This document shows positions 1-63,022 of a DNA stretch of 63,022 nt, one piece after another. Location: the IMG/VR virus record IMGVR_UViG_3300027857_000019, positions 1 through 63,022 of that record; one strand, given 5' to 3'. The notes under the pieces are model-generated. The model had not been told where the DNA came from and ran no database searches. It was given only the letters and a program-made list of their open reading frames with translations. The stretch is from a virus (lineage: Duplodnaviria > Caudoviricetes). The position numbers and the translations under genes were made by a program. Every line of letters begins with the position of its first letter. The first letter of the stretch is position 1.

Positions 1-127
1 CTTCGTTTAAACGCCCAACCCCAACGATCTGGACGATGAAAGTGTTGCTCATCATTCAGATGCGCTCGAGCAGTTTGGAGCACCGAAATTAGGTCATCTA
101 GCCAGAAGCTAGAAAAGGTATTACCAA
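1..127. repeat. 127-bp terminal direct repeat (copy 1); circular-assembly overlap
   Basis: Identical to 62896-63022; 127 is a common assembler k-mer length; an ORF runs through the join. Confidence 0.95.
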
Positions 128-245
128 TTTCGAACCAATGTTCGTCATCCTCGCCAAGTAATTGGATGCAAACACGGTTATCGTTATCGCTCCGGCTCTC
201 AAAGCGAACTCCAAATTGGTTACCCTTGAAATCAGTTCCCATCAT
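1..245 (-). CDS. Hypothetical protein (83 aa) spanning the circular junction; stop at 62889-62891
   Basis: Manual translation MMGTDFKGNQFGVRFESRSDNDNRVCIQLLGEDDEHWFEIG...WGWAFKRRS* continues across the overlap. Confidence 0.7.
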   Translation of the reverse strand, partial: MMGTDFKGNQFGVRFESRSDNDNRVCIQLLGEDDEHWFEIGNTFSSFWLDDLISVLQTARAHLNDEQHFHRPDRWGWAFKR

Positions 246-335
246 ATTACGGCACCATCCCCGCGCCTGGGTAGCGGCAGAGCAAGACCAGCACAGCGAG
301 GAATAGCGCGAGCGGGAGGAATGCACCGAAGGATT

Positions 336-665
336 TCACAATTCCTCGTCGGGGAATTTCGCTTCCCATTGCGCCTGCGATCTCTTCAGTACTGAAAAAT
401 GCCACCACGCCGGAAGCCTCACAGTGACATCCCAATGGATCGACTCTTTCAGGTAGTGCCAGAACATCACCCACAACGCGGTGTAAATGCTTCCGAATAA
501 TCCTCTGAGGATAGTCGCTATGGGCGTAACGATCAAGAAGACATCCAGCACTGCGGGAACGCGATTGCAGGCGTAAAGTTCAATGATTTTGGTCAAGCGA
601 GTCGCGCCGTCCAATACCTGCTGGGAGTTTTTCACTCGCCGATTCGTGTAATCGAAAGTGCTCAT
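336..665 (-). CDS. Hypothetical early-region protein (MSTFDYTNRR...)
   Basis: ATG at 665 preceded by GGAGG; co-oriented with neighbouring small ORFs. Confidence 0.5.
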   Translation of the reverse strand: MSTFDYTNRRVKNSQQVLDGATRLTKIIELYACNRVPAVLDVFLIVTPIATILRGLFGSIYTALWVMFWHYLKESIHWDVTVRLPAWWHFSVLKRSQAQWEAKFPDEEL

Positions 666-735
666 TTCGAGCCCTCCAGCGCGGCGATGATGAGGCCGCA
701 TGCGTAGCCAAGGGCAATGGCTGTGAGCACGAGTA

Positions 736-996
736 TCATTGAGTGCCTCCACATTGCGTGCCGAGCAACAGCGCATGACCAGCGCGGCAGAAAACGCAAA
801 GATTCAGACCGCCTACGCGCTTCAGGCACGCTAGACACTTGCGCTCGTCGCAACCGTCGCACGAGCCCCAGCAGCGCCAGCATGTGGCCTCCTTGCAGCT
901 AGGGCATATGTCGGTGCGGTCGCACGGGCTAGAGCAGCACTCGCATTCAGCGCGTGCCGCAGGATAATCATACTCACTTCCGTATAGCATTTGCAT
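736..996 (-). CDS. Small Cys-rich (zinc-finger-like) protein
   Basis: Multiple CxxC pairs; part of the leftward small-gene array. Confidence 0.5.
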   Translation of the reverse strand: MQMLYGSEYDYPAARAECECCSSPCDRTDICPSCKEATCWRCWGSCDGCDERKCLACLKRVGGLNLCVFCRAGHALLLGTQCGGTQ

Positions 997-1164
997 CCTC
1001 CTGCCGCTCCGTGGTCATGTTTCGGCTGCGCACGGTGATGTTATGCGCCTGGACATCGTGCTCCGCGCAGTGAGTACCCAATGCCGCATCGAGCGACTCT
1101 TGCACGTTCACAATGTCTGCCGCATCGCCCTCGACCTCCAGCACGATCGTGATTATCGCGCGAC

Positions 1165-1392
1165 TCATGCCACCTCCGCTTGGACTGGTACAGAGCACCA
1201 ATCATCCGTGTGGAAGAAAGTTAGGCCAGCAACGCTCTCAATATGCCCGCGATGCGTTACCGCCTGCGATTTGCCCAAGACCCCGTCGTCAGTGCCGCGG
1301 CGTCCGCATTTCCCACATACGATAACGCGACGGTTATACGGCCCGATCTTGCGCCCCAACCGTGCCCCTGTGAAGTCGTAATCCTTTTGCAT
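1165..1392 (-). CDS. Hypothetical protein with CxxC motif
   Basis: AGGAGG upstream; 75 aa. Confidence 0.55.
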   Translation of the reverse strand: MQKDYDFTGARLGRKIGPYNRRVIVCGKCGRRGTDDGVLGKSQAVTHRGHIESVAGLTFFHTDDWCSVPVQAEVA

Positions 1393-1516
1393 TTCACTCG
1401 GGCCTCCTAAACCCTTATCCGCCCCGCTCTACGAGTGGAGCCGGTAAGAGAGCCGAAGATTCGGGCGCCCGATGCTCTGAGCGCCCTATTCGGCCAGGAG
1501 TGACTGAAGGGCTCAG

Positions 1517-2248
1517 TCATACCGAAGTCAAGCCGGGTAGCCACAGGATGTACGCGCTATCCCGATACCCGGAGTAATTCAAATCCAGCGAGCGAATCTG
1601 CCAGCCCGAATGCCGATGCAAGCCGACCCAGTTCCCATGTCCCATGCTGTAGTTATCGCGATGCTCTACGCCAGCCTCGCTGCCCTCAATCACGTATTCA
1701 ACGCGCCCGTCATCGAGCAACATGCACTCAGAATTGCTAGATATCGCCTTTTCCGCATCCGCGCGTGAGTCGTACCATTCGCCGTGGAGTTTCCAAGTTG
1801 GCACATACGAACCCTCAGTGCGATAGTATCCGTTCTGCCTCGAATCAGGACCGCGCCACACTGCCTTGATGCGAAAGTCGCCGCAGTTCGGCCCTAAGTG
1901 AGCCGTAGGAGCGTACCGCGCCGCAGCACGCCTCAGTTGCCGGAAGTCCTCCCGCTTGCCAGTCCTCCAACCAATCGCCACACGCCGAGTAGTGCGCGAG
2001 CCGAAGTAATCGCTCTGGCTGTCGGATTGGTCCTCCTCTAGTTCGGCAATGATGAGAGCCTGCGCCTTCGCCGGCCGCAAGGTGTCCAGCGCGGTCCAGC
2101 ATTTGTGCGCACGCTCTAGTGCCAGTTCGCGCTTACGCTGTTCGGCCTGATGGTCGTAGCGCGAGGCAAGCCCAACTTGCACTTTGCGCGGAATCTCGTA
2201 AATGTTCGTCTCGATTGTGGGTGTCATGTTCGTAATCTCCATTACCAT
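1517..2248 (-). CDS. Hypothetical protein resembling a mobile-element family (D-S-x-S/T-D-Y-F ... E-H-R-x-x-Y-S-M-G motifs)
   Basis: 243-aa ORF; motifs DQSDSQSDYFG and EHRDNYSMGHG recalled from conjugative-element proteins (not verified). Confidence 0.6.
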   Translation of the reverse strand: MVMEITNMTPTIETNIYEIPRKVQVGLASRYDHQAEQRKRELALERAHKCWTALDTLRPAKAQALIIAELEEDQSDSQSDYFGSRTTRRVAIGWRTGKREDFRQLRRAAARYAPTAHLGPNCGDFRIKAVWRGPDSRQNGYYRTEGSYVPTWKLHGEWYDSRADAEKAISSNSECMLLDDGRVEYVIEGSEAGVEHRDNYSMGHGNWVGLHRHSGWQIRSLDLNYSGYRDSAYILWLPGLTSV

Positions 2249-2534
2249 TTCTCACGCGAGTTCAGCTCCGCTCCGCGTGCCCATCGCCGCCAGGTTGCCA
2301 TTGAGCACTGAGTGAAGCGCCCATTGTTGAGATACGACACCGTTCCATTGCGCGTCACTGATTTGACGTGCCGAACGATCTGGCCGTAGTTGCTCGTGAA
2401 GGTCCACATATCGCCCCGCTGAGGATCATTCAGCCGCTTTGGGCGAATGTTCCCGCACGTCTCAGAGTGATACCCAGCCATTCCGCCGCAATCGCGACAC
2501 GGCGGGTTCGGCGTGTTCACTTTGACTTTGCCGA

Positions 2535-2945
2535 TCACGCTACGCCTCCAGGATGCTTCGGGCATAGCATGGACGGATTCTCCAGGGCGCATGTGCAGAC
2601 CTCGCCAGGGATGCCAAGGTCCGAAGGTTGGTCCACTTCGCCCATGCAATTGTCAACCAGATCGCGCAGAGTACGCGCGGACTTCTCAACGGGGCAGCCG
2701 CTTTCAGGTGAGCAAAACGTCAATTCATGCGTGACGCCCTTGGTTAAGTCGCGATGAACCACTAATTCATCGAGGTTCGCGTCAAGCCAATCGAGACGGC
2801 GAGTGTCCTCTTGACGTTCCATGATCGCGTTGATAAGCGCCGTCTGGTCGGCATCGGTCAGCCTATCGTGCGCTGCCAAGTAATGAGGCGCGAAAACCGT
2901 CATGCGAATCTGTTGCAGCCGGGCTATAGCGAGGCGTAAAGTCAT
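2535..2945 (-). CDS. Hypothetical protein (DTRRLDWL motif common in phage early proteins)
   Basis: 136-aa ORF in the leftward array. Confidence 0.55.
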   Translation of the reverse strand: MTLRLAIARLQQIRMTVFAPHYLAAHDRLTDADQTALINAIMERQEDTRRLDWLDANLDELVVHRDLTKGVTHELTFCSPESGCPVEKSARTLRDLVDNCMGEVDQPSDLGIPGEVCTCALENPSMLCPKHPGGVA

Positions 2946-3105
2946 TCGCTTTGTCCCCTACCTTCCAACCGATCCACATAGCAGCCGGGATGCGCCGATT
3001 CCCAACGCTGGATAACCTCGAACTGTCGCAAGTGATCGGGATATTCAACGAGGTCATTACCGCGTGCCGTCGCTGAGGACCAATCGACCATCCATCTCTG
3101 CGCGT

Positions 3106-3372
3106 TCATCGCTGCTCCTCCCGCGTGCTCTGCGCCTCGCCGACGGCCTTCAGACACGCATCTAGCAGCCGTCCGTAAAATGCCGCTACAATCGCTTCGC
3201 GCATCGGTTTTCCGCGCCTTAGCGCCTCATCGACCGATTCCACGGCTTGTAGATACTGCCCTAGCGCGTATCGGTTATATCCGCGCCGACGTGATGCGGC
3301 CATGTCGTAAGCTGTGACCGCGTGCGCCAGGCGAAAGTGGATTACGTCTGAACTGAGAAGTGTGGGCGTCAT
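3106..3372 (-). CDS. Hypothetical protein
   Basis: 88-aa ORF, GAGGA upstream. Confidence 0.55.
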   Translation of the reverse strand: MTPTLLSSDVIHFRLAHAVTAYDMAASRRRGYNRYALGQYLQAVESVDEALRRGKPMREAIVAAFYGRLLDACLKAVGEAQSTREEQR

Positions 3373-3914
3373 AAACGTATGTCCTCTTTGGGGTCTCCGG
3401 CTTCAGGGTCCCAGTTGCGGCGTCCCTCGTTTAGGTGGGCGTATTGCTCTGGAGACATGCGCCTTGCGATCGGCAGGTTCAGTGAAGGCGCTTTGAACGG
3501 ACCAGCGGTAAGTTCCAATTTGCGTTCGGCGAGCAATCGCGGCACGCCGAAATATCCATGCTGGTTCTGAATTGCGAGCCTAGCGCGCCGATAACACATA
3601 AGGCGCGATTCACCGCGAAAGCAGACATTTTGCCTGTAAAACTTGTACCAGTCCGGGAGAGAACGTAAGCGTGGTGTCATGTTAGCGCGCCTCCATCTGC
3701 GGGCCGGTTGCAGCGATTTCGGCAGCCGCACAATAGTTCCAGACCAATTCTTGCTCAAACTTCGCATCGTTGAGCGGCAGGCGATTGACATAGCCGATAG
3801 CAGCACTCCAAATCGTCTTATCTGCGCTCACCCAACCCTTTGTTGCCGCGTAGCGGCCTGTGTCGGCGCCTTTGTCGCGAGCGGCCCTAATGTATTCTGC
3901 GCGTTCCTGTTTGC

Positions 3915-4148
3915 TCATGCCGTCACCCCCTTCATTGGGCCGATCCACCGAATCAGGTGACTCGGCAATACTTCGATCAATCCCGCACCTTTGAGAATGC
4001 CGAGAATCTTTTCGTAACCCTGAAACGTCACGCGGCCCATGAGTACGGCGTAAATCGTGCCGCTTGGGCATTCGCCGGCCTCGCGTATCGTTTCAGCTAC
4101 AGCCATAATAACGGCCGCGCCTGCTTTCAATTGCTCTTGTGTGGGCAT
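3915..4148 (-). CDS. Small winged-helix-like protein
   Basis: 77 aa, helix pattern ending LKGAGLIEV...LIRWIGP. Confidence 0.5.
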   Translation of the reverse strand: MPTQEQLKAGAAVIMAVAETIREAGECPSGTIYAVLMGRVTFQGYEKILGILKGAGLIEVLPSHLIRWIGPMKGVTA

Positions 4149-4421
4149 TAGCGCACCTCCATTCTGGCGAGGTTCACGTCTTTAATCCAACACGCCCGTC
4201 CCAACTTGTCTGAGTGGTCAAAACTAACGCGGCAAATCGTTGTACCCAAATACCTCAAGATCCCACGTTTGCCATTTACCGTAACGCTGGCCCCTATTCG
4301 CAATTCCGTGCCGTGCTTTGATATGCATGCCATTCTGAAAGCGGCTCCTATCCGCTGTGTCGATGCTCTGACCCGACGCCTCTCGGCGTTTCGCCCGAAT
4401 CGCACGGGCTCATCAGGGGCC

Positions 4422-4739
4422 TTAGGCTGCAACTGCTTTATCTCGCACGGTGTAGAAAGCCGCATAAGTGCCTGTTTCGTGACAATTGGCATTGTAGAAA
4501 CAGAACTCTGTGACGGTCGCGTCGAATAGGCTTTCTACCGTCGGATAGGTGGGCGTTAGATTTCGCTCTTGCTTAATGTGCTCCGGATCGATCATCATTC
4601 CCAGTGAGAACGGGAATCCAGGACGCATCTTGTGAGCGATAATGTAGAACGGCTCGCCTTGAGCCCACAGTTTGCGAGCCCCTGCCTTACTGATCCGTGT
4701 GAATGTCGATGCCGAATCGCTAATCTTTAACCTTGTCAT
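4422..4739 (-). CDS. Hypothetical protein, first gene after the leftward promoter
   Basis: 105-aa ORF just downstream of the sigma70-like promoter. Confidence 0.6.
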   Translation of the reverse strand: MTRLKISDSASTFTRISKAGARKLWAQGEPFYIIAHKMRPGFPFSLGMMIDPEHIKQERNLTPTYPTVESLFDATVTEFCFYNANCHETGTYAAFYTVRDKAVAA

Positions 4740-4767
4740 CCCTTATCAGCTCCTATCTGACAAGATC

Positions 4768-4796
4768 AGAATAGCAGCACCTAGCTGCGATTGCAA
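4768..4796 (-). promoter_or_regulatory. Sigma70-like promoter for the leftward early genes
   Basis: Minus strand TTGCAA-17nt-TATTCT. Confidence 0.65.
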
Positions 4797-5021
4797 GAGC
4801 TAAATTGTAAAACTTTCTTTACGATTGCGCGAGGTGTGGCAAGCTACACACCTGCACTTAGAATCATACGCATGCGGAGCTTTGAAGCGAACTCCGCCAG
4901 AGTGAGTCTTACGCCTCAGGCTGTTCCGCCGCGCTCGCTCGCTCATTATGATCGCGTCTGGAATGCTAGCAGGATCGGTGTCAGGATGATACGGCCGCAT
5001 CGCGTACCATTCTATACGCAA

Positions 5022-5255
5022 CTAGCTGGCTGTGTCAACAGGCTTCACAAGATACGGCCGCCCCGGCTTCCGCTTCTCCTTCGGCTTTGCTGGCCGACCA
5101 GGCGGTCGCCGATCCCGCACCGCGTCCAAATCCTCAGGCTCTATGTGGTAGCAGAATGCCCGAGTAATGGTCGCCTGTAATTTGTCTGCCCGAATCATCG
5201 CCACAATTGAACTCGCACTCAACCCGAGCTCCTCAGCCGCCTCTTTCACTGTCAT
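5022..5255 (-). CDS. HTH_17/excisionase-like DNA-binding protein with two AT-hook-like PGRP motifs
   Basis: MTVKEAAEELGLSASSIVAMIRADKLQA; tail RRPPGRP...RKPGRP; TACAAT 7 nt before the ATG (leaderless). Confidence 0.75.
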   Translation of the reverse strand: MTVKEAAEELGLSASSIVAMIRADKLQATITRAFCYHIEPEDLDAVRDRRPPGRPAKPKEKRKPGRPYLVKPVDTAS

Positions 5256-5531
5256 TTAACGAATTGTACTCTTTGCCACTGTTTCATGCACTGTCCACAA
5301 GGTTTACAGTCATAATTGTGCGGCAGCGTCTAATTTAATGCGTCGGGCCCATCGCGACGACCATACTACCGCCATCCTGCAAGCTGCGTCATAGGCCCAA
5401 CGCGGCTGCCAGACACCCTGCATAAGCCAAATTAATACTTACTTGCTAGGGTATAAATCAAACCGTGTGTATATTCCGACACGTGTCAATGTTGACACAC
5501 TCTGTAGCACGATAGGCACGGATCGTATTCA

Positions 5532-5560
5532 ACTTCCGATAGTGTTGTATTATGTAAACT
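5532..5560 (+). other. dif-like XerC/XerD recombination site
   Basis: ACTTCCGATAG-TGTTGTA-TTATGTAAACT; right arm identical to, and left arm similar to, the B. subtilis dif arms (ACTTCCTAGAA / TTATGTAAACT); 7-nt centre. Confidence 0.7.
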
Positions 5561-5931
5561 CGCAAGTGTATGATAACGCTCATAACGGCATGTAATCGTG
5601 CTACGCCTGCGAGCTAAGTGCTTTGTTTGCGACATTCGTGCTACGCTTTGCGCCAGGTCGAAGGTTCGATGATTGGCGAGCTGGCGCGATTGTCCAGGGG
5701 GGTACCGGGGGTGCTGAGGCGGCGGTTTGACTGCGCTCAGCTATATCAAAAAAAAGGAAAAAATGGAGGGTGGTAGGGGGTCTGCGACTGAAACGGCCCC
5801 TACTCGTGGGTATTTCAACCGCGATGTCACTGATATTATCTCACGGGAAAAGTCTTTACAATTCTAAACCATTGAGTTCACAATGATAACTAGGCTTGAC
5901 AAATGAAACCTGTAAAAGTGAGTTACACGAA

Positions 5932-6141
5932 ATGAAAGGGAAAAGGCCAAAAGGGAAGAAGGTGGAGGCGGTCGTGGAGATACACGAAATATGGGTGAGG
6001 AAGGATGGGAAAATAATTCAGTGGCAAGCGATCGGGAAGGAAGTTCCGAAGGTGGTAGGGGAGTGGCCGGAGGCGGAAGCGCCTGTATTCTTCGCGCCCA
6101 CGGTGGAACGGTTTGAGCGGGAGCGATTAAGGTTTACGTAA
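5932..6141 (+). CDS. Small basic hypothetical protein
   Basis: ATG at 5932 downstream of TTGACA (5896). Confidence 0.5.
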   Translation: MKGKRPKGKKVEAVVEIHEIWVRKDGKIIQWQAIGKEVPKVVGEWPEAEAPVFFAPTVERFERERLRFT

Positions 6142-6201
6142 AGCTGGCACAATCCTAGGTTGCAAAGGGGCGGGGGATGGGAGTAAGATTGCGGCAAAGA
6201 A

Positions 6202-6522
6202 ATGCTATGGAACTGGCTGCTGCTGCCGTGGCGGGTATTGCAGGTCATCGCGCAGGTGCATATGGACTGTCGGCGGGCACAGCGGAGGGTACAGATTCGG
6301 CGTATGGTTGCGGGAGGCAGCGGGGTGGACGATAAGGTTTGGGCGGGTCCGATGGTCGCACCGGCAGGCTTGGCGGAACTGATGCATCCGGCGGAATGCC
6401 CGTGTACTGATTGCGTGATTCAGCGCCGGATAGAGCGACAGAGTCGGCAGGAACCTTACGAACAATTGGTGACGCTCGAGGACGAGGTCGCGCTGGCGGA
6501 GATTTTTGCCAAAGGATTATGA
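6202..6522 (+). CDS. Hypothetical protein
   Basis: 106-aa ORF with HxxxCxCxxC motif. Confidence 0.5.
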   Translation: MLWNWLLLPWRVLQVIAQVHMDCRRAQRRVQIRRMVAGGSGVDDKVWAGPMVAPAGLAELMHPAECPCTDCVIQRRIERQSRQEPYEQLVTLEDEVALAEIFAKGL

Positions 6523-6753
6523 GTGTGGTCGCCATGTCGGAAACTGCGGCCGAGCGGGCGCAAAGGATCGCCAATCGCCAAGTGTGGCTGGACGGCTACG
6601 CGCACGGTTGCATCGCGTCCGATAAGGTGAAGCAGGAGCGAATAGTCGGCTGGGTGGCGCTATACTTCGCGATCGGCGCGATTGTCAACAGTGCAGTGAT
6701 AGCCGTAATTTACAGCGGGTTCTTTGAGTGACCGAAGCCGAGTACGACGCCGC

Positions 6754-7407
6754 CTATCTCGCCCGCTGGGGATGCACGGTGGAGGAAGCGATGAGCACCA
6801 AGGCTGACAGTGCAGACAGCCACGTGGATGGCTCAGGAGCCGAGAGCGGCGGGTCATCCGGCGTGAAGACCACCGACCCGCTGTAGCCACCGTCAATTCC
6901 GCCCAAGTCAATCTCCACGAAGGAATGAATCGTGCGGTCGGCCATGTACGGGAATAGCGGGCCGCTCAGGTAAGCGGCATACATGTACGAGGAATCGGCC
7001 CAGGCGTCGAAGGTGACATGTTGCGCCACGCCCGACATGAAAGGTAGCCGCTCCATCGCGTACTCTGGCGTAGATCCGTAGGGCTCGTACCCTGGCGTGG
7101 TCAGATACCACGGCGCGGTGATCGTCGCCCAAGAATCGAGATACTCGCCGCAGGGGCAGCCCTGGAACGATGTCGCCATGGTCGTGACGTACAGGTCGAG
7201 ATAGCCGAACCCGCCACTGCTGGATTGCACGGTAATATCTCCGCTCCAGCTCGAGTGCTGCGTTATGCGCACCTGAGCCATTGGTGCGTTAGCAGGGTCG
7301 GCGGGAATTGCTAGGTCGGCATCGGCGAACATGCCGAGCGGTGACTGGCCAGTAACGATCAGGCTGGCTTGGAGGCAGAACGGGAAAAGCAGGAGGGTGA
7401 AACGCAT
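6754..7407 (-). CDS. PEP-CTERM sorting-signal surface protein
   Basis: N-terminal signal MRFTLLLFPFCLQA; C-terminal APEPSTWLSALSALVLIA followed by a basic tail (QRAR); GAGGT RBS. Confidence 0.8.
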   Translation of the reverse strand: MRFTLLLFPFCLQASLIVTGQSPLGMFADADLAIPADPANAPMAQVRITQHSSWSGDITVQSSSGGFGYLDLYVTTMATSFQGCPCGEYLDSWATITAPWYLTTPGYEPYGSTPEYAMERLPFMSGVAQHVTFDAWADSSYMYAAYLSGPLFPYMADRTIHSFVEIDLGGIDGGYSGSVVFTPDDPPLSAPEPSTWLSALSALVLIASSTVHPQRAR

Positions 7408-7449
7408 CGCGGGAACCTCTGATGGTATTCTAAAGGCAATGAGGATACC

Positions 7450-7617
7450 ATGCAAGAACCAAAGACCATTTTCGCGGAAGGAGAGTACTGGACCGTGAAG
7501 CCGCACCGCCGTGGACTTGTGGCGATCTGCGAAAAGCTTGACCTGAAGGTGACAGCCGCGGATGAGGGCACGCTACGGAAGGCTATTAGCGAGACCATGG
7601 AATTGCTCTGTGTTTAG
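7450..7617 (+). CDS. Small HicB/DUF1902-like protein (55 aa)
   Basis: Manual translation ...GLVAICEKLDLKVTAADEGTLRKAISETMELLCV; resembles the HicB N-terminal pattern. Confidence 0.4.
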   Translation: MQEPKTIFAEGEYWTVKPHRRGLVAICEKLDLKVTAADEGTLRKAISETMELLCV

Positions 7618-7635
7618 TGATATGCTCAGGGGCAT

Positions 7636-7857
7636 ATGAATTCGACTCTGGATACCGCACTTCAGAACGCCGCCGCCGCTGAAGCAACTTATCAAGCCAG
7701 TTTAGGTAACGTAGCAACCATCCAAACGGCCATCGACACGGCCACGACGCCGCTCGAACCGGCGAAGGCCAAACTCGCAACAGACGCGACAGCCTTTAAC
7801 GCCGCGATGGACACGCTCAGTCAGGCCGCGCTGGCAGCAAAGGTGCCGACCGCATGA
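7636..7857 (+). CDS. Ala-rich coiled-coil hypothetical protein
   Basis: 73 aa; TATGCT upstream. Confidence 0.6.
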   Translation: MNSTLDTALQNAAAAEATYQASLGNVATIQTAIDTATTPLEPAKAKLATDATAFNAAMDTLSQAALAAKVPTA

Positions 7858-8015
7858 CACTCCAAGTCTGGTTCTGGCTGTTCATGGCGCTGTGGCTGGT
7901 CTTCGGCATCTGGCGCGGCCGTACGGACGGCTGGCCTTTCTGGGGCGGCCACTTCTTACTGTTCGTGCTCTTTGCGATTCTCGGGTGGCAAGTTTTCGGC
8001 TCGCCCGTGAAATGA
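7854..8015 (+). CDS. Small two-TM membrane protein (53 aa)
   Basis: MTLQVWFWLFMALWLVFGIWRG...FLLFVLFAILGWQVFGSPVK; ATGA overlaps at both ends. Confidence 0.7.
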   Translation: MTLQVWFWLFMALWLVFGIWRGRTDGWPFWGGHFLLFVLFAILGWQVFGSPVK

Positions 8016-8851
8016 TTCCGCGCAGTTACTACGTCGCTAACTCGGCGATGATTCCCTGCTCAGCATCCGACCTTGACTCTGACCCGCGCGGCATTATCTG
8101 GATATTCGAGGAGCCCGATCCACGAGGGGTCTACGTGATGGGAGTAGATCCGAGCGGCGGCATTCCACTATGGAATCGTTACGCCAGGACCGATTCTGAC
8201 CACCGCACCGATAACGGCGCCATACAGATTTTAAAGGTTGGCCGCGGCGAGGAGATCCCAGATAAGCAAGTGTGCGAGTTCGCCGCCCCGATCGACCCGG
8301 AAGATTTGGGCGAGGTTGCTAACATTGTCGGGCGGGTGTACGGCGGCTCAAGCGAAGAGGGTCAGGCTAAGGCCATCATTGAGATTCAACCCGGACCTGG
8401 CTTGCTCACTCAACGCAAGCTCATAAGCTACGGCTACACGAATCTCTTCGTCTGGTCCTACTTGGACGGCGCCACGCTCACGCGCACCAACACGATGGGT
8501 TGGACATCGACGCCCCGCACACAGCGCGACCTGTGGCTCCGTTCAAGTCGGCATATGATTCACGGGCTTTGTGACCTGTCGAGCCCTTGGCTGATCGAGG
8601 AAATGGCCGACGCCGAAATGAACATGGCGAAGATGCGCGCGCAGTCCGTCTATGGCAAGCATGACGATAGGCTGATGGCGTTGATGCTCGCCATTTGGTG
8701 CGCGCGTGAGTGGTCGCTCGACGTGGAGACGGTGCCGAGCGACTTAAGGACTGATGCAAAGCCGGTTGACCCACAGGCGTGCGACATGACATACTCCCAG
8801 ATGATGGACCAGTGGGAAGAACAGTTCTGCGCGTTAGGAGAGGAACGATGA
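8012..8851 (+). CDS. terL: Terminase large subunit, C-terminal RNase H-like nuclease domain only
   Basis: IWIFEEP..YVMGVDPSGG, DNGAIQIL, IIEIQ, HDDRLMALMLA; no Walker motifs; ATG coupled to the upstream gene. Confidence 0.85.
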   Translation: MIPRSYYVANSAMIPCSASDLDSDPRGIIWIFEEPDPRGVYVMGVDPSGGIPLWNRYARTDSDHRTDNGAIQILKVGRGEEIPDKQVCEFAAPIDPEDLGEVANIVGRVYGGSSEEGQAKAIIEIQPGPGLLTQRKLISYGYTNLFVWSYLDGATLTRTNTMGWTSTPRTQRDLWLRSSRHMIHGLCDLSSPWLIEEMADAEMNMAKMRAQSVYGKHDDRLMALMLAIWCAREWSLDVETVPSDLRTDAKPVDPQACDMTYSQMMDQWEEQFCALGEER

Positions 8852-9321
8852 CTCTCATGGATCTGAGTCGCCGCGCGCTTTTGAAGTCGCTTGCGGCGCT
8901 GGTCACAGCGCCGACAATTCCAGTGATGGCTGCGGCCAAGCCTAATCGTCATTGGATCAAACCGCACTTTTCCGGCTTTCAGCCCATGCCGGCAGCTTTG
9001 TCTGTGGCTGGGCAGATCATTGGACAGCGTTCGGACGGTATCCATTTTTGTTCCAGTGTAAGAATTGACCTAGTAGACCTTGAAATGGAACTCAGAGAGG
9101 AGCGAATACCGCTAGACATTCTGAGCATGAGAAATCTTACGCCGACCGAGGCTGGGCGCTTCTCTCCGTTGATCGCAACGCGCATGGAAGCCGCCGCCGA
9201 TCTATTCAACTCTTTCCTGAATTGCGATTGCACGCTCCGTACGCAATGCGCTCAGCACTACCGACCTATGCCGGAGTTGAGTCCTGAAGAATTGGCAGAA
9301 TTAGAGGAGGAACTCGCATGA
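8848..9321 (+). CDS. Hypothetical protein with a twin-arginine-like N-terminus
   Basis: MTLMDLSRRALLKSLAALVTAP. Confidence 0.55.
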   Translation: MTLMDLSRRALLKSLAALVTAPTIPVMAAAKPNRHWIKPHFSGFQPMPAALSVAGQIIGQRSDGIHFCSSVRIDLVDLEMELREERIPLDILSMRNLTPTEAGRFSPLIATRMEAAADLFNSFLNCDCTLRTQCAQHYRPMPELSPEELAELEEELA

Positions 9322-9797
9322 GCGGTGCGGCCAAATACGACGATGAAATCAAGTACGAGACGATAGTCCCCGCCGCGCTGACGAAAAAGTTAAAGGCAAG
9401 CACGCAGAACATCACGGGTCAACTGCTTCGCCTGCCCCTACGCTTCGAGGAGATGTACGTCTTCATGCAGGAGGCCGATCGTGCTGGCATGGAACTCGAA
9501 GAATACCTTGCGCGCCAACTCCGCGACTACGGACGCACCAAGACTGGCTCGTACATCGTCAATCCCGACGAACGCCGCGAGATCGAACAGATTTTAGGTA
9601 TAAACCTAGGCATCTCAACGACAAGCCTCTCGCGGCATATCAAACTTCTGGCCGTTTGCGGCTTGCAGGGCACGGCTGTACTGTTCCCGGTCGATGTCAT
9701 CAAGCGGCTTCGCTCACGCTGCATCGGTAAGCAGGATTTCAAGGTGTGGCTGGAGAAGACCGTCATCCAGCAGATGAAGAACTACGTGGGGATGTGA
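9318..9797 (+). CDS. Hypothetical protein, possible ribbon-helix-helix domains
   Basis: GAGGAG RBS; LRLPLRFEEMYVFMQEADRAGMELEEYL pattern. Confidence 0.55.
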   Translation: MSGAAKYDDEIKYETIVPAALTKKLKASTQNITGQLLRLPLRFEEMYVFMQEADRAGMELEEYLARQLRDYGRTKTGSYIVNPDERREIEQILGINLGISTTSLSRHIKLLAVCGLQGTAVLFPVDVIKRLRSRCIGKQDFKVWLEKTVIQQMKNYVGM

Positions 9798-10105
9798 TGC
9801 GCTGCGGCAATTGCGAGCACGAGATGGTCATCGGGGATTGGCCCTTCTGCCCACACGGGCAAGCCTTCACGCACGACGCCCAAATCTCCGACCGCGAGGC
9901 CATCGTCCTGTACGAACATCCGACTAAGGGCGTGCGCTGGCCAGGGCGCAACGACGCGCCGATTCCCGCGCATTTTGCATGCGAGGGCTTCGTGCGCAAG
10001 GAGTATAAGGGAGGGATTGCCGATGTGCGAAGAATCGAAAAGCAGCACGGGGTCACCAGCGAAATCGGGAATTACGACCGAAGCGGACACGCCGACAGAG
10101 AATAA
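9797..10105 (+). CDS. Zn-ribbon protein upstream of the portal
   Basis: MRCGNC...WPFCPHG. Confidence 0.6.
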   Translation: MRCGNCEHEMVIGDWPFCPHGQAFTHDAQISDREAIVLYEHPTKGVRWPGRNDAPIPAHFACEGFVRKEYKGGIADVRRIEKQHGVTSEIGNYDRSGHADRE

Positions 10106-10132
10106 ACGTGTTAGGCTGTAAACTAAGTTTAC

Positions 10133-12058
10133 ATGCCAGCGCCATCACGAACCGCCTTACCCTTCCGCGAAAGAGAAGCCGAAAATTACGAAAAAGATCT
10201 ACTGGGCTTTTGCAATGAGGCGATTCAACAGGGCGATGCCTACCTTCGAGCGCAGACGGGGTACGACAAGATTCAGAAATCCATCGACGCGATCATGTCG
10301 GTTGAGGATTCCCCTCGCGCCTCGTCACTCTCCGACACGAAAGCGAACCACACGGGCAAGACGGCGCTTGACCTCGCATCCCTCCTGACTGACACCAAGC
10401 CATTCTGGGAATATCGCACGCCGCCAGGTTCCAGCTTCGGCAAAATTGCCGAGAACCTAGGCAAGTGCTCGCAGTACTGGTATCTCCAGAAGCGCATCGA
10501 CATGCGGCAAGGCGATGTCATCAAGTACGCTCTAGCCGGAGGTACGGGCTATCCGCACATCACTTGGAACCCGAAGACTCTCGACGCAGACATGACCGCC
10601 GAGGACCCGCGCGACGTGCTGCCGATCTCGCCCGTCGAGCACGACACCCTGCAATCGGGACTCGGCGTCATCATCCGGCGTGCCCGAGTTCCCTGGTTCG
10701 TCCGTAGTCAATACGGCATCGACGTGCCTCCCGACAAGGACGGCTCATCGACTGGCGGGGCCGCAGTCGCATCCTCACGAGCGATGCGATTGCTGGAGAA
10801 GTTGGGAGGGTCACCGTTCTGGGATGTGCTAACTAAATCGAAGCCCGCACGCCAAATGCCACGACTGCCGACCGTGGATGTATTCACGATGTACATCCAC
10901 GATGATCGCGTGAACGAAGAGCGGTATCCGGTTCAGATTGGCGAATTCGACCGTGAAGGGAAGCCGCTGAACAATTGGTCGTACATCGTGGAATCCGGCG
11001 AGGAACTCTACCCGCGCGGGCGCATGGTGGAATTCTGCCGCACGCACAAGAAGCCTCTATACGACGGGCCGAATCGCTATTGGCACGGCATGTTCCCACT
11101 GCCGAAGCTAACGCTCGATCCATGGCCCTGGACGTTTCTAGGCAAGGGCGGCTTGTGGGACACGCTACCATTGCAAGGGACGCTTAACCGACTCCTGCGC
11201 GTTATTGACGATCAAGTCGAGAAGATTGGGCGCCCTGATATCGTTGCCGACAAGAATTCCATCTCAGAAGGGGCACTGAATAAGATTGACACTCGGCGCG
11301 CCGGACTTAAGATTCGCTTCAATCCGATGTCCGGTAAGGGCGTCGAGATCGTCAAGAGCAATCCTATCGACGCCTCGATCATGAACTTAGTGCAGTTCAT
11401 CATCAGCCAAATCAAGGAACTGTCCGGCGCGGCCGACCTCGGGCAGTTGATGAAGCTCAACCAACTGCCGAGCGATGACACGATCAGTCGCATTGTGGAG
11501 GCGATGAGTCCAGCCGTGAGAGCTCGGTCGCGGGCACTCGAAGCCTATGTACGCGAGTTCGCGACGATCATGGCGTACAATTTCCTCCAATTCTACACAG
11601 AGCCAATGTGGATGGAGATTTGCGGCCCGAACGCGGTTACGCCCGATTGGTTCGACTTCGATCCTGGAACGTTCCTGCCCGATTACATCCATCGCAGCGA
11701 CATGGATAGGCGCGGCATTCCCACGCGAGCGGCTTTGGACCGTGGCCCCTTGCCGCGGCAAGACCGGGCGAAGGAACTCATGCGGAGCGTGGCCTTCCAC
11801 GTCGCGCCTGGTTCTTTGCTGGCGGCGTCGGCAATGGAACACAAACTCTTGCTCCTGCAATTGTCGCGAGCTGGGTTAATCGATCACTGGACCTTGCTCG
11901 AAGCGCTGGAGATTCCAAACGTGGGAGATGCACCGGCTGGCACAATTACTGATAGACTAATGGCTGAGCAAAAGATGGGGCTCGGGATGCAAGTGAGCGC
12001 GGCAGGCCGAAAGGCGAGCGGACAGAAAATGCCAAGGCAGGTGACAAAAGAATCATGA
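10133..12058 (+). CDS. Portal protein (podovirus/P22-like)
   Basis: 641 aa; position before scaffold and capsid; helical PLQGTLNRLLRVIDDQVEK segment typical of portals. Confidence 0.8.
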   Translation: MPAPSRTALPFREREAENYEKDLLGFCNEAIQQGDAYLRAQTGYDKIQKSIDAIMSVEDSPRASSLSDTKANHTGKTALDLASLLTDTKPFWEYRTPPGSSFGKIAENLGKCSQYWYLQKRIDMRQGDVIKYALAGGTGYPHITWNPKTLDADMTAEDPRDVLPISPVEHDTLQSGLGVIIRRARVPWFVRSQYGIDVPPDKDGSSTGGAAVASSRAMRLLEKLGGSPFWDVLTKSKPARQMPRLPTVDVFTMYIHDDRVNEERYPVQIGEFDREGKPLNNWSYIVESGEELYPRGRMVEFCRTHKKPLYDGPNRYWHGMFPLPKLTLDPWPWTFLGKGGLWDTLPLQGTLNRLLRVIDDQVEKIGRPDIVADKNSISEGALNKIDTRRAGLKIRFNPMSGKGVEIVKSNPIDASIMNLVQFIISQIKELSGAADLGQLMKLNQLPSDDTISRIVEAMSPAVRARSRALEAYVREFATIMAYNFLQFYTEPMWMEICGPNAVTPDWFDFDPGTFLPDYIHRSDMDRRGIPTRAALDRGPLPRQDRAKELMRSVAFHVAPGSLLAASAMEHKLLLLQLSRAGLIDHWTLLEALEIPNVGDAPAGTITDRLMAEQKMGLGMQVSAAGRKASGQKMPRQVTKES

Positions 12059-12654
12059 TGAAGCGTGGAGAGATTCGTACATGCGCTTGCGGTTGTGGAG
12101 AACCAGCCGCAGTTTATCGTAACGCCAAGGGAGAAAACAAGGGCTGGCGAGGATATGCACGCGGCCATTCTCCATGCGAAGGACTTGAGGTAAAAGTGCC
12201 CTCCCAATCGGTAGATCTAGCCTACATGGCGGGAATTATTGATGGTGAAGGTTGCATTTATGCCAGAGTCGTACTGTATCCCAAAAGAGGCATGAGCACG
12301 TTCCTCCAACTATCAGTCACTATGTGCTCTCCCTCGGTCATCGAATGGATACATGAGAATTTTGGCGGAGAAATTTATCTTTCCTCGCCTCCTTCTGGCG
12401 CTCGCCGCGAGCGATTTCATTGGCAAGTCCGAGGCGCAAACATAAGCATTGTTCTCTCGGCAATCCTCCCCTACCTAAGAGAAAAGAGCGTCAGGGCCAT
12501 TCTCGCGATGGAATTAGCTGGACTAATCAAGCGAGGAGGAAAGAATATTGGGCAAGAAGAGGTAAGTCGTAGGCAGGATCTAGCGGGTAAAATCAAGGCT
12601 TTTAATCAGGCCTTGTTGAGCGAAGATCCGGCCAGGAATGTACCGATTAATTGA
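12055..12654 (+). CDS. Free-standing LAGLIDADG homing endonuclease with an N-terminal CxCGCG motif
   Basis: LAYMAGIIDGEGCI motif; PYLREK; ATGA overlap with the portal stop. Confidence 0.9.
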   Translation: MMKRGEIRTCACGCGEPAAVYRNAKGENKGWRGYARGHSPCEGLEVKVPSQSVDLAYMAGIIDGEGCIYARVVLYPKRGMSTFLQLSVTMCSPSVIEWIHENFGGEIYLSSPPSGARRERFHWQVRGANISIVLSAILPYLREKSVRAILAMELAGLIKRGGKNIGQEEVSRRQDLAGKIKAFNQALLSEDPARNVPIN

Positions 12655-12689
12655 ATCGTAGTTCGCAGTGGCAGTGAAAGGAGCGAATA

Positions 12690-12977
12690 GTGGTACATGA
12701 TCTTGCAAAGATTACGGGGGCCGATACAAACCCTCACGCCCTCTTGTCGGTTAGAACTTCCGCCTGTTGGGTTCAACTCATAGCTGATCCGGGCAATACG
12801 AGCCCTGTGAATGTTGGCGGTCCCACCTTGGCGACAGGACGTGGACTCCCTATCGCTAAAGGAGCCGGTCAATTGTTCCCGCCCGTTGCGGACATTAACA
12901 GTTACGATCTGCAAAAAATCTTTTACCAGTTCGGCACGATTAACGATGTGCTCTGGGTAACGTACCATACGAGGTGA
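12690..12977 (+). CDS. Small beta-rich virion-associated protein
   Basis: IADPGNTSPVNVGG motif; GGAG RBS. Confidence 0.55.
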   Translation: MVHDLAKITGADTNPHALLSVRTSACWVQLIADPGNTSPVNVGGPTLATGRGLPIAKGAGQLFPPVADINSYDLQKIFYQFGTINDVLWVTYHTR

Positions 12978-12981
12978 GCAA

Positions 12982-13170
12982 ATGGCTGGAACAATATTCG
13001 GCAAGCCGCGCGATGAGGTTGTAAAGCGCCCCGGCGCGTTCTCGGCGAAGGCAAAGAAGGCTGGGATGTCCACGGCTGGCTTCGCCAAGAAAGAGGAACA
13101 CGCGAAGGGCAGACTCGGCAAGCAGGCGCGGCTGGCGGAAACATTCGCGCACATGCGAGCCAAAAAGTAG
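12982..13170 (+). CDS. Small basic phage protein (KRPGAF...GKQARLAETF type)
   Basis: 62 aa, Lys/Arg-rich; GAGGT RBS. Confidence 0.7.
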   Translation: MAGTIFGKPRDEVVKRPGAFSAKAKKAGMSTAGFAKKEEHAKGRLGKQARLAETFAHMRAKK

Positions 13171-13199
13171 TACAATTCAACGCAAGGAGACAGAACGCA

Positions 13200-13355
13200 A
13201 TGGCAAAGCACGAGAAGATGGGCGGCCACAATTACGAGGGCAAGAGCGGCCATATGGCCCGCAAGGAGCATGAGCCCAAGAAGCTCGCCCACGGCGGCGG
13301 CAAGAAGGGTAGTGGCTTCATGGTCACGCCGATGCACAAGAATCTGGCGAAGTAA
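13200..13355 (+). CDS. Small Lys/His/Gly-rich basic protein (51 aa)
   Basis: Manual translation MAKHEKMGGHNYEGKSGHMARKEHEPKKLAHGGGKKG...; AAGGAG RBS. Confidence 0.65.
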   Translation: MAKHEKMGGHNYEGKSGHMARKEHEPKKLAHGGGKKGSGFMVTPMHKNLAK

Positions 13356-13361
13356 GTCTCC

Positions 13362-13817
13362 GTGCCTGATATCCTCTCAGTCTCGGGACCCGGCTCGCGC
13401 GACAAGTCGGAGGATAACCGGCTCTCTGGTCCACCGCCCCTCCCGCCCGACGCTACGCGCCCCGCGCACAAGCACATGAAGGCGCTGATGGACCGCAGCG
13501 ACCGGGACCAGAACGACCCCGGTATGGGGCGCGACTCGGCCAATCCATTCGTCCGTAAGATGATGAGCATGAAGAATATCGAAATGGGCATTCGGGATGC
13601 CGTGGCCGCCGATCCCAATCTTTCCGCGCCGATGGCTCAAATTTTGCAAGCCGCTCAGGCCGCCATCCTCGGCAGCTTGCAATCTGGGCCTGGACTCGCG
13701 CCAACTTCAGCTATCCTGCCTCCACCGGGCATGCCTTCCCCTGCCGGGGCTGCACCGGGAGGACCGTCGCCCATGCCGGGGCCAGCGGTCCTCCCGATGC
13801 CTCCACCCGGACAATGA
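13362..13817 (+). CDS. Pro-rich hypothetical head-module protein
   Basis: 151 aa between portal and scaffold. Confidence 0.6.
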   Translation: MPDILSVSGPGSRDKSEDNRLSGPPPLPPDATRPAHKHMKALMDRSDRDQNDPGMGRDSANPFVRKMMSMKNIEMGIRDAVAADPNLSAPMAQILQAAQAAILGSLQSGPGLAPTSAILPPPGMPSPAGAAPGGPSPMPGPAVLPMPPPGQ

Positions 13818-13818
13818 T

Positions 13819-13857
13819 TTGACATCCCGTCAAACATAGGTGTAAACTCCCTGTACA
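13819..13857 (+). promoter_or_regulatory. Promoter TTGACA-18-TAAACT overlapped by the TGTAAAC-N3-(G)TTTACA-type palindrome
   Basis: Read directly, upstream of the scaffold/capsid operon. Confidence 0.65.
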
Positions 13858-13959
13858 GTAGCCAATTAGCCTAGGCGTCTAGCGCTCAGCGAGAATCAGG
13901 CCCGCAAGGCTGGCGATTTCTCCGGGTAGGATGCTGGCAGACGAAAAGGATTACGACGA

Positions 13960-14760
13960 ATGACAGCGGCAGAAGCGAAAAAAGAATTTGCGAAGCTGGC
14001 GAAGGAACACGGTCTCTCTGATGAACAGCAGACCGCAGTGCTTCAGGCTTTTGAGAATGAGAAATTCGCTGGCGCGGTAGCAACTGGCTATGCGCGTCAC
14101 TCCGAGTACAGCTCGGCGCTCGACAAGAAACGGGAGTTCGAAGAGAAATTGGCGACCTACGAGAAGTGGTACAAAGAACAGGCAACACCCGCAATCCAAT
14201 TCGCCAATTCCAAACTTACCGCCTTGGAAGAGTACGAGAAGCGGTTCGGCAAGTTAGACGACGAATCGACGCCTGGAGAAAAGAAGGCCGCGGCCGGCGC
14301 CGCAGGACTTACGCGCGAGGAGATTGAAAAGCTCCTGGAGCAACGGAACAATGCACTGTCGGGAGCGTTCGTGGATTACGAGCGCACGATGGGCGACATT
14401 CGGGATGAGTATCGCGACACGTTTGGAAAGCGCTTGCCAGTCGGGGAACTCGAAAAGTTCATGCGCGAACAGAAGATTACCGATCTTCAGGTCGCCTATG
14501 AACGCTGGACGAAACCTCAACTGGAGGAAGTCCGAACGAAACAGCGCGAAGAAGAGCGCAAGAAAGACAGGGAAGAGTGGGAGCGTGATTTTCGGTCCCG
14601 CAACAAGATGCCCTCGGAGCAACGTCCTGAGCCGACGACCGTCCTCGAAGACCTGACCAAAATCAGGCACCAAAAGGACTATAACGAGAACGCTCAGAAC
14701 GAAGAGGCCAAGGAAGCTTTCCTGAGTTCGATGCGCGAAACCTGGCAGAAGTCAGCGTAA
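13960..14760 (+). CDS. Capsid scaffolding protein
   Basis: Highly charged and helical, 266 aa, immediately upstream of the major capsid gene. Confidence 0.7.
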   Translation: MTAAEAKKEFAKLAKEHGLSDEQQTAVLQAFENEKFAGAVATGYARHSEYSSALDKKREFEEKLATYEKWYKEQATPAIQFANSKLTALEEYEKRFGKLDDESTPGEKKAAAGAAGLTREEIEKLLEQRNNALSGAFVDYERTMGDIRDEYRDTFGKRLPVGELEKFMREQKITDLQVAYERWTKPQLEEVRTKQREEERKKDREEWERDFRSRNKMPSEQRPEPTTVLEDLTKIRHQKDYNENAQNEEAKEAFLSSMRETWQKSA

Positions 14761-14810
14761 CACCCGGACCATCCTCGCTCATCCGGCACTTCAATTCATG
14801 AGGTGGCCGA

Positions 14811-16187
14811 ATGGCCGAATTAGACCAGATAAACGTAAGCACCAAACGCTTCATTCGCAAGAAGCCAAAACTGATCGACAACGTTAGCGATTGAGAGGCG
14901 TTGTATAAACCCGAGGTAATTTCATGGGACACCCACCGAAACCGGGCAACCAGAGGCAAGCGATGGAGCCGCCAGAAGGAATGCCAGTCTGCTCTAAGAG
15001 AATGGCATATTGGCTCAGGCAACATTTTGCAGCCGCAACGACTAAACCCTTGGGGCCGGAAACGGCATGTGATAGTCTGAACTGCACCGATGGGAAAGGT
15101 GCAGAGGTGACGGAAACGATCACCCGCCCGAATTGATCCGGGTTCACAAGTAACAGCAAGCTTTCAGAACGACCCGACAGCCGCTTACGCTAAAGAAAAC
15201 CTTCGAGAGGATTTCGACGGCGGGCGACTCATAGGGGAGAATTTCATCTATAACGGGCTCGTGGGCGGCTCTTACCTGCCGGGTAAGCAGTTCGACACCA
15301 CGCAGATCCAAATCGAGCAGCAAGGCCAATTCACCATAAGGTATTTCGAGGTGGGCGTTACGCTCTCCAAGGAAGACATTCAGGTGATAAACAAGGGCGA
15401 AAACGCCGCCTTCAGGCTGATCGATTCGCGCATGGAGGCCGCCTATATGACGTTGGGCGCCCACCTTGCGATTTCGCTCTACATGAGCGGAACGGGCACA
15501 ACCGCCGCTCAGCCGAATGGACTGGCTGAGGCGCTCAATGACAACACTACCGCCTCGTGGGATGGCAACCTGTATTCCACATACGGCACACTTACCCGCG
15601 GCGGCTCCATCGGTGCGGCCTACAATTCCCCGCCGACCAACGTCAACGGGACTATCGAGTACAACACGCTCGAAGAGGTCTATGGCGACTGTACTTTCGG
15701 CGCTGGCGAATTCGAACCAAACATCGGCGTTACCACTGTGAAGGGCTACTCCTACATTAAGGAGAAGTTCCAGACACAGCAACGCTTCAACGACACCCAG
15801 GACCCGAAGATCGGGTTCAACGGCCTGAAATTTAACAATTCGGTCATCATGAAATCGCGCTACGCCCCCGGTTCCTATCTGACCGGGCCATCTGGCGCGG
15901 GAACCAATGACCCGATCGCGCTCACCTATCTGCGCCAATCGCAGGGCAACCCGGCCGCCGTCTACCCAGTCGGCTCGCTTGGCAACACTGGCGAGACGCT
16001 GTTCTTCCTGAACGCGCGCAAACCGTTCATGAACTTCTACATGACCAACGATGAGGAGTACGGCATGGGCTTCACAGGGTTCAAGCCATCGGCCGGCAAC
16101 ACTCTCATCGTCGGGCAAGTCCTACTGGCCTGTAACGTGACCTTCTCGCCGCGTTATCATAGGCAGTTGTACGGAATCACGGGATAA
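14811..16187 (+). CDS. Major capsid protein, spliced (exon 1 14811-14884, exon 2 15161-16187; 366 aa)
   Basis: GAGGT RBS + ATG; joining gives MAELDQINVSTKRFIRKKPKLIDNV-FQNDPTAAYAKENL...GGSYLPGKQFD in frame; position after the scaffold; capsid-like motifs (NGLAEAL, IGFNGLKFN). Confidence 0.85.
14885..15160 (+). ncRNA. Group I self-splicing intron (276 nt, no ORF)
   Basis: Exon ends in U, intron ends in G; IGS TGAGAGGCGTTG (14892-14903) pairs with 5' exon CAACGT (U.G at the splice site) and 3' exon CTTTCA; P3 CCGAGG/CCTTGG; P7 GACTA (15040)/TAGTC (15073); P8 GCC-GGAAAC-GGC; P9 CTGCAC/GTGCAG. Confidence 0.92.
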
Positions 16188-16199
16188 GGAGACAATCAC

Positions 16200-16730
16200 A
16201 TGCCATACCGACAAGAAGTGCCTCATCTCGGAGTGACCGGCAACCCGGACACCTTCAACGTTGCTACCCTTCCGTATCCAGGACAGGCCGGCAACACTTT
16301 CCAGTGGAACGGAAACACTTACACCATTGTACAGCTCGATCCTGGAGCGACGCCGCCGATAATCGGCCAAGTCATGTTCTGGATGACAAAGACGGGCTTA
16401 ACGCCGCAAGTGACCAACGTAGTGGCGAACGCAGTCAACGGCGCGACTACGAACGCCTGGCGCAATGAAGTGGCGGGAATCATTCGCAATATCGCCACGG
16501 CCGGAAATTGGATTTGCATGCTGATTCAGGGCAGCAATATCCCGGTTTTGATTACCGGGGTGAGCCCAGGCATCGGAGATATGGCCGTCGCGAATGTCGC
16601 AGCCAGTGTCGGAGTTGCGCTAAATATCGCAGCGGGAACGGCGCCGACGTACCAGACAATCGGCGTCTTTCGATCCACGTTCACCGGCAACCTGGCGAAC
16701 TGCGACGTTAACATCGAGAATCTGCTGTAA
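16200..16730 (+). CDS. Capsid decoration/cement-like protein
   Basis: Immediately after the capsid gene; AAGGAG RBS; Gly/Ala/Val beta-rich. Confidence 0.6.
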   Translation: MPYRQEVPHLGVTGNPDTFNVATLPYPGQAGNTFQWNGNTYTIVQLDPGATPPIIGQVMFWMTKTGLTPQVTNVVANAVNGATTNAWRNEVAGIIRNIATAGNWICMLIQGSNIPVLITGVSPGIGDMAVANVAASVGVALNIAAGTAPTYQTIGVFRSTFTGNLANCDVNIENLL

Positions 16731-16741
16731 AAGGAGGATGA

Positions 16742-16990
16742 ATGGCAGCAGTCACAGTCAACACCAAACCGTCCGAAAACGTTATCGGGAACCAGCGTCA
16801 AATGCTATACCCGAGCGTCACATTCACAACAGGGCAAACCTTGGACGTACCGCTTCGTAAGGTGCTCTCGTTCAATGCCGATCCAAACTCCGCGCTTACC
16901 GCAGTCGCCTACGCGGCAATAACGGGAGGCACGCGGATTACACTAACGGGCAGTGGAACAGCTTCAAAGTTAGAAGTCGTCGGCCACTGA
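16742..16990 (+). CDS. Small virion protein
   Basis: AGGAGG RBS; 82 aa. Confidence 0.6.
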   Translation: MAAVTVNTKPSENVIGNQRQMLYPSVTFTTGQTLDVPLRKVLSFNADPNSALTAVAYAAITGGTRITLTGSGTASKLEVVGH

Positions 16991-16993
16991 CCC

Positions 16994-18220
16994 ATGGTCG
17001 ATCAATTTGCTGATATCTGGGGGGCGGTGCATCTTCGCTGCCCCTCAGCGGGGCCAGTGCTTTCGCAGAATCTCGTCCGTAACGCCTTTCGGCGCATTGC
17101 GGAAAGTCGGCGATGGAGTTGGCTCATCAAGCCCGGAGAATTCATCGTCCCAAATTTGTATAACACCGGCGTTGTGGCCCTTAATATCGGATCGTCACTC
17201 GTGACCGGCAGCGGCACCGCATGGACGCAAGCGATGGTCGGCCAGCAGTTCCGGTGTGGAACCACGGGGCCGATTTACGATATTCAGCAAGTGCTTTCCG
17301 GGACCCAATTGCTGCTGAACCAGCCTTGGGCGTTCACGCAATCATTTACCGCAACTCCCTATCAGATTTACCAGTGCTACTTCACACCTCCGAGCGATTT
17401 TCATGCGTTCACGACGCTATGGGACCCGAACTATAATTGGCAGCTCAACCTCAATATCGACCAGCGCCAGATCAATGCCTACGACGCGCAACGCGCCAAT
17501 TTTCAGCAAGCCTATGTCGTGAGCTTTCGCGATTATGCGCTCGGCTACCAGGGCAATGTTTCGCAGCCCTTGCAAATCATCGGGACTGGCAATGCTCCGG
17601 CGTTGATGGGCAATACCTCCTACACGGCCCCGGCGAACGGCCTCTATGCGATCAAAGTAACAACTGGCGGCGCGGCAGGAACCGCGACGTTTACGTGGTC
17701 CTTCAACGGTGGCGCGATGTCGGGGAATGTGACCACCGATGGAGTGATCGGCAATCCGCTCAGCAACGGCGTTGGAATTTACTGGCCGGTAGGTTTCACG
17801 TTCAACATTAACGATATCTTCATCGTGCAGGCGACGCCGCAGGCAACTACGGGCTTGCCGCGGTACGAACTTTGGCCGCATAATCAGAGCCCTTACGTCT
17901 ATCCCTTCCTATACGAATCCAGACCGCCTGATTTGGATGATCCCGGTGCCACGCTACCGCTGTACATTCGCGGAGACGTGCTAATGGAAGCGGCACTCGG
18001 CGATCTCGCGCGTTGGCCTGGCACGGCGGAACAGCCTAATCCTTACTTCAACTTGCCACTAGCACAGGTGCAGCAAGGCCGCGTGGACAAAATGATTATG
18101 GAATTAGAGCGCCAGGATGATGAGGTTTACGTCCAGTCAGTGAGTTACGATATTTCCCAACTTCCCTTCGCGCCACTTCCTTGGGGCGATTCAAACTGGT
18201 TGCAGAGTCACGCCGTTTAA
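16994..18220 (+). CDS. Head-tail adaptor/tubular-protein-A-like protein with inserted beta domains
   Basis: N-terminal LVRNAFRRIAESRRWSWL, PSDF and ELWP motifs typical of adaptors. Confidence 0.6.
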   Translation: MVDQFADIWGAVHLRCPSAGPVLSQNLVRNAFRRIAESRRWSWLIKPGEFIVPNLYNTGVVALNIGSSLVTGSGTAWTQAMVGQQFRCGTTGPIYDIQQVLSGTQLLLNQPWAFTQSFTATPYQIYQCYFTPPSDFHAFTTLWDPNYNWQLNLNIDQRQINAYDAQRANFQQAYVVSFRDYALGYQGNVSQPLQIIGTGNAPALMGNTSYTAPANGLYAIKVTTGGAAGTATFTWSFNGGAMSGNVTTDGVIGNPLSNGVGIYWPVGFTFNINDIFIVQATPQATTGLPRYELWPHNQSPYVYPFLYESRPPDLDDPGATLPLYIRGDVLMEAALGDLARWPGTAEQPNPYFNLPLAQVQQGRVDKMIMELERQDDEVYVQSVSYDISQLPFAPLPWGDSNWLQSHAV

Positions 18221-18236
18221 AGTACGATAAGCATTC

Positions 18237-19442
18237 ATGCTTCCAGCCACTACGGCGTCATGCCCCGGTCTCGCCCCTACGCAACCCAATTGGGAATACA
18301 GTCGCCTTATTGAGCAGGGCATCCAAGCGCGACTAAAAGGCGACTTCAATACTGCTACTGCTTGCATTCTGAAGGCTATTCGCTTAGACCCGGAGCGCGT
18401 GGCAGGCTATCACAACTTTGGAATAGTCGCCACAGATCAGGGCGATTTCATGACCGCAGGCCGGTGCTCTGAATTGGCATGGGAGCGCTCTGAAGGATGC
18501 GGAGATCAGATCCGCAAGCAAATAGGGCTAGGCTTGGCGCAAAACTTGATGCGGTTGGGGGAATTCGAGACAGCGGGACCACTGTGGGAGTACGGACGGC
18601 TGAGAGCGAGTTGGTGGCCGTCGCTCGGCAGCCAAGTATGGGACGGGAGTCCCGGTAAGCGCGTAGTGGTAATTCCAGAGGGCGGATACGGCGACTTCTT
18701 CATGTTCCATCGCTGGCTACAGTTGCTCAAAGCACGTTCTGAACGTGTACGGTTGGTGATTTGGCGGCAACTTGCCGATTGGTGCGATTGGGCGGCGCTC
18801 GGCGTCGATGAGGTCACGATCGCAGAAGGCGGCAAGGTTCCCTTCGATGTCAAGACGTTCGATCTCGAAGAGGTCTCCATCTCGCTTATGAGCCTGCCCA
18901 TCATCCTCGGCATGAAGAAATGGACCGATATTCCGGCCATCGCCCCCAGGAAGAAAACTATCGGTCGCTACGGACCCTTGCGCATCGGTTTTTGTTGGCG
19001 CTCTGAGGAGAATACTAGCCCCGTGCGCACCAAGTCTCTGCCGGTTACTGTTGCCGATGCCATCTGCCAAAAACTGCGCGACCCGCAACCTATGTTTTCC
19101 TTGTCGCCTCAACGTGCTGGCCTTCATAACGCTGATGAATTCCGCGAACCGGGAGCGCTAACAATAGAATCTGATTGCATGGCCTCCTGGCGAACAACTG
19201 CAGATTACATCAGTTCGATGGACTTCGTTCTGACTGTTGATACTGCGGTCGCGCATCTGGCCGGATTACTGGGCGTGCCGACTCTGATTCTTTTGCCGAA
19301 ATCTTCCTGCTGGCGGTGGGGGATGCCGGAGCGAACCGTTGATCCGTGGTACGGCGGGCACGTGACATATTATCGGCAACCGAAGCCTCGCGAATGGGAT
19401 GCAGAGGATATCGTCAGGGCGCTCACAGAGAGGTTGCGGTGA
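18237..19442 (+). CDS. TPR + GT9-like glycosyltransferase
   Basis: TPR helices; EGGYGDFFMFHRW; RIGFCW; TADYISSMDFVLTVDTAVAHLAGLLGVPT...WRW. Confidence 0.85.
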   Translation: MLPATTASCPGLAPTQPNWEYSRLIEQGIQARLKGDFNTATACILKAIRLDPERVAGYHNFGIVATDQGDFMTAGRCSELAWERSEGCGDQIRKQIGLGLAQNLMRLGEFETAGPLWEYGRLRASWWPSLGSQVWDGSPGKRVVVIPEGGYGDFFMFHRWLQLLKARSERVRLVIWRQLADWCDWAALGVDEVTIAEGGKVPFDVKTFDLEEVSISLMSLPIILGMKKWTDIPAIAPRKKTIGRYGPLRIGFCWRSEENTSPVRTKSLPVTVADAICQKLRDPQPMFSLSPQRAGLHNADEFREPGALTIESDCMASWRTTADYISSMDFVLTVDTAVAHLAGLLGVPTLILLPKSSCWRWGMPERTVDPWYGGHVTYYRQPKPREWDAEDIVRALTERLR

Positions 19443-20272
19443 ATATCGTCACGGTTTCCACATGTCGGCGCCCGTTTCACACGCGACTATGCCTGGAATC
19501 CATTTGTCGCGCCCAACGCTGGCATCCGTGGGCTGATAAGATAGCCGTCTGTTGGAATTTGGACCGCAGCGAAGACCTTGCGCGAGAAGTCGAAGGAGTC
19601 ATCGAGAGGAACCCCGATATTCCTTTGCAAGTGTGGTGCGAACCAACATCGGTCGCAAGTGCACACGATGCCTCTGGCTGGATGCTTTCGACCGCCTTCG
19701 ATCTCGGGGCACGTTGCACTCTGTACGTCGAGGATGACGTGATTCTGGGCGTCGATTCATTCGTAGTGCTCGACTGGTGTCAGCAAGCGCTAGCAGCAGG
19801 CCGACTATCCGATAAGATAATTGGCTGCACACTCTACCACGAGACGATCCCGGCGCACTACACTGAACGGCCGCCAGATCCGCGCTTGCTTCACTTGTGC
19901 CCCGGAATCAATACCTGCGGGGGAACCGCATTCTTTCGTGAGCCTTACTTGCAATGCCTGAAACCCGATTGGAACTGCAAGCAGGTCGAGCCGAAAGGGT
20001 TCGATTATTCGGCTCACTATCTGATGTACCGCCACGGGCTTTACATGGTCTACCCGGATTATGGGCGATCGATGAACTGCGGATTTACCGCGGGCTCGAT
20101 AGCGCAGGAGACTTGGGCGCAGTACTTTGGCCGCTCGATCTGGGTACAGACGCACGATGCGGCAAGATCGCCAGAAGAGTTGCGGATCGACGTAAACGGG
20201 CCGGACAGCTACCCCGGACTTGTCCGGGAGACATGGATGGTCGCCGAATTGGAGTACAGAGGACTGCTATGA
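19439..20272 (+). CDS. GT-A fold glycosyltransferase
   Basis: IVTVSTCRRP N-terminus; LYVEDDVIL DxD-like motif. Confidence 0.7.
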   Translation: MNIVTVSTCRRPFHTRLCLESICRAQRWHPWADKIAVCWNLDRSEDLAREVEGVIERNPDIPLQVWCEPTSVASAHDASGWMLSTAFDLGARCTLYVEDDVILGVDSFVVLDWCQQALAAGRLSDKIIGCTLYHETIPAHYTERPPDPRLLHLCPGINTCGGTAFFREPYLQCLKPDWNCKQVEPKGFDYSAHYLMYRHGLYMVYPDYGRSMNCGFTAGSIAQETWAQYFGRSIWVQTHDAARSPEELRIDVNGPDSYPGLVRETWMVAELEYRGLL

Positions 20273-20478
20273 ACTTCGAACCAAAAGCTGATTGCGTTTG
20301 CGGACACGCTTACGAGAAGCATGGCGGGGATACCGAATGCCCCGGTTACACGGGATGCAGGGATCTCGATTGTAGTTGCCATGTGTTCGAATTGAAAGAA
20401 GAATTAGAGCCGAAGGCTAGCGACCGTTTCTGGGCGCATGTCGAAACGATGCTATTAAACCGAGAGAGGAATCAGTGA
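20269..20478 (+). CDS. Small Cys/His-rich protein
   Basis: CVCGH...H...C...CSC; ATGA/GTGA overlaps. Confidence 0.55.
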   Translation: MNFEPKADCVCGHAYEKHGGDTECPGYTGCRDLDCSCHVFELKEELEPKASDRFWAHVETMLLNRERNQ

Positions 20479-21176
20479 GCAACTATAAGCCCGACTATTG
20501 GCAGACAGTCCCAGGCTGGTTTGATTGGATGGATCTCTACGATGAGGTCGCCCTTACCACTCCGCCAGGGTCGCTTGTAGTGGAGGTCGGTGTTGCCTTC
20601 GGGCGATCGCTGCTTTACCTTGCACAGCGCATCAAGGAGACCGGCAAGGACATCCAGGTCGTCGCGGTGGACCGCTGGCAACCATACCCAGAGCACCACT
20701 TTATCTACCAGGAGGATGCGCCGATAGTCGAATCGGAGCGGGTTGCCTACGAGTGCGCCAAGCGGCATGGTGGCGTGTTCCCGGCGTTCTGCTACCACCT
20801 GTACGAATCGGGATTGGCCGATTGGGTGAATGTTGTACGGGCGGATAGCGTGAAAGCCGCTCGTATGTTTGAAAATTGGGCACAGAACATATATGATGGA
20901 CACCCTACCAAACAACCGCATTTCGTATTTATCGACGCCGAACACGAAGCGCAAGCAGTAGATTTAGACTTACACGCATGGTGGGATGAGGTAAAGCCTG
21001 AATGGGCGGCCGGTCACGATTACAATCGCGGCTCCGACATTCATTTCCCCGGCGTGTGGAAGACGGTAGACGCCAAATTTGGTCAGGAAAATGTGGAGTG
21101 GCGAGGACAAACCTGCTGGGTTGTTCGCCGTTCGCACTTGGAGAGAACTTCAGAAGTGAATTCAATGGTTGTATGA
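20475..21176 (+). CDS. Class I SAM-dependent methyltransferase (Methyltransf_24-like)
   Basis: VVEVGVAFGRS, AVDRW, FVFIDAEH, GHDY. Confidence 0.85.
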   Translation: MSNYKPDYWQTVPGWFDWMDLYDEVALTTPPGSLVVEVGVAFGRSLLYLAQRIKETGKDIQVVAVDRWQPYPEHHFIYQEDAPIVESERVAYECAKRHGGVFPAFCYHLYESGLADWVNVVRADSVKAARMFENWAQNIYDGHPTKQPHFVFIDAEHEAQAVDLDLHAWWDEVKPEWAAGHDYNRGSDIHFPGVWKTVDAKFGQENVEWRGQTCWVVRRSHLERTSEVNSMVV

Positions 21177-21297
21177 AAACTCGACGACACCATAACAACG
21201 ACGGGCGGAAACAGATTCAAAGTGGAGGAACGACTAAGGCGCTTAAGAGAATAGCTAAAAAGTTACACCTTCGATTTGTCGGGGCAAAGTTCAAAAC

Positions 21298-22224
21298 ATG
21301 AAGGCCTGCATCTTGGGACATAGCGGCATGGTCGGCTCGGCGCTGATGCGCAAGTTGGGTAATCTGCGTCACGCAGATGTGCTTATTGATTGCGGCGATT
21401 TACGCGACCAGCGCCACACACGCGAGCTTGTAGCGGGGTTGCTGAATCTTGGCGCAACTCACATATTCTTGTGTGCGGCGAAGGTGGGCGGCATCCAAGC
21501 CAACCTCAGCTATCCGGCCGAGTTCATCGAAGACAACCTTCGCATCGAGTTGAACGTGATCGAAATGGCGCGGAGATGCGACGCGCGGCTGGTCTACTTC
21601 GGCTCCTCCTGCATCTACCCACGAGACGCCCAGCAGCCAATCCCGGAAGAGGCGCTGATGACCGGACCACTCGAGCCGAGCAATGAGCCCTATGCGATCG
21701 CGAAAATCGCGGGAATCAAAATGCTTCAGGCGTATGAAAAGCAGTACGGCATGAAGTCTTTGATTCTGATGCCGTGCAACCTCTACGGGCCGGGGGATAA
21801 CTTCGACTTGGAGACGGGCCACGTGCTGCCCTCACTCATTAGGCGATTTGTGGAGGCGAAGGAGTCCGGCGCCGAGAGTGTGACGCTGTGGGGCACAGGG
21901 GTAGCGCGGCGCGAGTTCCTGCATGTGGACGATCTGGCGGAAGCGGCAGTGTACTTGGCCGAGTCCGGCGTAACGGGCATGGTGAATGTGGGCAAGGGAA
22001 CCGATCAGACTATCGGGGCGCTGGCTAACATGATCCGCTTGGTGGTGGGCTACACGGGATTGATCGGCTACGATCCTAACAAGCCGGATGGCACGCCACG
22101 CAAACTGCTCGACATCTCCAGGCTGCGCCAGTGCATGACGTGGACGCCTCGCACGGTGCGCGAGGGCATCGAGGAGACCTTGGCGTGGTATCTTCAATCA
22201 CTGAAACAACCCTGCATGGTGTAA
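21298..22224 (+). CDS. fcl: GDP-L-fucose synthase
   Basis: GHSGMVGS, AAKVGGIQAN, GSSCIYP, YAIAK, PCNLYGPGDNF, WGTG..RREFLHVDD, KPDGTPRK. Confidence 0.93.
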   Translation: MKACILGHSGMVGSALMRKLGNLRHADVLIDCGDLRDQRHTRELVAGLLNLGATHIFLCAAKVGGIQANLSYPAEFIEDNLRIELNVIEMARRCDARLVYFGSSCIYPRDAQQPIPEEALMTGPLEPSNEPYAIAKIAGIKMLQAYEKQYGMKSLILMPCNLYGPGDNFDLETGHVLPSLIRRFVEAKESGAESVTLWGTGVARREFLHVDDLAEAAVYLAESGVTGMVNVGKGTDQTIGALANMIRLVVGYTGLIGYDPNKPDGTPRKLLDISRLRQCMTWTPRTVREGIEETLAWYLQSLKQPCMV

Positions 22225-22251
22225 ACTTGATTTACAGAAAGGAGCATCTGA

Positions 22252-22443
22252 ATGGCTAAATACGAGAAAGACTTAATCACCAGCCCATCAGCGTTCAAGC
22301 GTGAGGAATCGTGCAAGCCGCCCAAGGGAACGCAGGTAAACGGGGCGGTCGGTTACGGCGTCCCAGAGCGCACTCACAGCAAGAATGCTGTAGAGGAAGT
22401 TACATACGATCACAACAGTCCAGAGAAAAAGGGAGATCTGTAA
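22252..22443 (+). CDS. Small hypothetical protein
   Basis: AAGGAG RBS; 63 aa. Confidence 0.6.
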   Translation: MAKYEKDLITSPSAFKREESCKPPKGTQVNGAVGYGVPERTHSKNAVEEVTYDHNSPEKKGDL

Positions 22444-22451
22444 GGGCGTGA

Positions 22452-23882
22452 ATGGCGTACTCCTACATCACGCAGGTGCAGGCAGTCGCGCAACTCGCGG
22501 CGCTGCTTGATGACCCGAACAATCTGTACTGGAGTTTCGCCGAACTCGCCATCTATCTCACTGAGGCTGTCCGCACATTCTCCGGCCTGAGTCGGTTCTA
22601 TCGCGCTCGGGCTGCATTCCAGCTTGCTCCAACCGTCCCATTCTACGACCTGCCAAAGCTGATCCCTCAGCGCTCGTACAACGTGCTCGATACCGATATC
22701 GCGACAACGTGCGCGTTGCATTTACTCGAATCGCCGCCTACTGGGAATATCTGGAATGGAACCGACCAGTTTTCACTCTCGGATGTAGCAGACGCCATCA
22801 CGAGGCGCACGAACCAATTCCTGCTTGACACCGAATGCACCGTATCGCTTACAGGTGGGTTCGGGCTGACATGGGACCAAGCCACGATGACATGGGACCA
22901 ACTCATCGCGACGTGGGACCAACTTGGCCTTGGGGCAGTCGTAACCATCACGCCACCGGAAGACCGTGTTCAAATGCCGGATAACGTAATCGCGGTACGG
23001 CACGCGAATTTCGCGGATGGCTCAGGGAATCAGTACTCGCTATGGCAGGACGACCAATGGTCGGTCGATTCAGGGAGCAACTCGCTGGCAAAGCAGACTC
23101 CAGGTCGCCCACTGGTCTATACCCTCTCGGAAACTCCCGCGCTTACCTTGCGCCTATCGCCGCCGCCAATACAGAGCGGACTGCTGGAGTTGGCTACAAT
23201 CAGCGCGGTTGGGCCATTCAACCCCCTCACTGGGACTACGCTCGGAATCCCCGACGACTATTCCTGGGTTGTGAAGTGGGGTGTTTTGGCGGATCTGTTG
23301 GGCCGCGACGGACAGGCCAGCGACCCGTACCGCGCTCAATACTGTGAATCGCGCTATCAGGAGGGCGTCATCGCCTGTCGGGCGGGCAGTTCTGTGCTAG
23401 ATGTCCAGTTGGAGGGTCAGCCATTCTGGATGACATCCTACACGCAGATGCGAGACGCTATTCCATCGTGGCGTAGCGCAAGGCAGAAGCCCAAGGTTGG
23501 GGCCATGCTCGGCCAGAATCTTGTTGCCTTCGGGCCTGTTCCTGCGCGAGCCCATGGCGTCACGATGGATGTCGTAGCTAACGCTGTTGTGCCAACTCCG
23601 GGCGGATTCGTACAAGTTGGCAGAGAAGAACTCGGCGTCATTCTCCGGTACGCTAAGCACCTTGCCGCCTTCAAGATGGCTGGACAGGAATTCATGGAGA
23701 CGATGGACGGCTGGCAGGCCATGGTAAAGCTCGGCGTGCAGATGAATTCGGCATTACGTGCGGAATCGCGGAACCTCGTTGCCATGCGAGATCTGGCGAG
23801 TATTGATCGGCGATTCAAACCTGATCGGATGCCGAGTCCAGAGAAACAACAGGCCGCGCTGGTCGGCCAGGGGATTAATTAA
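22452..23882 (+). CDS. Second adaptor-like virion protein (possibly tandem adaptor domains)
   Basis: LDDPNNLYWSFAELAIYLTEA N-terminus typical of phage adaptors. Confidence 0.6.
   Translation: MAYSYITQVQAVAQLAALLDDPNNLYWSFAELAIYLTEAVRTFSGLSRFYRARAAFQLAPTVPFYDLPKLIPQRSYNVLDTDIATTCALHLLESPPTGNIWNGTDQFSLSDVADAITRRTNQFLLDTECTVSLTGGFGLTWDQATMTWDQLIATWDQLGLGAVVTITPPEDRVQMPDNVIAVRHANFADGSGNQYSLWQDDQWSVDSGSNSLAKQTPGRPLVYTLSETPALTLRLSPPPIQSGLLELATISAVGPFNPLTGTTLGIPDDYSWVVKWGVLADLLGRDGQASDPYRAQYCESRYQEGVIACRAGSSVLDVQLEGQPFWMTSYTQMRDAIPSWRSARQKPKVGAMLGQNLVAFGPVPARAHGVTMDVVANAVVPTPGGFVQVGREELGVILRYAKHLAAFKMAGQEFMETMDGWQAMVKLGVQMNSALRAESRNLVAMRDLASIDRRFKPDRMPSPEKQQAALVGQGIN
22868..22922 (+). repeat. Three 21-nt-period repeats GAC(A/G)TGGGACCAA encoding TWDQ-x3
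   Basis: Read directly: TWDQATM TWDQLIA TWDQL. Confidence 0.85.
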
Positions 23883-25978
23883 TGCTGAGAGCCTTCGGAA
23901 ACGTAGAGCAAGGCGGGTCCACTGTCAACGTGTCAGTCGCCAGTGGCGCTTATACGGGAGCCACGACGGGCGACGTCCAGAAATCGTTTCCGGGCGCTAC
24001 CGTAACCGTGTATCTGACAGGGACCCTCACGACGGCTACGATCTACTCGGACAACGGCATCACGCCCCTCGCTAATCCCTTCACGGCTACGCAGACGGGC
24101 TACTGGTTTTTTTACGCGGCGAACGGCCGGTACGACGTGAAGTTTAGCGGGGCTGGAGTGCCAGTACCATTCACGCTAGGCGACATCTCTCTTAGCGATC
24201 CGGGTGGCGTCGCAACGGGAGTGACGAGTTGGGGACCGCTCGGCAACTCGCGCACAGGCGCAGTAATTCCGGCGACAAACGACTACACCCTTCGACAGAT
24301 TCAGAATGTCCCATTTTTGAACGTCCTCGACTTCAATTTCGCACCGCAGGCTCCTGGAACGTCGCTCAGCCCCGGCGCGAACGTCATCACTCTTACGCCT
24401 GTGCCTCCGGGTGTGAACGGTGCAGACGGGAGCCACTACCTCTACATCTCTGGTGGAACTGGGGCCGCCGAAGCCGTGCTCATCACGGGCGGTACGGCTG
24501 TATCGGGAGGCGCATCTGGCACGGTGATCGTGAACTGTGCGAACTCGCACTCCGGCGCGTGGACGATTGCCAGCGCTTCAGGAGGTTTGCGCGAGGCGAT
24601 CATTTACGGCGGGACCGGTGCGGATATCCGCATCCCAGCCAATACGACCCTAACGCTCTACGCGCAACTCGTCATTGACCAGCAATTCCTCACAATCTCT
24701 GGCGCGGGCAAAAGTTCAAGTCTGGTCATTGCCGGAGCAAATGCCAATATCAATTCCGGCCTGATTTACATCGGTACATCGGTCGGCGCTGGCCTAACGC
24801 TGCGAAACTTTGCGCTGGATGGGAACCGCGCAAATAACGGGACGAACAATGCGAACGGGGCGTGCGTTTACGCAGGCGCTACGTTTTCTACCAGCGGCAT
24901 CGACGGAGTGAGCATCATCGGCATGGAGTGCCGATTTACCAACAAATTCGGCATCGAAGTAGCTGGACCTCAGAATCGCTGGCTCATCCGCGAATGCTAC
25001 ATCCACGACAACGGGGGACCTGGAGGGACGGATGGCGGAGTCGGAATCTATTTCGTGCAGAGCGGCGCCAACCCGTTTGCCGAAGATGTGCAAATCATTG
25101 GGAACCATATCGAGGCGAATTATCCGACCGCAGGAGCGGCGAACTTTGGCGGCGGCATTCTCATCTCGGCATATCGGGCGATAGTCTCGGGGAACTTTTT
25201 CAAGAACAATTATAACGGCGGTGGACAGGTCGCTGGCGCGATGGAGATCGTCGCGAATAATCAGGTCTATCGCACTACGCCTAAGCCAAACGGAAACGCA
25301 GGCGGCGGCGACAACACGACCGGCATTGAGTGCGTCACATTTCCCCAGCAAGTGACGGGGAATATCGTTATAGGCCACGATCTAGGCGGCGGCATCGTGC
25401 TCCAAGGGAATCCCCTAGGCCCTGGTGGAGAAGGTTCCGGCGATATGGTGGTCGCCGACAACTACGTACTCACGGCTTCAGTCGGGATCTCGCTTCTCAA
25501 CGCTGGTGGGACGATACGGGCCGTCATCATCGCAAACAACCGCATCGCCGCTGGCTTGGGAGGCGGAGTTGTCGGACTGCAAATAGACACTGCGGCGGGA
25601 GTCGTTTCGGTTATCGGGAACAATTTTATAGACTGCACGACATTCGTGGTGGACAACACTACCTACGGCGTGCTCTACGCCAACAATCTGCCATTCTCGG
25701 TCAACAAGCTCTATCTCGGCATCGTTCCTTCAGCGGCTTCAATTACGATGGCTGCCTCGCAAGTAGCGACGATCACAGGAGCCACAAATATCAACACGAT
25801 CAGTCTGAAGCCAGTCTACGCTGGCGCGGTCGGTGCTGGAATCCAGGTCACACTGATACCGGCTGCGGGTTCTACATGGCGCGTCGTCACGGGCGGTAAC
25901 ATTGGGAATAACCTGACTCCAGTCGTAGGCATCCCGGTAATTCTAGTATTTGACGGGACGTTATGGTGGGCGAAATAG
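23882..25978 (+). CDS. Tailspike with right-handed beta-helix (pectate-lyase-like) domain
   Basis: N-terminal GATVTVY...NPFTA...GRYDV anchor; LDGNRANN and repeated I.GN/V..N beta-helix motifs. Confidence 0.8.
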   Translation: MLRAFGNVEQGGSTVNVSVASGAYTGATTGDVQKSFPGATVTVYLTGTLTTATIYSDNGITPLANPFTATQTGYWFFYAANGRYDVKFSGAGVPVPFTLGDISLSDPGGVATGVTSWGPLGNSRTGAVIPATNDYTLRQIQNVPFLNVLDFNFAPQAPGTSLSPGANVITLTPVPPGVNGADGSHYLYISGGTGAAEAVLITGGTAVSGGASGTVIVNCANSHSGAWTIASASGGLREAIIYGGTGADIRIPANTTLTLYAQLVIDQQFLTISGAGKSSSLVIAGANANINSGLIYIGTSVGAGLTLRNFALDGNRANNGTNNANGACVYAGATFSTSGIDGVSIIGMECRFTNKFGIEVAGPQNRWLIRECYIHDNGGPGGTDGGVGIYFVQSGANPFAEDVQIIGNHIEANYPTAGAANFGGGILISAYRAIVSGNFFKNNYNGGGQVAGAMEIVANNQVYRTTPKPNGNAGGGDNTTGIECVTFPQQVTGNIVIGHDLGGGIVLQGNPLGPGGEGSGDMVVADNYVLTASVGISLLNAGGTIRAVIIANNRIAAGLGGGVVGLQIDTAAGVVSVIGNNFIDCTTFVVDNTTYGVLYANNLPFSVNKLYLGIVPSAASITMAASQVATITGATNINTISLKPVYAGAVGAGIQVTLIPAAGSTWRVVTGGNIGNNLTPVVGIPVILVFDGTLWWAK

Positions 25979-25981
25979 CAC

Positions 25982-28900
25982 ATGCCCGCTTACTCGCGAA
26001 AATACTCCAAATTCTTCTGCAAGGGGATGAACCTTAACCGTTCTCTCGATGCGATTGGGGACGGAGAATTTGGCTGGCTCTACAATGTGCGCCAGTATCG
26101 CGCTGGTGAGTTGGTTTCCCGCCCGGGTCTTGCGCTCACGTCCAATTCCTTCGGAGCGACAGGGCCGACCGATTACCTGCATTCAGGCTACACGCTGAAC
26201 GATACCAACCCGGATTCATCCGGCGGAACGCGGCGATTCGTCGGCTATAACACAACGCTCTGGTGGGGAGACCAGTTAATCTCCGGCTCGACATTCACGC
26301 AGATAGATTCCGGCTTTAGCGGGAATCCGCTGTCAATGGTTGCATTCTCGCCGAAAGAGAACCCCACACCATTCCTGTATGTTGGAGACTCTAATCAATC
26401 GCGTAAGTACTCCTCTTCCTACCTGAGCGCTGGAATCCCGACCGTCTACACGATCGGCATCCCGCAATCCTTTGTCGATAACGCTGGACCAGTGCTGAAC
26501 TGCGTCTCGCCAATCCCGACATTCTCGGCAGGCAGCATCACAGGCACAGGCTATCAGTGGCGATGGGTATTGCGCCATCTTGTGACGGGCTCGACATCCG
26601 CCCCAGGCGCGCCGACCTACACGCCTCAGAGCCTCACGAATCAACAGGCGTCTTTCCCCGACCCGAACACAGCTTTGAGTACTGAATACATCTGGGATCT
26701 TTACCGATTCGGAGGAACACTTCAGGCGTGGGCTTTCGTAGGGTCAGTCGTGAATTCTTCAGGTGGCACGGTGACCGACAATTTCACCGATTTGCAGTTG
26801 GACTCGGCGCAAACGCTGGATGTTCAGCCTGGAGATGTGCTATTCCAACCATTTCTAGTACGCGATGTGCCACGCTCCGGGACAGCCGGAAGCGTAAATG
26901 CGGCGCAGGCAACCGTTCCAGGAGCTTTAGGCGGTCATGGTTCGCAAGTGAATAGTGCGGCGCAGTTCAATCCCAACTGGATTCACGGAACGACGATCAC
27001 CGTTAACGATATAGAATGCACTATCAGCGCGATCGTATCCTCATCTATTCTCTTCGTCGATCAGGACCTTGGAAATCTCGGGGCTGTCGGATGGAAGGTT
27101 GACGGAGCGCTTGAAGCAGGAGCCCCATTGCCCTACATGTGGGGTCCATATGGCGCTGGACAGTTCGGCCTCTATATGTTCGGATGCGGAGACCCGCGTA
27201 ATCCTGGCACGCTCTACTGGACGAACGGCAACGACCCGGATACTACCTCCCCAACAAATTCTCTGGAACTTTGCTCCCCGTCTGAGATCCTACAGAATGG
27301 CTGCATCTGGAATGGTCGCTGTTACGTGTGGTCGAATGAGCGCATGTGGGAGGTCACGCCGGATCTCATCAACGCGGGGCAATTCATCGCACAAGTCATC
27401 CCTGGCGCGCGAGGGCTCGCTGCGCCGTGGGCCTTTTGCGTGGGAGACCTCATCTATTTTGTCGCCAAGGATGGGATCTACGAATCAGGCGGCGGGCTGC
27501 CAAAGAACATCAGCGATGCGCAGATGTACCAACTCTTCGGGCACGATTCTCTGAACGGAGAGATCGTCGCCATTCCTGATCCAGAAGGCGCTCCCGGAGC
27601 CCAACTCCTGCTGTATACGCCAGATCCTAACAATCAAAAGACGTGGCGGCTCACGTGGTATGACGGCGTTCTCTACTTCGACTACGTGGAATTCACAACA
27701 GGCCTCAGTCGGACGCTAGTACGCGACAGCCATATCATGAACGGCTGGATCATAGATTATTACCCTGCATCGCTCAATGTTGGGTATGTCTACCGCTTTG
27801 GGGAAGAAGCGTCTCATGATGTGCTGGTGGGGGTGGGATCGTCACTGGGCCACTTTTTTGGCAATTCCGATTTTGGGCAGCCGATTGAATGCGCGGTAAT
27901 GACGGGAGCGGATCTGCTCGGAGATTATCGGGCGCCCAAACTGATCGGCGATGCCGTCGTTGGCGGCCTGACGAACAATACTAACGTAACCGCGCGTTTG
28001 CTCGGAAGCCTGAACACAATTCAACTGGGTTCTGGAACGCTCAATACTCCCGCCTACGGGCAGTTGATTATCGACGTTGGGAATGGGCTGGGCCAACTTG
28101 ATAGGACCGCCGGCCTCTGGTTTCACTGGTCGAGCACGGTCGAGATTACCGTTAGCGATTGGGAACCCAGTTACGTTCTCAAGCCAGAAACCATCCAGAA
28201 GCGGGCTACGGACTGGACCGACGACGGCTTAGCAGGCTCGAAGTTCTTGAAAGCGGTTGTGATTGAGGCTAATGTCAGTGCTCTGCCTCTAATTCAGGAT
28301 TTAGTCGTCGATAATGTCAATCCGCTGAAAGTGAGTAGCGGCCTCCACACCTTTGTTGCGGGTGATGTTGGGTCAATCCTTCAGGTGGTCGGAGGCGCAG
28401 GCTTTACGCAGGGAACATATTCAATTCAATCCATAGTCGGCTCTTCTGCGATTCTAGATCATTCGCCAGGCGCGTTAAACGCTGCCGGAGGATTCTACAT
28501 CCTCTCTGGCAATCGCACGGTTCAGGTGCAGTACGATGGAGGGTCGGTTGCGGCAACCATCACGCTTGCAGCGCCAGGGCAGACAGAACTACCGTATTCC
28601 ATCGTTCCTCCGGTTGTCTGCCGGGAAATGCGGCTGGTTCCTACCGATGCGAAAACCTGTGAGATATTCAACGTCCGCTACGTTTGGGATCAATACCCGG
28701 AGTACCTCGATATCAACGAAGATTTCTACCTGGACAAGTGGCCGACCAATAAATACATTCGCGGCGTAGCGATCGAGGGAGATACCCAGGGATCAACTGT
28801 GCAAGCCCAGGTCCAGGCGGATGGCGGTACTGTCATCTCAACGCTTCCGCTTGTTCAGTCGGGGAAAACGCTCTCGTTATTTGCCTTTGGAACACCGTTT

Positions 28901-29911
28901 TTGTCATCCGAGGTTCGCCTGATACCGTTAGGGCATTGGCGCAAGCATTCAATCCGCTGGATCTTCGACGAATACCCCGACTTCGCCGGATTGATTACTC
29001 CTTGGGATGACGGAGGGCATCGTGGCGCTAAATATCTCCGCGGCGCGCTTCTAAAAATCGATACGGCCGGCAATAGCGTGTCGCTTGATCTCCAGACGGA
29101 CGGCGGGGAAAGCGGCCAATCCTTTTCACTTTCCACAAATGCGCAGTTTGAAATAGCGGTAGCGTTCAATCCGCCGATAGTGGCGCACCTGATGCGCTGG
29201 TTGCCCAACTCGCAACTGCGCTATTGGAGCACGGAATGGATCTTTGATCCTTACCCAGAACTCGCGGCCATATTCAGCCCGATCATGACGCTGGGCAATG
29301 TTGGCGCAAAGTTCTTTCAAGGGGTTCGACTGACGGCCGACACTCAAAACGCTCTTGTCGCTTTCCAGATTGTTTTCGATGGAGGGCAACTCGGCCCACT
29401 CCTACCCGCCACACGGTTTAACGGCAAGACGACTATTCCATTCTCCTTCGTTACGCCCTTCATTGCGCACGATATTCAAATCATTCCGCAAGGCGCGGCG
29501 CGGATCTTTGTGCCAGAGACGGAGTGGGTTTGGGAACCCGTGCCGGAATTGGCATCGAACTGGATAACGCAGGCGACCGACCATGATTTCCCAGGCTTCA
29601 GCTTCTTGCGAGATGGCTGGATTGGATATCAGTCAGCACCGACAGCGACAGCGGCAGAAGTTCTCTCCATCACGACGGAGTACGGAGTCTCGACCTACAA
29701 CCTGCCTCCATCAGCAACCTACGTGCGCCCGTATCAGGTGCTCGCTCCTCAAAAGTCGCGCTGGAAGCAGTACAGCGTGACATCGGCTAAGGGCGTGCGG
29801 TTGTTCGTGAAGGATACAAACCTGCGCATCAAGCCGTGGGGATCACCTGGACCATTCGTTGGCGCTGCACCTTTTGGAGACTTCTCTCGCATTATCGGAG
29901 CACGGATTTAA
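25982..29911 (+). CDS. Tail nozzle (tubular protein B/P22 gp10-like) with C-terminal repeated domains
   Basis: GMNL...NV...GELVSRPG N-terminus; LYWTN..DP; GARGLAAPWA...IYFVAKDGIY propeller motifs. Confidence 0.7.
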   Translation: MPAYSRKYSKFFCKGMNLNRSLDAIGDGEFGWLYNVRQYRAGELVSRPGLALTSNSFGATGPTDYLHSGYTLNDTNPDSSGGTRRFVGYNTTLWWGDQLISGSTFTQIDSGFSGNPLSMVAFSPKENPTPFLYVGDSNQSRKYSSSYLSAGIPTVYTIGIPQSFVDNAGPVLNCVSPIPTFSAGSITGTGYQWRWVLRHLVTGSTSAPGAPTYTPQSLTNQQASFPDPNTALSTEYIWDLYRFGGTLQAWAFVGSVVNSSGGTVTDNFTDLQLDSAQTLDVQPGDVLFQPFLVRDVPRSGTAGSVNAAQATVPGALGGHGSQVNSAAQFNPNWIHGTTITVNDIECTISAIVSSSILFVDQDLGNLGAVGWKVDGALEAGAPLPYMWGPYGAGQFGLYMFGCGDPRNPGTLYWTNGNDPDTTSPTNSLELCSPSEILQNGCIWNGRCYVWSNERMWEVTPDLINAGQFIAQVIPGARGLAAPWAFCVGDLIYFVAKDGIYESGGGLPKNISDAQMYQLFGHDSLNGEIVAIPDPEGAPGAQLLLYTPDPNNQKTWRLTWYDGVLYFDYVEFTTGLSRTLVRDSHIMNGWIIDYYPASLNVGYVYRFGEEASHDVLVGVGSSLGHFFGNSDFGQPIECAVMTGADLLGDYRAPKLIGDAVVGGLTNNTNVTARLLGSLNTIQLGSGTLNTPAYGQLIIDVGNGLGQLDRTAGLWFHWSSTVEITVSDWEPSYVLKPETIQKRATDWTDDGLAGSKFLKAVVIEANVSALPLIQDLVVDNVNPLKVSSGLHTFVAGDVGSILQVVGGAGFTQGTYSIQSIVGSSAILDHSPGALNAAGGFYILSGNRTVQVQYDGGSVAATITLAAPGQTELPYSIVPPVVCREMRLVPTDAKTCEIFNVRYVWDQYPEYLDINEDFYLDKWPTNKYIRGVAIEGDTQGSTVQAQVQADGGTVISTLPLVQSGKTLSLFAFGTPFLSSEVRLIPLGHWRKHSIRWIFDEYPDFAGLITPWDDGGHRGAKYLRGALLKIDTAGNSVSLDLQTDGGESGQSFSLSTNAQFEIAVAFNPPIVAHLMRWLPNSQLRYWSTEWIFDPYPELAAIFSPIMTLGNVGAKFFQGVRLTADTQNALVAFQIVFDGGQLGPLLPATRFNGKTTIPFSFVTPFIAHDIQIIPQGAARIFVPETEWVWEPVPELASNWITQATDHDFPGFSFLRDGWIGYQSAPTATAAEVLSITTEYGVSTYNLPPSATYVRPYQVLAPQKSRWKQYSVTSAKGVRLFVKDTNLRIKPWGSPGPFVGAAPFGDFSRIIGARI

Positions 29912-30810
29912 TGGCGAAGCAGGGACTTCCTCAGCGTGCAGCGCCTAAATTAGTTGACACTTCCATACAGACACTCCAACGCGCTTTCGATCAGGCATTC
30001 AGCAATATCTACCAACTGCAGTCCAGCATCCGAAGCGTCACAGCGCCAACGTCGGTCTCTCCCGGTTTGTCCGGCACTCACTCGGAGCGCATAACCGACT
30101 TTCCGCCTGGCAACTACGCGGCTGGCACGCAGTTCTTTGAGACCGACCGGAACTTGCTATATGTCGTGGTAACGATTGCATCCGCTGGAGGGCCGGTAAA
30201 TCAATGGCTGTACGCTTCGGGGATCTACCAGCGCCTCCAAAATCAATTAGCTTCGCTCAAGCCAACTCTGACGGCTTATGATAACGGATTGCTGGCCGAG
30301 GTCACAGATTACCGGCATATTCTGCGCTGGACAAGTCCAAGTTGGGGTTGGGGGCCTGGAGATGATGGACGGGCTGGCGAGGGGCCAATCATGCGCGAGG
30401 TTGACCCGAACCCCACGACTGGTTGGCACCTCTATGACGGTTCAACCGTTGCCTACCTGAACGCCGATGGGACGACGACGAACGTAACTTTGCCGGATCT
30501 GACGAGCGTAGCTGCCAATGCGTCCTATCTTAAGGCTGGCAGCCCAAACAGTGGCCCGAATGCCGCTACCCCCCCGACAACGGCAGCGGGCGGCTCAACC
30601 AACGCGGCGGCCACTGGAATATCAGACACCCAACCTCTAACCGGATCAGTGAGCGTTACACCGGCCGCTGGTTCATCAGTCGCCGTCAATCCGCATACTC
30701 ACCCGATCGTTGATCCTCAACATAGTCACACGTTCGGCGCCGGAGCGATCACGATAAATACCGATGGGCAACCCCGAAACTTGGAGCGAAGGCCTTGGTT
30801 TCGCCTCTAA
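29911..30810 (+). CDS. Tail/collar-like virion protein
   Basis: TGWHLYDG, LPDL, HTHPIVDPQHSH motifs resemble tail-collar proteins. Confidence 0.55.
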   Translation: MAKQGLPQRAAPKLVDTSIQTLQRAFDQAFSNIYQLQSSIRSVTAPTSVSPGLSGTHSERITDFPPGNYAAGTQFFETDRNLLYVVVTIASAGGPVNQWLYASGIYQRLQNQLASLKPTLTAYDNGLLAEVTDYRHILRWTSPSWGWGPGDDGRAGEGPIMREVDPNPTTGWHLYDGSTVAYLNADGTTTNVTLPDLTSVAANASYLKAGSPNSGPNAATPPTTAAGGSTNAAATGISDTQPLTGSVSVTPAAGSSVAVNPHTHPIVDPQHSHTFGAGAITINTDGQPRNLERRPWFRL

Positions 30811-30828
30811 AAGGAGTATCATAGCGTC

Positions 30829-31521
30829 ATGGGCGGCTTCACTAATCCTTTGGGCAGTTCGCCGACAGCGGGTCCAGCCGCTCCGCTTGCGCCGCAGCCT
30901 AGTTCTGGCGATTCGCTGGCCGCTTACCTCCAATCACTTACGAATCGCGGGGCTACTACCGGCGGCGACCAGACCCAGGCTGGAGGTCAACTCCTGCAAT
31001 CCGGCGCAGGAACTACCGCGACAGGCTTGAATCAATTCACCGACCCGATCAACTATTGGAAGGCTATACTCGCCGGTGATCCAAATACGACATCGAGCGC
31101 ACTGGCCCCGACTGTGGCAAACGTAAACGCGCAATATGACGCTGCAAACAAGAGTTCTAGTCAGATGATGCCGAGGGGCGGATTTGCTTCGACGGTACGC
31201 GCGAATCTGCCATTTCAGAAGTCGGCACAGGTGAGCAACTCTATTCTCGGACTGCAACCGCAAGCCGCCAGCGCCTTGACAGGCATAGCGAATAATGAGT
31301 CTCAGATCGGACTCGGGCAACAAGGAATCGGCGTGAATGAGCAGGGGGTCGGGCTTCAGCAGTTGCAAGCGGCCTTACAGGCTCTCTTACAGCGGCGGCA
31401 ACAGAATGTCTCGCAGGATATTTCCAATACAGGCTTGCTAACTGGAGGACTCTCAAATCTTACGGGAGACATTCTAGGGAGTGGCCCTATCATGAAATCG
31501 CTAGGATTCCCAACTCCTTAG
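30829..31521 (+). CDS. DNA ejection/pilot-like protein
   Basis: Gly/Gln/Ala-rich; position after the nozzle in podovirus gene order. Confidence 0.55.
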   Translation: MGGFTNPLGSSPTAGPAAPLAPQPSSGDSLAAYLQSLTNRGATTGGDQTQAGGQLLQSGAGTTATGLNQFTDPINYWKAILAGDPNTTSSALAPTVANVNAQYDAANKSSSQMMPRGGFASTVRANLPFQKSAQVSNSILGLQPQAASALTGIANNESQIGLGQQGIGVNEQGVGLQQLQAALQALLQRRQQNVSQDISNTGLLTGGLSNLTGDILGSGPIMKSLGFPTP

Positions 31522-31525
31522 CCCT

Positions 31526-33283
31526 ATGGGAGCCAATGCCTATTTCGCCGAACTCGCGAGGATTAAGTCACAGGAACGTCAAAATAAGTGGCTACAGCAG
31601 ATTGAAAAGTCTCGTCAAGACTGGATGGAAAATCCAGAACTCACGGGAGCCGAACGACAGGCTGCTCATGACAAATGGGTCAAGCAGCTCGACATTGGGC
31701 CAGCGGAGGATCACGAGAAATTCGGCGGTCTCATCGGTGCAATCGGGAAGTTGGTTCATCATCACGGTAAAGCCGTCGATGCCCAGGCCGCGCAGAACGA
31801 CCTAAAGGAAGCGCAAAACCGTGTAGCGCAGACGGCTCCAGGCATGGGAGCGCCTGCCGCAGGCTCGCCAACGCCAGGACAGGCAGTCTTGCCGCCTCCA
31901 GGCAGCGCTATGCCAGCCGTGACGCCTCCACCTGCCCAACCGCCCGCTGAAGTCAGCAAAGGGGTACAAGGGGCTGAGGATGCCGTAGAAGGGGGCACAG
32001 GAGGGCAATCCAGCCCGGTAAACGCCGCCGCAGGAGCAGGAGTGGCCCCGCCAGTCGCTCAAGCGGCTGCGGCCGCTCCAGCGTCGCCCAGCCCTTGGAT
32101 GAGCCTAACGGAGCGCAACCTTGCAACGGAAAGGGCTAAAGCGCAGCAGACCGCCGAGATGGGCTTGGCCGCTAACAAGGCCAAAGTTGAGCAGAATATC
32201 GGCCTTGTCGGGCCTGAAGACTTCGCTAAACTAGACCCATTCCAGCGTGCGCAACTCCGGACTGGCGCGCCGATTCAGCGGGACTATCGGCCTGTCGTGA
32301 GCAAAGGCGGCGAGCGAGCTTTAAGCGAAGGTGAGCGCGCGGTATTCCCAACGGACTTCATGACGGGTGAGCCATTGAAGGAGGGAGACATCGTATCGGC
32401 GGTTATGGTTAATGGGGAACCTCAGGGCTTCTCGCGCATCACGCCGAAGACGGTAGGCGGTCCTACGACGGTAGGGCCGAATGGACAGACAACGGTGAAC
32501 CGGGTGAATCCCTATGCGCCTCCCGGCGCTACGCCTGTGGTGGGGACCATCCCAGCAATGCTCCCCACCACTTCGAGCACGTCATCCACTAAGCCCGTGA
32601 AGATTGGCGAGGACGCTCAAGGTAATGTAACATATGCGGACATGACGAGCAGTTCGTCGGCGACAAAGCAAAAAGTCACGCCGAAAGGCCCGATAAATCT
32701 GACTCCTCCAAGTGGAGCACCGAAGCCAAGCGGGGGCGGAGGGGTTCCGAAGACGAGAACCTTCGAGGGCATAAAATCTGATTCTGCTCTGAAGCGCGAC
32801 ATAGAGAACCAGTACGATGCCAAGGGCGCTGAGGCTATGGCTGAGACCACGCCGGTTATCAAGATGGTCGATAGAGCCATCGCGATGATTAAAGCCGATG
32901 GCGAGAACAGCAATATGCCGTTCACGCGCACGCTTCAGCGCCTTGGCTACAAGTACGGGTTGGCGACCGACGCCTCTAAGCTCATCAACAATTTGGAGCT
33001 GGGCAAGGTGATTGGGGCGGCGCGCGTGTTGAAGGGGGGCTCACGTTCCTATCAAGCGCTTGAGCTTGCGATGCAGCATTTGCCGAACGTTACGACAGGC
33101 TCAAACAAGTTGATGTTGGAACAATTGCAGAATGTGCGCCAGAACCTTACTGACGTGCAGGACGCGGCCAATCAGTTTCACCGCAAGTATCCCGGCAAGA
33201 ATGCGCCGAATACACCACAGACTTTGATACCTCCAGGTGCAGGCCGCATCAAGATTCTGAGCGTGGAGCCGGTTGCACAGTAA
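31526..33283 (+). CDS. Putative internal virion/ejection protein
   Basis: 585 aa, low-complexity, helical C-terminus; syntenic position. Confidence 0.5.
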   Translation: MGANAYFAELARIKSQERQNKWLQQIEKSRQDWMENPELTGAERQAAHDKWVKQLDIGPAEDHEKFGGLIGAIGKLVHHHGKAVDAQAAQNDLKEAQNRVAQTAPGMGAPAAGSPTPGQAVLPPPGSAMPAVTPPPAQPPAEVSKGVQGAEDAVEGGTGGQSSPVNAAAGAGVAPPVAQAAAAAPASPSPWMSLTERNLATERAKAQQTAEMGLAANKAKVEQNIGLVGPEDFAKLDPFQRAQLRTGAPIQRDYRPVVSKGGERALSEGERAVFPTDFMTGEPLKEGDIVSAVMVNGEPQGFSRITPKTVGGPTTVGPNGQTTVNRVNPYAPPGATPVVGTIPAMLPTTSSTSSTKPVKIGEDAQGNVTYADMTSSSSATKQKVTPKGPINLTPPSGAPKPSGGGGVPKTRTFEGIKSDSALKRDIENQYDAKGAEAMAETTPVIKMVDRAIAMIKADGENSNMPFTRTLQRLGYKYGLATDASKLINNLELGKVIGAARVLKGGSRSYQALELAMQHLPNVTTGSNKLMLEQLQNVRQNLTDVQDAANQFHRKYPGKNAPNTPQTLIPPGAGRIKILSVEPVAQ

Positions 33284-34584
33284 TGGCCGTCAAGCGCATC
33301 ACGGCGGAAGTAGACGGCAAGCAGATGGTGGTAACTGCCGACATCCCCGATGATGCCACGCCAGAGGAAATCGAGCAGGCAGTCAGTGGGGCACACCAGA
33401 GTGTACAGCCTCCTCCTCCCGGTGCAGCACAGGGCAAGTTCCAGTATCCTCCAGGAGTGCAAGCCGAACTCGCGCATTCGACTGTTGCGCCAACGCGCTG
33501 GGATATTGCCAAGCAAGCGCTGACTGGGGCTGGAAAATACCTACTCGATCCTAATGGGATCTCGCACGGCAATGGTCTCCGGCAAATCATCGCAGATCGG
33601 GACGACCCGGCTACTGGAGTCAAGAAAGGCGACATCATGCTAGGGATGGGCGGGGATCATGGCCCTCTCGCCTATAGCACTCCTGCGGAGGAAGGCGGGG
33701 GGATGCTTGCAGGCATTCCCGGCGCAGTACAGATGGGTCTGAGTATAGGCGCTCCACTCAGTAGGGCTCTTTCACGACTCAAGCCTTCAGCTTCTCCGAG
33801 CGGTCAAGGGTCATGGTTGGCGAACAAGGCTATGGAATTCGGCGCAAGACGCGTTCCCTTCGGCAGGGACCTCTTGGATGCCTACCGGAAATCCGCAGGA
33901 ATTGCGTTGCCCGAAAGCCCTAGCCCTACGTGGAGTCCGGGGCAGCCGACTGGCATTCCAGGGCAAATTGAATTACCGCCTCCGCCAATACGCCCCTCTA
34001 CCCAAAGAGCACCTGGACCTTTGCCGACTCCCGAACCGATACCCGTTCGACCGTCTACCCAGCGTGCGCCGGGACCGATTGCGCCGCCTCCAACGGAAGC
34101 GCCGCCAGTCTTTCGTGGCTCAACGAATCGCGCTATTAGCCTCGCTCCGCCTGAGGAAGCCGCCACTTCCGCGAGTGCTGCGCCGGGAACCCCGAAAGCG
34201 TGGCGCGGCGGTAACGTGCCTGAGGATCAGTTCGCAGAGATCAAAGCGCGCATGGAGCGCAATGTTGCAGAAGGAGCGCAGCCGAAGCAGCCCATCGAAT
34301 TGAAGCCTCCCGGCGAGAAGCCTCAACCGCCAGTCGCTCGAAGCCTCGAAGACCCACGTACCGTCCTGGAGCCGGTCTCCGAGAACAAGGACACCGTTCT
34401 CGCCCAGCGCTTCATGAAGATGGGCATGACGCCGGAACAGGTCGAGGCCCTCTCAGACGCGGAGACGAACCGGCACTCGATTGAGGCTGGTTTCAGCAAG
34501 TTCTACGGCAAGCATCTGAGTCGGACGCCTGCGGAGGGTAGGGCCTACATCGCGAACCGGATGCGCGAGCTCTCTAAACCTTGA
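33283..34584 (+). CDS. Putative internal virion/ejection protein, Pro-rich
   Basis: N-terminal VDGKQMVVTADIPDDATPEEIEQA; internal RPSTQRAPGP repeats. Confidence 0.5.
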   Translation: MAVKRITAEVDGKQMVVTADIPDDATPEEIEQAVSGAHQSVQPPPPGAAQGKFQYPPGVQAELAHSTVAPTRWDIAKQALTGAGKYLLDPNGISHGNGLRQIIADRDDPATGVKKGDIMLGMGGDHGPLAYSTPAEEGGGMLAGIPGAVQMGLSIGAPLSRALSRLKPSASPSGQGSWLANKAMEFGARRVPFGRDLLDAYRKSAGIALPESPSPTWSPGQPTGIPGQIELPPPPIRPSTQRAPGPLPTPEPIPVRPSTQRAPGPIAPPPTEAPPVFRGSTNRAISLAPPEEAATSASAAPGTPKAWRGGNVPEDQFAEIKARMERNVAEGAQPKQPIELKPPGEKPQPPVARSLEDPRTVLEPVSENKDTVLAQRFMKMGMTPEQVEALSDAETNRHSIEAGFSKFYGKHLSRTPAEGRAYIANRMRELSKP

Positions 34585-34777
34585 TGCCCTTGTACGTGCC
34601 GTTAATCCGCGCGTGGAAGTACTTGCCGACCGAGTGCGCCTTCAGCAGATTGTTGTAGTGAAACTCAGGCACGCCAGGATAGCGGTAGCGCTTGCCATTC
34701 TCGAAGACGATGCTCAACTCGTGGGACTCTTTATCGTACTCGGCGGATTTGATGTGGGAGGATTTTAGGTCAGGCAC
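34574..34777 (-). CDS. KTSC domain protein
   Basis: SSHIKSAEYD...LSIVFENGKRYRYPGVP...LLKAHSVGKYFH. Confidence 0.9.
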   Translation of the reverse strand: MPDLKSSHIKSAEYDKESHELSIVFENGKRYRYPGVPEFHYNNLLKAHSVGKYFHARINGTYKGIKV

Positions 34778-34940
34778 GGCCCTTCGCCATCGTTGGAAGT
34801 GCGGAGCGCTTCGTGGAAGCAAAGTCGTGCAACTGCCCCTTGCTCATCTTCAGCAAGCCCTTGTTCTTCGCATAGAGTTTCCCTGGTGAATGTTCAGCAA
34901 TAGCCATCGCTTCCTGCTGCTTTTTACTTACGGCTGGCAT
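34770..34940 (-). CDS. DUF3008-like small basic protein (56 aa)
   Basis: Manual translation MPAVSKKQQEAMAIA...MSKGQLHDFASTKRSALP. Confidence 0.75.
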   Translation of the reverse strand: MPAVSKKQQEAMAIAEHSPGKLYAKNKGLLKMSKGQLHDFASTKRSALPTMAKGRA

Positions 34941-34949
34941 ATCCGTATT

Positions 34950-36185
34950 CTACCTCATGTGCTGAAGTTCACCTGATGATGGGGCCTTCGTGGATGTGGC
35001 GATATCGTAGGGAATTCCCTCATGCGCCCGATTACGGCATCGCTCCAAGAACTCTGTCGGGAATGCGCTACGCCCCGAATGCTGGAAACTCTCCTGAGGA
35101 GTGGCGCTCCAATTCGAGAGGAAGAAGTTGAGATTCCCCGCGCGCCGGTATTCCTCGCGTGTCGTTTCCCACCAGTAGAGGTTATCCTTGGGCAGGAAAT
35201 ACCGTTGCCAGCGCGTGTACAGGTGCGAGGTCTCCGAGACTTTCTTCGCGTGCAGGATGGACTGCTCGGCTGGTTCCCAATCGGTCGGCGGATGGCGGCG
35301 GTATTTCTTCGGCTCGGCGTACCAGGGAATAAAGATGTAGGTCCAGCGCGGATGTTTTCCCTTTCTGCAATCTTCGGTGAACTCGTGCCAGAAGTTGCCG
35401 CGGCCGGCCGGCACCGCCTCCATGCCGAACAGCGTGTTGATAGACTGTGGAATCGCAGGCATCAGGTCGAACTGAATCACGCCGGGATACTGCCATTGCG
35501 AGACCTCCGTCAAGTGGCCGATCTCGAATTGCCGCGATATTCCCATTGCGCCCTTTTGCGAGGATTCCTGATAGATGAGGCGGGAATTGTTTGCGAAGGC
35601 TAGATGCTCATCCTTCACGTCGTAGACGATGGCTGGCTTGAGAAATGATGGCAACTCCTGATACATGAACTTGTCGCGGTCGTAGACTTCGCGGATAAGA
35701 TCAGAATTGAGGCTGGCAGCCATACCGCGCGTGTGGTCGTTCAGCACGAGCCGATGGACCGACAGGCAGCGCCAGATCATCGTGAAGCCTATCTGCCGCG
35801 ATTTATTGCAGGCTACTAGGATGCCATCGACGGGCTCTCCACGAGAGCGTTGCTCATGGCATTCTTCCTCTTTCTTGCCGATCTTTTCCATGAGCATCTC
35901 TTGGGGCTCCCAGTAGTTGAGAGGGCCAGCGCCGCCGCCGACCGTTGCATCAATGTTGATGGTCAGATAGCGGTTGGCGCAGTACTGGAAATCCAGCTTG
36001 CAGAGGATTTGCTCGTTGTGAATGAAATCGTGATCTTCGCTCGTAATGGCTTTCTTCTTGGCTAGAAGCGCGTCGATCTCTTTGGCGCGTTCAATACTAA
36101 CGGCTGGCTTGTGGCGCTTTAGCTTGAGCTTGAGGGCCTTCTGGACCTTGTGAGTGTTCTGGTCTACGATGAGCGGGGAGTACAC
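34950..36185 (-). CDS. terL: Terminase large subunit, N-terminal ATPase domain only
   Basis: Q-motif WEPQ, Walker A-like KSRQIGFT, Walker B-like GHLTE, EAVPAGRGNFW, IFIPWY; ends before any nuclease motif. Confidence 0.85.
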   Translation of the reverse strand: MYSPLIVDQNTHKVQKALKLKLKRHKPAVSIERAKEIDALLAKKKAITSEDHDFIHNEQILCKLDFQYCANRYLTINIDATVGGGAGPLNYWEPQEMLMEKIGKKEEECHEQRSRGEPVDGILVACNKSRQIGFTMIWRCLSVHRLVLNDHTRGMAASLNSDLIREVYDRDKFMYQELPSFLKPAIVYDVKDEHLAFANNSRLIYQESSQKGAMGISRQFEIGHLTEVSQWQYPGVIQFDLMPAIPQSINTLFGMEAVPAGRGNFWHEFTEDCRKGKHPRWTYIFIPWYAEPKKYRRHPPTDWEPAEQSILHAKKVSETSHLYTRWQRYFLPKDNLYWWETTREEYRRAGNLNFFLSNWSATPQESFQHSGRSAFPTEFLERCRNRAHEGIPYDIATSTKAPSSGELQHMR

Positions 36186-36491
36186 TCACTCCTCATCCTT
36201 GGTTTCCAGAACCTTTACCGTATCCTCACTGAGCCCCGCCTTCATCAGAGCCTTCTCTTCCGGCGAGAGGATGCCGTACTGCTTTTTCAACTCACGCAGG
36301 AACTCCTGCTCTGGGTCGGTGTAGGTGACATCATCCTCTTCCGCTGGATCGTTGATGCGCTTCTTGGGTTGGGCCACGAGTCCGACAGCATCGCACTCGG
36401 CTTTGTAGAGCGCCGCGAGCAGTTCAAGCGAGTCGGCGATGCGCTCCAGTTGCTTGACAGCAGGCGCGAGGCGGGCGATGGTTACGTCCAT
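36186..36491 (-). CDS. Hypothetical protein
   Basis: 101 aa, abuts the TerL-ATPase start. Confidence 0.65.
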   Translation of the reverse strand: MDVTIARLAPAVKQLERIADSLELLAALYKAECDAVGLVAQPKKRINDPAEEDDVTYTDPEQEFLRELKKQYGILSPEEKALMKAGLSEDTVKVLETKDEE

Positions 36492-36608
36492 TACTTCATC
36501 GACAGCTTGCGCTTCGTCTTGTCGGCGAGGCTCATCGCCATGTTCTTGATCGGCTTCGTCATCTTCGCACCGCCAGCGCCTTCCGCCTGGAACATCTTTG
36601 GACGGCCC

Positions 36609-37250
36609 TTAGTCGGCTGCGGTAGGCTCTGGCTCGCGTTGCGCGAGAGATCCTGTTCCTTCGTCATCGTGTTGCCATTTAGTCCCGGCATTCTCATCGT
36701 CTCCCTCTGAAGCATCAATGATATCAAGAGTGCTATCCAGGATGCGACCGACCTCCGCAGTGGTTCGCTCCACTGAGCCAGTCGGCAGCGTGAAATTCTG
36801 CTGGATAACGGCCTGTGGCCCGCGCTTCCCAGTCAGACCGGAGATCTCCAGCAGGAACCGACGCGACTCTTTATCGCCTGGCAGCATCACGGTTCCATGC
36901 CCTTTACAGCGCGGACATTGAATCGTCGTGCTTCCCTTTCGTGGCTGTCCGGTTCCATCGCAAACTGTGCAGTACGTCTCGATGCTCCTGGCATCGTTCA
37001 CGATATCGCGGAACAGCGGCGGCAATTCTGGGCTGATGAGTGCGACGGCCTCCGCGCAGTGATGGTCTCGCCAAACCTCCAAAAACCTCGCAGCGCCGAT
37101 CTTGTTTTTGTTCAGCAGAACGGAAACAGGCTTGGAGAGCAGGCGCGGGTCGGCGAGGTCTTTCGCGAGCGCGCGGAAAGCTGGCTCATCCTCACGGTCA
37201 ACCGCCGCCCGGACGGATTCAGTGGGTAGGTTCTTGAGGATTGACTTCAT
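36609..37250 (-). CDS. Putative terminase small subunit with inserted DnaJ-type Zn finger
   Basis: Upstream of the TerL ATPase; CTVCDGTG..CPRCKGHG; DKESRRFLLEISG..VIQQNF TerS-like tail. Confidence 0.55.
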   Translation of the reverse strand: MKSILKNLPTESVRAAVDREDEPAFRALAKDLADPRLLSKPVSVLLNKNKIGAARFLEVWRDHHCAEAVALISPELPPLFRDIVNDARSIETYCTVCDGTGQPRKGSTTIQCPRCKGHGTVMLPGDKESRRFLLEISGLTGKRGPQAVIQQNFTLPTGSVERTTAEVGRILDSTLDIIDASEGDDENAGTKWQHDDEGTGSLAQREPEPTAAD

Positions 37251-37489
37251 TGCGGTTCAAAGGCCGCCAACTCCGATCTTAGTTTTGCCTCAGCGGCTTC
37301 ATTTATCGGAGGCGCAGTCATGGGAGGCGCAGTTGTGCTAAGTTCCGCTTGCGCCGCAACGTAGATCTCCCGTCGCGACTTCGCTGCTAGCTTCACCATG
37401 GTCTTGATGTTCGCCTCGGAGAAGTGCGGGCGCCCTTGGGCGATCATCGCGGCAACCAGAATCAGAATCTCGTGCTCAGCAGTATCCAT
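37247..37489 (-). CDS. Hypothetical protein
   Basis: Overlapping start/stop coupling within the leftward block. Confidence 0.5.
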   Translation of the reverse strand: MDTAEHEILILVAAMIAQGRPHFSEANIKTMVKLAAKSRREIYVAAQAELSTTAPPMTAPPINEAAEAKLRSELAAFEPQ

Positions 37490-37779
37490 TATGCACTCAC
37501 CTTCTGAACCATCTTTCCTTCGGTCCAACCTAATCGCTTCAAGAGCCGCTGATTCGCCTCGGCGGTCATAATCATGAGACCACCGTTCGCCAAGGCCACG
37601 CACTGCTGGCCATAACGCTTCGGATCTGGGAACACCGAGACCACGGAATCGACCTTGATCGTGTTCGGTTGCCCATCATCGTCAAGCCATCCGAAATAGG
37701 GACTACCGCCGGAGGGCGTCTCCATCGGGAATGCCGAACGTGCGTAATGTCCGTTTGGCACTGTAATCGCTCTTTCCAT
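37489..37779 (-). CDS. Hypothetical protein, first gene of the leftward packaging block
   Basis: 96 aa, divergent from 37861. Confidence 0.55.
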   Translation of the reverse strand: MERAITVPNGHYARSAFPMETPSGGSPYFGWLDDDGQPNTIKVDSVVSVFPDPKRYGQQCVALANGGLMIMTAEANQRLLKRLGWTEGKMVQKVSA

Positions 37780-37818
37780 TGCCTTTCACTATACACCTGA
37801 TGTCACGAAAAAGCATCG

Positions 37819-37849
37819 TGTAAACTTTGTGTACAGTTTGGAGTATGAT
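37819..37849 (+). promoter_or_regulatory. TGTAAACTTTGTGTACA palindrome plus TATGAT -10 in the divergent promoter region
   Basis: Read directly; same motif at 10117, 13841 and 22220. Confidence 0.6.
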
Positions 37850-37860
37850 AGCGAGATAAG

Positions 37861-39720
37861 ATGAGACTCCTAACTGGCACGGCCCTTTGCCTCTTCATGG
37901 CTATGCAGGGGGCCGTCGCTCAAGTCCCAGGCATCCCCATGCAAGGCTCGGATATGGTCTCCAATGGTCGAGCCATCATCAATAACGCCTTTCTTTTCCT
38001 GGGCAATGGCAAAGTCGCACGTTGGACAGGAGTAGGAGCACCAGGGTCAATCCCGCTGAGCGTACAGGGAGATCTCTACTACGACACGTCGGGCCTGCAC
38101 ACCTACGCCTGTTACTCAACAGTCTGCTCAACGGCTCCGAATTGGGCTCGCATCGACGGGCTCGTAACAGCGCCAGGTTCAAACGGGCAGTTGGTTTACA
38201 ATCTTTCGACGGCTTTCGCGGCGTTTACTCCAGGCGGAGATGTGACGTTTACCGCGCCAAATTTCACGGTAACGGGCACAGGCGGGGTCGCATTCGCCCC
38301 TTCCGCGACCACGAACGCTTTGAACGCTTCCAATATTTCCAGCGGCACGCTTCCCGCAGCACGGCTCCCGGCGACGGTTTTCCAGACTAATCAGAGCAAC
38401 ACGGTCACGACCGGCACGCAAGACTTTAGCGCGAGTCTTCACTTCATCCCGAAAACGGCCGCCAATGTTGGCGCACTGCCAGCTACAGGCTGTGCCGCCG
38501 GCGAAATAGCAATGGTCCTATCGGCTACTCTGGGACAGCAAATCTACGAGAATTCGGGTACCGGGGCCTGTGTATGGACGCAACAAGGAGGAGGCGGCGG
38601 TGGCGGCGCTTCGTGGGCATCCCAATTAAACGACTGGCTCATTACGCGCACATCGGCTACCGTTCTGACTATCTGTCAAGGCGCTTCGAGCACGACTCCC
38701 TGCGCCTTTCGCATTGGAACGCGAGTCTGGACATTTACCGCCGCCTCCACGGTCACTCTAACGACCGGCACAGGCTTGGCCTACATCGCGGGCGATGCTT
38801 CAGGAGTGATTGGAGTCTATGTCAATACGGCAAATTTCACGAGCGTCGCGTGCTCGGGTTGCACCGTGTTCAATGCGACTCAAGCCCCTACTGATGGAGT
38901 TGTGTTCGCCTCCTGGAATGCGACGGCGAATACATGGGACTCGACAGGAACTGATCTGCGGGCAGTCTTCAGTAATCGCGGCAAATTCGTGGCTTCAGCA
39001 ACGATCACTCCAGTAATCACTTCCGATTCGATCTCATTCAATGCCTTAGGCGGCGGTCCCACGCCCTCAGGCTTCTACCTGACTTCTGGCGGGACCTCGT
39101 ATTGTGGGCCGACGTTCCAGGTATGCACTCCTGCGAGTGGGCTAACGATCCTGACAACGGCGGGAAGTTCGACCGTCAACGCAAGCGGCGGTACCCAGGT
39201 GATTCAAGCGAAAGCAGCGGCAGGCGACAACATCATAGCAGTAGGGCAGGCCATTGCTGGCGGCAATACTTCCCTAACCGTGGCCGTCAACTGCTCGGCA
39301 TTTCCTTCAGCCAATAGCGTGTATCCGCAATGTGGCGTTGGGTTCAGGGAGTCTGCCACTGGGAAACTGGTCTTTATCGCGCAGCCTTTTTACAACCACC
39401 TTCAAGGCGGTTCGAGCGGCCTGACGCTCTATTCATTCACCAATCAAACGACCTTCGCTTCCACTCTCAGTTCAAACACCTTCACCTACATCGGCATGGG
39501 CACGATCTGGTGGGCGAAGTTGACGTGCTCGGTTGCCGGTTGCGCTACTGGCAATATCACAATTCAGACAAGCCCTGACGGGGTGAACTGGTCGCAGGGA
39601 TTCACTGAGGCAGTGGGTGGCCACTTCACGACAGCGCCGAATCAGTGGTACGCCTATGGTTCCAGTTCCTCTACGGACAACGATCTGTACGTTGACATCA
39701 TGAGCTTCCTGGTCCAATGA
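37861..39720 (+). CDS. Signal-peptide-bearing fibre/adhesin-like protein (619 aa)
   Basis: MRLLTGTALCLFMAMQGAVA-Q; GDLYYDTS and ASNISSGTLPAARLP fibre motifs; lectin-like C-terminus (TSPDGVNWS). Confidence 0.7.
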   Translation: MRLLTGTALCLFMAMQGAVAQVPGIPMQGSDMVSNGRAIINNAFLFLGNGKVARWTGVGAPGSIPLSVQGDLYYDTSGLHTYACYSTVCSTAPNWARIDGLVTAPGSNGQLVYNLSTAFAAFTPGGDVTFTAPNFTVTGTGGVAFAPSATTNALNASNISSGTLPAARLPATVFQTNQSNTVTTGTQDFSASLHFIPKTAANVGALPATGCAAGEIAMVLSATLGQQIYENSGTGACVWTQQGGGGGGGASWASQLNDWLITRTSATVLTICQGASSTTPCAFRIGTRVWTFTAASTVTLTTGTGLAYIAGDASGVIGVYVNTANFTSVACSGCTVFNATQAPTDGVVFASWNATANTWDSTGTDLRAVFSNRGKFVASATITPVITSDSISFNALGGGPTPSGFYLTSGGTSYCGPTFQVCTPASGLTILTTAGSSTVNASGGTQVIQAKAAAGDNIIAVGQAIAGGNTSLTVAVNCSAFPSANSVYPQCGVGFRESATGKLVFIAQPFYNHLQGGSSGLTLYSFTNQTTFASTLSSNTFTYIGMGTIWWAKLTCSVAGCATGNITIQTSPDGVNWSQGFTEAVGGHFTTAPNQWYAYGSSSSTDNDLYVDIMSFLVQ

Positions 39721-42700
39721 GAGACTTCGTTAGTACGTTCCTAAAAGCGTGGGCTCTGTTACTGCTCTGTATGTTCCTCGCGGCCGCACTGCTAGTATTT
39801 ATTCCAATAGCTCAGGCCGCGACCACCATCAATTCGATCTCCACCACGCCGACCCAGGCAATCGTGGCCGTGACGCGCCCTACCGCGAATCCTCTCACGG
39901 CAATCAAGGTGAGCGAAGATCCGGCATTTGGAACCATCCTTGACGATGTGAACCCCGCACTGTTCGCCAACGCGGATCAAGAGGCAGCGCACCTCGCAGT
40001 GCCGACGACAGTCAGCGGATCAAACACTATCGTCATCCTCCGTATCGGCCTGCGTACCTCTCAGCAATCCCTAACTGGCAGTGCGCCTGATAGCAAATGG
40101 CACTCGCGGGCGCTGGCGGCCTCAACGCACTACTACGTCACTGTTACCGGCGATGCTCCGGCGACAGGCGAGTTCGTCACGGCGACTACAGCCGGGATCG
40201 CGCCGGAAGGTCCTCCGCTTGATCCGAATGGCTTCGGACAGATGGGCAATTGCGAATACACGGACTTTTCCAAGCCTTGCATCGAGCCGCACACCGGACA
40301 AAAGATTTACTCCACCGACCCGAACGCCTGGGGTTCAAGCGCCATCGTGCCAATCAAGCCCCTCTGGTACTCTGGCGGAACGGGTTGGACGAACCTCTCG
40401 AATATCGCAGCCTATAGCGGAGCCGGGGCCACGACGGGGAATACGAATACGGTCTGCGTCTATCTTGGGGTTGACGGGAGCGTGTACAACAATTCCGCCA
40501 CGTTCGGCGCAACGGCGGGGTACTGGCCCTACAATAACCTGACCGATCTTGCGCTGGACTTGTACGGCGCCGGATCAGATGCCAGCGGGACAAACCGAAC
40601 AGTCCAAGGCGCTCTCTCGCTTGATTCCTGCCAAACCGCGTACACTCCGGCTCAGACGGTCGCGCTTCCGCATACGGCTCAGGCAGCCTCGGGAACACTG
40701 CCGAGCACGTACCCGAGCGCCTACTTCGCATCGTGGGGCGGAAAGGCTCTTCCACGCGCCGCCATGCCGCACCAAGGCTATGTGACGGCTTCGGCTGGAG
40801 TCGTAACGCTTACCGACACGGTGAGCGATGCTTTCGGTCACAGCATACCGATTGGGAATACGGCCCAAAGCGTCAACGCATACTTTGACAAGGACTGGGT
40901 AGCCGGAACCAAACTGCTCATCCCTGGCGGGAGCGCCAATTCAGGTGGCGCTTGCGTGAATGATTTTTGCACGATTGCCAGCGTGCAGAATGGGACACAC
41001 CTAACGCTTGTGGAGAATCTAACGATTGGGGTAGGGTCCACTGGATGTTCGGTGAGTTCATCCGGCTCAACCGGCTGCTACTACCACTCCGCTGGACTAG
41101 CGGCAATCCTGCAAAAGACCAACGCGACAGGGACGATCACCTTCAGCGCCCGCTGGAAAGTCGCGCAGTCTTATCCCCAGGATATTTGGACAGGCGGCCA
41201 TGCTATCGTTCCGGTGACGGCTTCAGACGGCTGCACGGGCTATCCGGCAATCTTCCCAAGCAACCGGCAGGAGGTCGGAGCGCTCTACCTCTCCTGTACC
41301 AGCGGCACGAACTCTCCTTCGTTGCGACTGATCTCTCAGTTTCCGAACAACGGCTGCACGAACGGGAGTTCGAACGATTGCCCTAGCGGCGCGATTCAGA
41401 ACCTTGGTCCCACTACTCCCCAGTTCGATCCGGTGGACCCGTCCCTTATGTACGTGACCAAGCCGACAAACGGCGGCCATACCGGATTGTTCAAAGTGAA
41501 GTACAACGCGACCGGAACATCATGCGGCGGCAGCGCGTGCGGCTGGCTCCCTTGGACTCACTGGAACACTCCATATTCTTCGACTACCATCGCCGCGCCA
41601 GTCACCAACGAGTTGACGTGGACGAACCTAACGCCATTTGTCGGCGGTCAGGATCTTCGCAGTCAGATCCTTGCGAATACCAACTACAGCGAAACATTGT
41701 GGGGGCCGCTCACCGGCTTCAACACGGCTGGCCTGGCTGGTCCGTTCATGATCCTCTACGTCCTTTCAGGCGGCCAGAATGTCACTGGCTGGATGTTCGC
41801 GTTCTGCACCTCGAGCGCCGGGGTATGTTCCGGTCCTGGCCCTGGAGGCTTTTACAAGGCATGGCGCACGGATGACTCAACGGCTGGCGGGACGGACGTT
41901 TCGAACGGAGCGCTGCGGTACAGCGGGATACACGCCATCACGCCGCTCTTTGGTTCGACCGTGGCTAACGGATCGGCCTTTCTGCTCTCGACTCACACGC
42001 TAAATGCCGGGACCTCGACCATCCTCAATAGTGGCCCTTACACCGGGACAATCACTGCCGTGAGCCGCGGCGGCGTCTTTAGCTCGAATACCGCGCTCCC
42101 CTGGCCGATTGATGGAACCTATGACAATACATGCCCTGGTGGATTGCCAGCGTGGGTAGTGGCTCGCGGGGCAGTCGGCAACCAGTGCGTACTTGTCCAG
42201 GGACAGTTGCCGTGTAACACCTTTGCGGGCGCGGCAGAGGCGGCCGCGCAGCCCTGCCCATACAACTCATCTTGGGGCTATATCAGTGCGGCCGGTGGAA
42301 CCAGCGGCCTTGAAGTTGGCGACTTTGGGAAGGACAATTCGGGCGATGCCGGCGGATTTGGTGGGGAAGATGACGAGGGCTTCATGGTCGTGACTACGCC
42401 CACGCTTGTCAGCGGGAGCACCTACCAGTGGTACATGCAACGTAATGCCAACTTCTCCTATTGCGCGTTCGGTAACGCGCAGTCCGTTCCGCCAAAGGAC
42501 GGCATTCAGTCTGCGGCGCAACTCCAGCACGCAAATGGCTGGGGATACCACATGGTTCCGCGCGACGGCTGCGCTGGCGGCTCTGCTCTGCTCGTGGATA
42601 TCGCAGGCAATAATGGCTACGCCTACAACTTCAATTTAATCACCGGGCATTTCGACGCTACCAATGTGGGACCGCAGGCGACCAGCATCATTGGCGCGGG

Positions 42701-43823
42701 GGCGCAACTACCGGACTTCTCCTTCATTTACAACATTCAGTCGCAATTCCCGTGGAGTTCCATTCCGAATCCGCGCAGTTCGTATCAAATACAAGGGCCG
42801 AAGTTCGCCGGATACAATTCGGACTTGGCTATCCAGTCCTACTCGAACACGAACCAAGCGGCGGCATCCGCGCTTCTAAAGCAGTACGCATTTGACTTTT
42901 CGACCTTCAACGCCGCGACTGGGGGTGATCTGGAATCTCCAGGGCAAACCATCGGAAGCCCGTTCGGAGCCTCACTGCAAGGCGGGACCACGGGCGTTTA
43001 TAGTTTGACCATTAGCGGGACTCCCGACATCAAGCATCAGAATCTCAACGTGTGGGTCGGGCGGCGGATGCTGATCGATATTTCCAGTCCCACGCTGGGC
43101 AATACAATCACCGACGCCAATGCGTACCGTTATTGCTACGCTTACAAGGCTGGCGAATGCCGCATCGGATCGGCGCAGGGAACGCTCTACGTCGCCGTTC
43201 CGTACCTCGATGTGGTTGACAGCCCGACGCAGTGCTGGGCTTCCCAGATGAACCTGAATATCCCGTGCGCGTTCGCCGGACCAACCGAGGGAGGTCAGGG
43301 CCGACAGGTCTACATGGGCTCATCTGACGGCGCGGCAGCACGGCAACGCTACCTCGGCTGGCTCGGCATGGGGCCTGGGCAGCAACAGGTGTACTCGAAG
43401 ATACTGCCAACGCCGGACGGGCTCTTCGGGCTGTTTGGCAGCTATGTGACCAACGGTTACGATACGACTCTGAAGATGGTCCAATTGCCGCCTCCAGCGA
43501 ACGATTCGGTCTCTAGGTCCACTTTTGTACCAGTTTCTGTCCAGTGTCCCACTGGAAGCACGTGCATTGCAGAGTTCGGATACGATGAGACCGGCTACGA
43601 CCACGCGAATAAGTTCTACTGCACGACCCGCGCTGAAAACTGCCGAGTAGTGAGCCCGACGATCAACGAAGCGAGCCCGTTCAGTTTCCCGTTTCCGACT
43701 GACGCAGCTCTCACGCCGGTAAGCGGTTCTATCCTGATTCCCGCGCTGCCGGGGCACGTGCTGTACTACCGTCTCATCATCGGCGGAAATCCAGGCCCAA
43801 CTCAGGTTGTGGCTGTGCAATGA
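39717..43823 (+). CDS. Large secreted Cys-rich beta protein (1368 aa)
   Basis: Hydrophobic N-terminus ending IAQA; many close Cys pairs; FN3-like start (LAASTHYYVTV). Confidence 0.7.
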   Translation: MRDFVSTFLKAWALLLLCMFLAAALLVFIPIAQAATTINSISTTPTQAIVAVTRPTANPLTAIKVSEDPAFGTILDDVNPALFANADQEAAHLAVPTTVSGSNTIVILRIGLRTSQQSLTGSAPDSKWHSRALAASTHYYVTVTGDAPATGEFVTATTAGIAPEGPPLDPNGFGQMGNCEYTDFSKPCIEPHTGQKIYSTDPNAWGSSAIVPIKPLWYSGGTGWTNLSNIAAYSGAGATTGNTNTVCVYLGVDGSVYNNSATFGATAGYWPYNNLTDLALDLYGAGSDASGTNRTVQGALSLDSCQTAYTPAQTVALPHTAQAASGTLPSTYPSAYFASWGGKALPRAAMPHQGYVTASAGVVTLTDTVSDAFGHSIPIGNTAQSVNAYFDKDWVAGTKLLIPGGSANSGGACVNDFCTIASVQNGTHLTLVENLTIGVGSTGCSVSSSGSTGCYYHSAGLAAILQKTNATGTITFSARWKVAQSYPQDIWTGGHAIVPVTASDGCTGYPAIFPSNRQEVGALYLSCTSGTNSPSLRLISQFPNNGCTNGSSNDCPSGAIQNLGPTTPQFDPVDPSLMYVTKPTNGGHTGLFKVKYNATGTSCGGSACGWLPWTHWNTPYSSTTIAAPVTNELTWTNLTPFVGGQDLRSQILANTNYSETLWGPLTGFNTAGLAGPFMILYVLSGGQNVTGWMFAFCTSSAGVCSGPGPGGFYKAWRTDDSTAGGTDVSNGALRYSGIHAITPLFGSTVANGSAFLLSTHTLNAGTSTILNSGPYTGTITAVSRGGVFSSNTALPWPIDGTYDNTCPGGLPAWVVARGAVGNQCVLVQGQLPCNTFAGAAEAAAQPCPYNSSWGYISAAGGTSGLEVGDFGKDNSGDAGGFGGEDDEGFMVVTTPTLVSGSTYQWYMQRNANFSYCAFGNAQSVPPKDGIQSAAQLQHANGWGYHMVPRDGCAGGSALLVDIAGNNGYAYNFNLITGHFDATNVGPQATSIIGAGAQLPDFSFIYNIQSQFPWSSIPNPRSSYQIQGPKFAGYNSDLAIQSYSNTNQAAASALLKQYAFDFSTFNAATGGDLESPGQTIGSPFGASLQGGTTGVYSLTISGTPDIKHQNLNVWVGRRMLIDISSPTLGNTITDANAYRYCYAYKAGECRIGSAQGTLYVAVPYLDVVDSPTQCWASQMNLNIPCAFAGPTEGGQGRQVYMGSSDGAAARQRYLGWLGMGPGQQQVYSKILPTPDGLFGLFGSYVTNGYDTTLKMVQLPPPANDSVSRSTFVPVSVQCPTGSTCIAEFGYDETGYDHANKFYCTTRAENCRVVSPTINEASPFSFPFPTDAALTPVSGSILIPALPGHVLYYRLIIGGNPGPTQVVAVQ

Positions 43824-45865
43824 AGGAGATCCTAATGCGATTGGTTTTGCTTTTCCTCTGCGCCGCTTCTCTATGGGCGCAGTACATTCCTCCAGGCGGC
43901 GGCACAGGCAACGGCATCACAAACGTTACATCCCTGCCGGCGACTTGCACGGCCAGCGGCTCTCCCAACGTGGTGTTCCTAACCACTGGAACGGTGGGTC
44001 CCTACGCTTGCCTCGCACCAAACACATGGACCTTCATCGGTACAGGTGGCAACACGCCGGGGGTCGCGGGCTACACGCTCTGCGCGAGTGGCTGCAATAC
44101 GACGATACCGGCGAGTGGGACAACCATCGCGGCGGCGACGCATGGACAGGGGCTTTACCCGTTCATCGGCGAATGTCTGGACGGTTCGGGGATTGCGATG
44201 GCCTGCAACTCCACGGTTAACACGACAACCGGGGCGCTGACGTTGAACTATTCCAGCGCTCCGTCTCAGGTGACTATCGTGGGCGCGACGGGCGGCTTCG
44301 CGAATCCCTTAACAACGCTCGGTGATCTGATGTATGAGAACGCCACGCCTGCCCCAACGCGGTTGGCGGGGAACACAACCAGCGCTCTGAACGTCCTGAC
44401 TCAGACCGGCACAGGCTCAGTAAGCGCCGCTCCCGCCTGGACGACTCTAGCGACAGCCGGGATTGCTCCGTCTTCCACGGCCGTCACAGCGTCAAGCCCT
44501 GGGGTAGGAATTGCCCATTTCGCCGGATCGACTCAGGCAGTTACCAGTTCTACCATCGTAGCCGCCGACATCGCCGCCAATACGATTACGTCGGGACAAG
44601 TGAACAACTCGATTGCGCTCACGGGCACCGACATTAACACGTCCAACCAAGTCACAGCTACTCATCTTGCCGCTCCACTCCCGCTCGCGCAGGGTGGAAC
44701 GAATTGCGCGACGCCGTATGCCATCAATCCGCAGACTACGACCTATCAGGTTGTCGCAGTGGATTTCACTTGTTCCAAGACGATCTCTGTTGCCTCTGGA
44801 ACGTTCACCATCACACTAGTCGCTTCCGGTTCGCAGCCTGTGGCTGGTTCTTATATTCAGGTTGTCAACTACGGTTCTGGCGTAGTCACCATCGCTCGGA
44901 GTGGACAGAATATAAACGGTGGCACCAGCAGTTTGACCCTTGAAGCGGCCAGCGCTACGATTCCTTCGGACTGCTTTATTCAATCCGACGGTACCAATTA
45001 TTTCGCATCTTGCGGGGCCGGAAATGCCCTCACGACCCAAGGAGATCTCAGCGTAGCCGGAGTAAATGGTATACCGTCTAGGCTAGCCGTTGGAGGGGCT
45101 ACAACCCTACTTCATGGCGGGGCTTCGACGCCCGCATATAGCGCACTTGCCTTAGCCGATACGCCATTGACCACCCGCGGCGATCTGCTGGTCGCGAATT
45201 CCACTCCAGCGCTCGGTAGACTCGCAATCGGCGCGGCGAATACGGTCCTGCACGGAAGCGCGACCGACCCTACGTATAGCGCCGTGGTGGGCGGAGACTT
45301 CGGTTCCTCGATCGCCGCGCGCGCGGGGCTGAATAATGCGACGGCCGCTGCGGCAGCGCCCACGTTCTCGACCACCGCCGACTTCCTCGCCTACCAGGTC
45401 GCCGAGATTCCGCAGGTTGTCTTCATGAATGCGGATTTCACGACATCGGGCGTCGGTACGGCACTCGAAGCGATTACCGGCCTCACTTGGACACTTCCCG
45501 GCTCAACGGCGCTGAACGTCTCTTTCTCTTGCCATCTCATCTATCACCAGAATAGCGCCGCCGCTGCCGTAGCCTTTGGCACTCAGAACGCGACTACAGC
45601 GCCCACAAATTACGCCGCTAAGGGTGTGATTTACACTAGCGCGAGCGTCTTTGCGGCGGCGAATGTCGTCGCCAACACAGCGACAACGGCCGTCTCAGTG
45701 GTGAGCGGCACACCATCCGCGATCACGACCAACTGGAATGCTGATCTCGATGGCCTCATTGAGCAGCCGTCCGGCACGGCAAGCGTGTTCACAATTCGCG
45801 TCTCGACTGCCACGGCCGCAGATACCGTGACGGTTAAGAGAGGAAGTTTTTGCCGCGTGAATTAA
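43820..45865 (+). CDS. Signal-peptide-bearing tail-fibre-like protein (681 aa)
   Basis: MRLVLLFLCAASLWA-Q; three LTT(L/Q/R)GDL...RLA repeats; LPLAQGGT motif. Confidence 0.75.
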   Translation: MKEILMRLVLLFLCAASLWAQYIPPGGGTGNGITNVTSLPATCTASGSPNVVFLTTGTVGPYACLAPNTWTFIGTGGNTPGVAGYTLCASGCNTTIPASGTTIAAATHGQGLYPFIGECLDGSGIAMACNSTVNTTTGALTLNYSSAPSQVTIVGATGGFANPLTTLGDLMYENATPAPTRLAGNTTSALNVLTQTGTGSVSAAPAWTTLATAGIAPSSTAVTASSPGVGIAHFAGSTQAVTSSTIVAADIAANTITSGQVNNSIALTGTDINTSNQVTATHLAAPLPLAQGGTNCATPYAINPQTTTYQVVAVDFTCSKTISVASGTFTITLVASGSQPVAGSYIQVVNYGSGVVTIARSGQNINGGTSSLTLEAASATIPSDCFIQSDGTNYFASCGAGNALTTQGDLSVAGVNGIPSRLAVGGATTLLHGGASTPAYSALALADTPLTTRGDLLVANSTPALGRLAIGAANTVLHGSATDPTYSAVVGGDFGSSIAARAGLNNATAAAAAPTFSTTADFLAYQVAEIPQVVFMNADFTTSGVGTALEAITGLTWTLPGSTALNVSFSCHLIYHQNSAAAAVAFGTQNATTAPTNYAAKGVIYTSASVFAAANVVANTATTAVSVVSGTPSAITTNWNADLDGLIEQPSGTASVFTIRVSTATAADTVTVKRGSFCRVN

Positions 45866-45874
45866 CGAGCCCAT

Positions 45875-48841
45875 ATGAGAACAATCGTCATCTCAATCCT
45901 TCTATTTTCCGCGCTCTTTGCGCAGACCAAAGATTCTGACCAGCGGTTGCTGAACTCCAAAACCTTCGCCAACCTCGGCACGCCCGCCAACGGAGCTATC
46001 GTCTACTGCTCGGACTGCACTGCGGCTAATCCAACGGCCAGCGGCGGCACTGGGGCCGTAGTGCGCCGTGAGAACGGAGCATGGAACGGCGGCGGAGGGA
46101 GCGGCGGCGTGTCGTCTTTTACGGGTGACGGAACGCTAATTACCAATTCAGCTTCGACCGGAGCCGTCACAGCCACACTCGGCAAAACCTTTCAAGGCAA
46201 CGGGACCAAGCTACAATTGTCCACCGGCACGACTACGACTGGCGACTGCGTAAAGTTCGACGCGAACGGCAATACTATAGACTCTGGAGGAGCTTGCGGC
46301 GGCGGCGGATCTCCGGGAGGCTCAACCACGCAGTTTCAGTTTAACGATGCCAGTTCGTTTAATGGTACGGCTGGCTTCACCTGGGATAAAAACAATCCCG
46401 GCCTATCCCTATCCCTTATCAATCCCCTGCAAGGCAACGACGCCAACGACCGCCGAGGCGCGCGGTTCGCATTCACGACCGACTCCAGCACATCCAATCC
46501 GAACTTCTCGGATCAGAACGGGCTAGAAATTGTACAGACAATTCTCAACGGTCAGGCGACAAACGGTGGCGCGACGACAGCTAAGACTACCTTCCTAACC
46601 CTGAACCTCTCGCAGACCGGCTACGGCTCTGGCCAGAGAATCCCGTTTGGTATCGGCCAAATCTCATACGGCATGAGCGACAGCGGACTGATGAGTATTA
46701 CTAACCAATATGCCGGTGGTCCGGTCAATGGCGATGAGTGCGACGGGTGCTTTTCGACCGTCTCTTATTCGAAGCAGCAACCGTCTCTGGCGCTGACAAC
46801 TATCAGTAGTGTCGTGACTCCATCCACATGCAATACGACCAGCACGCAATCCATCACAGCAAACATAGCGGTTCAGACCGTCACTGTTGCAAGTTCGACA
46901 GGCTGCAACATCGGGAATTACGTCATCATCGGCCAGGAGGTTGCATCGGGCTCTCCCAATCTTGAAGCCGTCAAGATCACAGCGAGTGCGGCCGGAAGCA
47001 TTTCCGGCATCTTTCGCTATACCCATTCCAACGGAGTGACCGTCACGCCAGCTACGGTCCTGGCGGTTGCCGATGTCAGCAAGTTCGGACAAGACCGGGT
47101 ATTGGTCGATATGTCGGCTACGAGCTACACGACCGGCACTGTGGCGTCAATCTCCGGTGGTGGATTCACCGGCTCAGGGACTACCTGGGCGAACAATATG
47201 GTCGGCGGAACTGCAACCAATATCGGCTGCGTCTCGCTGACTAACGATAACTTCACGGTCACACCATTTGACAACGGCGCGAACATTCTGCGGTCTTGGT
47301 ACCAGATCACGAGTGTAACTTCGGCCACGAGCATTGGAATTTTCACCTACTCCGTTGCTGGTGATATGGCCTATCGTGGTAACGGGGTTGGATCGGGTGC
47401 GTATACGATTCGCCCTTGTGCGAGGGTGCTTCTGATAGAAAGCTCCGCAGGTTCATTCACCGGAAACGTGATTCTGGAGAACAACAGTTTCACTTGGACG
47501 GCGGCGGATAATATCGAAGTGGCGATAAGTCCGTACCCTGACGTGACCGGATTTCAGTACAACATTGCGGCTTGGACCCCTGGTGGAACGTATCGCCAGT
47601 TTATGAACGTCACCAACTCCGGGGCGCGTAAATTTTCAGGTGGGTTCAATTTGGTAAGTGCCCTTGCGGTTGGCGGCGGTGCAGACACAGTGGCTTGGGA
47701 TACAGGCTATGCTGTAGATAGTGCCAACACGGGCTTCTCAATCGGGGAAACTCGAACAGGGAACGCTTTCCTAGCAACCGCGACACCCACAAACTCAACA
47801 ACAAAGAAGCCTTGCTATAACTTTGTGGGAGCTGCCCTGGCTGGCGGAGTGTGCGCTGATTACGATACCGCCCTTGTCGGTCTCACGGGACAAAGCACCG
47901 ACAATCTTAGCACCGGGGGATTTGCAAAAGTTACGGTAGATTATGTAAACAACCCAGACGGTAAAGGAATTATTACCGCCGTTGGACATTTCACAATTGA
48001 TGGGTCGCGGGCTGGATCAAACGGCCCGCTAGTTACTATTAAATCTGCCAGCAACGACACCTTACAATTTGCCATGAATGCCGGGAGTACTACAGACACA
48101 GGGAGAGGCGGAACCATTGAAGAAGTTGTCAATTATCACCATGCCTCAGACCCATTTGTCAGTTATGGCTCGATGATTGAAACGGGCGTTCAGATGAATG
48201 ATGGAGCAAACAACACAGCGTTTGGGTCGTTTGGGGCCACGAAAATAGCGGCAAGCTCCTCACCCGCCACGAACGCAAGTTCTAATCTGATTTGGTACAA
48301 CGCCTCGGTTTGGACCGGATCAGTGGCGCGGAACACTTGGATGTTTAACAGGGCGTACCCAGGAGTCTCCGGTAACAACGCTCATGTGGAATGGCAAGTA
48401 GCCGGGTTAGATCCTGCTCAGACATGGAATGCTACTTTCCCGTCTGTTTTTGCTGGCGTGAATGACCAAGGAAAATTCAGGTTTGGAAATGAGAACCTTC
48501 CCCAGGCATCCTCGGTAATGGCTACGCTCGATCCAACCGGGTTGACTGCCTCTCGTCTCTTCACTATGCCAGACATGGCGGGAACCTTCGCCTTAGACTT
48601 GACAGGAACAACAGGAACCATCAGCGGTGCGGTAACTGCCGGAGTATGTGACTCAGGGACGGCTACGGTGACAGGAGCGACCACTGGAATGGGTGTGGTG
48701 GCAACACCTATAACTTATCCTGGAGACGGAACAGTGTGGTACGGTTACGTAAGTGGCTCCAACACTGTCACCGTCAAAGTTTGCGGTTTGACGGTTGTGA
48801 CCCCAAGCGCAAGTGCTTACAACGTGAGGGTGATTAAATGA
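45875..48841 (+). CDS. Signal-peptide-bearing tail-fibre-like protein (988 aa)
   Basis: MRTIVISILLFSALFA-Q; GDCVKFDANGN, GGSTTQFQFNDASSF and C-terminal TVTGATTG...NTVTVK fibre motifs. Confidence 0.75.
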   Translation: MRTIVISILLFSALFAQTKDSDQRLLNSKTFANLGTPANGAIVYCSDCTAANPTASGGTGAVVRRENGAWNGGGGSGGVSSFTGDGTLITNSASTGAVTATLGKTFQGNGTKLQLSTGTTTTGDCVKFDANGNTIDSGGACGGGGSPGGSTTQFQFNDASSFNGTAGFTWDKNNPGLSLSLINPLQGNDANDRRGARFAFTTDSSTSNPNFSDQNGLEIVQTILNGQATNGGATTAKTTFLTLNLSQTGYGSGQRIPFGIGQISYGMSDSGLMSITNQYAGGPVNGDECDGCFSTVSYSKQQPSLALTTISSVVTPSTCNTTSTQSITANIAVQTVTVASSTGCNIGNYVIIGQEVASGSPNLEAVKITASAAGSISGIFRYTHSNGVTVTPATVLAVADVSKFGQDRVLVDMSATSYTTGTVASISGGGFTGSGTTWANNMVGGTATNIGCVSLTNDNFTVTPFDNGANILRSWYQITSVTSATSIGIFTYSVAGDMAYRGNGVGSGAYTIRPCARVLLIESSAGSFTGNVILENNSFTWTAADNIEVAISPYPDVTGFQYNIAAWTPGGTYRQFMNVTNSGARKFSGGFNLVSALAVGGGADTVAWDTGYAVDSANTGFSIGETRTGNAFLATATPTNSTTKKPCYNFVGAALAGGVCADYDTALVGLTGQSTDNLSTGGFAKVTVDYVNNPDGKGIITAVGHFTIDGSRAGSNGPLVTIKSASNDTLQFAMNAGSTTDTGRGGTIEEVVNYHHASDPFVSYGSMIETGVQMNDGANNTAFGSFGATKIAASSSPATNASSNLIWYNASVWTGSVARNTWMFNRAYPGVSGNNAHVEWQVAGLDPAQTWNATFPSVFAGVNDQGKFRFGNENLPQASSVMATLDPTGLTASRLFTMPDMAGTFALDLTGTTGTISGAVTAGVCDSGTATVTGATTGMGVVATPITYPGDGTVWYGYVSGSNTVTVKVCGLTVVTPSASAYNVRVIK

Positions 48842-48998
48842 GTGATATCGCAATAATGAGTGTGTTCGTAATAGTCACAGTGACGTGGATAGCGTTCGAT
48901 GAACATCGCAGACGCAAACGTAACGGTCACACCCTGACCATCGGAGATCCAGAATGATCCTACGCCGCTCTGCACAACTGACAGACAAGGAAGGCAGG

Positions 48999-49325
48999 AT
49001 GCTCAAAAGGTTGACGCACGTTCTCGCAGGAGTTGTTCTGACCATCATGCTATGGGGTGTATGGACGGTCGCCCACAACGGTCTTATCGCTTCCCATCTC
49101 GCGGTTAAGCCGCCGGAAATTACGCGCTACGGGCCTCCAACTTTTGGCGACGAAGAGGCTCCAGGCTGTATCTCAATCACTGAGGACGATCCTGGAATAG
49201 CTGTAACAGCTGAGTCGCGCTCGGCTCTAAAGAGTTACTCCGATAGGAACTTTAAGATCCGGCCATGCGCCAAAATGTCAAGCAGGCGGGCAATGGAATC
49301 ATTGCGCCAGAAAGGAAACAGATGA
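48999..49325 (+). CDS. Single-TM/exported hypothetical protein
   Basis: N-terminal hydrophobic helix; Cys pair. Confidence 0.5.
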   Translation: MLKRLTHVLAGVVLTIMLWGVWTVAHNGLIASHLAVKPPEITRYGPPTFGDEEAPGCISITEDDPGIAVTAESRSALKSYSDRNFKIRPCAKMSSRRAMESLRQKGNR

Positions 49326-49837
49326 ATCGAAGACTTCAGAGAAGACTTGAGAGGATTTCCTCCTACTGTATCGGCGCATTGGTGGTCGTAGTGTGGATAG
49401 TAACGACAATCGTCGCCGCAGAGACGCCGAAGCCTAAGGATGCTCACCAGTCGGGACTCGTGACTTCCGCTCCGGCTCCCGCAAAGGATACTTCCGTCAC
49501 TCCGTTGCCAGCTTCGATGTCCACGGCGGAATTGAAAGCTAAGCCCTTTGCCGAAGCCGTTCAAGCGCCACCGCAAGAATCCATCGCCAAACCAGCGCCG
49601 CCGCCCGTCATCCCCGAGAAACTGGAGATCCTCTATTTTCGCGCCGCGCTGGAAAGCGTGACTGCCGCACGCGCGGCCGACCAAGCCTTTGAGCGCGAGA
49701 AAGCTGTGAGTAAGGAAGTGCAGACCGCCTGCGGTTCAGCCTTCACGCCCACTGAACAGATGCGCCCCGACGGCAAACCGGCCGGTCGCCTGATCTGCGC
49801 TCCACTCCCAGCGCCTCCCGCCCCTCCCGCCAAATAG
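49322..49837 (+). CDS. Membrane-anchored periplasmic protein (spanin-like possible)
   Basis: Basic N-terminus + TM, Pro-rich linker, coiled coil, two Cys. Confidence 0.5.
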   Translation: MNRRLQRRLERISSYCIGALVVVVWIVTTIVAAETPKPKDAHQSGLVTSAPAPAKDTSVTPLPASMSTAELKAKPFAEAVQAPPQESIAKPAPPPVIPEKLEILYFRAALESVTAARAADQAFEREKAVSKEVQTACGSAFTPTEQMRPDGKPAGRLICAPLPAPPAPPAK

Positions 49838-49841
49838 CCGC

Positions 49842-49881
49842 TTGACATTTGCAATCTGCTAGCACATGATGGCAGATAGCA
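49842..49881 (+). promoter_or_regulatory. Promoter TTGACA-17-CATGAT with overlapping inverted repeat TGCAATCTGC/GCAGATAGCA
   Basis: Read directly, upstream of a small RHH gene. Confidence 0.55.
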
Positions 49882-50022
49882 ATGCCGAAGCCTGTCTACT
49901 GCCGCTTGGAGGATCCGATTTACGAGCGCTTCGTGAAGGCTGCGAACGCCGAGTATCTGTCTCTATCGAGTGCAATGCGGCAGGCAATCGCAATGTGGCT
50001 GAAGAAAAAGGAGAAACGATGA
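49882..50022 (+). CDS. Ribbon-helix-helix DNA-binding protein (46 aa)
   Basis: Manual translation MPKPVYCRLEDPIYERFVKAANAEYLSLSSAMRQAIAMWLKK. Confidence 0.7.
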   Translation: MPKPVYCRLEDPIYERFVKAANAEYLSLSSAMRQAIAMWLKKKEKR

Positions 50023-50306
50023 AGCCGACAATTCTGAATATCCAGGGCTCGAACCCGAGCGGAATGGGCGATCCGGCGGCCGACCCACGTGGCCCACAGT
50101 CCATCACCGTCAACGGCAGCGGCCTTGCCAATGCCAAGTTTTTCATTTACGAAGGCCCCGGCGTCGAGGAAGGCGTACGGGCGTACTTCCCGAACGACAC
50201 GAGCCTCCTGGCAGTGGCGAAACTGCTGGTCAAAGGACCGTATCAGGCGCTTGTCGTGACTAGTGACGGGCAGGCGAGCGATTGGTTCAGCTTTCAGGTG
50301 GGGTAA
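50019..50306 (+). CDS. IPT/Ig-like small protein
   Basis: AAGGAG RBS; QSITVNGSGL...DGQASDWFSFQV pattern. Confidence 0.6.
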   Translation: MKPTILNIQGSNPSGMGDPAADPRGPQSITVNGSGLANAKFFIYEGPGVEEGVRAYFPNDTSLLAVAKLLVKGPYQALVVTSDGQASDWFSFQVG

Positions 50307-50309
50307 CGC

Positions 50310-50711
50310 ATGAGCCTTTGGCAGGATATCCTCGTGCAATTCGGCATCATTCCACCACCGCTGACTTGGGCGCCAGCCTATGAGCAGGTGTACATCACCT
50401 TCACGTGGCCTGATGGCTCTCAAATACAGTACCCGATGGACCCGCACGAACAGGTCACGGCAGATACGGCTGAGCACCTACGGGCGATCTACGACCCGCA
50501 GGGCACGGTCGTGGAGCATTCCATTCTCGGCGAGGGTGGGCCGTCTGTCGGGCCAGCGCTACGATTCCTACAGTGGCCTGCGACCCCAGACGGCAAGCAG
50601 GTGTCTATTCTCGCCTCGGCGCTTGCGAAGGCTTGGGATCAGTATCCGCTGGACCCAAAGCAGGCGGATGCTGCGGTGCGCAAGATAATCGCAGGGTATG
50701 GGGCCGCCTGA
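50310..50711 (+). CDS. Hypothetical protein
   Basis: 133 aa, in operon. Confidence 0.6.
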   Translation: MSLWQDILVQFGIIPPPLTWAPAYEQVYITFTWPDGSQIQYPMDPHEQVTADTAEHLRAIYDPQGTVVEHSILGEGGPSVGPALRFLQWPATPDGKQVSILASALAKAWDQYPLDPKQADAAVRKIIAGYGAA

Positions 50712-50714
50712 TCC

Positions 50715-51068
50715 GTGGCCGCAGTCGTCGTCCCAATCCTCGCCGCACTGGAACCTGTGATAGCCCCACTCGTGATTCAGTTGATTGACAAAGCCTTTCC
50801 GCCGCGGACTGGCTCAACCAAGTTCACGACTGCCGTTTCCTGGTTCGAGAGCCTCTTTGCTGGACTGGCGAAGGTTAATCCTGCAACCGCCGTGCCCGAT
50901 CAGCCGACCATATCCGGTTGGGTTCAGAGCCTCGTGGACGGACTAAATAAGGCAGGAGCGTTGAAGGGACCGGCGACCGTCATCCCGACGACAACTGGCG
51001 GATTGGACAATGCCATCTCCGTGCTAAACTGGCTGAAAAGTTCACCGATACCAATTGGAGGCGTATGA
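50715..51068 (+). CDS. Amphipathic/holin-like hypothetical protein
   Basis: 117 aa, hydrophobic N-terminus. Confidence 0.5.
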   Translation: MAAVVVPILAALEPVIAPLVIQLIDKAFPPRTGSTKFTTAVSWFESLFAGLAKVNPATAVPDQPTISGWVQSLVDGLNKAGALKGPATVIPTTTGGLDNAISVLNWLKSSPIPIGGV

Positions 51069-51222
51069 CCGACCCGCTTGACAAACTAATCGAGAAGGCC
51101 AAGGTGGATATTGAGACCGCCGTGCAACTAGCTTTGGCGAGGATGGCGCTCGGCAGAATCGTATCCATCAATCCAGCTTGGGCCGACCGGGCGAAGGCTG
51201 CGCTGGACAGCACCGGAGAAGA

Positions 51223-51924
51223 GTGAGCTTCGACCCGGCGCTCTGCCTAGACCCAATTCTCAAACTCTCTCAGGCAGCGTACAATCCCGCGCTGATGCCG
51301 GCCGGATGGGAGATCGTAGCGACGGTCCAGCCGGGAGACTTTGGCTTTCTCGTGGCGAACAGCCACCCAGCCGTATCAGTTGCGGCCTTCATTATCCGCG
51401 GCACGGAGCATCTTGAGGAGTGGCTGGCAGACTTCGACGCGCGACCAGTGCCCGATCTATACGGTGGTTGCGGACACGTGGCGCGAGGCTTTCAGGATGT
51501 GTACTCCGAAATCCGCACCAGTCTATTCAGGCCATTGTTGCCGGCCTTCGCGTATGACGAATTGCACGTGATCGGGCATTCGCTCGGAGGAGCGCTATCG
51601 CAGTTGTTCGCGAAGGAGTTAGCCATGCGCTTCCAGCGCAAGATGACGGATGGCCCGAAGATTGTGGTAGAGCCGACGCTATGGACCTTCGAGTCTCCGC
51701 GCCCGTTCTGGATGGACGCCGTGCAGGAGTTCAACCAACTGGTAACGGAGTACTGGCGCGTTGAGAACCGGCCTGACATCGTGCCGCACGCTCCGCCTAC
51801 CGATGCTGGATACCAAGCTGGTGGATCGCTTGTGGCTGTCAGTGCGCCGTTCTCGCTGGACGTGCATGTCAACCACTCGCTGGCTTCGGTTGCACTGGGC
51901 TTGCAGAAGTTGGTAACGTCATGA
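51223..51924 (+). CDS. Class 3 lipase (alpha/beta hydrolase)
   Basis: IRGT, EWLADF, VARGF, GHSLGG nucleophile elbow, DIVPH, NHS. Confidence 0.9.
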   Translation: MSFDPALCLDPILKLSQAAYNPALMPAGWEIVATVQPGDFGFLVANSHPAVSVAAFIIRGTEHLEEWLADFDARPVPDLYGGCGHVARGFQDVYSEIRTSLFRPLLPAFAYDELHVIGHSLGGALSQLFAKELAMRFQRKMTDGPKIVVEPTLWTFESPRPFWMDAVQEFNQLVTEYWRVENRPDIVPHAPPTDAGYQAGGSLVAVSAPFSLDVHVNHSLASVALGLQKLVTS

Positions 51925-52323
51925 CCATGCGCGAGATCATCCTGCAAGTGCTGACTGCTCGCGCCGTGCCTGATGCCGACGCGCTGGCTACCGAACTTGC
52001 AGCCGCCCTCGAAGCCGCCAACTTCGCGCAGTGGACCGGCATCGGCGGGCGCTTCGAGTACATGGAATCATACGGCGGTTTGTGACCGAAGAATCGTTTC
52101 GGATTGCAGATGGCCGTATCAACTTCAAGGATCTCGGCTCATACAACAAGCGCGTCAAGATTCAGCTTGGCTTTCACGTCAATTGGCGACGTAGCGGCTG
52201 GCTGCAAAAGACGCGCCCAAAGCGCTACAAGTGCATATCGCGCGATCACGCGAAGCACAGGAGGATGGCGCACACGCGCATGAAAAAGGTGCGATAATCG
52301 TAGCAATCAGTACCGTTTTGAAG

Positions 52324-52355
52324 AAGGCCCGGACGCAGCACTCCGGGCCGTTTCT
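52324..52355 (+). terminator. Intrinsic terminator-like hairpin
   Basis: GGCCCGGA-CGCAGCAC-TCCGGGCC followed by GTTTCT. Confidence 0.6.
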
Positions 52356-52384
52356 ATTGGCGCGAAAATAAATTGAGATTTCGC

Positions 52385-52414
52385 TTGACTGCAAATCATC
52401 ATCCGTAGTAATGT
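52385..52414 (+). promoter_or_regulatory. Promoter TTGACT-18-TAATGT (leaderless) for the recombination/replication operon
   Basis: ATG 6 nt after the -10. Confidence 0.55.
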
Positions 52415-52420
52415 TTGAGC

Positions 52421-52573
52421 ATGGCAACATTGCAACCGAAAAAGTTGACGGTAGCCCTGCCCGAAGATCTCCACAAAAAACTAAAGCTTCAATCCAAGCG
52501 CGAGGGTCGAATTATGCAGCGCGTGGTCGAGGAGATACTACTCGAAGGGTTGAAGCGGAGGGCCACGGCGTGA
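52421..52573 (+). CDS. Arc/CopG-like ribbon-helix-helix regulator (50 aa)
   Basis: Manual translation MATLQPKKLTVALPEDLHKKLKLQSKREGRIMQRVVEEILLEGL. Confidence 0.8.
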   Translation: MATLQPKKLTVALPEDLHKKLKLQSKREGRIMQRVVEEILLEGLKRRATA

Positions 52574-53007
52574 GCGAAACCAACCAAGCAGAATTTAAAG
52601 GATGGGCCAAAGTTGAGGTGATGGGCCATCAATCCCACATCGGCCTTGTGACCACCGAGGCCTATGGGCAGGCGGTTTTATTCCGCATCGATTCGCCCGA
52701 AGTTCCCGAAGCGGAAGAAACGCTCGATGTTGCCGACTGGGTAGGTGAACAGCGCTGCCCGGCTGGCACGGTTGTCAAACGACCCAAGATTGAGGCGCAC
52801 TCCGTTCTGGTTGGCTCAGGATCAATCTACCGGATAATCCCCTGCTCGGAAGCGGCCGCCATGAAGGCTATACGCTCAGGGCAACGACGCCCGTTGATGC
52901 TGGTGAGGTTGCCTGAAGGCCACGCCTTGCCCGCGCCGAATGGACCATCCGTCACCGTAGACACTTGGGAGCCTCGGGAAGAGGAAGACTTCGAGGATAC
53001 CATATGA
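52570..53007 (+). CDS. Conserved phage hypothetical protein (WAKVEVMGH motif)
   Basis: GTGA overlap with the RHH gene; IYRIIPCSEAAA. Confidence 0.7.
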   Translation: MSETNQAEFKGWAKVEVMGHQSHIGLVTTEAYGQAVLFRIDSPEVPEAEETLDVADWVGEQRCPAGTVVKRPKIEAHSVLVGSGSIYRIIPCSEAAAMKAIRSGQRRPLMLVRLPEGHALPAPNGPSVTVDTWEPREEEDFEDTI

Positions 53008-53197
53008 ACAGCACCCTCATCGGGCATGACACAGTTACCGCCATCCTGAGCGGCGCGATCCGCATTCGCCCGCTGGCCGGAGCAATCGAGATCACGTCGC
53101 AGGATACGCGCCTGCTCATACCGGGCGACAAGATTCTGGACGTGGAGACGCTCGCGCCGGAGCCGCTCAGGTTTCCAGCGAACCGCGAAGATGGAGG

Positions 53198-54451
53198 ATG
53201 GCTGTGAGCGACACCCTGCAAAACGATAGCGCCCTGGTCAAGCAGGCGGAAAAGAGCTTGCTCAACGTGCTTGGCAAGTACCAGAAATCGCTGCAAGCTG
53301 TACTCGGCGATGAGATCAAGCAGCGCCGGTTCATGTGGTTAATTGTTAACAATATCAGGGGAAATCCAGCGCTGCTAGGCTGCACTCCGCTGAGCTTCAT
53401 CAACGCTGTCATGCTTGCGAGCCAGATGAAGATTGAGATTCGGCGCAACTCAGCCTATCTGATCCCCTACGGCAAGGAATGCCAACTGCTAGTGGATTAC
53501 CGCAGTAAGCTGGACCTCGCACGGCGCAGCGGTCAGATCGGCGGCATTACCCTGAATCTGGTCTACGAGGGCGATGAATTCGAGTATGAGGAAACGGCTC
53601 GCGGCGTAGTATTCCGTCACAAGCCCCTACAATATCGCAGCCGTGATGGCAAACTGTGGACCGTGCCAGTTGATGAACGCGGGGAAGTGGTACTCGGATA
53701 CTCGCTCGCACGGCTGACGAATGCACAGGAACCGCAAATTGACATTATGAGTCTTGGGGAGATCGAGGGTATTCGGCGGCGTGCGAAGTCCGGTGCCGGA
53801 GTCCCGTTCAACCACTACGGCAAGACCATGCCAGCGCTGTCGTTGGCGGAGATTCGCAAATTGGATGTCTCCAAGATGGCTTTTCGCGATCCGTACCGAC
53901 TGCCGTGGATCACTGACTGGAATCAGATGGCCCGCAAAACTCTGGCGCACCGCGGCGCGAACTATTGGCCGCAGAGCCCAGAACTGGCACTCTCGCAGGA
54001 CGTGGACGACGGTAACGACACGGGCAATCAGCCGATGGCGATAGGCGCGGAGGAACTCGCGGATGTTATGGACCCGGTGGACAATCAGCCGCTCGTTCAG
54101 ATACCCGACAATCCCGACGAACAGCGACAAGCGCAAGGAGCCATTGCCGAGCAGAAGATTACGGAACTGAGCAAGGCGACTCAGAAGCGCGGCCGACCGC
54201 CCAAGCAGGAGCCGGAGCAAGCGCCGCTGGTTGACATCGCGCAGCAATCCGAGCCAGAGCACGAGATGTCGCAGGAGGAAAAGCTTTTCTGGAGCATTCC
54301 AGACCGCCGCAAGATGTGGGATCAGTTCCGAGTGCAACTTGGACAGGACCGCTACCAGCAGATTGTGAACGATAACGACAGCGCTCTAAACTTTGTCTGC
54401 TACCAAGCTATGCAAGAAGCGCTGAAGGCCGACAAGGAGCAACCCTGGTGA
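53198..54451 (+). CDS. recT: RecT-family ssDNA-annealing recombinase
   Basis: NPALLGCTPLSF, AYLIPY, QLLVDYR..LDLARRSG, VYEGDEF, W.TDWNQMARKT. Confidence 0.9.
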   Translation: MAVSDTLQNDSALVKQAEKSLLNVLGKYQKSLQAVLGDEIKQRRFMWLIVNNIRGNPALLGCTPLSFINAVMLASQMKIEIRRNSAYLIPYGKECQLLVDYRSKLDLARRSGQIGGITLNLVYEGDEFEYEETARGVVFRHKPLQYRSRDGKLWTVPVDERGEVVLGYSLARLTNAQEPQIDIMSLGEIEGIRRRAKSGAGVPFNHYGKTMPALSLAEIRKLDVSKMAFRDPYRLPWITDWNQMARKTLAHRGANYWPQSPELALSQDVDDGNDTGNQPMAIGAEELADVMDPVDNQPLVQIPDNPDEQRQAQGAIAEQKITELSKATQKRGRPPKQEPEQAPLVDIAQQSEPEHEMSQEEKLFWSIPDRRKMWDQFRVQLGQDRYQQIVNDNDSALNFVCYQAMQEALKADKEQPW

Positions 54452-55199
54452 TCCGCTGCCGTATCTTTGGCTGTTACATGGAGCACCATCAGGCTCAGTG
54501 CTGTGAGCGTTGCGGAGCGTGGTATCTCGACCCGGAGTTCGTGGGTTGCAGCATCGCCCATCGGGGTCGCGTGGCACTCTCGCGCTGGTGGTCGTACCTG
54601 AAGTATCGCTGCCCAGTTCGGCGGTGTCCTGAGTGCTCGCGGCTGTACTGGGGCGAGAGTCTATGCTGTAGCGAGGAGTGCGACCGAAAATACGTGCCTT
54701 TTTGAGGCGGCAATGTCATTGCAAATTAACATCCCGGCCACATTCACCGTAACGCTGGAAGACGGGCGATCGATAATCCTCAGCGAGGAAGATTTATTCG
54801 CGACGTGGAGTTTTGGGCACGGCAATCCTGTGGACTTTGGGCAGTACATGAACTTCCTAAAGTTTCTCGCGGAACTTGGCAGGAGGGGCGGTGTATAGCA
54901 CGCAACCAGCCCGGGAGCACGCCATCCTCGTTTTGTCGCGCCCCGGCTTCATGCTCGCGCTGCCGGAGGATGTGTTTGCGTTAATTGAACTGCTGGAGGA
55001 TGACGTTGAAGCGTCTCTTACTTCTGATTAGCGACTTGTCCGACCTGCCGATCAGTAGGTCGGCTGCGTGGCGGCGCATTGGTGAGAACGTTCGAAGCCT
55101 GGATCGGGGTGATGCTTGTCACGGCGAAGTGTCGCACCGCGATAACTCCTTAAGCGCCCCGATCCAGACTTGGGATGTAGTTCACAAGGGAGGCGAGTA

Positions 55200-55574
55200 A
55201 TGGGCGATTGCGATGTTTGCATCGGCGTGGAAGTAGACGGCTACTGCGAATTCTCCGAAACGAAGATTCGCAAGGCGCGAAAGCCAGCAAAGTGCTGTGA
55301 ATGCCAGCAACCCATCCAGATCGGTGAGCAATACGAAGTGACGACGATGATTTACGAAGGGGAATTCTGTAAATATCGGACATGCCTGCTTTGTGTTGAA
55401 ATTCGGCGCGTCTTCACATGCGGCGAGGGATTTTATTATGAATCTTTGTGGGAAGAAATGGAGGAATACGCCTTTGAACGTCTGACCACGGCGAGCAAGT
55501 GCTTTCGCGAACTATCACCAGAGGCGAAGGCGTTTGTTTTGGAGCGCTGGCGACGATGGAAGGGACTGCAATGA
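55200..55574 (+). CDS. Zn-finger phage protein
   Basis: KARKPAKCCEC..I.IGEQY...TCLLC. Confidence 0.7.
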   Translation: MGDCDVCIGVEVDGYCEFSETKIRKARKPAKCCECQQPIQIGEQYEVTTMIYEGEFCKYRTCLLCVEIRRVFTCGEGFYYESLWEEMEEYAFERLTTASKCFRELSPEAKAFVLERWRRWKGLQ

Positions 55575-56020
55575 CCGACGCTTGGACCGAGGCCGAAATT
55601 GCCTTGCGGAATGCGCGAGTCTTTGGGACCGCTCAGCAGTCGGCTAAACCTGTGATCTTACATGCTAAGGACCAGCGGGCTAAAGGTCGCGTCCGCGTGT
55701 CGAAGGGTATGAATAAGACCGAGGCCCGATATGAGGCTCACCTAGCGATGCGCAAGCGCCTTGGTGAGGTCTTGTTTTACCGCTTCGAGTTTGTGACGGT
55801 CAAGATTGCGGAGGATACGAGGTATACCGCCGATTTTACGGTGATGCTGGCTGACGGTTCCATGGAACTCCACGATTGTAAGATTATTCGCAGCGGGCAG
55901 GACCGAGCGCATATTGAGGATGACAGCCTTGTCAAGATGTGCGTGGCAGCAGAATCGCCGTTCGTAGTGAAGGCTGTATGGCCTCTGCCGAGTGGCGAGT
56001 GGGGGGAGAGAGAGTTTTGA
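55571..56020 (+). CDS. PD-(D/E)xK endonuclease (DUF1064-like)
   Basis: MNKTEARY...RYTADF...ELHDCK. Confidence 0.75.
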   Translation: MTDAWTEAEIALRNARVFGTAQQSAKPVILHAKDQRAKGRVRVSKGMNKTEARYEAHLAMRKRLGEVLFYRFEFVTVKIAEDTRYTADFTVMLADGSMELHDCKIIRSGQDRAHIEDDSLVKMCVAAESPFVVKAVWPLPSGEWGEREF

Positions 56021-56395
56021 ATGCAGCGTCCTGAGCACACGCCGAAGCGCATTCAAAGGAAGCGCACCAAAGGCTATAAAATGCCTCCAGGCTGCGTTTA
56101 CGTTGGGCGACCGACAATTTGGGGAAATCCGTTCAAGTTGACGGATGACAAGAGCCTTGGTCAGATTGTCCGAGAGTACCAATTATGGCTGGCCGGTGAG
56201 AAGGAAATTGACGACGGTGGGTTGCGACGGTTTGCAGTGCTGGGGAGGCTCTCGGAATTGCGAGGGAGGGACCTCGCTTGCTGGTGTCCCCTTAACTGTC
56301 CGTGCCATGCTGATGTGCTCTTGGAGACTTACGAGACGGCACGCGAGAAGGTGCTGGCTAGCATGGAGATCGCGACTGAGTTGAGAACCAAATGA
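56021..56395 (+). CDS. DUF4326-like protein
   Basis: YVGRPTIWGNPF...ELRGRDLACWCP...CHADVL. Confidence 0.85.
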   Translation: MQRPEHTPKRIQRKRTKGYKMPPGCVYVGRPTIWGNPFKLTDDKSLGQIVREYQLWLAGEKEIDDGGLRRFAVLGRLSELRGRDLACWCPLNCPCHADVLLETYETAREKVLASMEIATELRTK

Positions 56396-56845
56396 TTGTG
56401 CATGACCATTTCGAGGGATCGGCTCACTGTATTGAATGCGATGGCCCATGCCTATTGAAAGGTGAAGACCGCGCACTGACAGATTTTCTCCGCTGGACAT
56501 TGGAACACCATGCTCGTTCGTGGACTCACCTCAGATCCTTCGAGGAAGATGCGCTCCGACGGCTAGTTGGACTAGACAAGGCGTGTAAGCTCTGGCAACG
56601 GGCTCGTGAGAGCGCTGAAAGAATCAATGCGTTAGTGGGGAAGCCATGAGCGAGCCGAACCGCGCCGACGACCTGACGCGACAGGAGGAGAGTGCCTTCC
56701 TGGATGAAGAGGGCCTGTGGGACCATGGCGATCCCTACCTTGACGAGGAGGACTATGACGATCCCGATGGCATTCTACGCCGCGACAGAGACGTAGAGGT
56801 TGACGCTCGCAACGACCGGCGGAAGGCGCGCCCGTGATTTTTCCC

Positions 56846-56874
56846 TTGATTGATTGTCATGACTACGCTAGAAT
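56846..56874 (+). promoter_or_regulatory. Sigma70-like promoter upstream of the replication gene
   Basis: TTGATT-17-TAGAAT. Confidence 0.65.
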
Positions 56875-56972
56875 ATCCGTATCGAGAGCAGTACCGTTTA
56901 GCGGCGGGCTCGAATCGGATTTCCGGTCCCGGTGGGGTGCCATCCACACCCCACCACCCGGACTTCCCTTGG

Positions 56973-57638
56973 ATGGAGGGATTTACGAAATCACGACCTT
57001 GGATTAGACTCTATACCGAAGTCCCAGACGACCCGAAGGTCCAAGGGCTAACCGGGAACCTCTTCAAATTTTGGATTAACTGTCTCTGTCTGGCCGGGAG
57101 AAACGACGGCTGGCTCCCGCCAGATGAACAGATAGCTTGGTGTCTTCGTGAACAGCCGTCGAAAATAGCCACAATGAAGCGTCAATTAGTGGTCGCTGGA
57201 CTTGTCGATGAAACGCCTGAAGGCGGTTACAGTCCGCACTCATGGAACGACCGACAATATGAGACGGACGTTTCTACGGAACGGGTAAGGCGGTTGCGGG
57301 AACGGGAACGGAAACGCCTCGAAACGGTTTCAGCAAACGGTTCCTCCTCTGTCTGCTCTGCTCTGTCTGTTCTGTCTGAAAATAAAGAAACTTCCTTACA
57401 GAAAAATCCCAACTATCCCGCATGGTACGAATTACTCGTGCAATACCCTGGTGCGGCGAGACTTAAAGGGAGTCCCGACGTTGCGCTGGTAGACAGGTGC
57501 GCAATTATGTTCAGAGGAGACGTGGAAGCATTCGCCGGAGCTCTCCGAGAGTTGCACTTGAGCGGTAAGAAGCCGGATTTATCGTGGGGTTGGTTTTTGA
57601 CGGTACTGCCGCAGTATGTGGAGAATGGGCGGCCTTGA
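56973..57638 (+). CDS. Phage replication initiator (replisome-organiser type)
   Basis: WIRLYTEVPDDPKV, LCLAG, W.DRQY..STERVRRLRER; iteron-like repeats in the linker. Confidence 0.75.
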   Translation: MEGFTKSRPWIRLYTEVPDDPKVQGLTGNLFKFWINCLCLAGRNDGWLPPDEQIAWCLREQPSKIATMKRQLVVAGLVDETPEGGYSPHSWNDRQYETDVSTERVRRLRERERKRLETVSANGSSSVCSALSVLSENKETSLQKNPNYPAWYELLVQYPGAARLKGSPDVALVDRCAIMFRGDVEAFAGALRELHLSGKKPDLSWGWFLTVLPQYVENGRP

Positions 57639-57663
57639 AAATCCCCGCGCAAAGCGCGGAAGT
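57632..57663 (+). repeat. 32-bp hairpin-containing direct repeat, copy 1
   Basis: GCCTTGAAAATCCCCGCGCAAAGCGCGGAAGT; copy 2 at 58410. Confidence 0.8.
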
Positions 57664-57672
57664 GTGGACAGT

Positions 57673-58320
57673 ATGAAGCTTTTGGGACAAGGGCGGCAAG
57701 AAATGCAGAATTACCGCGTTATTGAAGTGGGCCGCAGCGCCGTCGATCACCTTGTCCGTGCTCATTACCTCCATCGCTGGCCCGGCGTGGTCACTGGCGT
57801 CCTCGCGCTGCTCGACGGAGGCCGACCGATAGGCGTCTTGGTTTTTGCCCTACCTCCGCGTGAAACTTTTAAACGGTATGGCGTCTCGTTAGCTTGGGAA
57901 CTCGCACGACTATTTATTGAGGATTGCACGCCGAAGAACACAGAGACGTGGTTCGTAGGTCGTGCGATTCGCTGGGTTCGCGAGTCAAAGCCAGATGTGG
58001 AATTGCTGGTTTCCTATGCCGATCCATCCGCGAACCACACGGGGGTTATCTACCGCGCTGGTAACTGGATTCAGGACGGGCGAACAGATCAGGAGCGGAA
58101 GACTCCGCGTTTTGACTATCTGTCAACCGGACGAACGATGCTCGCGCCACTCTTGAGCGAAGAGACGAGCGCGAAGCGGTATAGCCGTAAGGCCCATGTC
58201 AACGGTGACGATGTTTCCCGCATAGCCAGGGCGTCAAAATATCGTTTTATTTTTTGGCTGGACGGAAAGCACGAAAAGCGGAGGCGGGCTCTGCGGGGAC
58301 GCAACCAAGCTGAGGGATAG
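57673..58320 (+). CDS. Mom-like (GNAT) DNA adenine modification protein
   Basis: HYLHR, ELARLF..PKNTETWF, LVSYADP...HTGVIYRAGNW. Confidence 0.8.
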   Translation: MKLLGQGRQEMQNYRVIEVGRSAVDHLVRAHYLHRWPGVVTGVLALLDGGRPIGVLVFALPPRETFKRYGVSLAWELARLFIEDCTPKNTETWFVGRAIRWVRESKPDVELLVSYADPSANHTGVIYRAGNWIQDGRTDQERKTPRFDYLSTGRTMLAPLLSEETSAKRYSRKAHVNGDDVSRIARASKYRFIFWLDGKHEKRRRALRGRNQAEG

Positions 58321-58409
58321 CCTAGTGTGGGGCTCATCAAGACGATGAGGGGCGCGGAGGTTATGCTTTCGCGCCCAACACTTTACATCGGATTGAAAGA
58401 CCCCACTAT

Positions 58410-58441
58410 GCCTTGAAAATCCCCGCCCAACGGGCGGAAGT
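58410..58441 (+). repeat. 32-bp hairpin-containing direct repeat, copy 2
   Basis: GCCTTGAAAATCCCCGCCCAACGGGCGGAAGT. Confidence 0.8.
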
Positions 58442-59774
58442 AAAGAATATATGAGCCTTTCAGACGAAGAATTAGCCCGAATTATTCAAACTGCCGATGC
58501 GTATATTCTGGCGTTACGGCAGGCGTTTTACAGCGCGAAACCAGAAGTAAGGGCCGCAGCCGAAGCTAGACTCAACGATTTAGGTTCTCGTTGGCTGGCC
58601 GTGCGCGTCGAATATTGCGATATTCCAGAGGCGACAGGAGTTGAGCGATGAGCCCCAAGCGAGCGCTACGCATCCTGAACGGCCTAAGTTCGCGCCGATG
58701 CTTCGTGTGTGGACGGTTCGGCCTGTGTGTGCATCGGGAGCCGCGCGTGGTAGTTGCGCAGGCGGAGCGATGGATTGATGCCATGCGACGGGATGTCGAA
58801 CGAGGGAAGGAGCCGAAGCGATGAAACAATTTGAATTGTTTGTAGCGAACGCGATAGCTACGGTGCGCTGCGAGATCACTCCGTACTCGGCGGGTTACGA
58901 CTGTGGCAAGAACGGCCCCAATGGGCGCAATTGCCACTTTGGGCTGTTTTGCACGGCTGAGAATACACGTGAATGGGAACGCGGCAAGAGGGACGCCGAA
59001 GTCGCGAAGGAGCCGGAGGCCAAGCATGCCTGACCCCGACTACATCGACCTGTACACGCGCGAGTGCGAGGGCTGGAAGGCGCGGGCTGAGAAGGCCGAG
59101 GCGCAGTTAGCCGAACTGCTGGAGGCGGCCAAGCCGTTTGTGGAGAAGGCGCAGTATGTTATCGGTTCGCGCGCAAGCGACAACGATTTTGATTCCTGGC
59201 AGTTAAAACGCGGCGATCTGCGCCGCCTCGCGGAAGTGGCTGGGAGGATTAAACCGTGATAAGCCTGCGAGACGACTGGCTGGCCGACCCGGAGCATCGG
59301 CTGATTCAGGATCAAATTGACGCCGGATGGTCCGACGTACCGGGTTACAAGATTCCGCCAGACTTCAGGACGCGCAGGCCGCCGACGAACGCGGGCGGCT
59401 GTCCGAAGAGCGGCAACGGCCGGCCGCACGGCCCGCTGGATTACGCCTACTGGGAGCGGCGCTTCGAACGCAGGCGAATGAAAGCCAGGGGATTATGACG
59501 CCCGAACTGAAGAAAAAGCTCAGATTGCAAGGCATCGACAAGCGGGCGCGGGGCGCGTTCTTTAACGGCAGACGTAAGGATGTGAGCGGGGCTAACTTCT
59601 CGGAGCACGGCTGCTACCTCTGTCCGAATACCTTCCCCTGCGAACTCGGCGAGAACTGCGATCACGCCGTCTATGTGCGGATCTGCCCGACATGCGACCC
59701 CGAAGCGGGAAAGAGGAAGCGATGACCGAGCTAGAAAAATGCGATAGCGAGATTGCGACCTGCGAGGCGATGCT

Positions 59775-60473
59775 TTGACGCCGTACTGGGAGGAGCCGGG
59801 AATTACGATCTACCATGGAGATTGCCGGGAGATTCTACCCCAACTCGAGGCGGAATCAATCATCACGGATCCCATCTGGCCCAATTGCGAGCATGTATTC
59901 CCTGGGATAGACGCCTTTGCGCTTCTACATTCAGCTCTCGAGTTGGCACATCCCGCAGTTCGCCGCGTAGCCGTACATCTAGGCTGTATGTCGGATCCGC
60001 GCTTCTTATTGGCGGTTCCTACGCGCTGGCCATACTTGCGCACCTGCTATCTGGAGTACGCGGCAATCTCGTATCTCGGTAGAATACTACGAGATGCGGA
60101 CGTTGGGTATGTTTTTGGAGACGCGCCAGATTCAAAAGAGGGAGCTCGCGTTATCCCTGGTCGGATGCTGGCAACCAGAAACGACCACACTCTCAATCGA
60201 GGTTGGGGTAAGCATCGCCAGAAGGATTTCGACGGCAAGTTGTCGGACCTCAAACATCCCGCCACGCGGCACATTCAGCACGTTCGCTGGCTTTGTAAAT
60301 GGCTCGGAGGCGGATCCGTCCTAGACCCGTTCGCGGGATGCGGGACGACAGCGTTAGCGTGTAAGTCAATCGGCGTCCAATGCACTCTAGTTGAACTCGA
60401 GGAGCGGTACTGCGAGATTGCGGCCAAACGTCTGAGCCAAGGCGTACTCGACTTGCAGGAACTCGCCACATGA
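59775..60473 (+). CDS. N4/N6 DNA methyltransferase (beta class)
   Basis: IYHGDCREIL, IITDPIW (DPPY position), HP, VLDPFAGCGTT, ELEERYCEIAAKRL. Confidence 0.85.
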   Translation: MTPYWEEPGITIYHGDCREILPQLEAESIITDPIWPNCEHVFPGIDAFALLHSALELAHPAVRRVAVHLGCMSDPRFLLAVPTRWPYLRTCYLEYAAISYLGRILRDADVGYVFGDAPDSKEGARVIPGRMLATRNDHTLNRGWGKHRQKDFDGKLSDLKHPATRHIQHVRWLCKWLGGGSVLDPFAGCGTTALACKSIGVQCTLVELEERYCEIAAKRLSQGVLDLQELAT

Positions 60474-61147
60474 CTGACCTCCGCACGCTCGACACTGCCC
60501 TGAGGTGGCTTGTAGCCGCGCTCTGGGCAATCGTGCTCGTGCAGCGCCTTAGGAATGGAGATTTCCTAGCCGCCCCGCTGTTCGCCTGCTATCTGGCCGC
60601 CATGAGCCTACGGGAGGCCCTGAACCTCCAGCTACCCAGAGCGCTATTCCTTGAGCCTACGGTGCTCTCCCTGCGTTTCTGCGCCACATTGGAGGCTGTG
60701 AGCCTATGCCTGCCACGCAGAGCGCATGGTGAGCGCCGCTGGCTCGTTCTGATGCTTTTGGAGATTGGAGCCGCAACTCAATACGCTCTTTACAGGTTTG
60801 GCTATCCGATCGGTGCGTCGCTGATCGATTGCTACGCCGCAGCCCGTCAGTATTTTCACGTCGCAATGGCCTTCGCAACATTCACGGGCATAGTTTTGTA
60901 TGCGCTAGAAGGAAGGAGGGTTGAGCCCGTACCGCGAGCCCACTATTTGATTGTCACGGCTCATTTGTGGCTAATTGCCGTGATCGGGTTTTTGTATCGC
61001 CCGACTACCGGGACCAACTGGCGGGAACTGCACATCTGGTATCTAGCCGGTTCCTGCGCATGCCTGGCGTGCTGGTGGATGGTAGGCGGGACCGTACAGA
61101 GATTCAATCTTCACGATTCCCGCCGACCGACCGTAACCGCTGAATAA
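60470..61147 (+). CDS. Multi-pass membrane protein
   Basis: About 6-7 hydrophobic segments in 225 aa. Confidence 0.7.
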   Translation: MTDLRTLDTALRWLVAALWAIVLVQRLRNGDFLAAPLFACYLAAMSLREALNLQLPRALFLEPTVLSLRFCATLEAVSLCLPRRAHGERRWLVLMLLEIGAATQYALYRFGYPIGASLIDCYAAARQYFHVAMAFATFTGIVLYALEGRRVEPVPRAHYLIVTAHLWLIAVIGFLYRPTTGTNWRELHIWYLAGSCACLACWWMVGGTVQRFNLHDSRRPTVTAE

Positions 61148-61403
61148 CCTTACGATTAAAGTCTTCCTCCTCCGTGGCTTTACGGCGGCACTCATTCACG
61201 AGATCAATCACGAGATCTGCGGCCATTTCAGGATTGCGCCTTGCGAGTTCTCGGTAACTTCGCACGATCTCTTCTCGGCGACCGTTCTCGTAAGGTAGGC
61301 GCCTCTTTCGCCATTCGCGGAGTTTACCCTGCGAATATGTCACGGCGATAGTAACAGCCCCGCCCACCAGTAAGTCATATGCGTGCTCCCAAACGTAGGC
61401 CAT
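61104..61403 (-). CDS. Single-TM hypothetical protein
   Basis: N-terminal TM followed by a basic cluster. Confidence 0.55.
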   Translation of the reverse strand: MAYVWEHAYDLLVGGAVTIAVTYSQGKLREWRKRRLPYENGRREEIVRSYRELARRNPEMAADLVIDLVNECRRKATEEEDFNRKVIQRLRSVGGNRED

Positions 61404-61411
61404 CCAGGGGC

Positions 61412-61552
61412 TCAGTTGTCATTGGGCGGCACGTTGGGAGGCGGATCGTCGGTCGGAGGCGGGTCGTCGGCAGGCGCAGGATCGCTAGTCAATGGCGGCT
61501 CATACACCGGCTTTGGCTCGGGCTCTTTGGGCAGTTTGTCTTTGTCTGGCAT
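61412..61552 (-). CDS. Small Pro/Asp-rich peptide (46 aa)
   Basis: GAGGAG RBS; MPDKDKLPKEPEPKPVYEPPLTSDPAPADDPPPTDDPPPNVPPNDN. Confidence 0.65.
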   Translation of the reverse strand: MPDKDKLPKEPEPKPVYEPPLTSDPAPADDPPPTDDPPPNVPPNDN

Positions 61553-61577
61553 AGAAGTGGCTCCTCGCGAAATGGTA

Positions 61578-61907
61578 TCACGTTTCCGGGGAACGATGGC
61601 TATGTCCGTTGCGGAAAACGCCGGTCAGATATAAAGTCTTAGCCCACAGCACCGTAACCCAAATCGCCCATATCGCCAACGTGGCATCGTGCAACCAACC
61701 TGGGAACTGTCGAAGATACCGCGGCACCGCAATCACCAGCGCGAAACGGTTGCACTGATCGAGCGTGGCGATGCTCATCACAATACCCATGTACTTCGCC
61801 AAGGGGTCACGTACCCTCATTCGCCAGAGCAGCGCGGCGCCGAGCAAGGACGCGCAGATGCCAGAACCGAGGTAAAGGACCAGTAAAACGGTGAGGGTCT
61901 CCTTCAT
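61578..61907 (-). CDS. Three-TM membrane protein
   Basis: Three hydrophobic segments in 109 aa. Confidence 0.65.
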   Translation of the reverse strand: MKETLTVLLVLYLGSGICASLLGAALLWRMRVRDPLAKYMGIVMSIATLDQCNRFALVIAVPRYLRQFPGWLHDATLAIWAIWVTVLWAKTLYLTGVFRNGHSHRSPET

Positions 61908-62179
61908 TTGGGAATTATATACTTGACTACCCGGGAGACGAGCGCCACATCAATATTCCACCAAGCACCAGACGGAAAATACAAGATGAATCGCTTGTAC
62001 CACTTTGCACGGGTTTTGCCGCCTTCGGGGTTGCATTGTTCACGTTCTTTTATCGGACGTAGGAGGTCAACACAGTGTAATTTCCAGCCACGGACGGTTT
62101 GCCGATTCCACACTTCCCCTTTCGCCTGGGTCCCGTGATGGTTCATATCGTTTTTCTCAAGAGAAATCTTCAGTTTCAA
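61904..62179 (-). CDS. Passenger ORF of the TIR element
   Basis: 91-aa ORF inside the TIRs, stop in the left TSD; start uncertain. Confidence 0.5.
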   Translation of the reverse strand: MKLKISLEKNDMNHHGTQAKGEVWNRQTVRGWKLHCVDLLRPIKEREQCNPEGGKTRAKWYKRFILYFPSGAWWNIDVALVSRVVKYIIPK

Positions 62180-62217
62180 CTGTGGCCCCTATGCAGGTAG
62201 TTAAGTATATAATTCCC
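61910..62217. mobile_element. Non-autonomous insertion element (MITE/cassette), IS1595-like ends
   Basis: TIRs GGGAATTATATACTTGACTACC / GGTAGTTAAGTATATAATTCCC (21/22 match); exact 8-bp TSD CTTCATTT at 61902-61909 and 62218-62225; no transposase. Confidence 0.85.
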
Positions 62218-62219
62218 CT

Positions 62220-62498
62220 TCATTTGCGGGGTCCTTTATCGCGCGGTTTCCTTAATTCCGTATGCAGATCGGCAAAGCCTTGGCTCATAATAGCATCCCG
62301 GCGCTCTAACGCACGCATAAACTCGCTCTGGCTCTTTTCCAAGCGTTCCTGAGCGATGTCCAATTGCGTGGAGATAATCGCCATCTGGCGCAGCAGCAGG
62401 GGCCAGACGAGCTTGTAAATTGCCAATACGACGATCAGAAGCGCGACAATTGGCAGGCCGTAACGGTCGAGAATGCTCCAGATGTCATGAGGGTTCAC
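62220..62498 (-). CDS. Holin-like single-TM coiled-coil protein
   Basis: YGLPIVALLIVVLAIY TM followed by a coiled coil. Confidence 0.55.
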   Translation of the reverse strand: MNPHDIWSILDRYGLPIVALLIVVLAIYKLVWPLLLRQMAIISTQLDIAQERLEKSQSEFMRALERRDAIMSQGFADLHTELRKPRDKGPRK

Positions 62499-62839
62499 TT
62501 CGCCTCCGGCTTGGGTGGCTCAATAATAACCGGGGTAACGGGCGGGATAGGCGGCCCACCCTCGGCGCGGACGGTGGTGGTCGTGGTGGTGGTAGCGGCT
62601 GGCTCTCCAGATCCGCGGCCTGTTAGCGTATTCTTGGTGAGCATCCCGAACAGACACCCGCCGATAGCCGTAATCGCCTCGCGGATGAAGGGCACGACCT
62701 CGCCGTCGCGGGAATCGTGATCGGCGTGCAGCATCGTTACGCCGGCCAAAATGTAGAGGATCGTCAGGAGCACGATAACAAAGTTCTCGCGCAATAACTT
62801 GCTCCAAGCAGCGAGTTCGCCGAGCAACGTTTGCCACAC
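62495..62839 (-). CDS. Two-TM holin-like membrane protein
   Basis: Two hydrophobic segments, Thr/Pro tail. Confidence 0.55.
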   Translation of the reverse strand: MWQTLLGELAAWSKLLRENFVIVLLTILYILAGVTMLHADHDSRDGEVVPFIREAITAIGGCLFGMLTKNTLTGRGSGEPAATTTTTTTVRAEGGPPIPPVTPVIIEPPKPEAK

Positions 62840-62895
62840 TGATTTATGGGATTAGGATAGCATGAGGGCTTCCCAGAAACAGAAAGAGTCATGAT

Positions 62896-63022
62896 CTTCG
62901 TTTAAACGCCCAACCCCAACGATCTGGACGATGAAAGTGTTGCTCATCATTCAGATGCGCTCGAGCAGTTTGGAGCACCGAAATTAGGTCATCTAGCCAG
63001 AAGCTAGAAAAGGTATTACCAA
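62896..63022. repeat. 127-bp terminal direct repeat (copy 2)
   Basis: Identical to 1-127. Confidence 0.95.

What the first reader, a model, noticed from the sequence alone, without database searches (positions are those of the whole stretch)
8012..36185. Terminase large subunit split into two genes 26 kb apart on opposite strands
Seen: the nuclease half (279 aa, 8012-8851 +) has only RNase H-type acidic motifs, and the ATPase half (411 aa, 34950-36185 -) has only the Walker-type motifs and sits with a TerS candidate. Each is an intact ORF with its own start in a different operon. There are no intein ends, intron core or shared DNA repeat, and both seem to keep part of the linker (GIPYDIA vs IPRSYYVA). 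Established: TerL is normally one polypeptide. Inference: a three-component packaging motor assembled in trans, possibly created by an old inversion of 8012-34949.
Basis: partly seen in the sequence, partly recalled or inferred. Interest (0 to 1): 0.82.

Follow-up and report, generated by a model that had tools for sequence, protein, structure and literature searches.

The report
Phage terminase split into two genes
A soil phage encodes its DNA-packaging enzyme as two separate genes 26 kb apart on opposite strands, and most of its relatives also carry it in two pieces, although this enzyme is normally a single protein.

Summary
The window is a complete circular 63-kb phage genome. ORF 34950-36185(-) is a TerL ATPase domain and ORF 8012-8851(+) a TerL RNase H-type nuclease domain. 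Profile searches and predicted folds both match T4 gp17 best, and the catalytic residues are invariant. No other TerL was found.

It is not a mis-assembly. A second assembly is 100% colinear over both junctions, a Logan contig of genome length is identical over the 20 kb laid, which include the right junction, and no inverted repeats flank the segment.

The split did not arise by the inversion. Of 67 distinct relatives, 60 are split and 7 fused; 59 have the halves on one strand, 0-3.5 kb apart, often with unrelated genes between. Only the window has them on opposite strands. The closest relative with DNA in hand has ATPase-small ORF-KTSC-nuclease-portal on one strand, so one ~26.5-kb inversion of the structural module explains the window.

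No intein, intron or recoding can join the halves here. Both are under purifying selection in relatives. A complex model docks the ATPase C-terminal strand onto the nuclease N-terminal sheet. The best reading is a non-covalent two-chain TerL. The TerS assignment is unverified.

The parts
34950..36185 (-). TerL ATPase half, 411 aa. Walker A-like K128-S-R130-Q131-I-G-F-T135; H224-L-T226-E227 (Walker B / catalytic Glu region); G261-R262; C-terminal docking strand G390-I-P392-Y393-D-I
8012..8851 (+). TerL nuclease half, 279 aa, RNase H-like fold. Invariant D46, E124 and D219; conserved N-terminal strand R26-G27-I-I-W-I-F-E33-x-P35
7854..8015 (+). 53-aa hydrophobic small ORF whose stop overlaps the start of the nuclease half (ATGA); suggests translational coupling
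36186..36491 (-). 101-aa ORF abutting the ATPase start. Its position is conserved in relatives. It is a TerS candidate by position only
36609..37250 (-). 213-aa protein with a CxxC zinc-ribbon, conserved upstream of the packaging genes in relatives
34770..34940 (-). 56-aa ORF directly downstream of the ATPase half; no Pfam hit
34574..34822 (-). KTSC-domain protein, 82 aa. In the closest relative with DNA in hand it lies between the ATPase and nuclease halves and overlaps the nuclease start, so its end marks the right breakpoint of the inversion
10133..12058 (+). Portal protein, 1.3 kb downstream of the nuclease half, as in the relatives
7507..34573 (.). Segment inferred to be inverted relative to the ancestral order (nuclease half to the end of the structural module). 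The left breakpoint lies somewhere in 7507-8011, the right one at about 34574-34584

Best explanation
This phage makes its large terminase from two polypeptides: a 411-aa ATPase chain and a 279-aa nuclease chain. They are translated from separate genes in separate transcription blocks and assemble non-covalently into a working TerL.

Shown:
- Both domains are TerL domains with their catalytic residues.
- The split at the inter-domain linker is the usual state of a large clade of about 55-67-kb soil phages.
- In this genome the halves lie 26 kb apart on opposite strands.
- The layout differs from the closest relative with DNA in hand by one inversion of the structural module.

Inferred:
- The conserved C-terminal strand of the ATPase chain (G-x-P-Y-[ED]-aliphatic, residues 390-395) adds to the conserved N-terminal beta-sheet of the nuclease chain (residues 10-16 and 28-32, R-G-h-h-W-h-h-E-x-P). 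Helix contacts (ATPase 364-387 with nuclease 188-216) add to this. Together they replace the covalent hinge.
- Because the gene was already in two pieces, the inversion was tolerated.
- The split probably began as an interruption at the linker. That site now serves as an insertion site for HNH endonuclease genes, methyltransferase genes and other cargo genes in relatives.
For: Domain identity and catalytic residues.

Only one copy of each half, and no other TerL among the ORFs scanned.

The assembly is sound.
- Circular record with 127-nt terminal overlap.
- A MAG contig of 63036 bp from a k141 assembly is 100% identical and colinear over window 6512-10348 and 24953-46185.
- A Logan contig of 62925 nt covers 18001-38000 in one piece, with 0 differences, depth about 30 and no joints.
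- No inverted repeats at the junctions.

The split is the norm.
- Of the best 120 of 218 ATPase-half homologues, 113 are 334-419 aa. Of the other seven, 4 are truly fused and 3 are ATPase-only with inteins.
- Of the 51 nuclease-half representatives at E<=1e-30, 31 stand alone, 17 are fused and 3 are long proteins with the nuclease match near the N-terminus.
- The survey covered 82 related loci plus the window. After dereplication at 97% there were 67 rows: 7 fused; 28 split with <=100 nt between the ATPase stop and the nuclease match; 21 split by 101-700 nt; 10 split by 917-3473 nt; and 1 on opposite strands, the window.

Contents of the gaps between halves: HNH_3 endonucleases, above Pfam's cut-off in L048 and L052 and below it in L077; C-5 and N6/N4 DNA methylases; a methyltransferase.

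Purifying selection on both halves: dN/dS was 0.02-0.16 in 7 closely related split pairs, including pairs with 1.3-3.1 kb between the halves.

Inversion: in G007:C279 (59% / 53% identity) the order is small ORF, ATPase, small ORF, KTSC, nuclease, two ORFs, portal, all on one strand. The window's block 37603->34574(-) and block 8012->33283(+) each match it colinearly.

No joining mechanism.
- The halves add up to the fused length, 411+279 against 660-713 aa, with no extra intein-sized sequence at the break.
- No Rfam family at gathering score in the window or in 6 relatives, other than one tRNA in L030. Nothing at E<=1 around either junction.

Complex model: ipSAE 0.86 in three runs against a best control of 0.31. 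The mark was reached by 58 of 80 solved complexes and 2 of 110 mismatched pairs. The runs agree in at least 82% of contacts and partner pLDDT is at least 79. The interface is as stated above.
Against: - There are no expression, proteomic or biochemical data for this phage.
- The complex model concerns halves of a split gene. Full-length TerL structures are solved, so its pass may reflect memory of those structures. My own alignments were used, so the calibration counts hold only roughly.
- For T4 gp17, the closest solved relative, a review states that splitting the protein at the linker kept ATPase and nuclease activity but lost DNA translocation (PMC3012670, passage read). Function in trans therefore cannot be assumed.
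- The opposite-strand layout is seen in one genome from one sample only.
- The arrangement in the closest protein relatives (P0002 at 85%, P0003 at 69%) could not be fetched.
- For the window itself dS against its nearest relative is saturated, so selection on this lineage is inferred from retained invariant residues alone.
Confidence: 0.8

Rival explanations
1. Assembly artefact: the 26.5-kb segment was flipped by the assembler, and the real genome has the halves adjacent on one strand.
For: The genome comes from a metagenome, and only one run holds it, probably the source sample. The three assemblies therefore may share the same reads.
Against: An assembler can flip a segment only between inverted repeats longer than its k-mer, and none exists at the junctions. 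The k=127 record, a k141 MAG contig and a k=31 Logan contig agree. The Logan contig is one piece of genome length with no joints or loose ends at the right junction. The left junction was checked only in the MAG contig, not by laid reads.
Confidence: 0.02
2. The halves are joined after transcription or translation, by a split intein (protein trans-splicing), a trans-splicing intron, or ribosomal recoding.
For: Inteins do occur in this family, in the ATPase halves P0076, P0110 and P0120 and by Pfam in the more distant P0173 and P0203. Interrupted terL genes in other phages are ascribed to group I introns (PMC4246154 and PMC12880540, passages read) or to recoding (PMC10732093, passages read). 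In 22 of 28 adjacent relatives the nuclease frame is -1 relative to the ATPase frame.
Against: In most relatives only 5-9 residues follow the conserved G-x-P-Y motif of the ATPase half; the window has 18. Only 26 residues precede the conserved G27 of the nuclease half. Neither end carries a conserved Cys/Ser or His-Asn, and the halves add up to the fused length. There are no intron-like RNA matches. Genes on opposite strands cannot be joined by cis-splicing, frameshifting or bypassing. The -1 offset is what an ATGA stop/start overlap gives.
Confidence: 0.03
3. The two chains work separately and do not form a stable TerL-like heterodimer. The ATPase ring alone translocates DNA. The nuclease is a free enzyme recruited only for the initiation and headful cuts, by the portal, the small ORF product or DNA.
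For: The halves lie in different transcription blocks, so their amounts and timing can differ. Translocation without an active nuclease is known for phi29 gp16 (recalled, no call). T4 nuclease-dead mutants still package linear DNA (PMC3012670, passage read).
Against: The docking motifs on both sides of the break are conserved in split and in fused forms. The complex model passes its controls with a large interface of 134-137 contacts.
Confidence: 0.12
4. One or both halves are decaying remnants, and packaging depends on another terminase from a helper phage or an unrecognised gene.
For: Many ORFs of the genome have no assigned function.
Against: All invariant catalytic residues are present in the window's copies. 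Both halves are under strong purifying selection in relatives. The pair is found in all 82 related loci examined. No second TerL match exists in the genome.
Confidence: 0.03

Closest known systems
T4 gp17-type large terminase (single-chain TerL of tailed phages)
   Same: Same two folds in the same order, and it is the best structural match for both halves. Walker A-like K-S-R-Q-x-G-x-T, a catalytic Glu, and a D/E/D nuclease triad are present. The gene lies next to the portal gene.
   Different: Two polypeptides instead of one, with the break at the hinge. For T4 the same cut was reported to abolish translocation (PMC3012670, passage read). No Pfam terminase model recognises either half, nor 10 relatives, most of them fused.
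terL genes interrupted by group I introns or homing endonuclease genes (Lelliottia phage phD2B; Jug jumbo phages)
   Same: terL appears as two or three ORFs, sometimes with an endonuclease gene between them (PMC4246154 and PMC12880540, passages read). In some relatives of the window an HNH_3 gene lies between the halves.
   Different: Those cases are read as exons that are spliced into one mRNA. Here no intron RNA is found. Each half has its own start and stop. The break is at the domain linker. In 28 of 67 relatives the halves abut with nothing between them, and in the window they lie on opposite strands.
[quoted passage not shown]
   Same: It is the only report found of the two TerL domains as separate CDS without a stated intron (PMC10773633, one passage read).
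   Different: The authors left it open as a possible codon-table or assembly issue. It is one genome, with adjacent genes. Its relation to this clade was not tested here.
Split-intein 'fractured' genes, including a TerL split intein from metagenomes (recalled from memory, no call)
   Same: An essential phage gene in two pieces that may lie apart in the genome.
   Different: Those carry intein halves that ligate the protein. Here there is no room for intein fragments and no intein motifs at the break.
Homing-endonuclease-made 'genes in pieces' in T4-like phages (nrdA of an Aeromonas phage; T4 topoisomerase genes 39/60; recalled from memory, search found no paper on them)
   Same: An enzyme that is a single chain in relatives is cut by insertion of a mobile endonuclease gene, and works as a non-covalent complex of the pieces. 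This is the likely origin model here.
   Different: A different enzyme. Here the split has spread through a whole clade, has been re-fused several times, and in the window the pieces have been moved 26 kb apart and inverted.
Streptomyces phage ter genes with UUA-linked frameshift or bypass
   Same: terL in two or three adjacent frames (PMC10732093, passages read).
   Different: There, short 7-10-nt gaps are thought to be read through by recoding to give the full-length protein. That cannot apply to halves on opposite strands.

Membership tests
Large terminase (TerL) of Caudoviricetes | N-terminal ASCE P-loop ATPase domain with Walker A, Walker B / catalytic glutamate | tested here: met
   Profile hit to T4 gp17 residues 155-305 at E 5.8e-7. 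Foldseek match to T4 gp17 ATPase at E 3.8e-12. K128, R130, Q131, T135, H224, T226 and E227 are invariant in 67 of 67 sequences.
Large terminase (TerL) of Caudoviricetes | C-terminal RNase H-like nuclease domain with an acidic metal-binding triad | tested here: met
   Profile hit to the RB49 gp17 nuclease at E 1.3e-8. Foldseek matches to T4, RB49 and G20c nucleases. D46, E124 and D219 are invariant in 37 of 37 sequences.
Large terminase (TerL) of Caudoviricetes | Both domains on one polypeptide | tested here: not met
   Separate ORFs on opposite strands, 26 kb apart. Separate frames in 60 of 67 distinct relatives.
Large terminase (TerL) of Caudoviricetes | ATP-driven DNA translocation and DNA cutting at the portal | not testable with these tools
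   Needs biochemistry. The only evidence is indirect: purifying selection and a complex model.
Split-intein fractured gene | Intein N- and C-fragments flanking the break, with a nucleophile at +1 and a terminal His-Asn | tested here: not met
   The halves add up to the fused length. The tails beyond the conserved extein motifs are 5-18 and 26 residues, with no conserved Cys/Ser or His-Asn. The defining features are recalled from memory.
Intron-interrupted terL | Group I or II intron RNA between exons on one strand | tested here: not met
   0 Rfam families at gathering score in the window, and 0 at E<=1 in 6500-9000 and 33500-36300. In 6 relatives the only match was a tRNA. The opposite strands exclude cis-splicing.
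Homing-endonuclease 'genes in pieces' | A free-standing homing endonuclease gene between the two pieces | tested here: inconclusive
   Not present in the window. HNH_3 is above Pfam's cut-off in the gap of L048 and L052 and below it in L077. Two gap ORFs with a LAGLIDADG-like motif by eye gave no Pfam hit. Most gaps hold other genes or nothing.
Small terminase (TerS), for the 101-aa ORF 36186-36491 | Recognisable TerS family or fold: N-terminal DNA-binding domain plus oligomerisation core | tested here: not met
   No Pfam or PHROG hit. The Atlas search gave no named relative, and the Atlas model has pLDDT 0.60. Only the position next to the ATPase half is conserved.

The most novel reading that the evidence does not exclude
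The covalent hinge between the motor ATPase and the nuclease of a tailed-phage terminase is dispensable in nature. A whole clade of soil phages runs a two-chain TerL held together by a conserved strand-to-sheet dock. Once the chains are separate genes they can be regulated apart. In this phage they sit in different operons, so the nuclease may be a detachable, separately dosed subunit that joins the ATPase ring only for the initiation and headful cuts.
Probability: 0.3. Interest if true: 0.85.

Novelty: new variant of a known kind. Interest (0 to 1): 0.75.

Why it matters
TerL is the hallmark gene of tailed phages and herpesviruses, and its ATPase-nuclease fusion is treated as universal (PMC7824862, passages read). 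Mechanistic models of the T4 motor pass force between the two domains through a hinge. Cutting T4 gp17 at that hinge was reported to kill translocation (PMC3012670, passages read).

A natural two-chain TerL that is evolutionarily stable offers three things:
- a ready-made system to test whether the covalent link matters;
- the conserved docking strand as a candidate for what replaces it;
- genomes in which the two genes are adjacent, separated by cargo genes, inverted or re-fused, as natural controls.

There is also a practical point. Virus-detection and taxonomy pipelines that use full-length TerL, or Pfam terminase models, will miss or mis-handle this clade. Neither half hits Pfam, and 10 relatives, most of them fused, hit no Pfam terminase model. 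Split terL ORFs should not be assumed to be introns, frameshift errors or mis-assemblies.

Tried and rejected
- Pfam on both halves and on 10 relatives, most of them fused: no terminase family.
- PHROGs on the nuclease half: nothing.
- Inverted repeats at the junctions as a substrate for inversion or mis-assembly: none.
- A site-specific invertase: none among the 40 window ORFs scanned. Not every ORF was scanned.
- Sigma-70 promoter and terminator scans at both junctions: nothing above the shuffles.
- Rfam introns: none.
- TerS identity of the 101-aa ORF: no support.
- My recalled name 'DUF3008' for the 56-aa ORF 34770-34940: not confirmed by Pfam.
- Public runs: only one run holds the stretch, and it is probably the source sample. 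It is therefore no independent sample, and it is kept as contigs, not reads.
- Metagenome-contig scan for closer relatives: 3 loci, none closer than 45%.
- Genome-contig scan: gave the same phage in a MAG, and the 59% relative.
- dN/dS for the window against its nearest relative: dS is saturated and the value is not usable.
- Literature: six searches found no description of a clade-wide TerL split at the linker without an intron. The library lacks most subscription journals, supplements were not read, and annotation guides were not searchable.

Full report
**What the window is.** The window is a whole IMG/VR virus record of 63,022 bp with direct terminal repeats, rated 100% complete. The repeat is 127 nt, the same length as in two related records, so it is the overlap of a circular assembly. 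The genes form four blocks:
- A, 336-7506, on the - strand
- B, 7636-34584, on the + strand
- C, 34574-37603, on the - strand
- D, 37861-62720, on the + strand

**The observation.**
- The ATPase half is 34950-36185(-), 411 aa. It starts directly after the stop of a 101-aa ORF.
- The nuclease half is 8012-8851(+), 279 aa. Its ATG overlaps the TGA of a 53-aa hydrophobic ORF, as ATGA.
- The portal gene, 10133-12058(+), lies 1.3 kb downstream of the nuclease half.
- Pfam recognises neither half. PHROGs gives 'terminase large subunit' for the ATPase half only, at E 1.4e-9.
- A profile of 67 ATPase-half sequences hits T4 gp17 residues 155-305 at E 5.8e-7.
- A profile of 37 nuclease-half sequences hits the RB49 gp17 nuclease domain at E 1.3e-8, and also T4, P74-26 and G20c.
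- The AlphaFold models have pLDDT 92.4 and 90.0.
- Their best PDB matches are the T4 gp17 ATPase domain, at E 3.8e-12, and T4 gp17 / RB49 / G20c nuclease domains.
- Invariant residues in the ATPase half are K128, R130, Q131 and T135 (K-S-R-Q-I-G-F-T, like T4's S-R-Q-L-G-K-T as I recall it), H224, T226, E227, G261 and R262.
- Invariant residues in the nuclease half are D46, E124 and D219.
- Each half occurs once in the genome. Ten other large ORFs gave no terminase match.

**Not an artefact.**
- No inverted repeat flanks the segment.
- A 63,036-bp contig of a Candidatus Sulfotelmatobacter MAG, named k141 and so from another assembly, is 100% identical to the window. It is colinear over 6512-10348 and 24953-46185, which covers both junctions.
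- The one public run that holds the sequence is probably the source sample. Its Logan contig is 62,925 nt long and covers 18001-38000 in one piece with no difference, no joint and depth about 30.
- These assemblies may rest on the same reads, so they exclude an assembler error, not a sample-specific variant.

**The split is older than the inversion and typical of a clade.**
- Of 218 homologues of the ATPase half in a length range that admits fused forms, the best 120 were listed. Of these, 113 are 334-419 aa.
- Of the seven long ones, four are true ATPase+nuclease fusions. Three are ATPase-only proteins carrying inteins.
- Among the 51 nuclease-half representatives at E<=1e-30, 31 stand alone, 17 are fused, and 3 are long proteins with the nuclease match near the N-terminus.
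- I then pulled 80 IMG/VR loci with the ATPase profile; these were the best 80 of 123 confirmed, and the other 43 were not examined. I added L005 and L030 and mapped both domains in six frames.
- All 82 loci have both domains. Seven have them in one open frame and 75 have them in separate frames on the same strand.
- Dereplication at 97% left 67 rows including the window:

| State | Rows |
|---|---|
| Fused | 7 |
| Split, <=100 nt between ATPase stop and nuclease match | 28 |
| Split, 101-700 nt | 21 |
| Split, 917-3473 nt | 10 |
| Opposite strands (the window) | 1 |

- Of the 28 adjacent pairs, 22 have the frame offset that an ATGA overlap gives. An ATGA-type 4-nt overlap is seen directly in G001.
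- The gaps hold HNH_3 endonucleases, DNA methylases, methyltransferase / glycosyltransferase-like genes and unknown ORFs.
- A quick maximum-likelihood tree of the concatenated domains needs at least six changes between fused and split, with the fused forms scattered among split ones. Parsimony favours a split ancestor with repeated re-fusion. The tree is a short search, is unrooted in effect, and the direction of change was not tested.
- The nearest cultivated phages are Tunturiibacter phages Tunturi_1 and Tunturi_2, 63 kb, with an Acidobacteriota host. Tunturi_1's annotated TerL is fused (723 aa), at 23% identity.

**The inversion.** The closest relative with DNA in hand is G007:C279. It is a 55,765-bp contig of another Sulfotelmatobacter MAG, 59% identical in the ATPase half and 53% in the nuclease half. 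All the following lie on one strand:
- zinc-ribbon protein
- two cargo genes
- 84-aa ORF
- 90-aa ORF (the homologue of the window's 101-aa ORF)
- ATPase half
- a small ORF
- KTSC, whose end overlaps the nuclease start
- nuclease half
- two ORFs
- portal, then head and tail genes

The window's block 37603->34574(-) is colinear with the first part, up to KTSC. The window's block 8012->33283(+) is colinear with the second part. G001 and G002, both complete 63.2-kb and 58.6-kb genomes, are likewise colinear on one strand.

One inversion turns the ancestral order into the window's. Its right end is at about 34574-34584, the end of KTSC. Its left end is somewhere in 7507-8011. The one block-A gene with a match, 3915-4148(-), lies on the + strand with the packaging and structural genes in G007. 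This agrees with the same single inversion.

**No joining mechanism.**
- The halves add up to the length of the fused relatives.
- In the alignment, the ATPase tail (..G-I-P-Y-D-I-A..) aligns to the fused 'G-R-P-Y-E-F-S'. The nuclease N-terminus aligns about 15-20 residues further on. Nothing is missing and nothing is duplicated.
- The tails are too short for intein fragments and lack their motifs.
- Rfam finds no intron in the window, at either junction, or in six relatives with gaps.
- Opposite strands exclude cis-splicing, frameshifting and bypassing.

**Function.**
- In seven closely related pairs of split phages, dN/dS is 0.02-0.16 for both halves. This includes pairs with 1.3-3.1 kb between the halves.
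- For the window against G007, dS is saturated.
- A complex model of the two chains scores ipSAE 0.86 in three runs, against 0.31 for the best of three controls.
- The mark was reached by 58 of 80 solved complexes and 2 of 110 mismatched pairs. Contacts agree in at least 82% across runs, and partner pLDDT is at least 79.
- ATPase residues 386-398 lie on nuclease residues 10-16 and 28-32. ATPase residues 364-387 lie on nuclease residues 188-216.
- These segments are conserved: G390 in 57 of 67 sequences, P392 in 43 of 67, Y/F393 in 63 of 67, G27 in 36 of 37, E33 in 33 of 37 and P35 in 34 of 37.
- Because full-length TerL structures are solved, this pass may be from memory. It shows likeness, not binding.

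**Comparison with what is known.**
- Split terL ORFs in print are ascribed to group I introns or endonuclease insertions. Examples are phD2B (PMC4246154) and the Jug phages (PMC12880540); passages read.
- Others are ascribed to recoding (PMC10732093, passages read).
- One case was left unexplained: phiPDS1 (PMC10773633, one passage read).
- A T4 review states that cutting gp17 at the linker abolishes translocation (PMC3012670, passage read).
- Six literature searches found no description of a clade-wide two-chain TerL. The library is incomplete, and supplements were closed.

**Verdict.** This is a new variant of a known enzyme, of real interest to people who work on packaging motors.

Noticed in passing
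relatives P0076, P0110, P0120; loci L065, L082-L084, L086, L091: Some ATPase halves carry inteins. In P0076 and P0110 the insert follows the Walker A-like K-A-R-Q-L-G-A and begins with Cys. P0120 has an insert further upstream. The loci named have ATPase frames of 668-768 aa, which I take to be the same kind of insert. Inteins and the linker split therefore coexist in this family.
   Followed up: partly
gaps between the halves in L036, L043, L045, L048, L051, L052, L059, L075, L077; L009 6458-10008: The site between the two halves is an insertion hot spot. It holds HNH_3 endonucleases, C-5 and N6/N4 DNA methylases, a methyltransferase, 703-aa and 981-aa unknown proteins, and in G002 about nine small genes.
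   Followed up: partly
window 18237-20272 versus G007:C279 45752-47742: Two genes that lie inside the window's structural module have their homologues between the zinc-ribbon gene and the small ORFs upstream of the ATPase half in G007. This is a second rearrangement, or cargo-gene movement, besides the inversion.
   Followed up: no
window 57616-58320, 59775-60473, 53198-54451, 51178-51924: A Mom-family DNA-modification protein (E 2.8e-29), an N6/N4 DNA methylase, a RecT-like annealing protein (E 1.7e-47) and a class 3 lipase domain (E 3.9e-18).
   Followed up: no
L029 / G006:C5 and L030 / G007:C279: This phage and its 59% relative are each a contig inside MAGs labelled Candidatus Sulfotelmatobacter (Acidobacteriota). 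The nearest cultivated phages infect the acidobacterium Tunturiibacter and have the same genome size. The host is probably an acidobacterium, though binning alone is weak evidence.
   Followed up: partly
P0127, P0143 (645 aa), P0150 (676 aa): Long proteins in which the nuclease-half match lies near the N-terminus, in two or three stretches. They may be nuclease halves with an intein, or fused to something downstream.
   Followed up: no
window 36609-37250; L018 2922-3803; L009 2299-3120: A zinc-ribbon protein with weak Anti-TRAP / DnaJ CXXCXGXG matches below Pfam's cut-off. It is conserved two or more genes upstream of the ATPase half in all four genomes compared. It could be the DNA-recognition partner of the terminase.
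   Followed up: no
L030 15551-15622: A tRNA gene (66.8 bits) in the relative G007:C279. The window itself has no tRNA.
   Followed up: no

Follow-up and report, generated by a model that had tools for sequence, protein, structure and literature searches.

Why would a tailed phage encode, one directly after another, four large proteins that each begin with an apparent signal peptide? In textbooks, tail fibres and tailspikes are proteins of the cytoplasm, and the exported proteins familiar from phages (SAR/Sec endolysins, spanins, and Lom and Bor of lambda) are small single proteins with roles in lysis or exclusion. The locus described here would resemble the latter in being phage-encoded, in using host export pathways and in acting in the envelope, but it spans 11 kb and encodes fibre-like and propeller proteins instead of small single ones. 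The window, i.e. the whole 63 022-nt stretch of DNA that was analysed, is the complete podovirus-like genome of an uncultured phage, recovered from a metagenome, and the identical contig has also been binned in a Candidatus Sulfotelmatobacter (Terriglobia) MAG. An earlier note on this genome had described four consecutive large ORFs with signal peptides, close cysteine pairs and, in three of them, motifs typical of phage fibres, and had proposed that the proteins are folded oxidatively in the periplasm and then attached to virions or displayed on the host surface, a shared late palindrome favouring a role in the virion.

The lengths and order of the four ORFs, here called P1–P4, are borne out by the ORF coordinates (Table 1). 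P1 and P2 overlap by 4 nt (ATGA), as do P2 and P3, a gap of 9 nt separates P3 from P4, and in all four the start codon is the first ATG past the upstream stop. P3 has an alternative start (ATG at 43835, behind AAGGAG) that gives a protein of 676 aa, and its signal peptide is retained with either start codon. The block takes up about 11 kb of the 63-kb genome (17% of its length) and is placed outside the tail module, past the packaging genes. P1–P4 are best explained as one translationally coupled late operon, with P2 as the conserved partner of P1.

Table 1. Features of the phage genome referred to in the text (positions in the window; arrows mark predicted cleavage sites).
Feature	Position	Strand	Remarks
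P1, 619 aa	37861..39720	+	signal peptide aa 1–20 (AVA↓Q)
P2, 1368 aa	39717..43823	+	signal peptide aa 1–34 (AQA↓A)
P3, 681 aa	43820..45865	+	signal peptide ...LWA↓Q
P4, 988 aa	45875..48841	+	signal peptide aa 1–16 (LFA↓Q)
Spike-like ORF, 698 aa	23882..25978	+	signal-less; in the tail module, outside the operon
408-aa protein	16994..18220		conserved; carries a T7-type fibre N-terminal region
Palindromic motif GTGTAAACTTTGTGTACAG	37818..37836	+	25 nt upstream of P1
Other palindrome copies	22219–22237, 13840–13858, 10116–10134, 5291–5309		from a scan with GTGTAAACTTnnTnTACAG

Signal peptides were called with a crude home-made heuristic and by eye. The N-termini read MRLLTGTALCLFMAMQGAVA↓QVPGIP in P1, ...LLVFIPIAQA↓ATTINS in P2, M(KEILM)RLVLLFLCAASLWA↓QYIPPG in P3 and MRTIVISILLFSALFA↓QTKDSD in P4, and all fit the criteria for Sec export and signal peptidase I (SPase I), with a basic n-region, an uncharged hydrophobic core and small residues at −3 and −1; the core of P2 is unusually long (24 residues, the usual length being ∼8–20). 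The heuristic flagged all four proteins, its background being 13 hits in the remaining 78 ORFs of the window, mostly transmembrane proteins or antisense ORFs, and among the 18 window ORFs of at least 300 aa it flagged five, namely P1–P4 and one antisense ORF. Most relatives were flagged too (120 of 150 for P1, 19 of 24 for P2, 95 of 119 for P3 and 27 of 44 for P4). In homologues the signal peptide keeps its position and diverges in sequence, and the mature N-terminus is conserved: a variable signal peptide directly abuts the conserved mature start (TTINSIS/ATATQAL) in the P2 family, and P0075, a relative of P1, retains QVPGIPM behind a different signal peptide. The residue at +1 is Gln in P1, P3 and P4 and Ala in P2; the lipobox Cys is therefore absent and SPase II lipoproteins were rejected. 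Among the signal-like relatives, a small-x-small↓Q site was counted in 94/120 for P1, 88/95 for P3, 17/27 for P4 and 14/19 for P2, numbers that may be too high since the heuristic takes any candidate site. The signal peptides assigned earlier to each of the four ORFs look real, because homologues have a signal peptide in the same place although its sequence changes, and Gln usually follows at +1.

The mature parts of P1, P2, P3 and P4 contain 14, 30, 12 and 14 cysteines, respectively, every count being even, and most of these lie in neighbouring pairs 3–26 residues apart, so that the close pairs reported for all four proteins are confirmed. Cysteine content is 1.4–2.4% in mature P1–P4 versus 0–0.86% in the tail and internal proteins from 22452–34584, which have no signal peptide, and 12 cysteines are invariant across 22 members of the P2 family. 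The kept signal peptides, the even and paired cysteines and the invariant cysteines of the P2 family support the predicted export and oxidative folding, and we infer that P1–P4 are probably Sec-exported and SPase I-cleaved, with disulfides that stabilise them in the periplasm.

The palindrome is likewise real and far above chance expectation: scanning the window with GTGTAAACTTnnTnTACAG at up to three mismatches gave six matches at five sites, compared with 0.11 expected. The exact 20-mer upstream of P1 occurs once in the window, and the degenerate palindrome is the recurring form. It precedes portal, scaffold-like and tail genes as well as P1, the copy at 10116 abutting the portal ATG, and the 34-nt blocks at 22214 and 37813 (repeat family D11) are 76% alike. 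This recurrence of the motif upstream of P1 suggests that the operon is co-regulated with the portal, scaffold-like and tail genes, and P1–P4 would then be made late.

P3 looks, in its predicted structure, like a trimeric fibre. It carries three LTTxGDL...RLA repeats (LTTxGDL at residues 164, 404 and 450), and its C-terminal part (residues 396–681, the only part examined) was predicted to be homotrimeric with a score of 0.89, the best control scoring 0.00; of 30 proteins solved as pairs, 21 scored this high, and of 23 solved as single chains none did. Contact agreement in the trimer runs was at least 81% and pLDDT at least 79. P4, which looks like a fibre- or tailspike-like protein, contains a YCSDC motif and, at residue 124, DCVKFDANGN, within a stretch that has matches in 10 of 12 related IMG/VR loci. 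Its core (about residues 150–640) is common to fibre proteins of other phages, both with and without a signal peptide: it is 41–53% identical to signal-less proteins with classic fibre N-termini, with values of 34–53% over P0012, P0015, P0017, P0019, P0020, P0021, P0023, P0025, P0031 and P0033 and of 32% for P0036, and in locus L003 a signal-less gene with this core is located in the tail module. In some signal-bearing relatives (for example P0009 and P0010) the core follows the signal peptide immediately, and a docking region is absent. Foldseek matched P4 to the depolymerase of Klebsiella phage P560 (E 7e-5, prob 0.66–0.69, low TM). The fibre-likeness of P3 and P4 is thus upheld by the predicted P3 homotrimer and by the P4 core shared with signal-less fibres. 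The fibre motifs are all present and may be typical of phage fibres, the P4 stretch recurring in those 10 loci and strict regexes for the motifs being rare in the other matches.

P1 looks fibre-like, and its C-terminal domain resembles a lectin. A ...RAIINNAFLFL motif follows its signal peptide, the repeat motif SNISSGTLPAARL occurs at residue 157, and a central domain (about 186–400) is common to secreted P1-like proteins; the C-terminal domain (about 385–619) looks like a ConA-type jelly roll (TM 0.55–0.69, depending on the match), which is taken as a lead only. Relatives of P1 number 657 at E ≤ 1e-3. P2, with 22 full-length homologues of 32–60% identity, looks from its model (pLDDT 71, pTM 0.68) like a secreted carbohydrate-active protein rather than a fibre. 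The modelled order is an FN3-like domain, a CBM-like jelly roll and one or more beta-propellers; VIA-align matched these to FN3 (Z 8.8, rmsd 2.4, 84 aligned residues), CBM32 (Z 9.0, rmsd 3.3, 123 aligned) and a WD40-type propeller (Z 8.4, rmsd 4.0, 192 aligned). The top Foldseek matches of P2 were endosialidases of phages phi92 and K1F (prob 0.66–0.87, E 5e-4 to 4e-3, TM ≤ 0.17), followed by sialidases, GH74 and Vps10 propellers, with low TM throughout. By sequence, P2 had a single, chance-level match in the PDB (E 0.81), profiles A1 and A3 had none there, and P2 had no match in PDB or Pfam profile searches. An Atlas search with P2 gave no usable match, and in IMG/VR the single sequence found no relatives and alignment A1 found three.

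None of the four proteins matched Pfam, PHROGs or NCBIfam, the one PHROG match of P1 (an endolysin, E 0.22) being at chance level, and P1–P3 matched no PHROG tail family. Neither S74 nor any other Pfam domain was found in P1–P4 at E ≤ 1; the same searches gave no outer-membrane anchor, lipobox, autotransporter barrel, PEP-CTERM or T9SS C-terminal domain, and no anchoring motif was seen by eye in the termini. Anchoring as a lipoprotein or through a PEP-CTERM, T9SS C-terminal or autotransporter domain is accordingly unsupported by Pfam or by-eye motifs. No catalytic or glycan-binding site was identified in P1–P4, and VIA-align with the whole 1200- and 972-residue models gave only middling Z values of at most 9. 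An all-against-all BLAST of the window proteins returned neither paralogues nor internal repeats (E ≤ 1e-3), and at this threshold P1–P4 have no paralogue among the signal-less structural proteins of the phage. Against GenBank phages, P1 had one partial match (28%), P4 one match of 38 residues and P2 and P3 none; the Tunturi isolates, if that collection includes them, therefore have no detectable homologue, and the terms 'signal peptide' and 'tail fiber' are absent from the Tunturi virus paper.

Relatives of the operon are met both in other phages and on Terriglobia chromosomes. Tandem blocks of large signal-bearing proteins occur in 5 of 15 related viral loci (L004, L008, L009, L012 and L014). 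The first 106 residues of the spike-like ORF are 51% identical to residues 22–122 of an 835-aa signal-bearing protein of the related phage G005 (shared domain of 107 columns, E 4e-25), and this ORF sits between tail genes that are conserved in the window phage and G005; the palindrome was not found in the two 20-kb stretches of G005 in which its structural genes and signal-peptide block lie. P2-like ORFs were present in 11 of 301 genomes sampled from the class of G001, and BLAST placed a P1-like gene directly upstream of a P2-like gene in G001, G021, G081 and viral locus L014. The chromosomal pairs are found in Terriglobia MAGs, within exopolysaccharide loci and with no phage genes seen nearby: P1-like/P2-like cassettes are flanked by Bac_transf, GT1/GT4 and asparagine synthase genes in G021 and G306, and by epimerase, GT2 and OmpA genes in G001. 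The copy in G242 lies outside an exopolysaccharide locus, next to ffh, trmD and secDF (by eye). We considered, and did not reject, a prophage origin of the chromosomal copies; the flanks are housekeeping or exopolysaccharide genes, the window portal had no match in G001 or G002, and an integrase-like ORF (by eye) lies ∼18 kb from the copy in G001.

We conclude that P1–P4 are probably exported to act on the sugar coat of the host, and that their joining the virus particle outside the cytoplasm is less likely. The full reading that we favour, a late, exported, disulfide-stabilised module targeting host envelope polysaccharide, is put forward tentatively, at slightly under an even chance. In the infected Terriglobia cell, P1–P4 would be made alongside the virion proteins and would build up outside the cytoplasm, where, and in the matrix after lysis, they would bind exopolysaccharide or another envelope glycan as free proteins. 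They would probably also cut or remodel the host glycan, an action that would release progeny from the matrix and from the debris of cells and through which receptors may be removed or masked. Glycan binding or cleavage and the absence of P1–P4 from virions are both what we infer. Several observations speak against free proteins: the signal peptide ahead of the shared N-terminal domain in G005 fits docking on the virion after export, 11 kb is a large share of a 63-kb genome for an accessory role, bona fide tail fibres have the P4 core and the fibre motifs too, and the fold matches are all weak (low TM, Z ≤ 9) with no site identified. Had the proteins served as copies of the virion's own receptor-binding protein that mask or destroy its receptor, a paralogue would be expected among the structural proteins, and its absence argues against this variant.

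That same absence is as expected if P1–P4 are themselves the specificity determinants, i.e. receptor-binding proteins of the virion that are exported, folded oxidatively in the periplasm and docked on tails when holin or endolysin breaches the inner membrane, or after lysis, an explanation that we consider unlikely. Docking might go through the 408-aa protein as an adapter. The domain shared behind the signal peptide in G005 with the N-terminus of the signal-less spike-like ORF argues for such a role, as do the P4 core common to signal-less fibres with classic N-termini (and its copy in the tail module of L003), the predicted P3 trimer, the palindrome held in common with morphogenesis genes and the tandem signal-bearing blocks of related loci; the RAIINNAFLFL motif of P1 also resembles, by eye, the ...NNNFTELY and ...INANFVELY N-termini of signal-less relatives. 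However, the operon lies outside the tail module, P2 is not fibre-like, the P1/P2 pair occurs in host exopolysaccharide loci away from phage genes, some signal-bearing P4 relatives offer no dockable region between signal peptide and core, and docking would be confined to the brief lysis interval. In the literature searched (a restricted collection), no report was found of a tailed phage whose tail fibres are exported by Sec. The earlier interpretation stands as to predicted export and oxidative folding, the fibre-likeness of P3 and P4 and the palindrome; its virion role fares less well, three results (the pairs in host exopolysaccharide loci, the undocked P4 relatives and the non-fibre P2) leaning against it and one (G005) for it. 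Quite unlikely, too, is a Terriglobia phage lineage in which receptor-binding fibres and spikes are routinely Sec-exported, disulfide-bonded in the periplasm and attached to finished particles at the lysis breach, an extracytoplasmic final stage of assembly in which one N-terminal domain would toggle between signal-bearing and signal-less forms in sister phages. Retention or display on the envelope of the infected or lysogenic cell, as adhesins or shields, for superinfection exclusion by receptor masking or for tethering neighbouring cells, would make P1–P4 more like Bdellovibrio MAT fibres, lambda Lom or T5 Llp than like glycan-degrading factors. It would agree with signal peptides on a trimeric fibre architecture, with the signal-bearing, phage-fibre-like and surface-located MAT fibres of Bdellovibrio (PMC10769870) and with Q-rule genes of Porphyromonas gingivalis phages proposed to modify the outer membrane (PMC10367356). 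It appears clearly improbable, given the lack of an anchor domain by Pfam (E ≤ 1) or by eye in the termini, of an integrase or lysogeny module noticed in the window (on a non-exhaustive look) and of a paralogue among the candidate receptor-binding proteins of the phage, and given the palindrome that links the operon to late morphogenesis genes. Highly improbable is that the N-termini are wrong starts or uncleaved anchors of ordinary cytoplasmic fibres or spikes: the long hydrophobic stretch of P2 and the background of the heuristic would allow it, but the first-ATG starts and ATGA coupling (P1–P2 and P2–P3), the homologues that mostly keep a signal peptide, a conserved mature start and Gln at +1, and the even, paired cysteines at two- to threefold the content of the signal-less structural proteins all oppose it.

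Several known systems share features with P1–P4. WceF of Pantoea stewartii, an enzyme exported by Tat, has a tailspike fold, and its gene lies in an exopolysaccharide cluster (PMC7949094); it is trimeric and active on the polymer of its own locus, and the chromosomal P1-like/P2-like cassettes likewise lie in exopolysaccharide loci. However, WceF is a bacterial, single beta-helix protein with a Tat signal, whereas P1–P4, known here from sequence alone, are phage-borne, have Sec-type signals, form a four-gene late operon and include the propeller-based P2. The mosaic adhesive trimer (MAT) proteins of Bdellovibrio bacteriovorus have a conserved post-signal domain of ∼130 aa, and many carry an S74 chaperone-protease domain (PMC10769870). 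They too are extracytoplasmic, signal-bearing mosaic trimers; they look like the tail fibres of phages and differ among themselves in the C-terminal binding domains. But MATs are chromosomal genes of a predator, and P1–P4 belong to a phage late operon and contain no S74 by Pfam. Phages of P. gingivalis have Q-rule signal-peptide genes, for which both adaptation to the host Sec pathway and envelope modification have been proposed (PMC10367356); their signal peptides expose an N-terminal Gln, as would those of P1, P3 and P4, although those phages infect Bacteroidota and the host here is from the Terriglobia. Llp of phage T5 is an exported exclusion protein that acts in the envelope (PMC9586334). 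The tailspike and fibre depolymerases of podoviruses (K1F/phi92, Klebsiella) are similar in their trimeric fibre or spike build, in their mosaic modules and in the weak fold matches of P2 and P4, but they lack signal peptides, fold in the cytoplasm and bind the particle through an N-terminal domain, in contrast to the signal-bearing P1–P4 with paired cysteines, encoded outside the tail module. The absence of a signal peptide has been used as an argument for phage origin (PMC6199706).

A single phage genome here devotes 17% of its length to four predicted-exported proteins that resemble fibres, spikes or carbohydrate-active enzymes, and the same modules pass from one setting to another, among the fibres of virions, phage proteins that are exported and the exopolysaccharide loci of hosts. 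That Gln is frequent at +1 suggests that the 'Bacteroidetes Q-rule' may extend outside the Bacteroidota. Should P1–P4 be parts of the virion, they would point to an unrecognised extracytoplasmic step in phage assembly. If they are free factors, they would represent a new class of phage-encoded secreted proteins that target matrix or receptors, in one of the most abundant soil phyla, and would also be candidate exopolysaccharide depolymerases. With hundreds of members, none of them in Pfam, PHROGs or NCBIfam, these families offer a handle on the surface biology of Acidobacteriota phages and their hosts.

The ORFs P1–P4 were present as described in the earlier note and are packed as one unit, with ATGA overlaps between P1 and P2 and between P2 and P3 and a gap of 9 nt between P3 and P4. 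All four carry the signal-peptide N-terminus attributed to them, with a basic stretch, a hydrophobic stretch and a small-x-small site, giving the mature starts QVPGIP, ATTINS, QYIPPG and QTKDSD. Signal peptides were assessed with a simple heuristic and by eye. The heuristic flagged five of the 18 ORFs of at least 300 aa, namely P1–P4 and one ORF antisense to the head gene; no other real ORF of this size in the genome begins in this way (background, 13 of 78 other window ORFs). The richness in cysteines, many of them closely paired, was likewise borne out: the Cys count of the mature proteins is even in every case (14, 30, 12 and 14), with most Cys 3–26 residues from their neighbours, and the Cys content of the signal-less tail and internal proteins encoded between 22452 and 34584 is 0–0.86%. 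The three fibre-type motifs noted previously are also present in the sequences.

The strongest evidence for the signal peptides came from the comparison of homologues. Within the P2 family (22 full-length homologues, 32–60% identity), a short, variable hydrophobic leader directly precedes a conserved mature start (..TTINSISATATQAL..), and 12 Cys are invariant and paired. QVPGIPM is retained behind a different leader in the P1 relative P0075. Signal-like N-termini were flagged by the heuristic in relatives of P1 (120/150), P2 (19/24), P3 (95/119) and P4 (27/44), most of them with a small-x-small↓Q site, and nine of 12 IMG/VR loci with P4 relatives showed a clear signal peptide, the others having a TM-like (L002), a normal fibre (L003) or an unclear N-terminus. 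The sequences argue strongly that P1–P4 would be exported, and periplasmic export with oxidative folding is well supported and very probable.

Gln at position +1 was very common after the signal-like N-termini of P1–P4 relatives, and was also seen by eye in unrelated host proteins nearby in Terriglobia chromosomal loci (L018, L020, L021 and L034–L037; e.g. ..AFG↓QQ, ..AVA↓QT and ..SFG↓QT). A plant-type glutaminyl cyclase (PF05096) was found in two of the five Terriglobia genomes searched, and the 'Bacteroidetes Q-rule' may reach Terriglobia. Elsewhere in the window, an ORF at 6754–7506 (− strand), read from an internal Met, begins with a Sec-like signal peptide and Gln at +1 (MRFTLLLFPFCLQASLIVTG↓QSP). 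Another at 8779–9321 (+ strand) contains ...MDLSRRALLKSLAALVTAPTIPVM, which by eye looks like a twin-arginine (Tat) signal; if so, its product would be a further exported phage protein.

None of P1–P4 matched Pfam, PHROGs or NCBIfam, and fold matches, taken from whole-chain models, were weak. The P2 model (residues 34–1233, built from 25 sequences) was all-beta, with pLDDT 71 and pTM 0.68. VIA-align assigned its residues 1–124 to an FN3-like domain (Z 8.8, rmsd 2.4, 84 aligned), 175–450 to a CBM32/CBM6-type jelly roll (Z 9.0, rmsd 3.3, 123 aligned) and 459–983 to a propeller (Z 8.4, rmsd 4.0, 192 aligned). The best local Foldseek matches were phage endosialidases (prob 0.66–0.87), with other sialidases, GH74, Vps10 and lectin propellers, TM being low throughout. 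With scores that are middling, the model suggests that P2 has a secreted carbohydrate-active or lectin architecture rather than that of a fibre. The P4 model was confident in its core only (pLDDT 80–95 for about residues 280–600 of the mature chain). Foldseek pointed to tailspike depolymerases (Klebsiella phage P560, E 7e-5, prob 0.66–0.69, then GH110, AP22 gp54 and K64-1 S2-4), and VIA to small beta-barrels recurrent in phage tail and capsid proteins (Z at most 9). Residues 396–681 of P3 were predicted to form an intertwined homotrimer with a score of 0.89 (best control 0.00). In a calibration on two copies, not three, 21 of 30 proteins solved as pairs scored this high, against 0 of 23 solved as single chains; at least 81% of contacts agreed between runs, with pLDDT of at least 79. 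P1 is a mosaic, comprising an N-terminal region common to other signal-bearing proteins, a repeat region present in up to 34 copies in other proteins, a central domain common to hundreds of mostly signal-bearing proteins starting ..AQTRVDLRTQSKNVDFS.., and a C-terminal domain with ConA-like leads only.

The P4 core also forms the distal part of proteins with classic fibre N-termini and no signal peptide (P0012, 15, 17, 19, 20, 21, 23, 25, 31, 33 and 36); L003 has a gene of this kind inside a tail module. In some signal-bearing relatives, such as P0009 and P0010, the leader sits directly on the core. The one module thus occurs behind a docking N-terminus in some proteins and behind an export signal in others. 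Five of 15 related loci (the viral contigs L004, L008, L009, L012 and L014) contain tandem blocks of genes for large proteins with signal peptides. G005 is a complete relative of 62.8 kb, and its portal shares 40% identity with that of the window. Its block (835, 264 and 1106 aa) is located between the terminase gene and the homologue of the window DnaJ-type zinc-finger gene. Residues 22–122 of the 835-aa protein, immediately following a well-formed signal peptide, share 51% identity (E 4e-25) with residues 1–106 of the signal-less window ORF 23882–25978, which is flanked by two tail genes kept in both phages; from this match we infer that a signal peptide was gained or lost on one N-terminal domain. 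In two other viral contigs (L015, 4178–5011; L016, 1877–2734), a P2-like gene is followed by an ORF that by eye is patatin-like (MKTILSIDGGGIRGL...), then by terminase and portal-sized genes.

The P1-like and P2-like genes form a conserved pair that extends beyond phages. Of 301 genomes sampled from the class to which G001 belongs, 11 carried P2-like ORFs, and BLAST placed a P1-like signal-bearing gene directly upstream in G001, G021 and G081 as well as in viral locus L014. In G306, the 615-aa neighbour carries the family N-terminal motif but gave no BLAST match, and G242 had no P1-like neighbour. Among the six chromosomal contexts examined (most homologues came without genomic context), G021 and G306 had exopolysaccharide genes on the flanks (Bac_transf, GT1/GT4 and asparagine synthases), G001 had an epimerase, GT2 and OmpA there, and the copy in G242 lay, by eye, among ffh, trmD and secDF. 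The window portal had no match in G001 or G002. Some chromosomal copies are decaying, because matches to the P1-like gene of G002 (C34:354594–355182) fall in two frames and G306 (C4; L036/L037) has its P2-like gene split into two ORFs (437 and 732 aa).

The window is a full-record IMG/VR genome with direct terminal repeats (63,022 bp; 127-nt ends identical), and the same P2 is encoded on a 63,036-bp contig binned in a MAG titled Candidatus Sulfotelmatobacter sp. (Terriglobia, Acidobacteriota). The order of its genes, together with the T7-like fibre N-terminus, points to a probable podovirus; no tRNA was found in the window. The palindrome GTGTAAACTTnnTnTACAG occurs at five intergenic sites (six matches against 0.11 expected) and may act late as a regulatory or RNA-processing element; it was not found in the two 20-kb stretches of G005 searched. 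It had been taken to favour a virion role; its positions support co-regulation of the operon with morphogenesis genes but are silent on the final location of the proteins.

Recognisable genes and palindrome copies in the phage genome
Feature	Position	Strand	Match or context
Palindrome copy	5291–5309		early region
Palindrome copy	10116–10134		abuts portal start
Portal	10133–12058		phrog_156, E 9e-13
Palindrome copy	13840–13858		100 nt before 266-aa scaffold-like gene
Major head protein	15261–16187		phrog_9953
408-aa tail protein, T7-type fibre N-terminal region	16994–18220		phrog_24607 and phrog_1591
Nucleotide-sugar epimerase	21298–22224	+	phrog_540, E 4e-72
Palindrome copy	22219–22237		15 nt before small ORF at 22252, first of tail-gene run
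Terminase large-subunit-like gene	34950–36185	−	
Palindrome copy	37818–37836		25 nt before P1
P1	37861–39720	+	619 aa
P2	39717–43823	+	1368 aa
P3	43820–45865	+	681 aa
P4	45875–48841	+	988 aa
Class-3 lipase	51178–51924	+	Pfam Lipase_3, E 4e-18
HNH endonuclease			
RecT			

The epimerase gene and an adjoining small ORF (20475–21176, + strand) lie in the middle of the structural-gene run; this glycan-related auxiliary gene fits a phage dealing with host polysaccharide. The terminase seems split and scattered, its second part (7892–8851, + strand) lying 27 kb away on the opposite strand; the G005 homologues (423 and 298 aa) are adjacent. The 213-aa protein encoded at 36609–37250 (− strand) has a zinc finger of the DnaJ type (CXXCXGXG; Pfam E 3e-4, below cut-off; Anti-TRAP E 5e-6), and its G005 homologue (33% identical) is encoded directly upstream of the signal-peptide block; the protein could be a regulator or chaperone of the exported proteins. 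Directly 3′ of P4, a possible lysis region (48954–51924, + strand) comprises two ORFs, of 123 and 190 aa, that each carry a TM segment at the N-terminus, as well as three small ORFs and the class-3 lipase; nothing in the whole genome was recognisable as an endolysin.

The individual pieces have precedents in exported phage proteins, in genes of unknown function with Q-rule signal peptides from phages of Porphyromonas gingivalis (PMC10367356), in phage-fibre-like, signal-bearing bacterial trimers (MAT) in Bdellovibrio (PMC10769870) and in WceF, an exported enzyme with a tailspike fold encoded in an exopolysaccharide locus (PMC7949094). The only paper found on cultured Acidobacteriota phages, on the Tunturi viruses (PMC11924767), mentions neither signal peptides nor tail fibres. 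The literature searched yielded no precedent for a tailed phage in which fibre- or spike-like proteins with Sec signals are encoded as an operon, nor any account of the same fibre modules occurring both with and without a signal peptide, although the P. gingivalis phages of PMC10367356 may have similar genes.

As to the fate of the exported proteins, we tentatively favour the reading that P1–P4 are free, extracytoplasmic and glycan-targeting, because the P1/P2 pair has its place in exopolysaccharide loci of the host, a setting in which exported glycanases with phage-spike folds are known (WceF, PMC7949094), P2 resembles a carbohydrate-active enzyme or lectin, no docking region is present in some P4 relatives that bear a signal, and the operon is not part of the tail module. 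Virion maturation, in which the exported proteins are attached to particles as the earlier note proposed, is possible but doubtful; for it speak the signal toggle on the spike N-terminal domain in G005, the descent of P3 and P4 from genuine fibres, the finding that P1–P4 have no paralogues among the phage's virion proteins, and the sheer size of the operon block. Display on the host surface for exclusion or adhesion seems quite unlikely, P1–P4 showing no sign of an anchor, and it is highly improbable that their hydrophobic N-termini are not signal peptides. If P1–P4 are free glycan-targeting proteins, late synthesis would load the periplasm with them and, at lysis, the surrounding matrix too; they would loosen or strip host polysaccharide, which would make release easier, with fewer progeny lost to debris.
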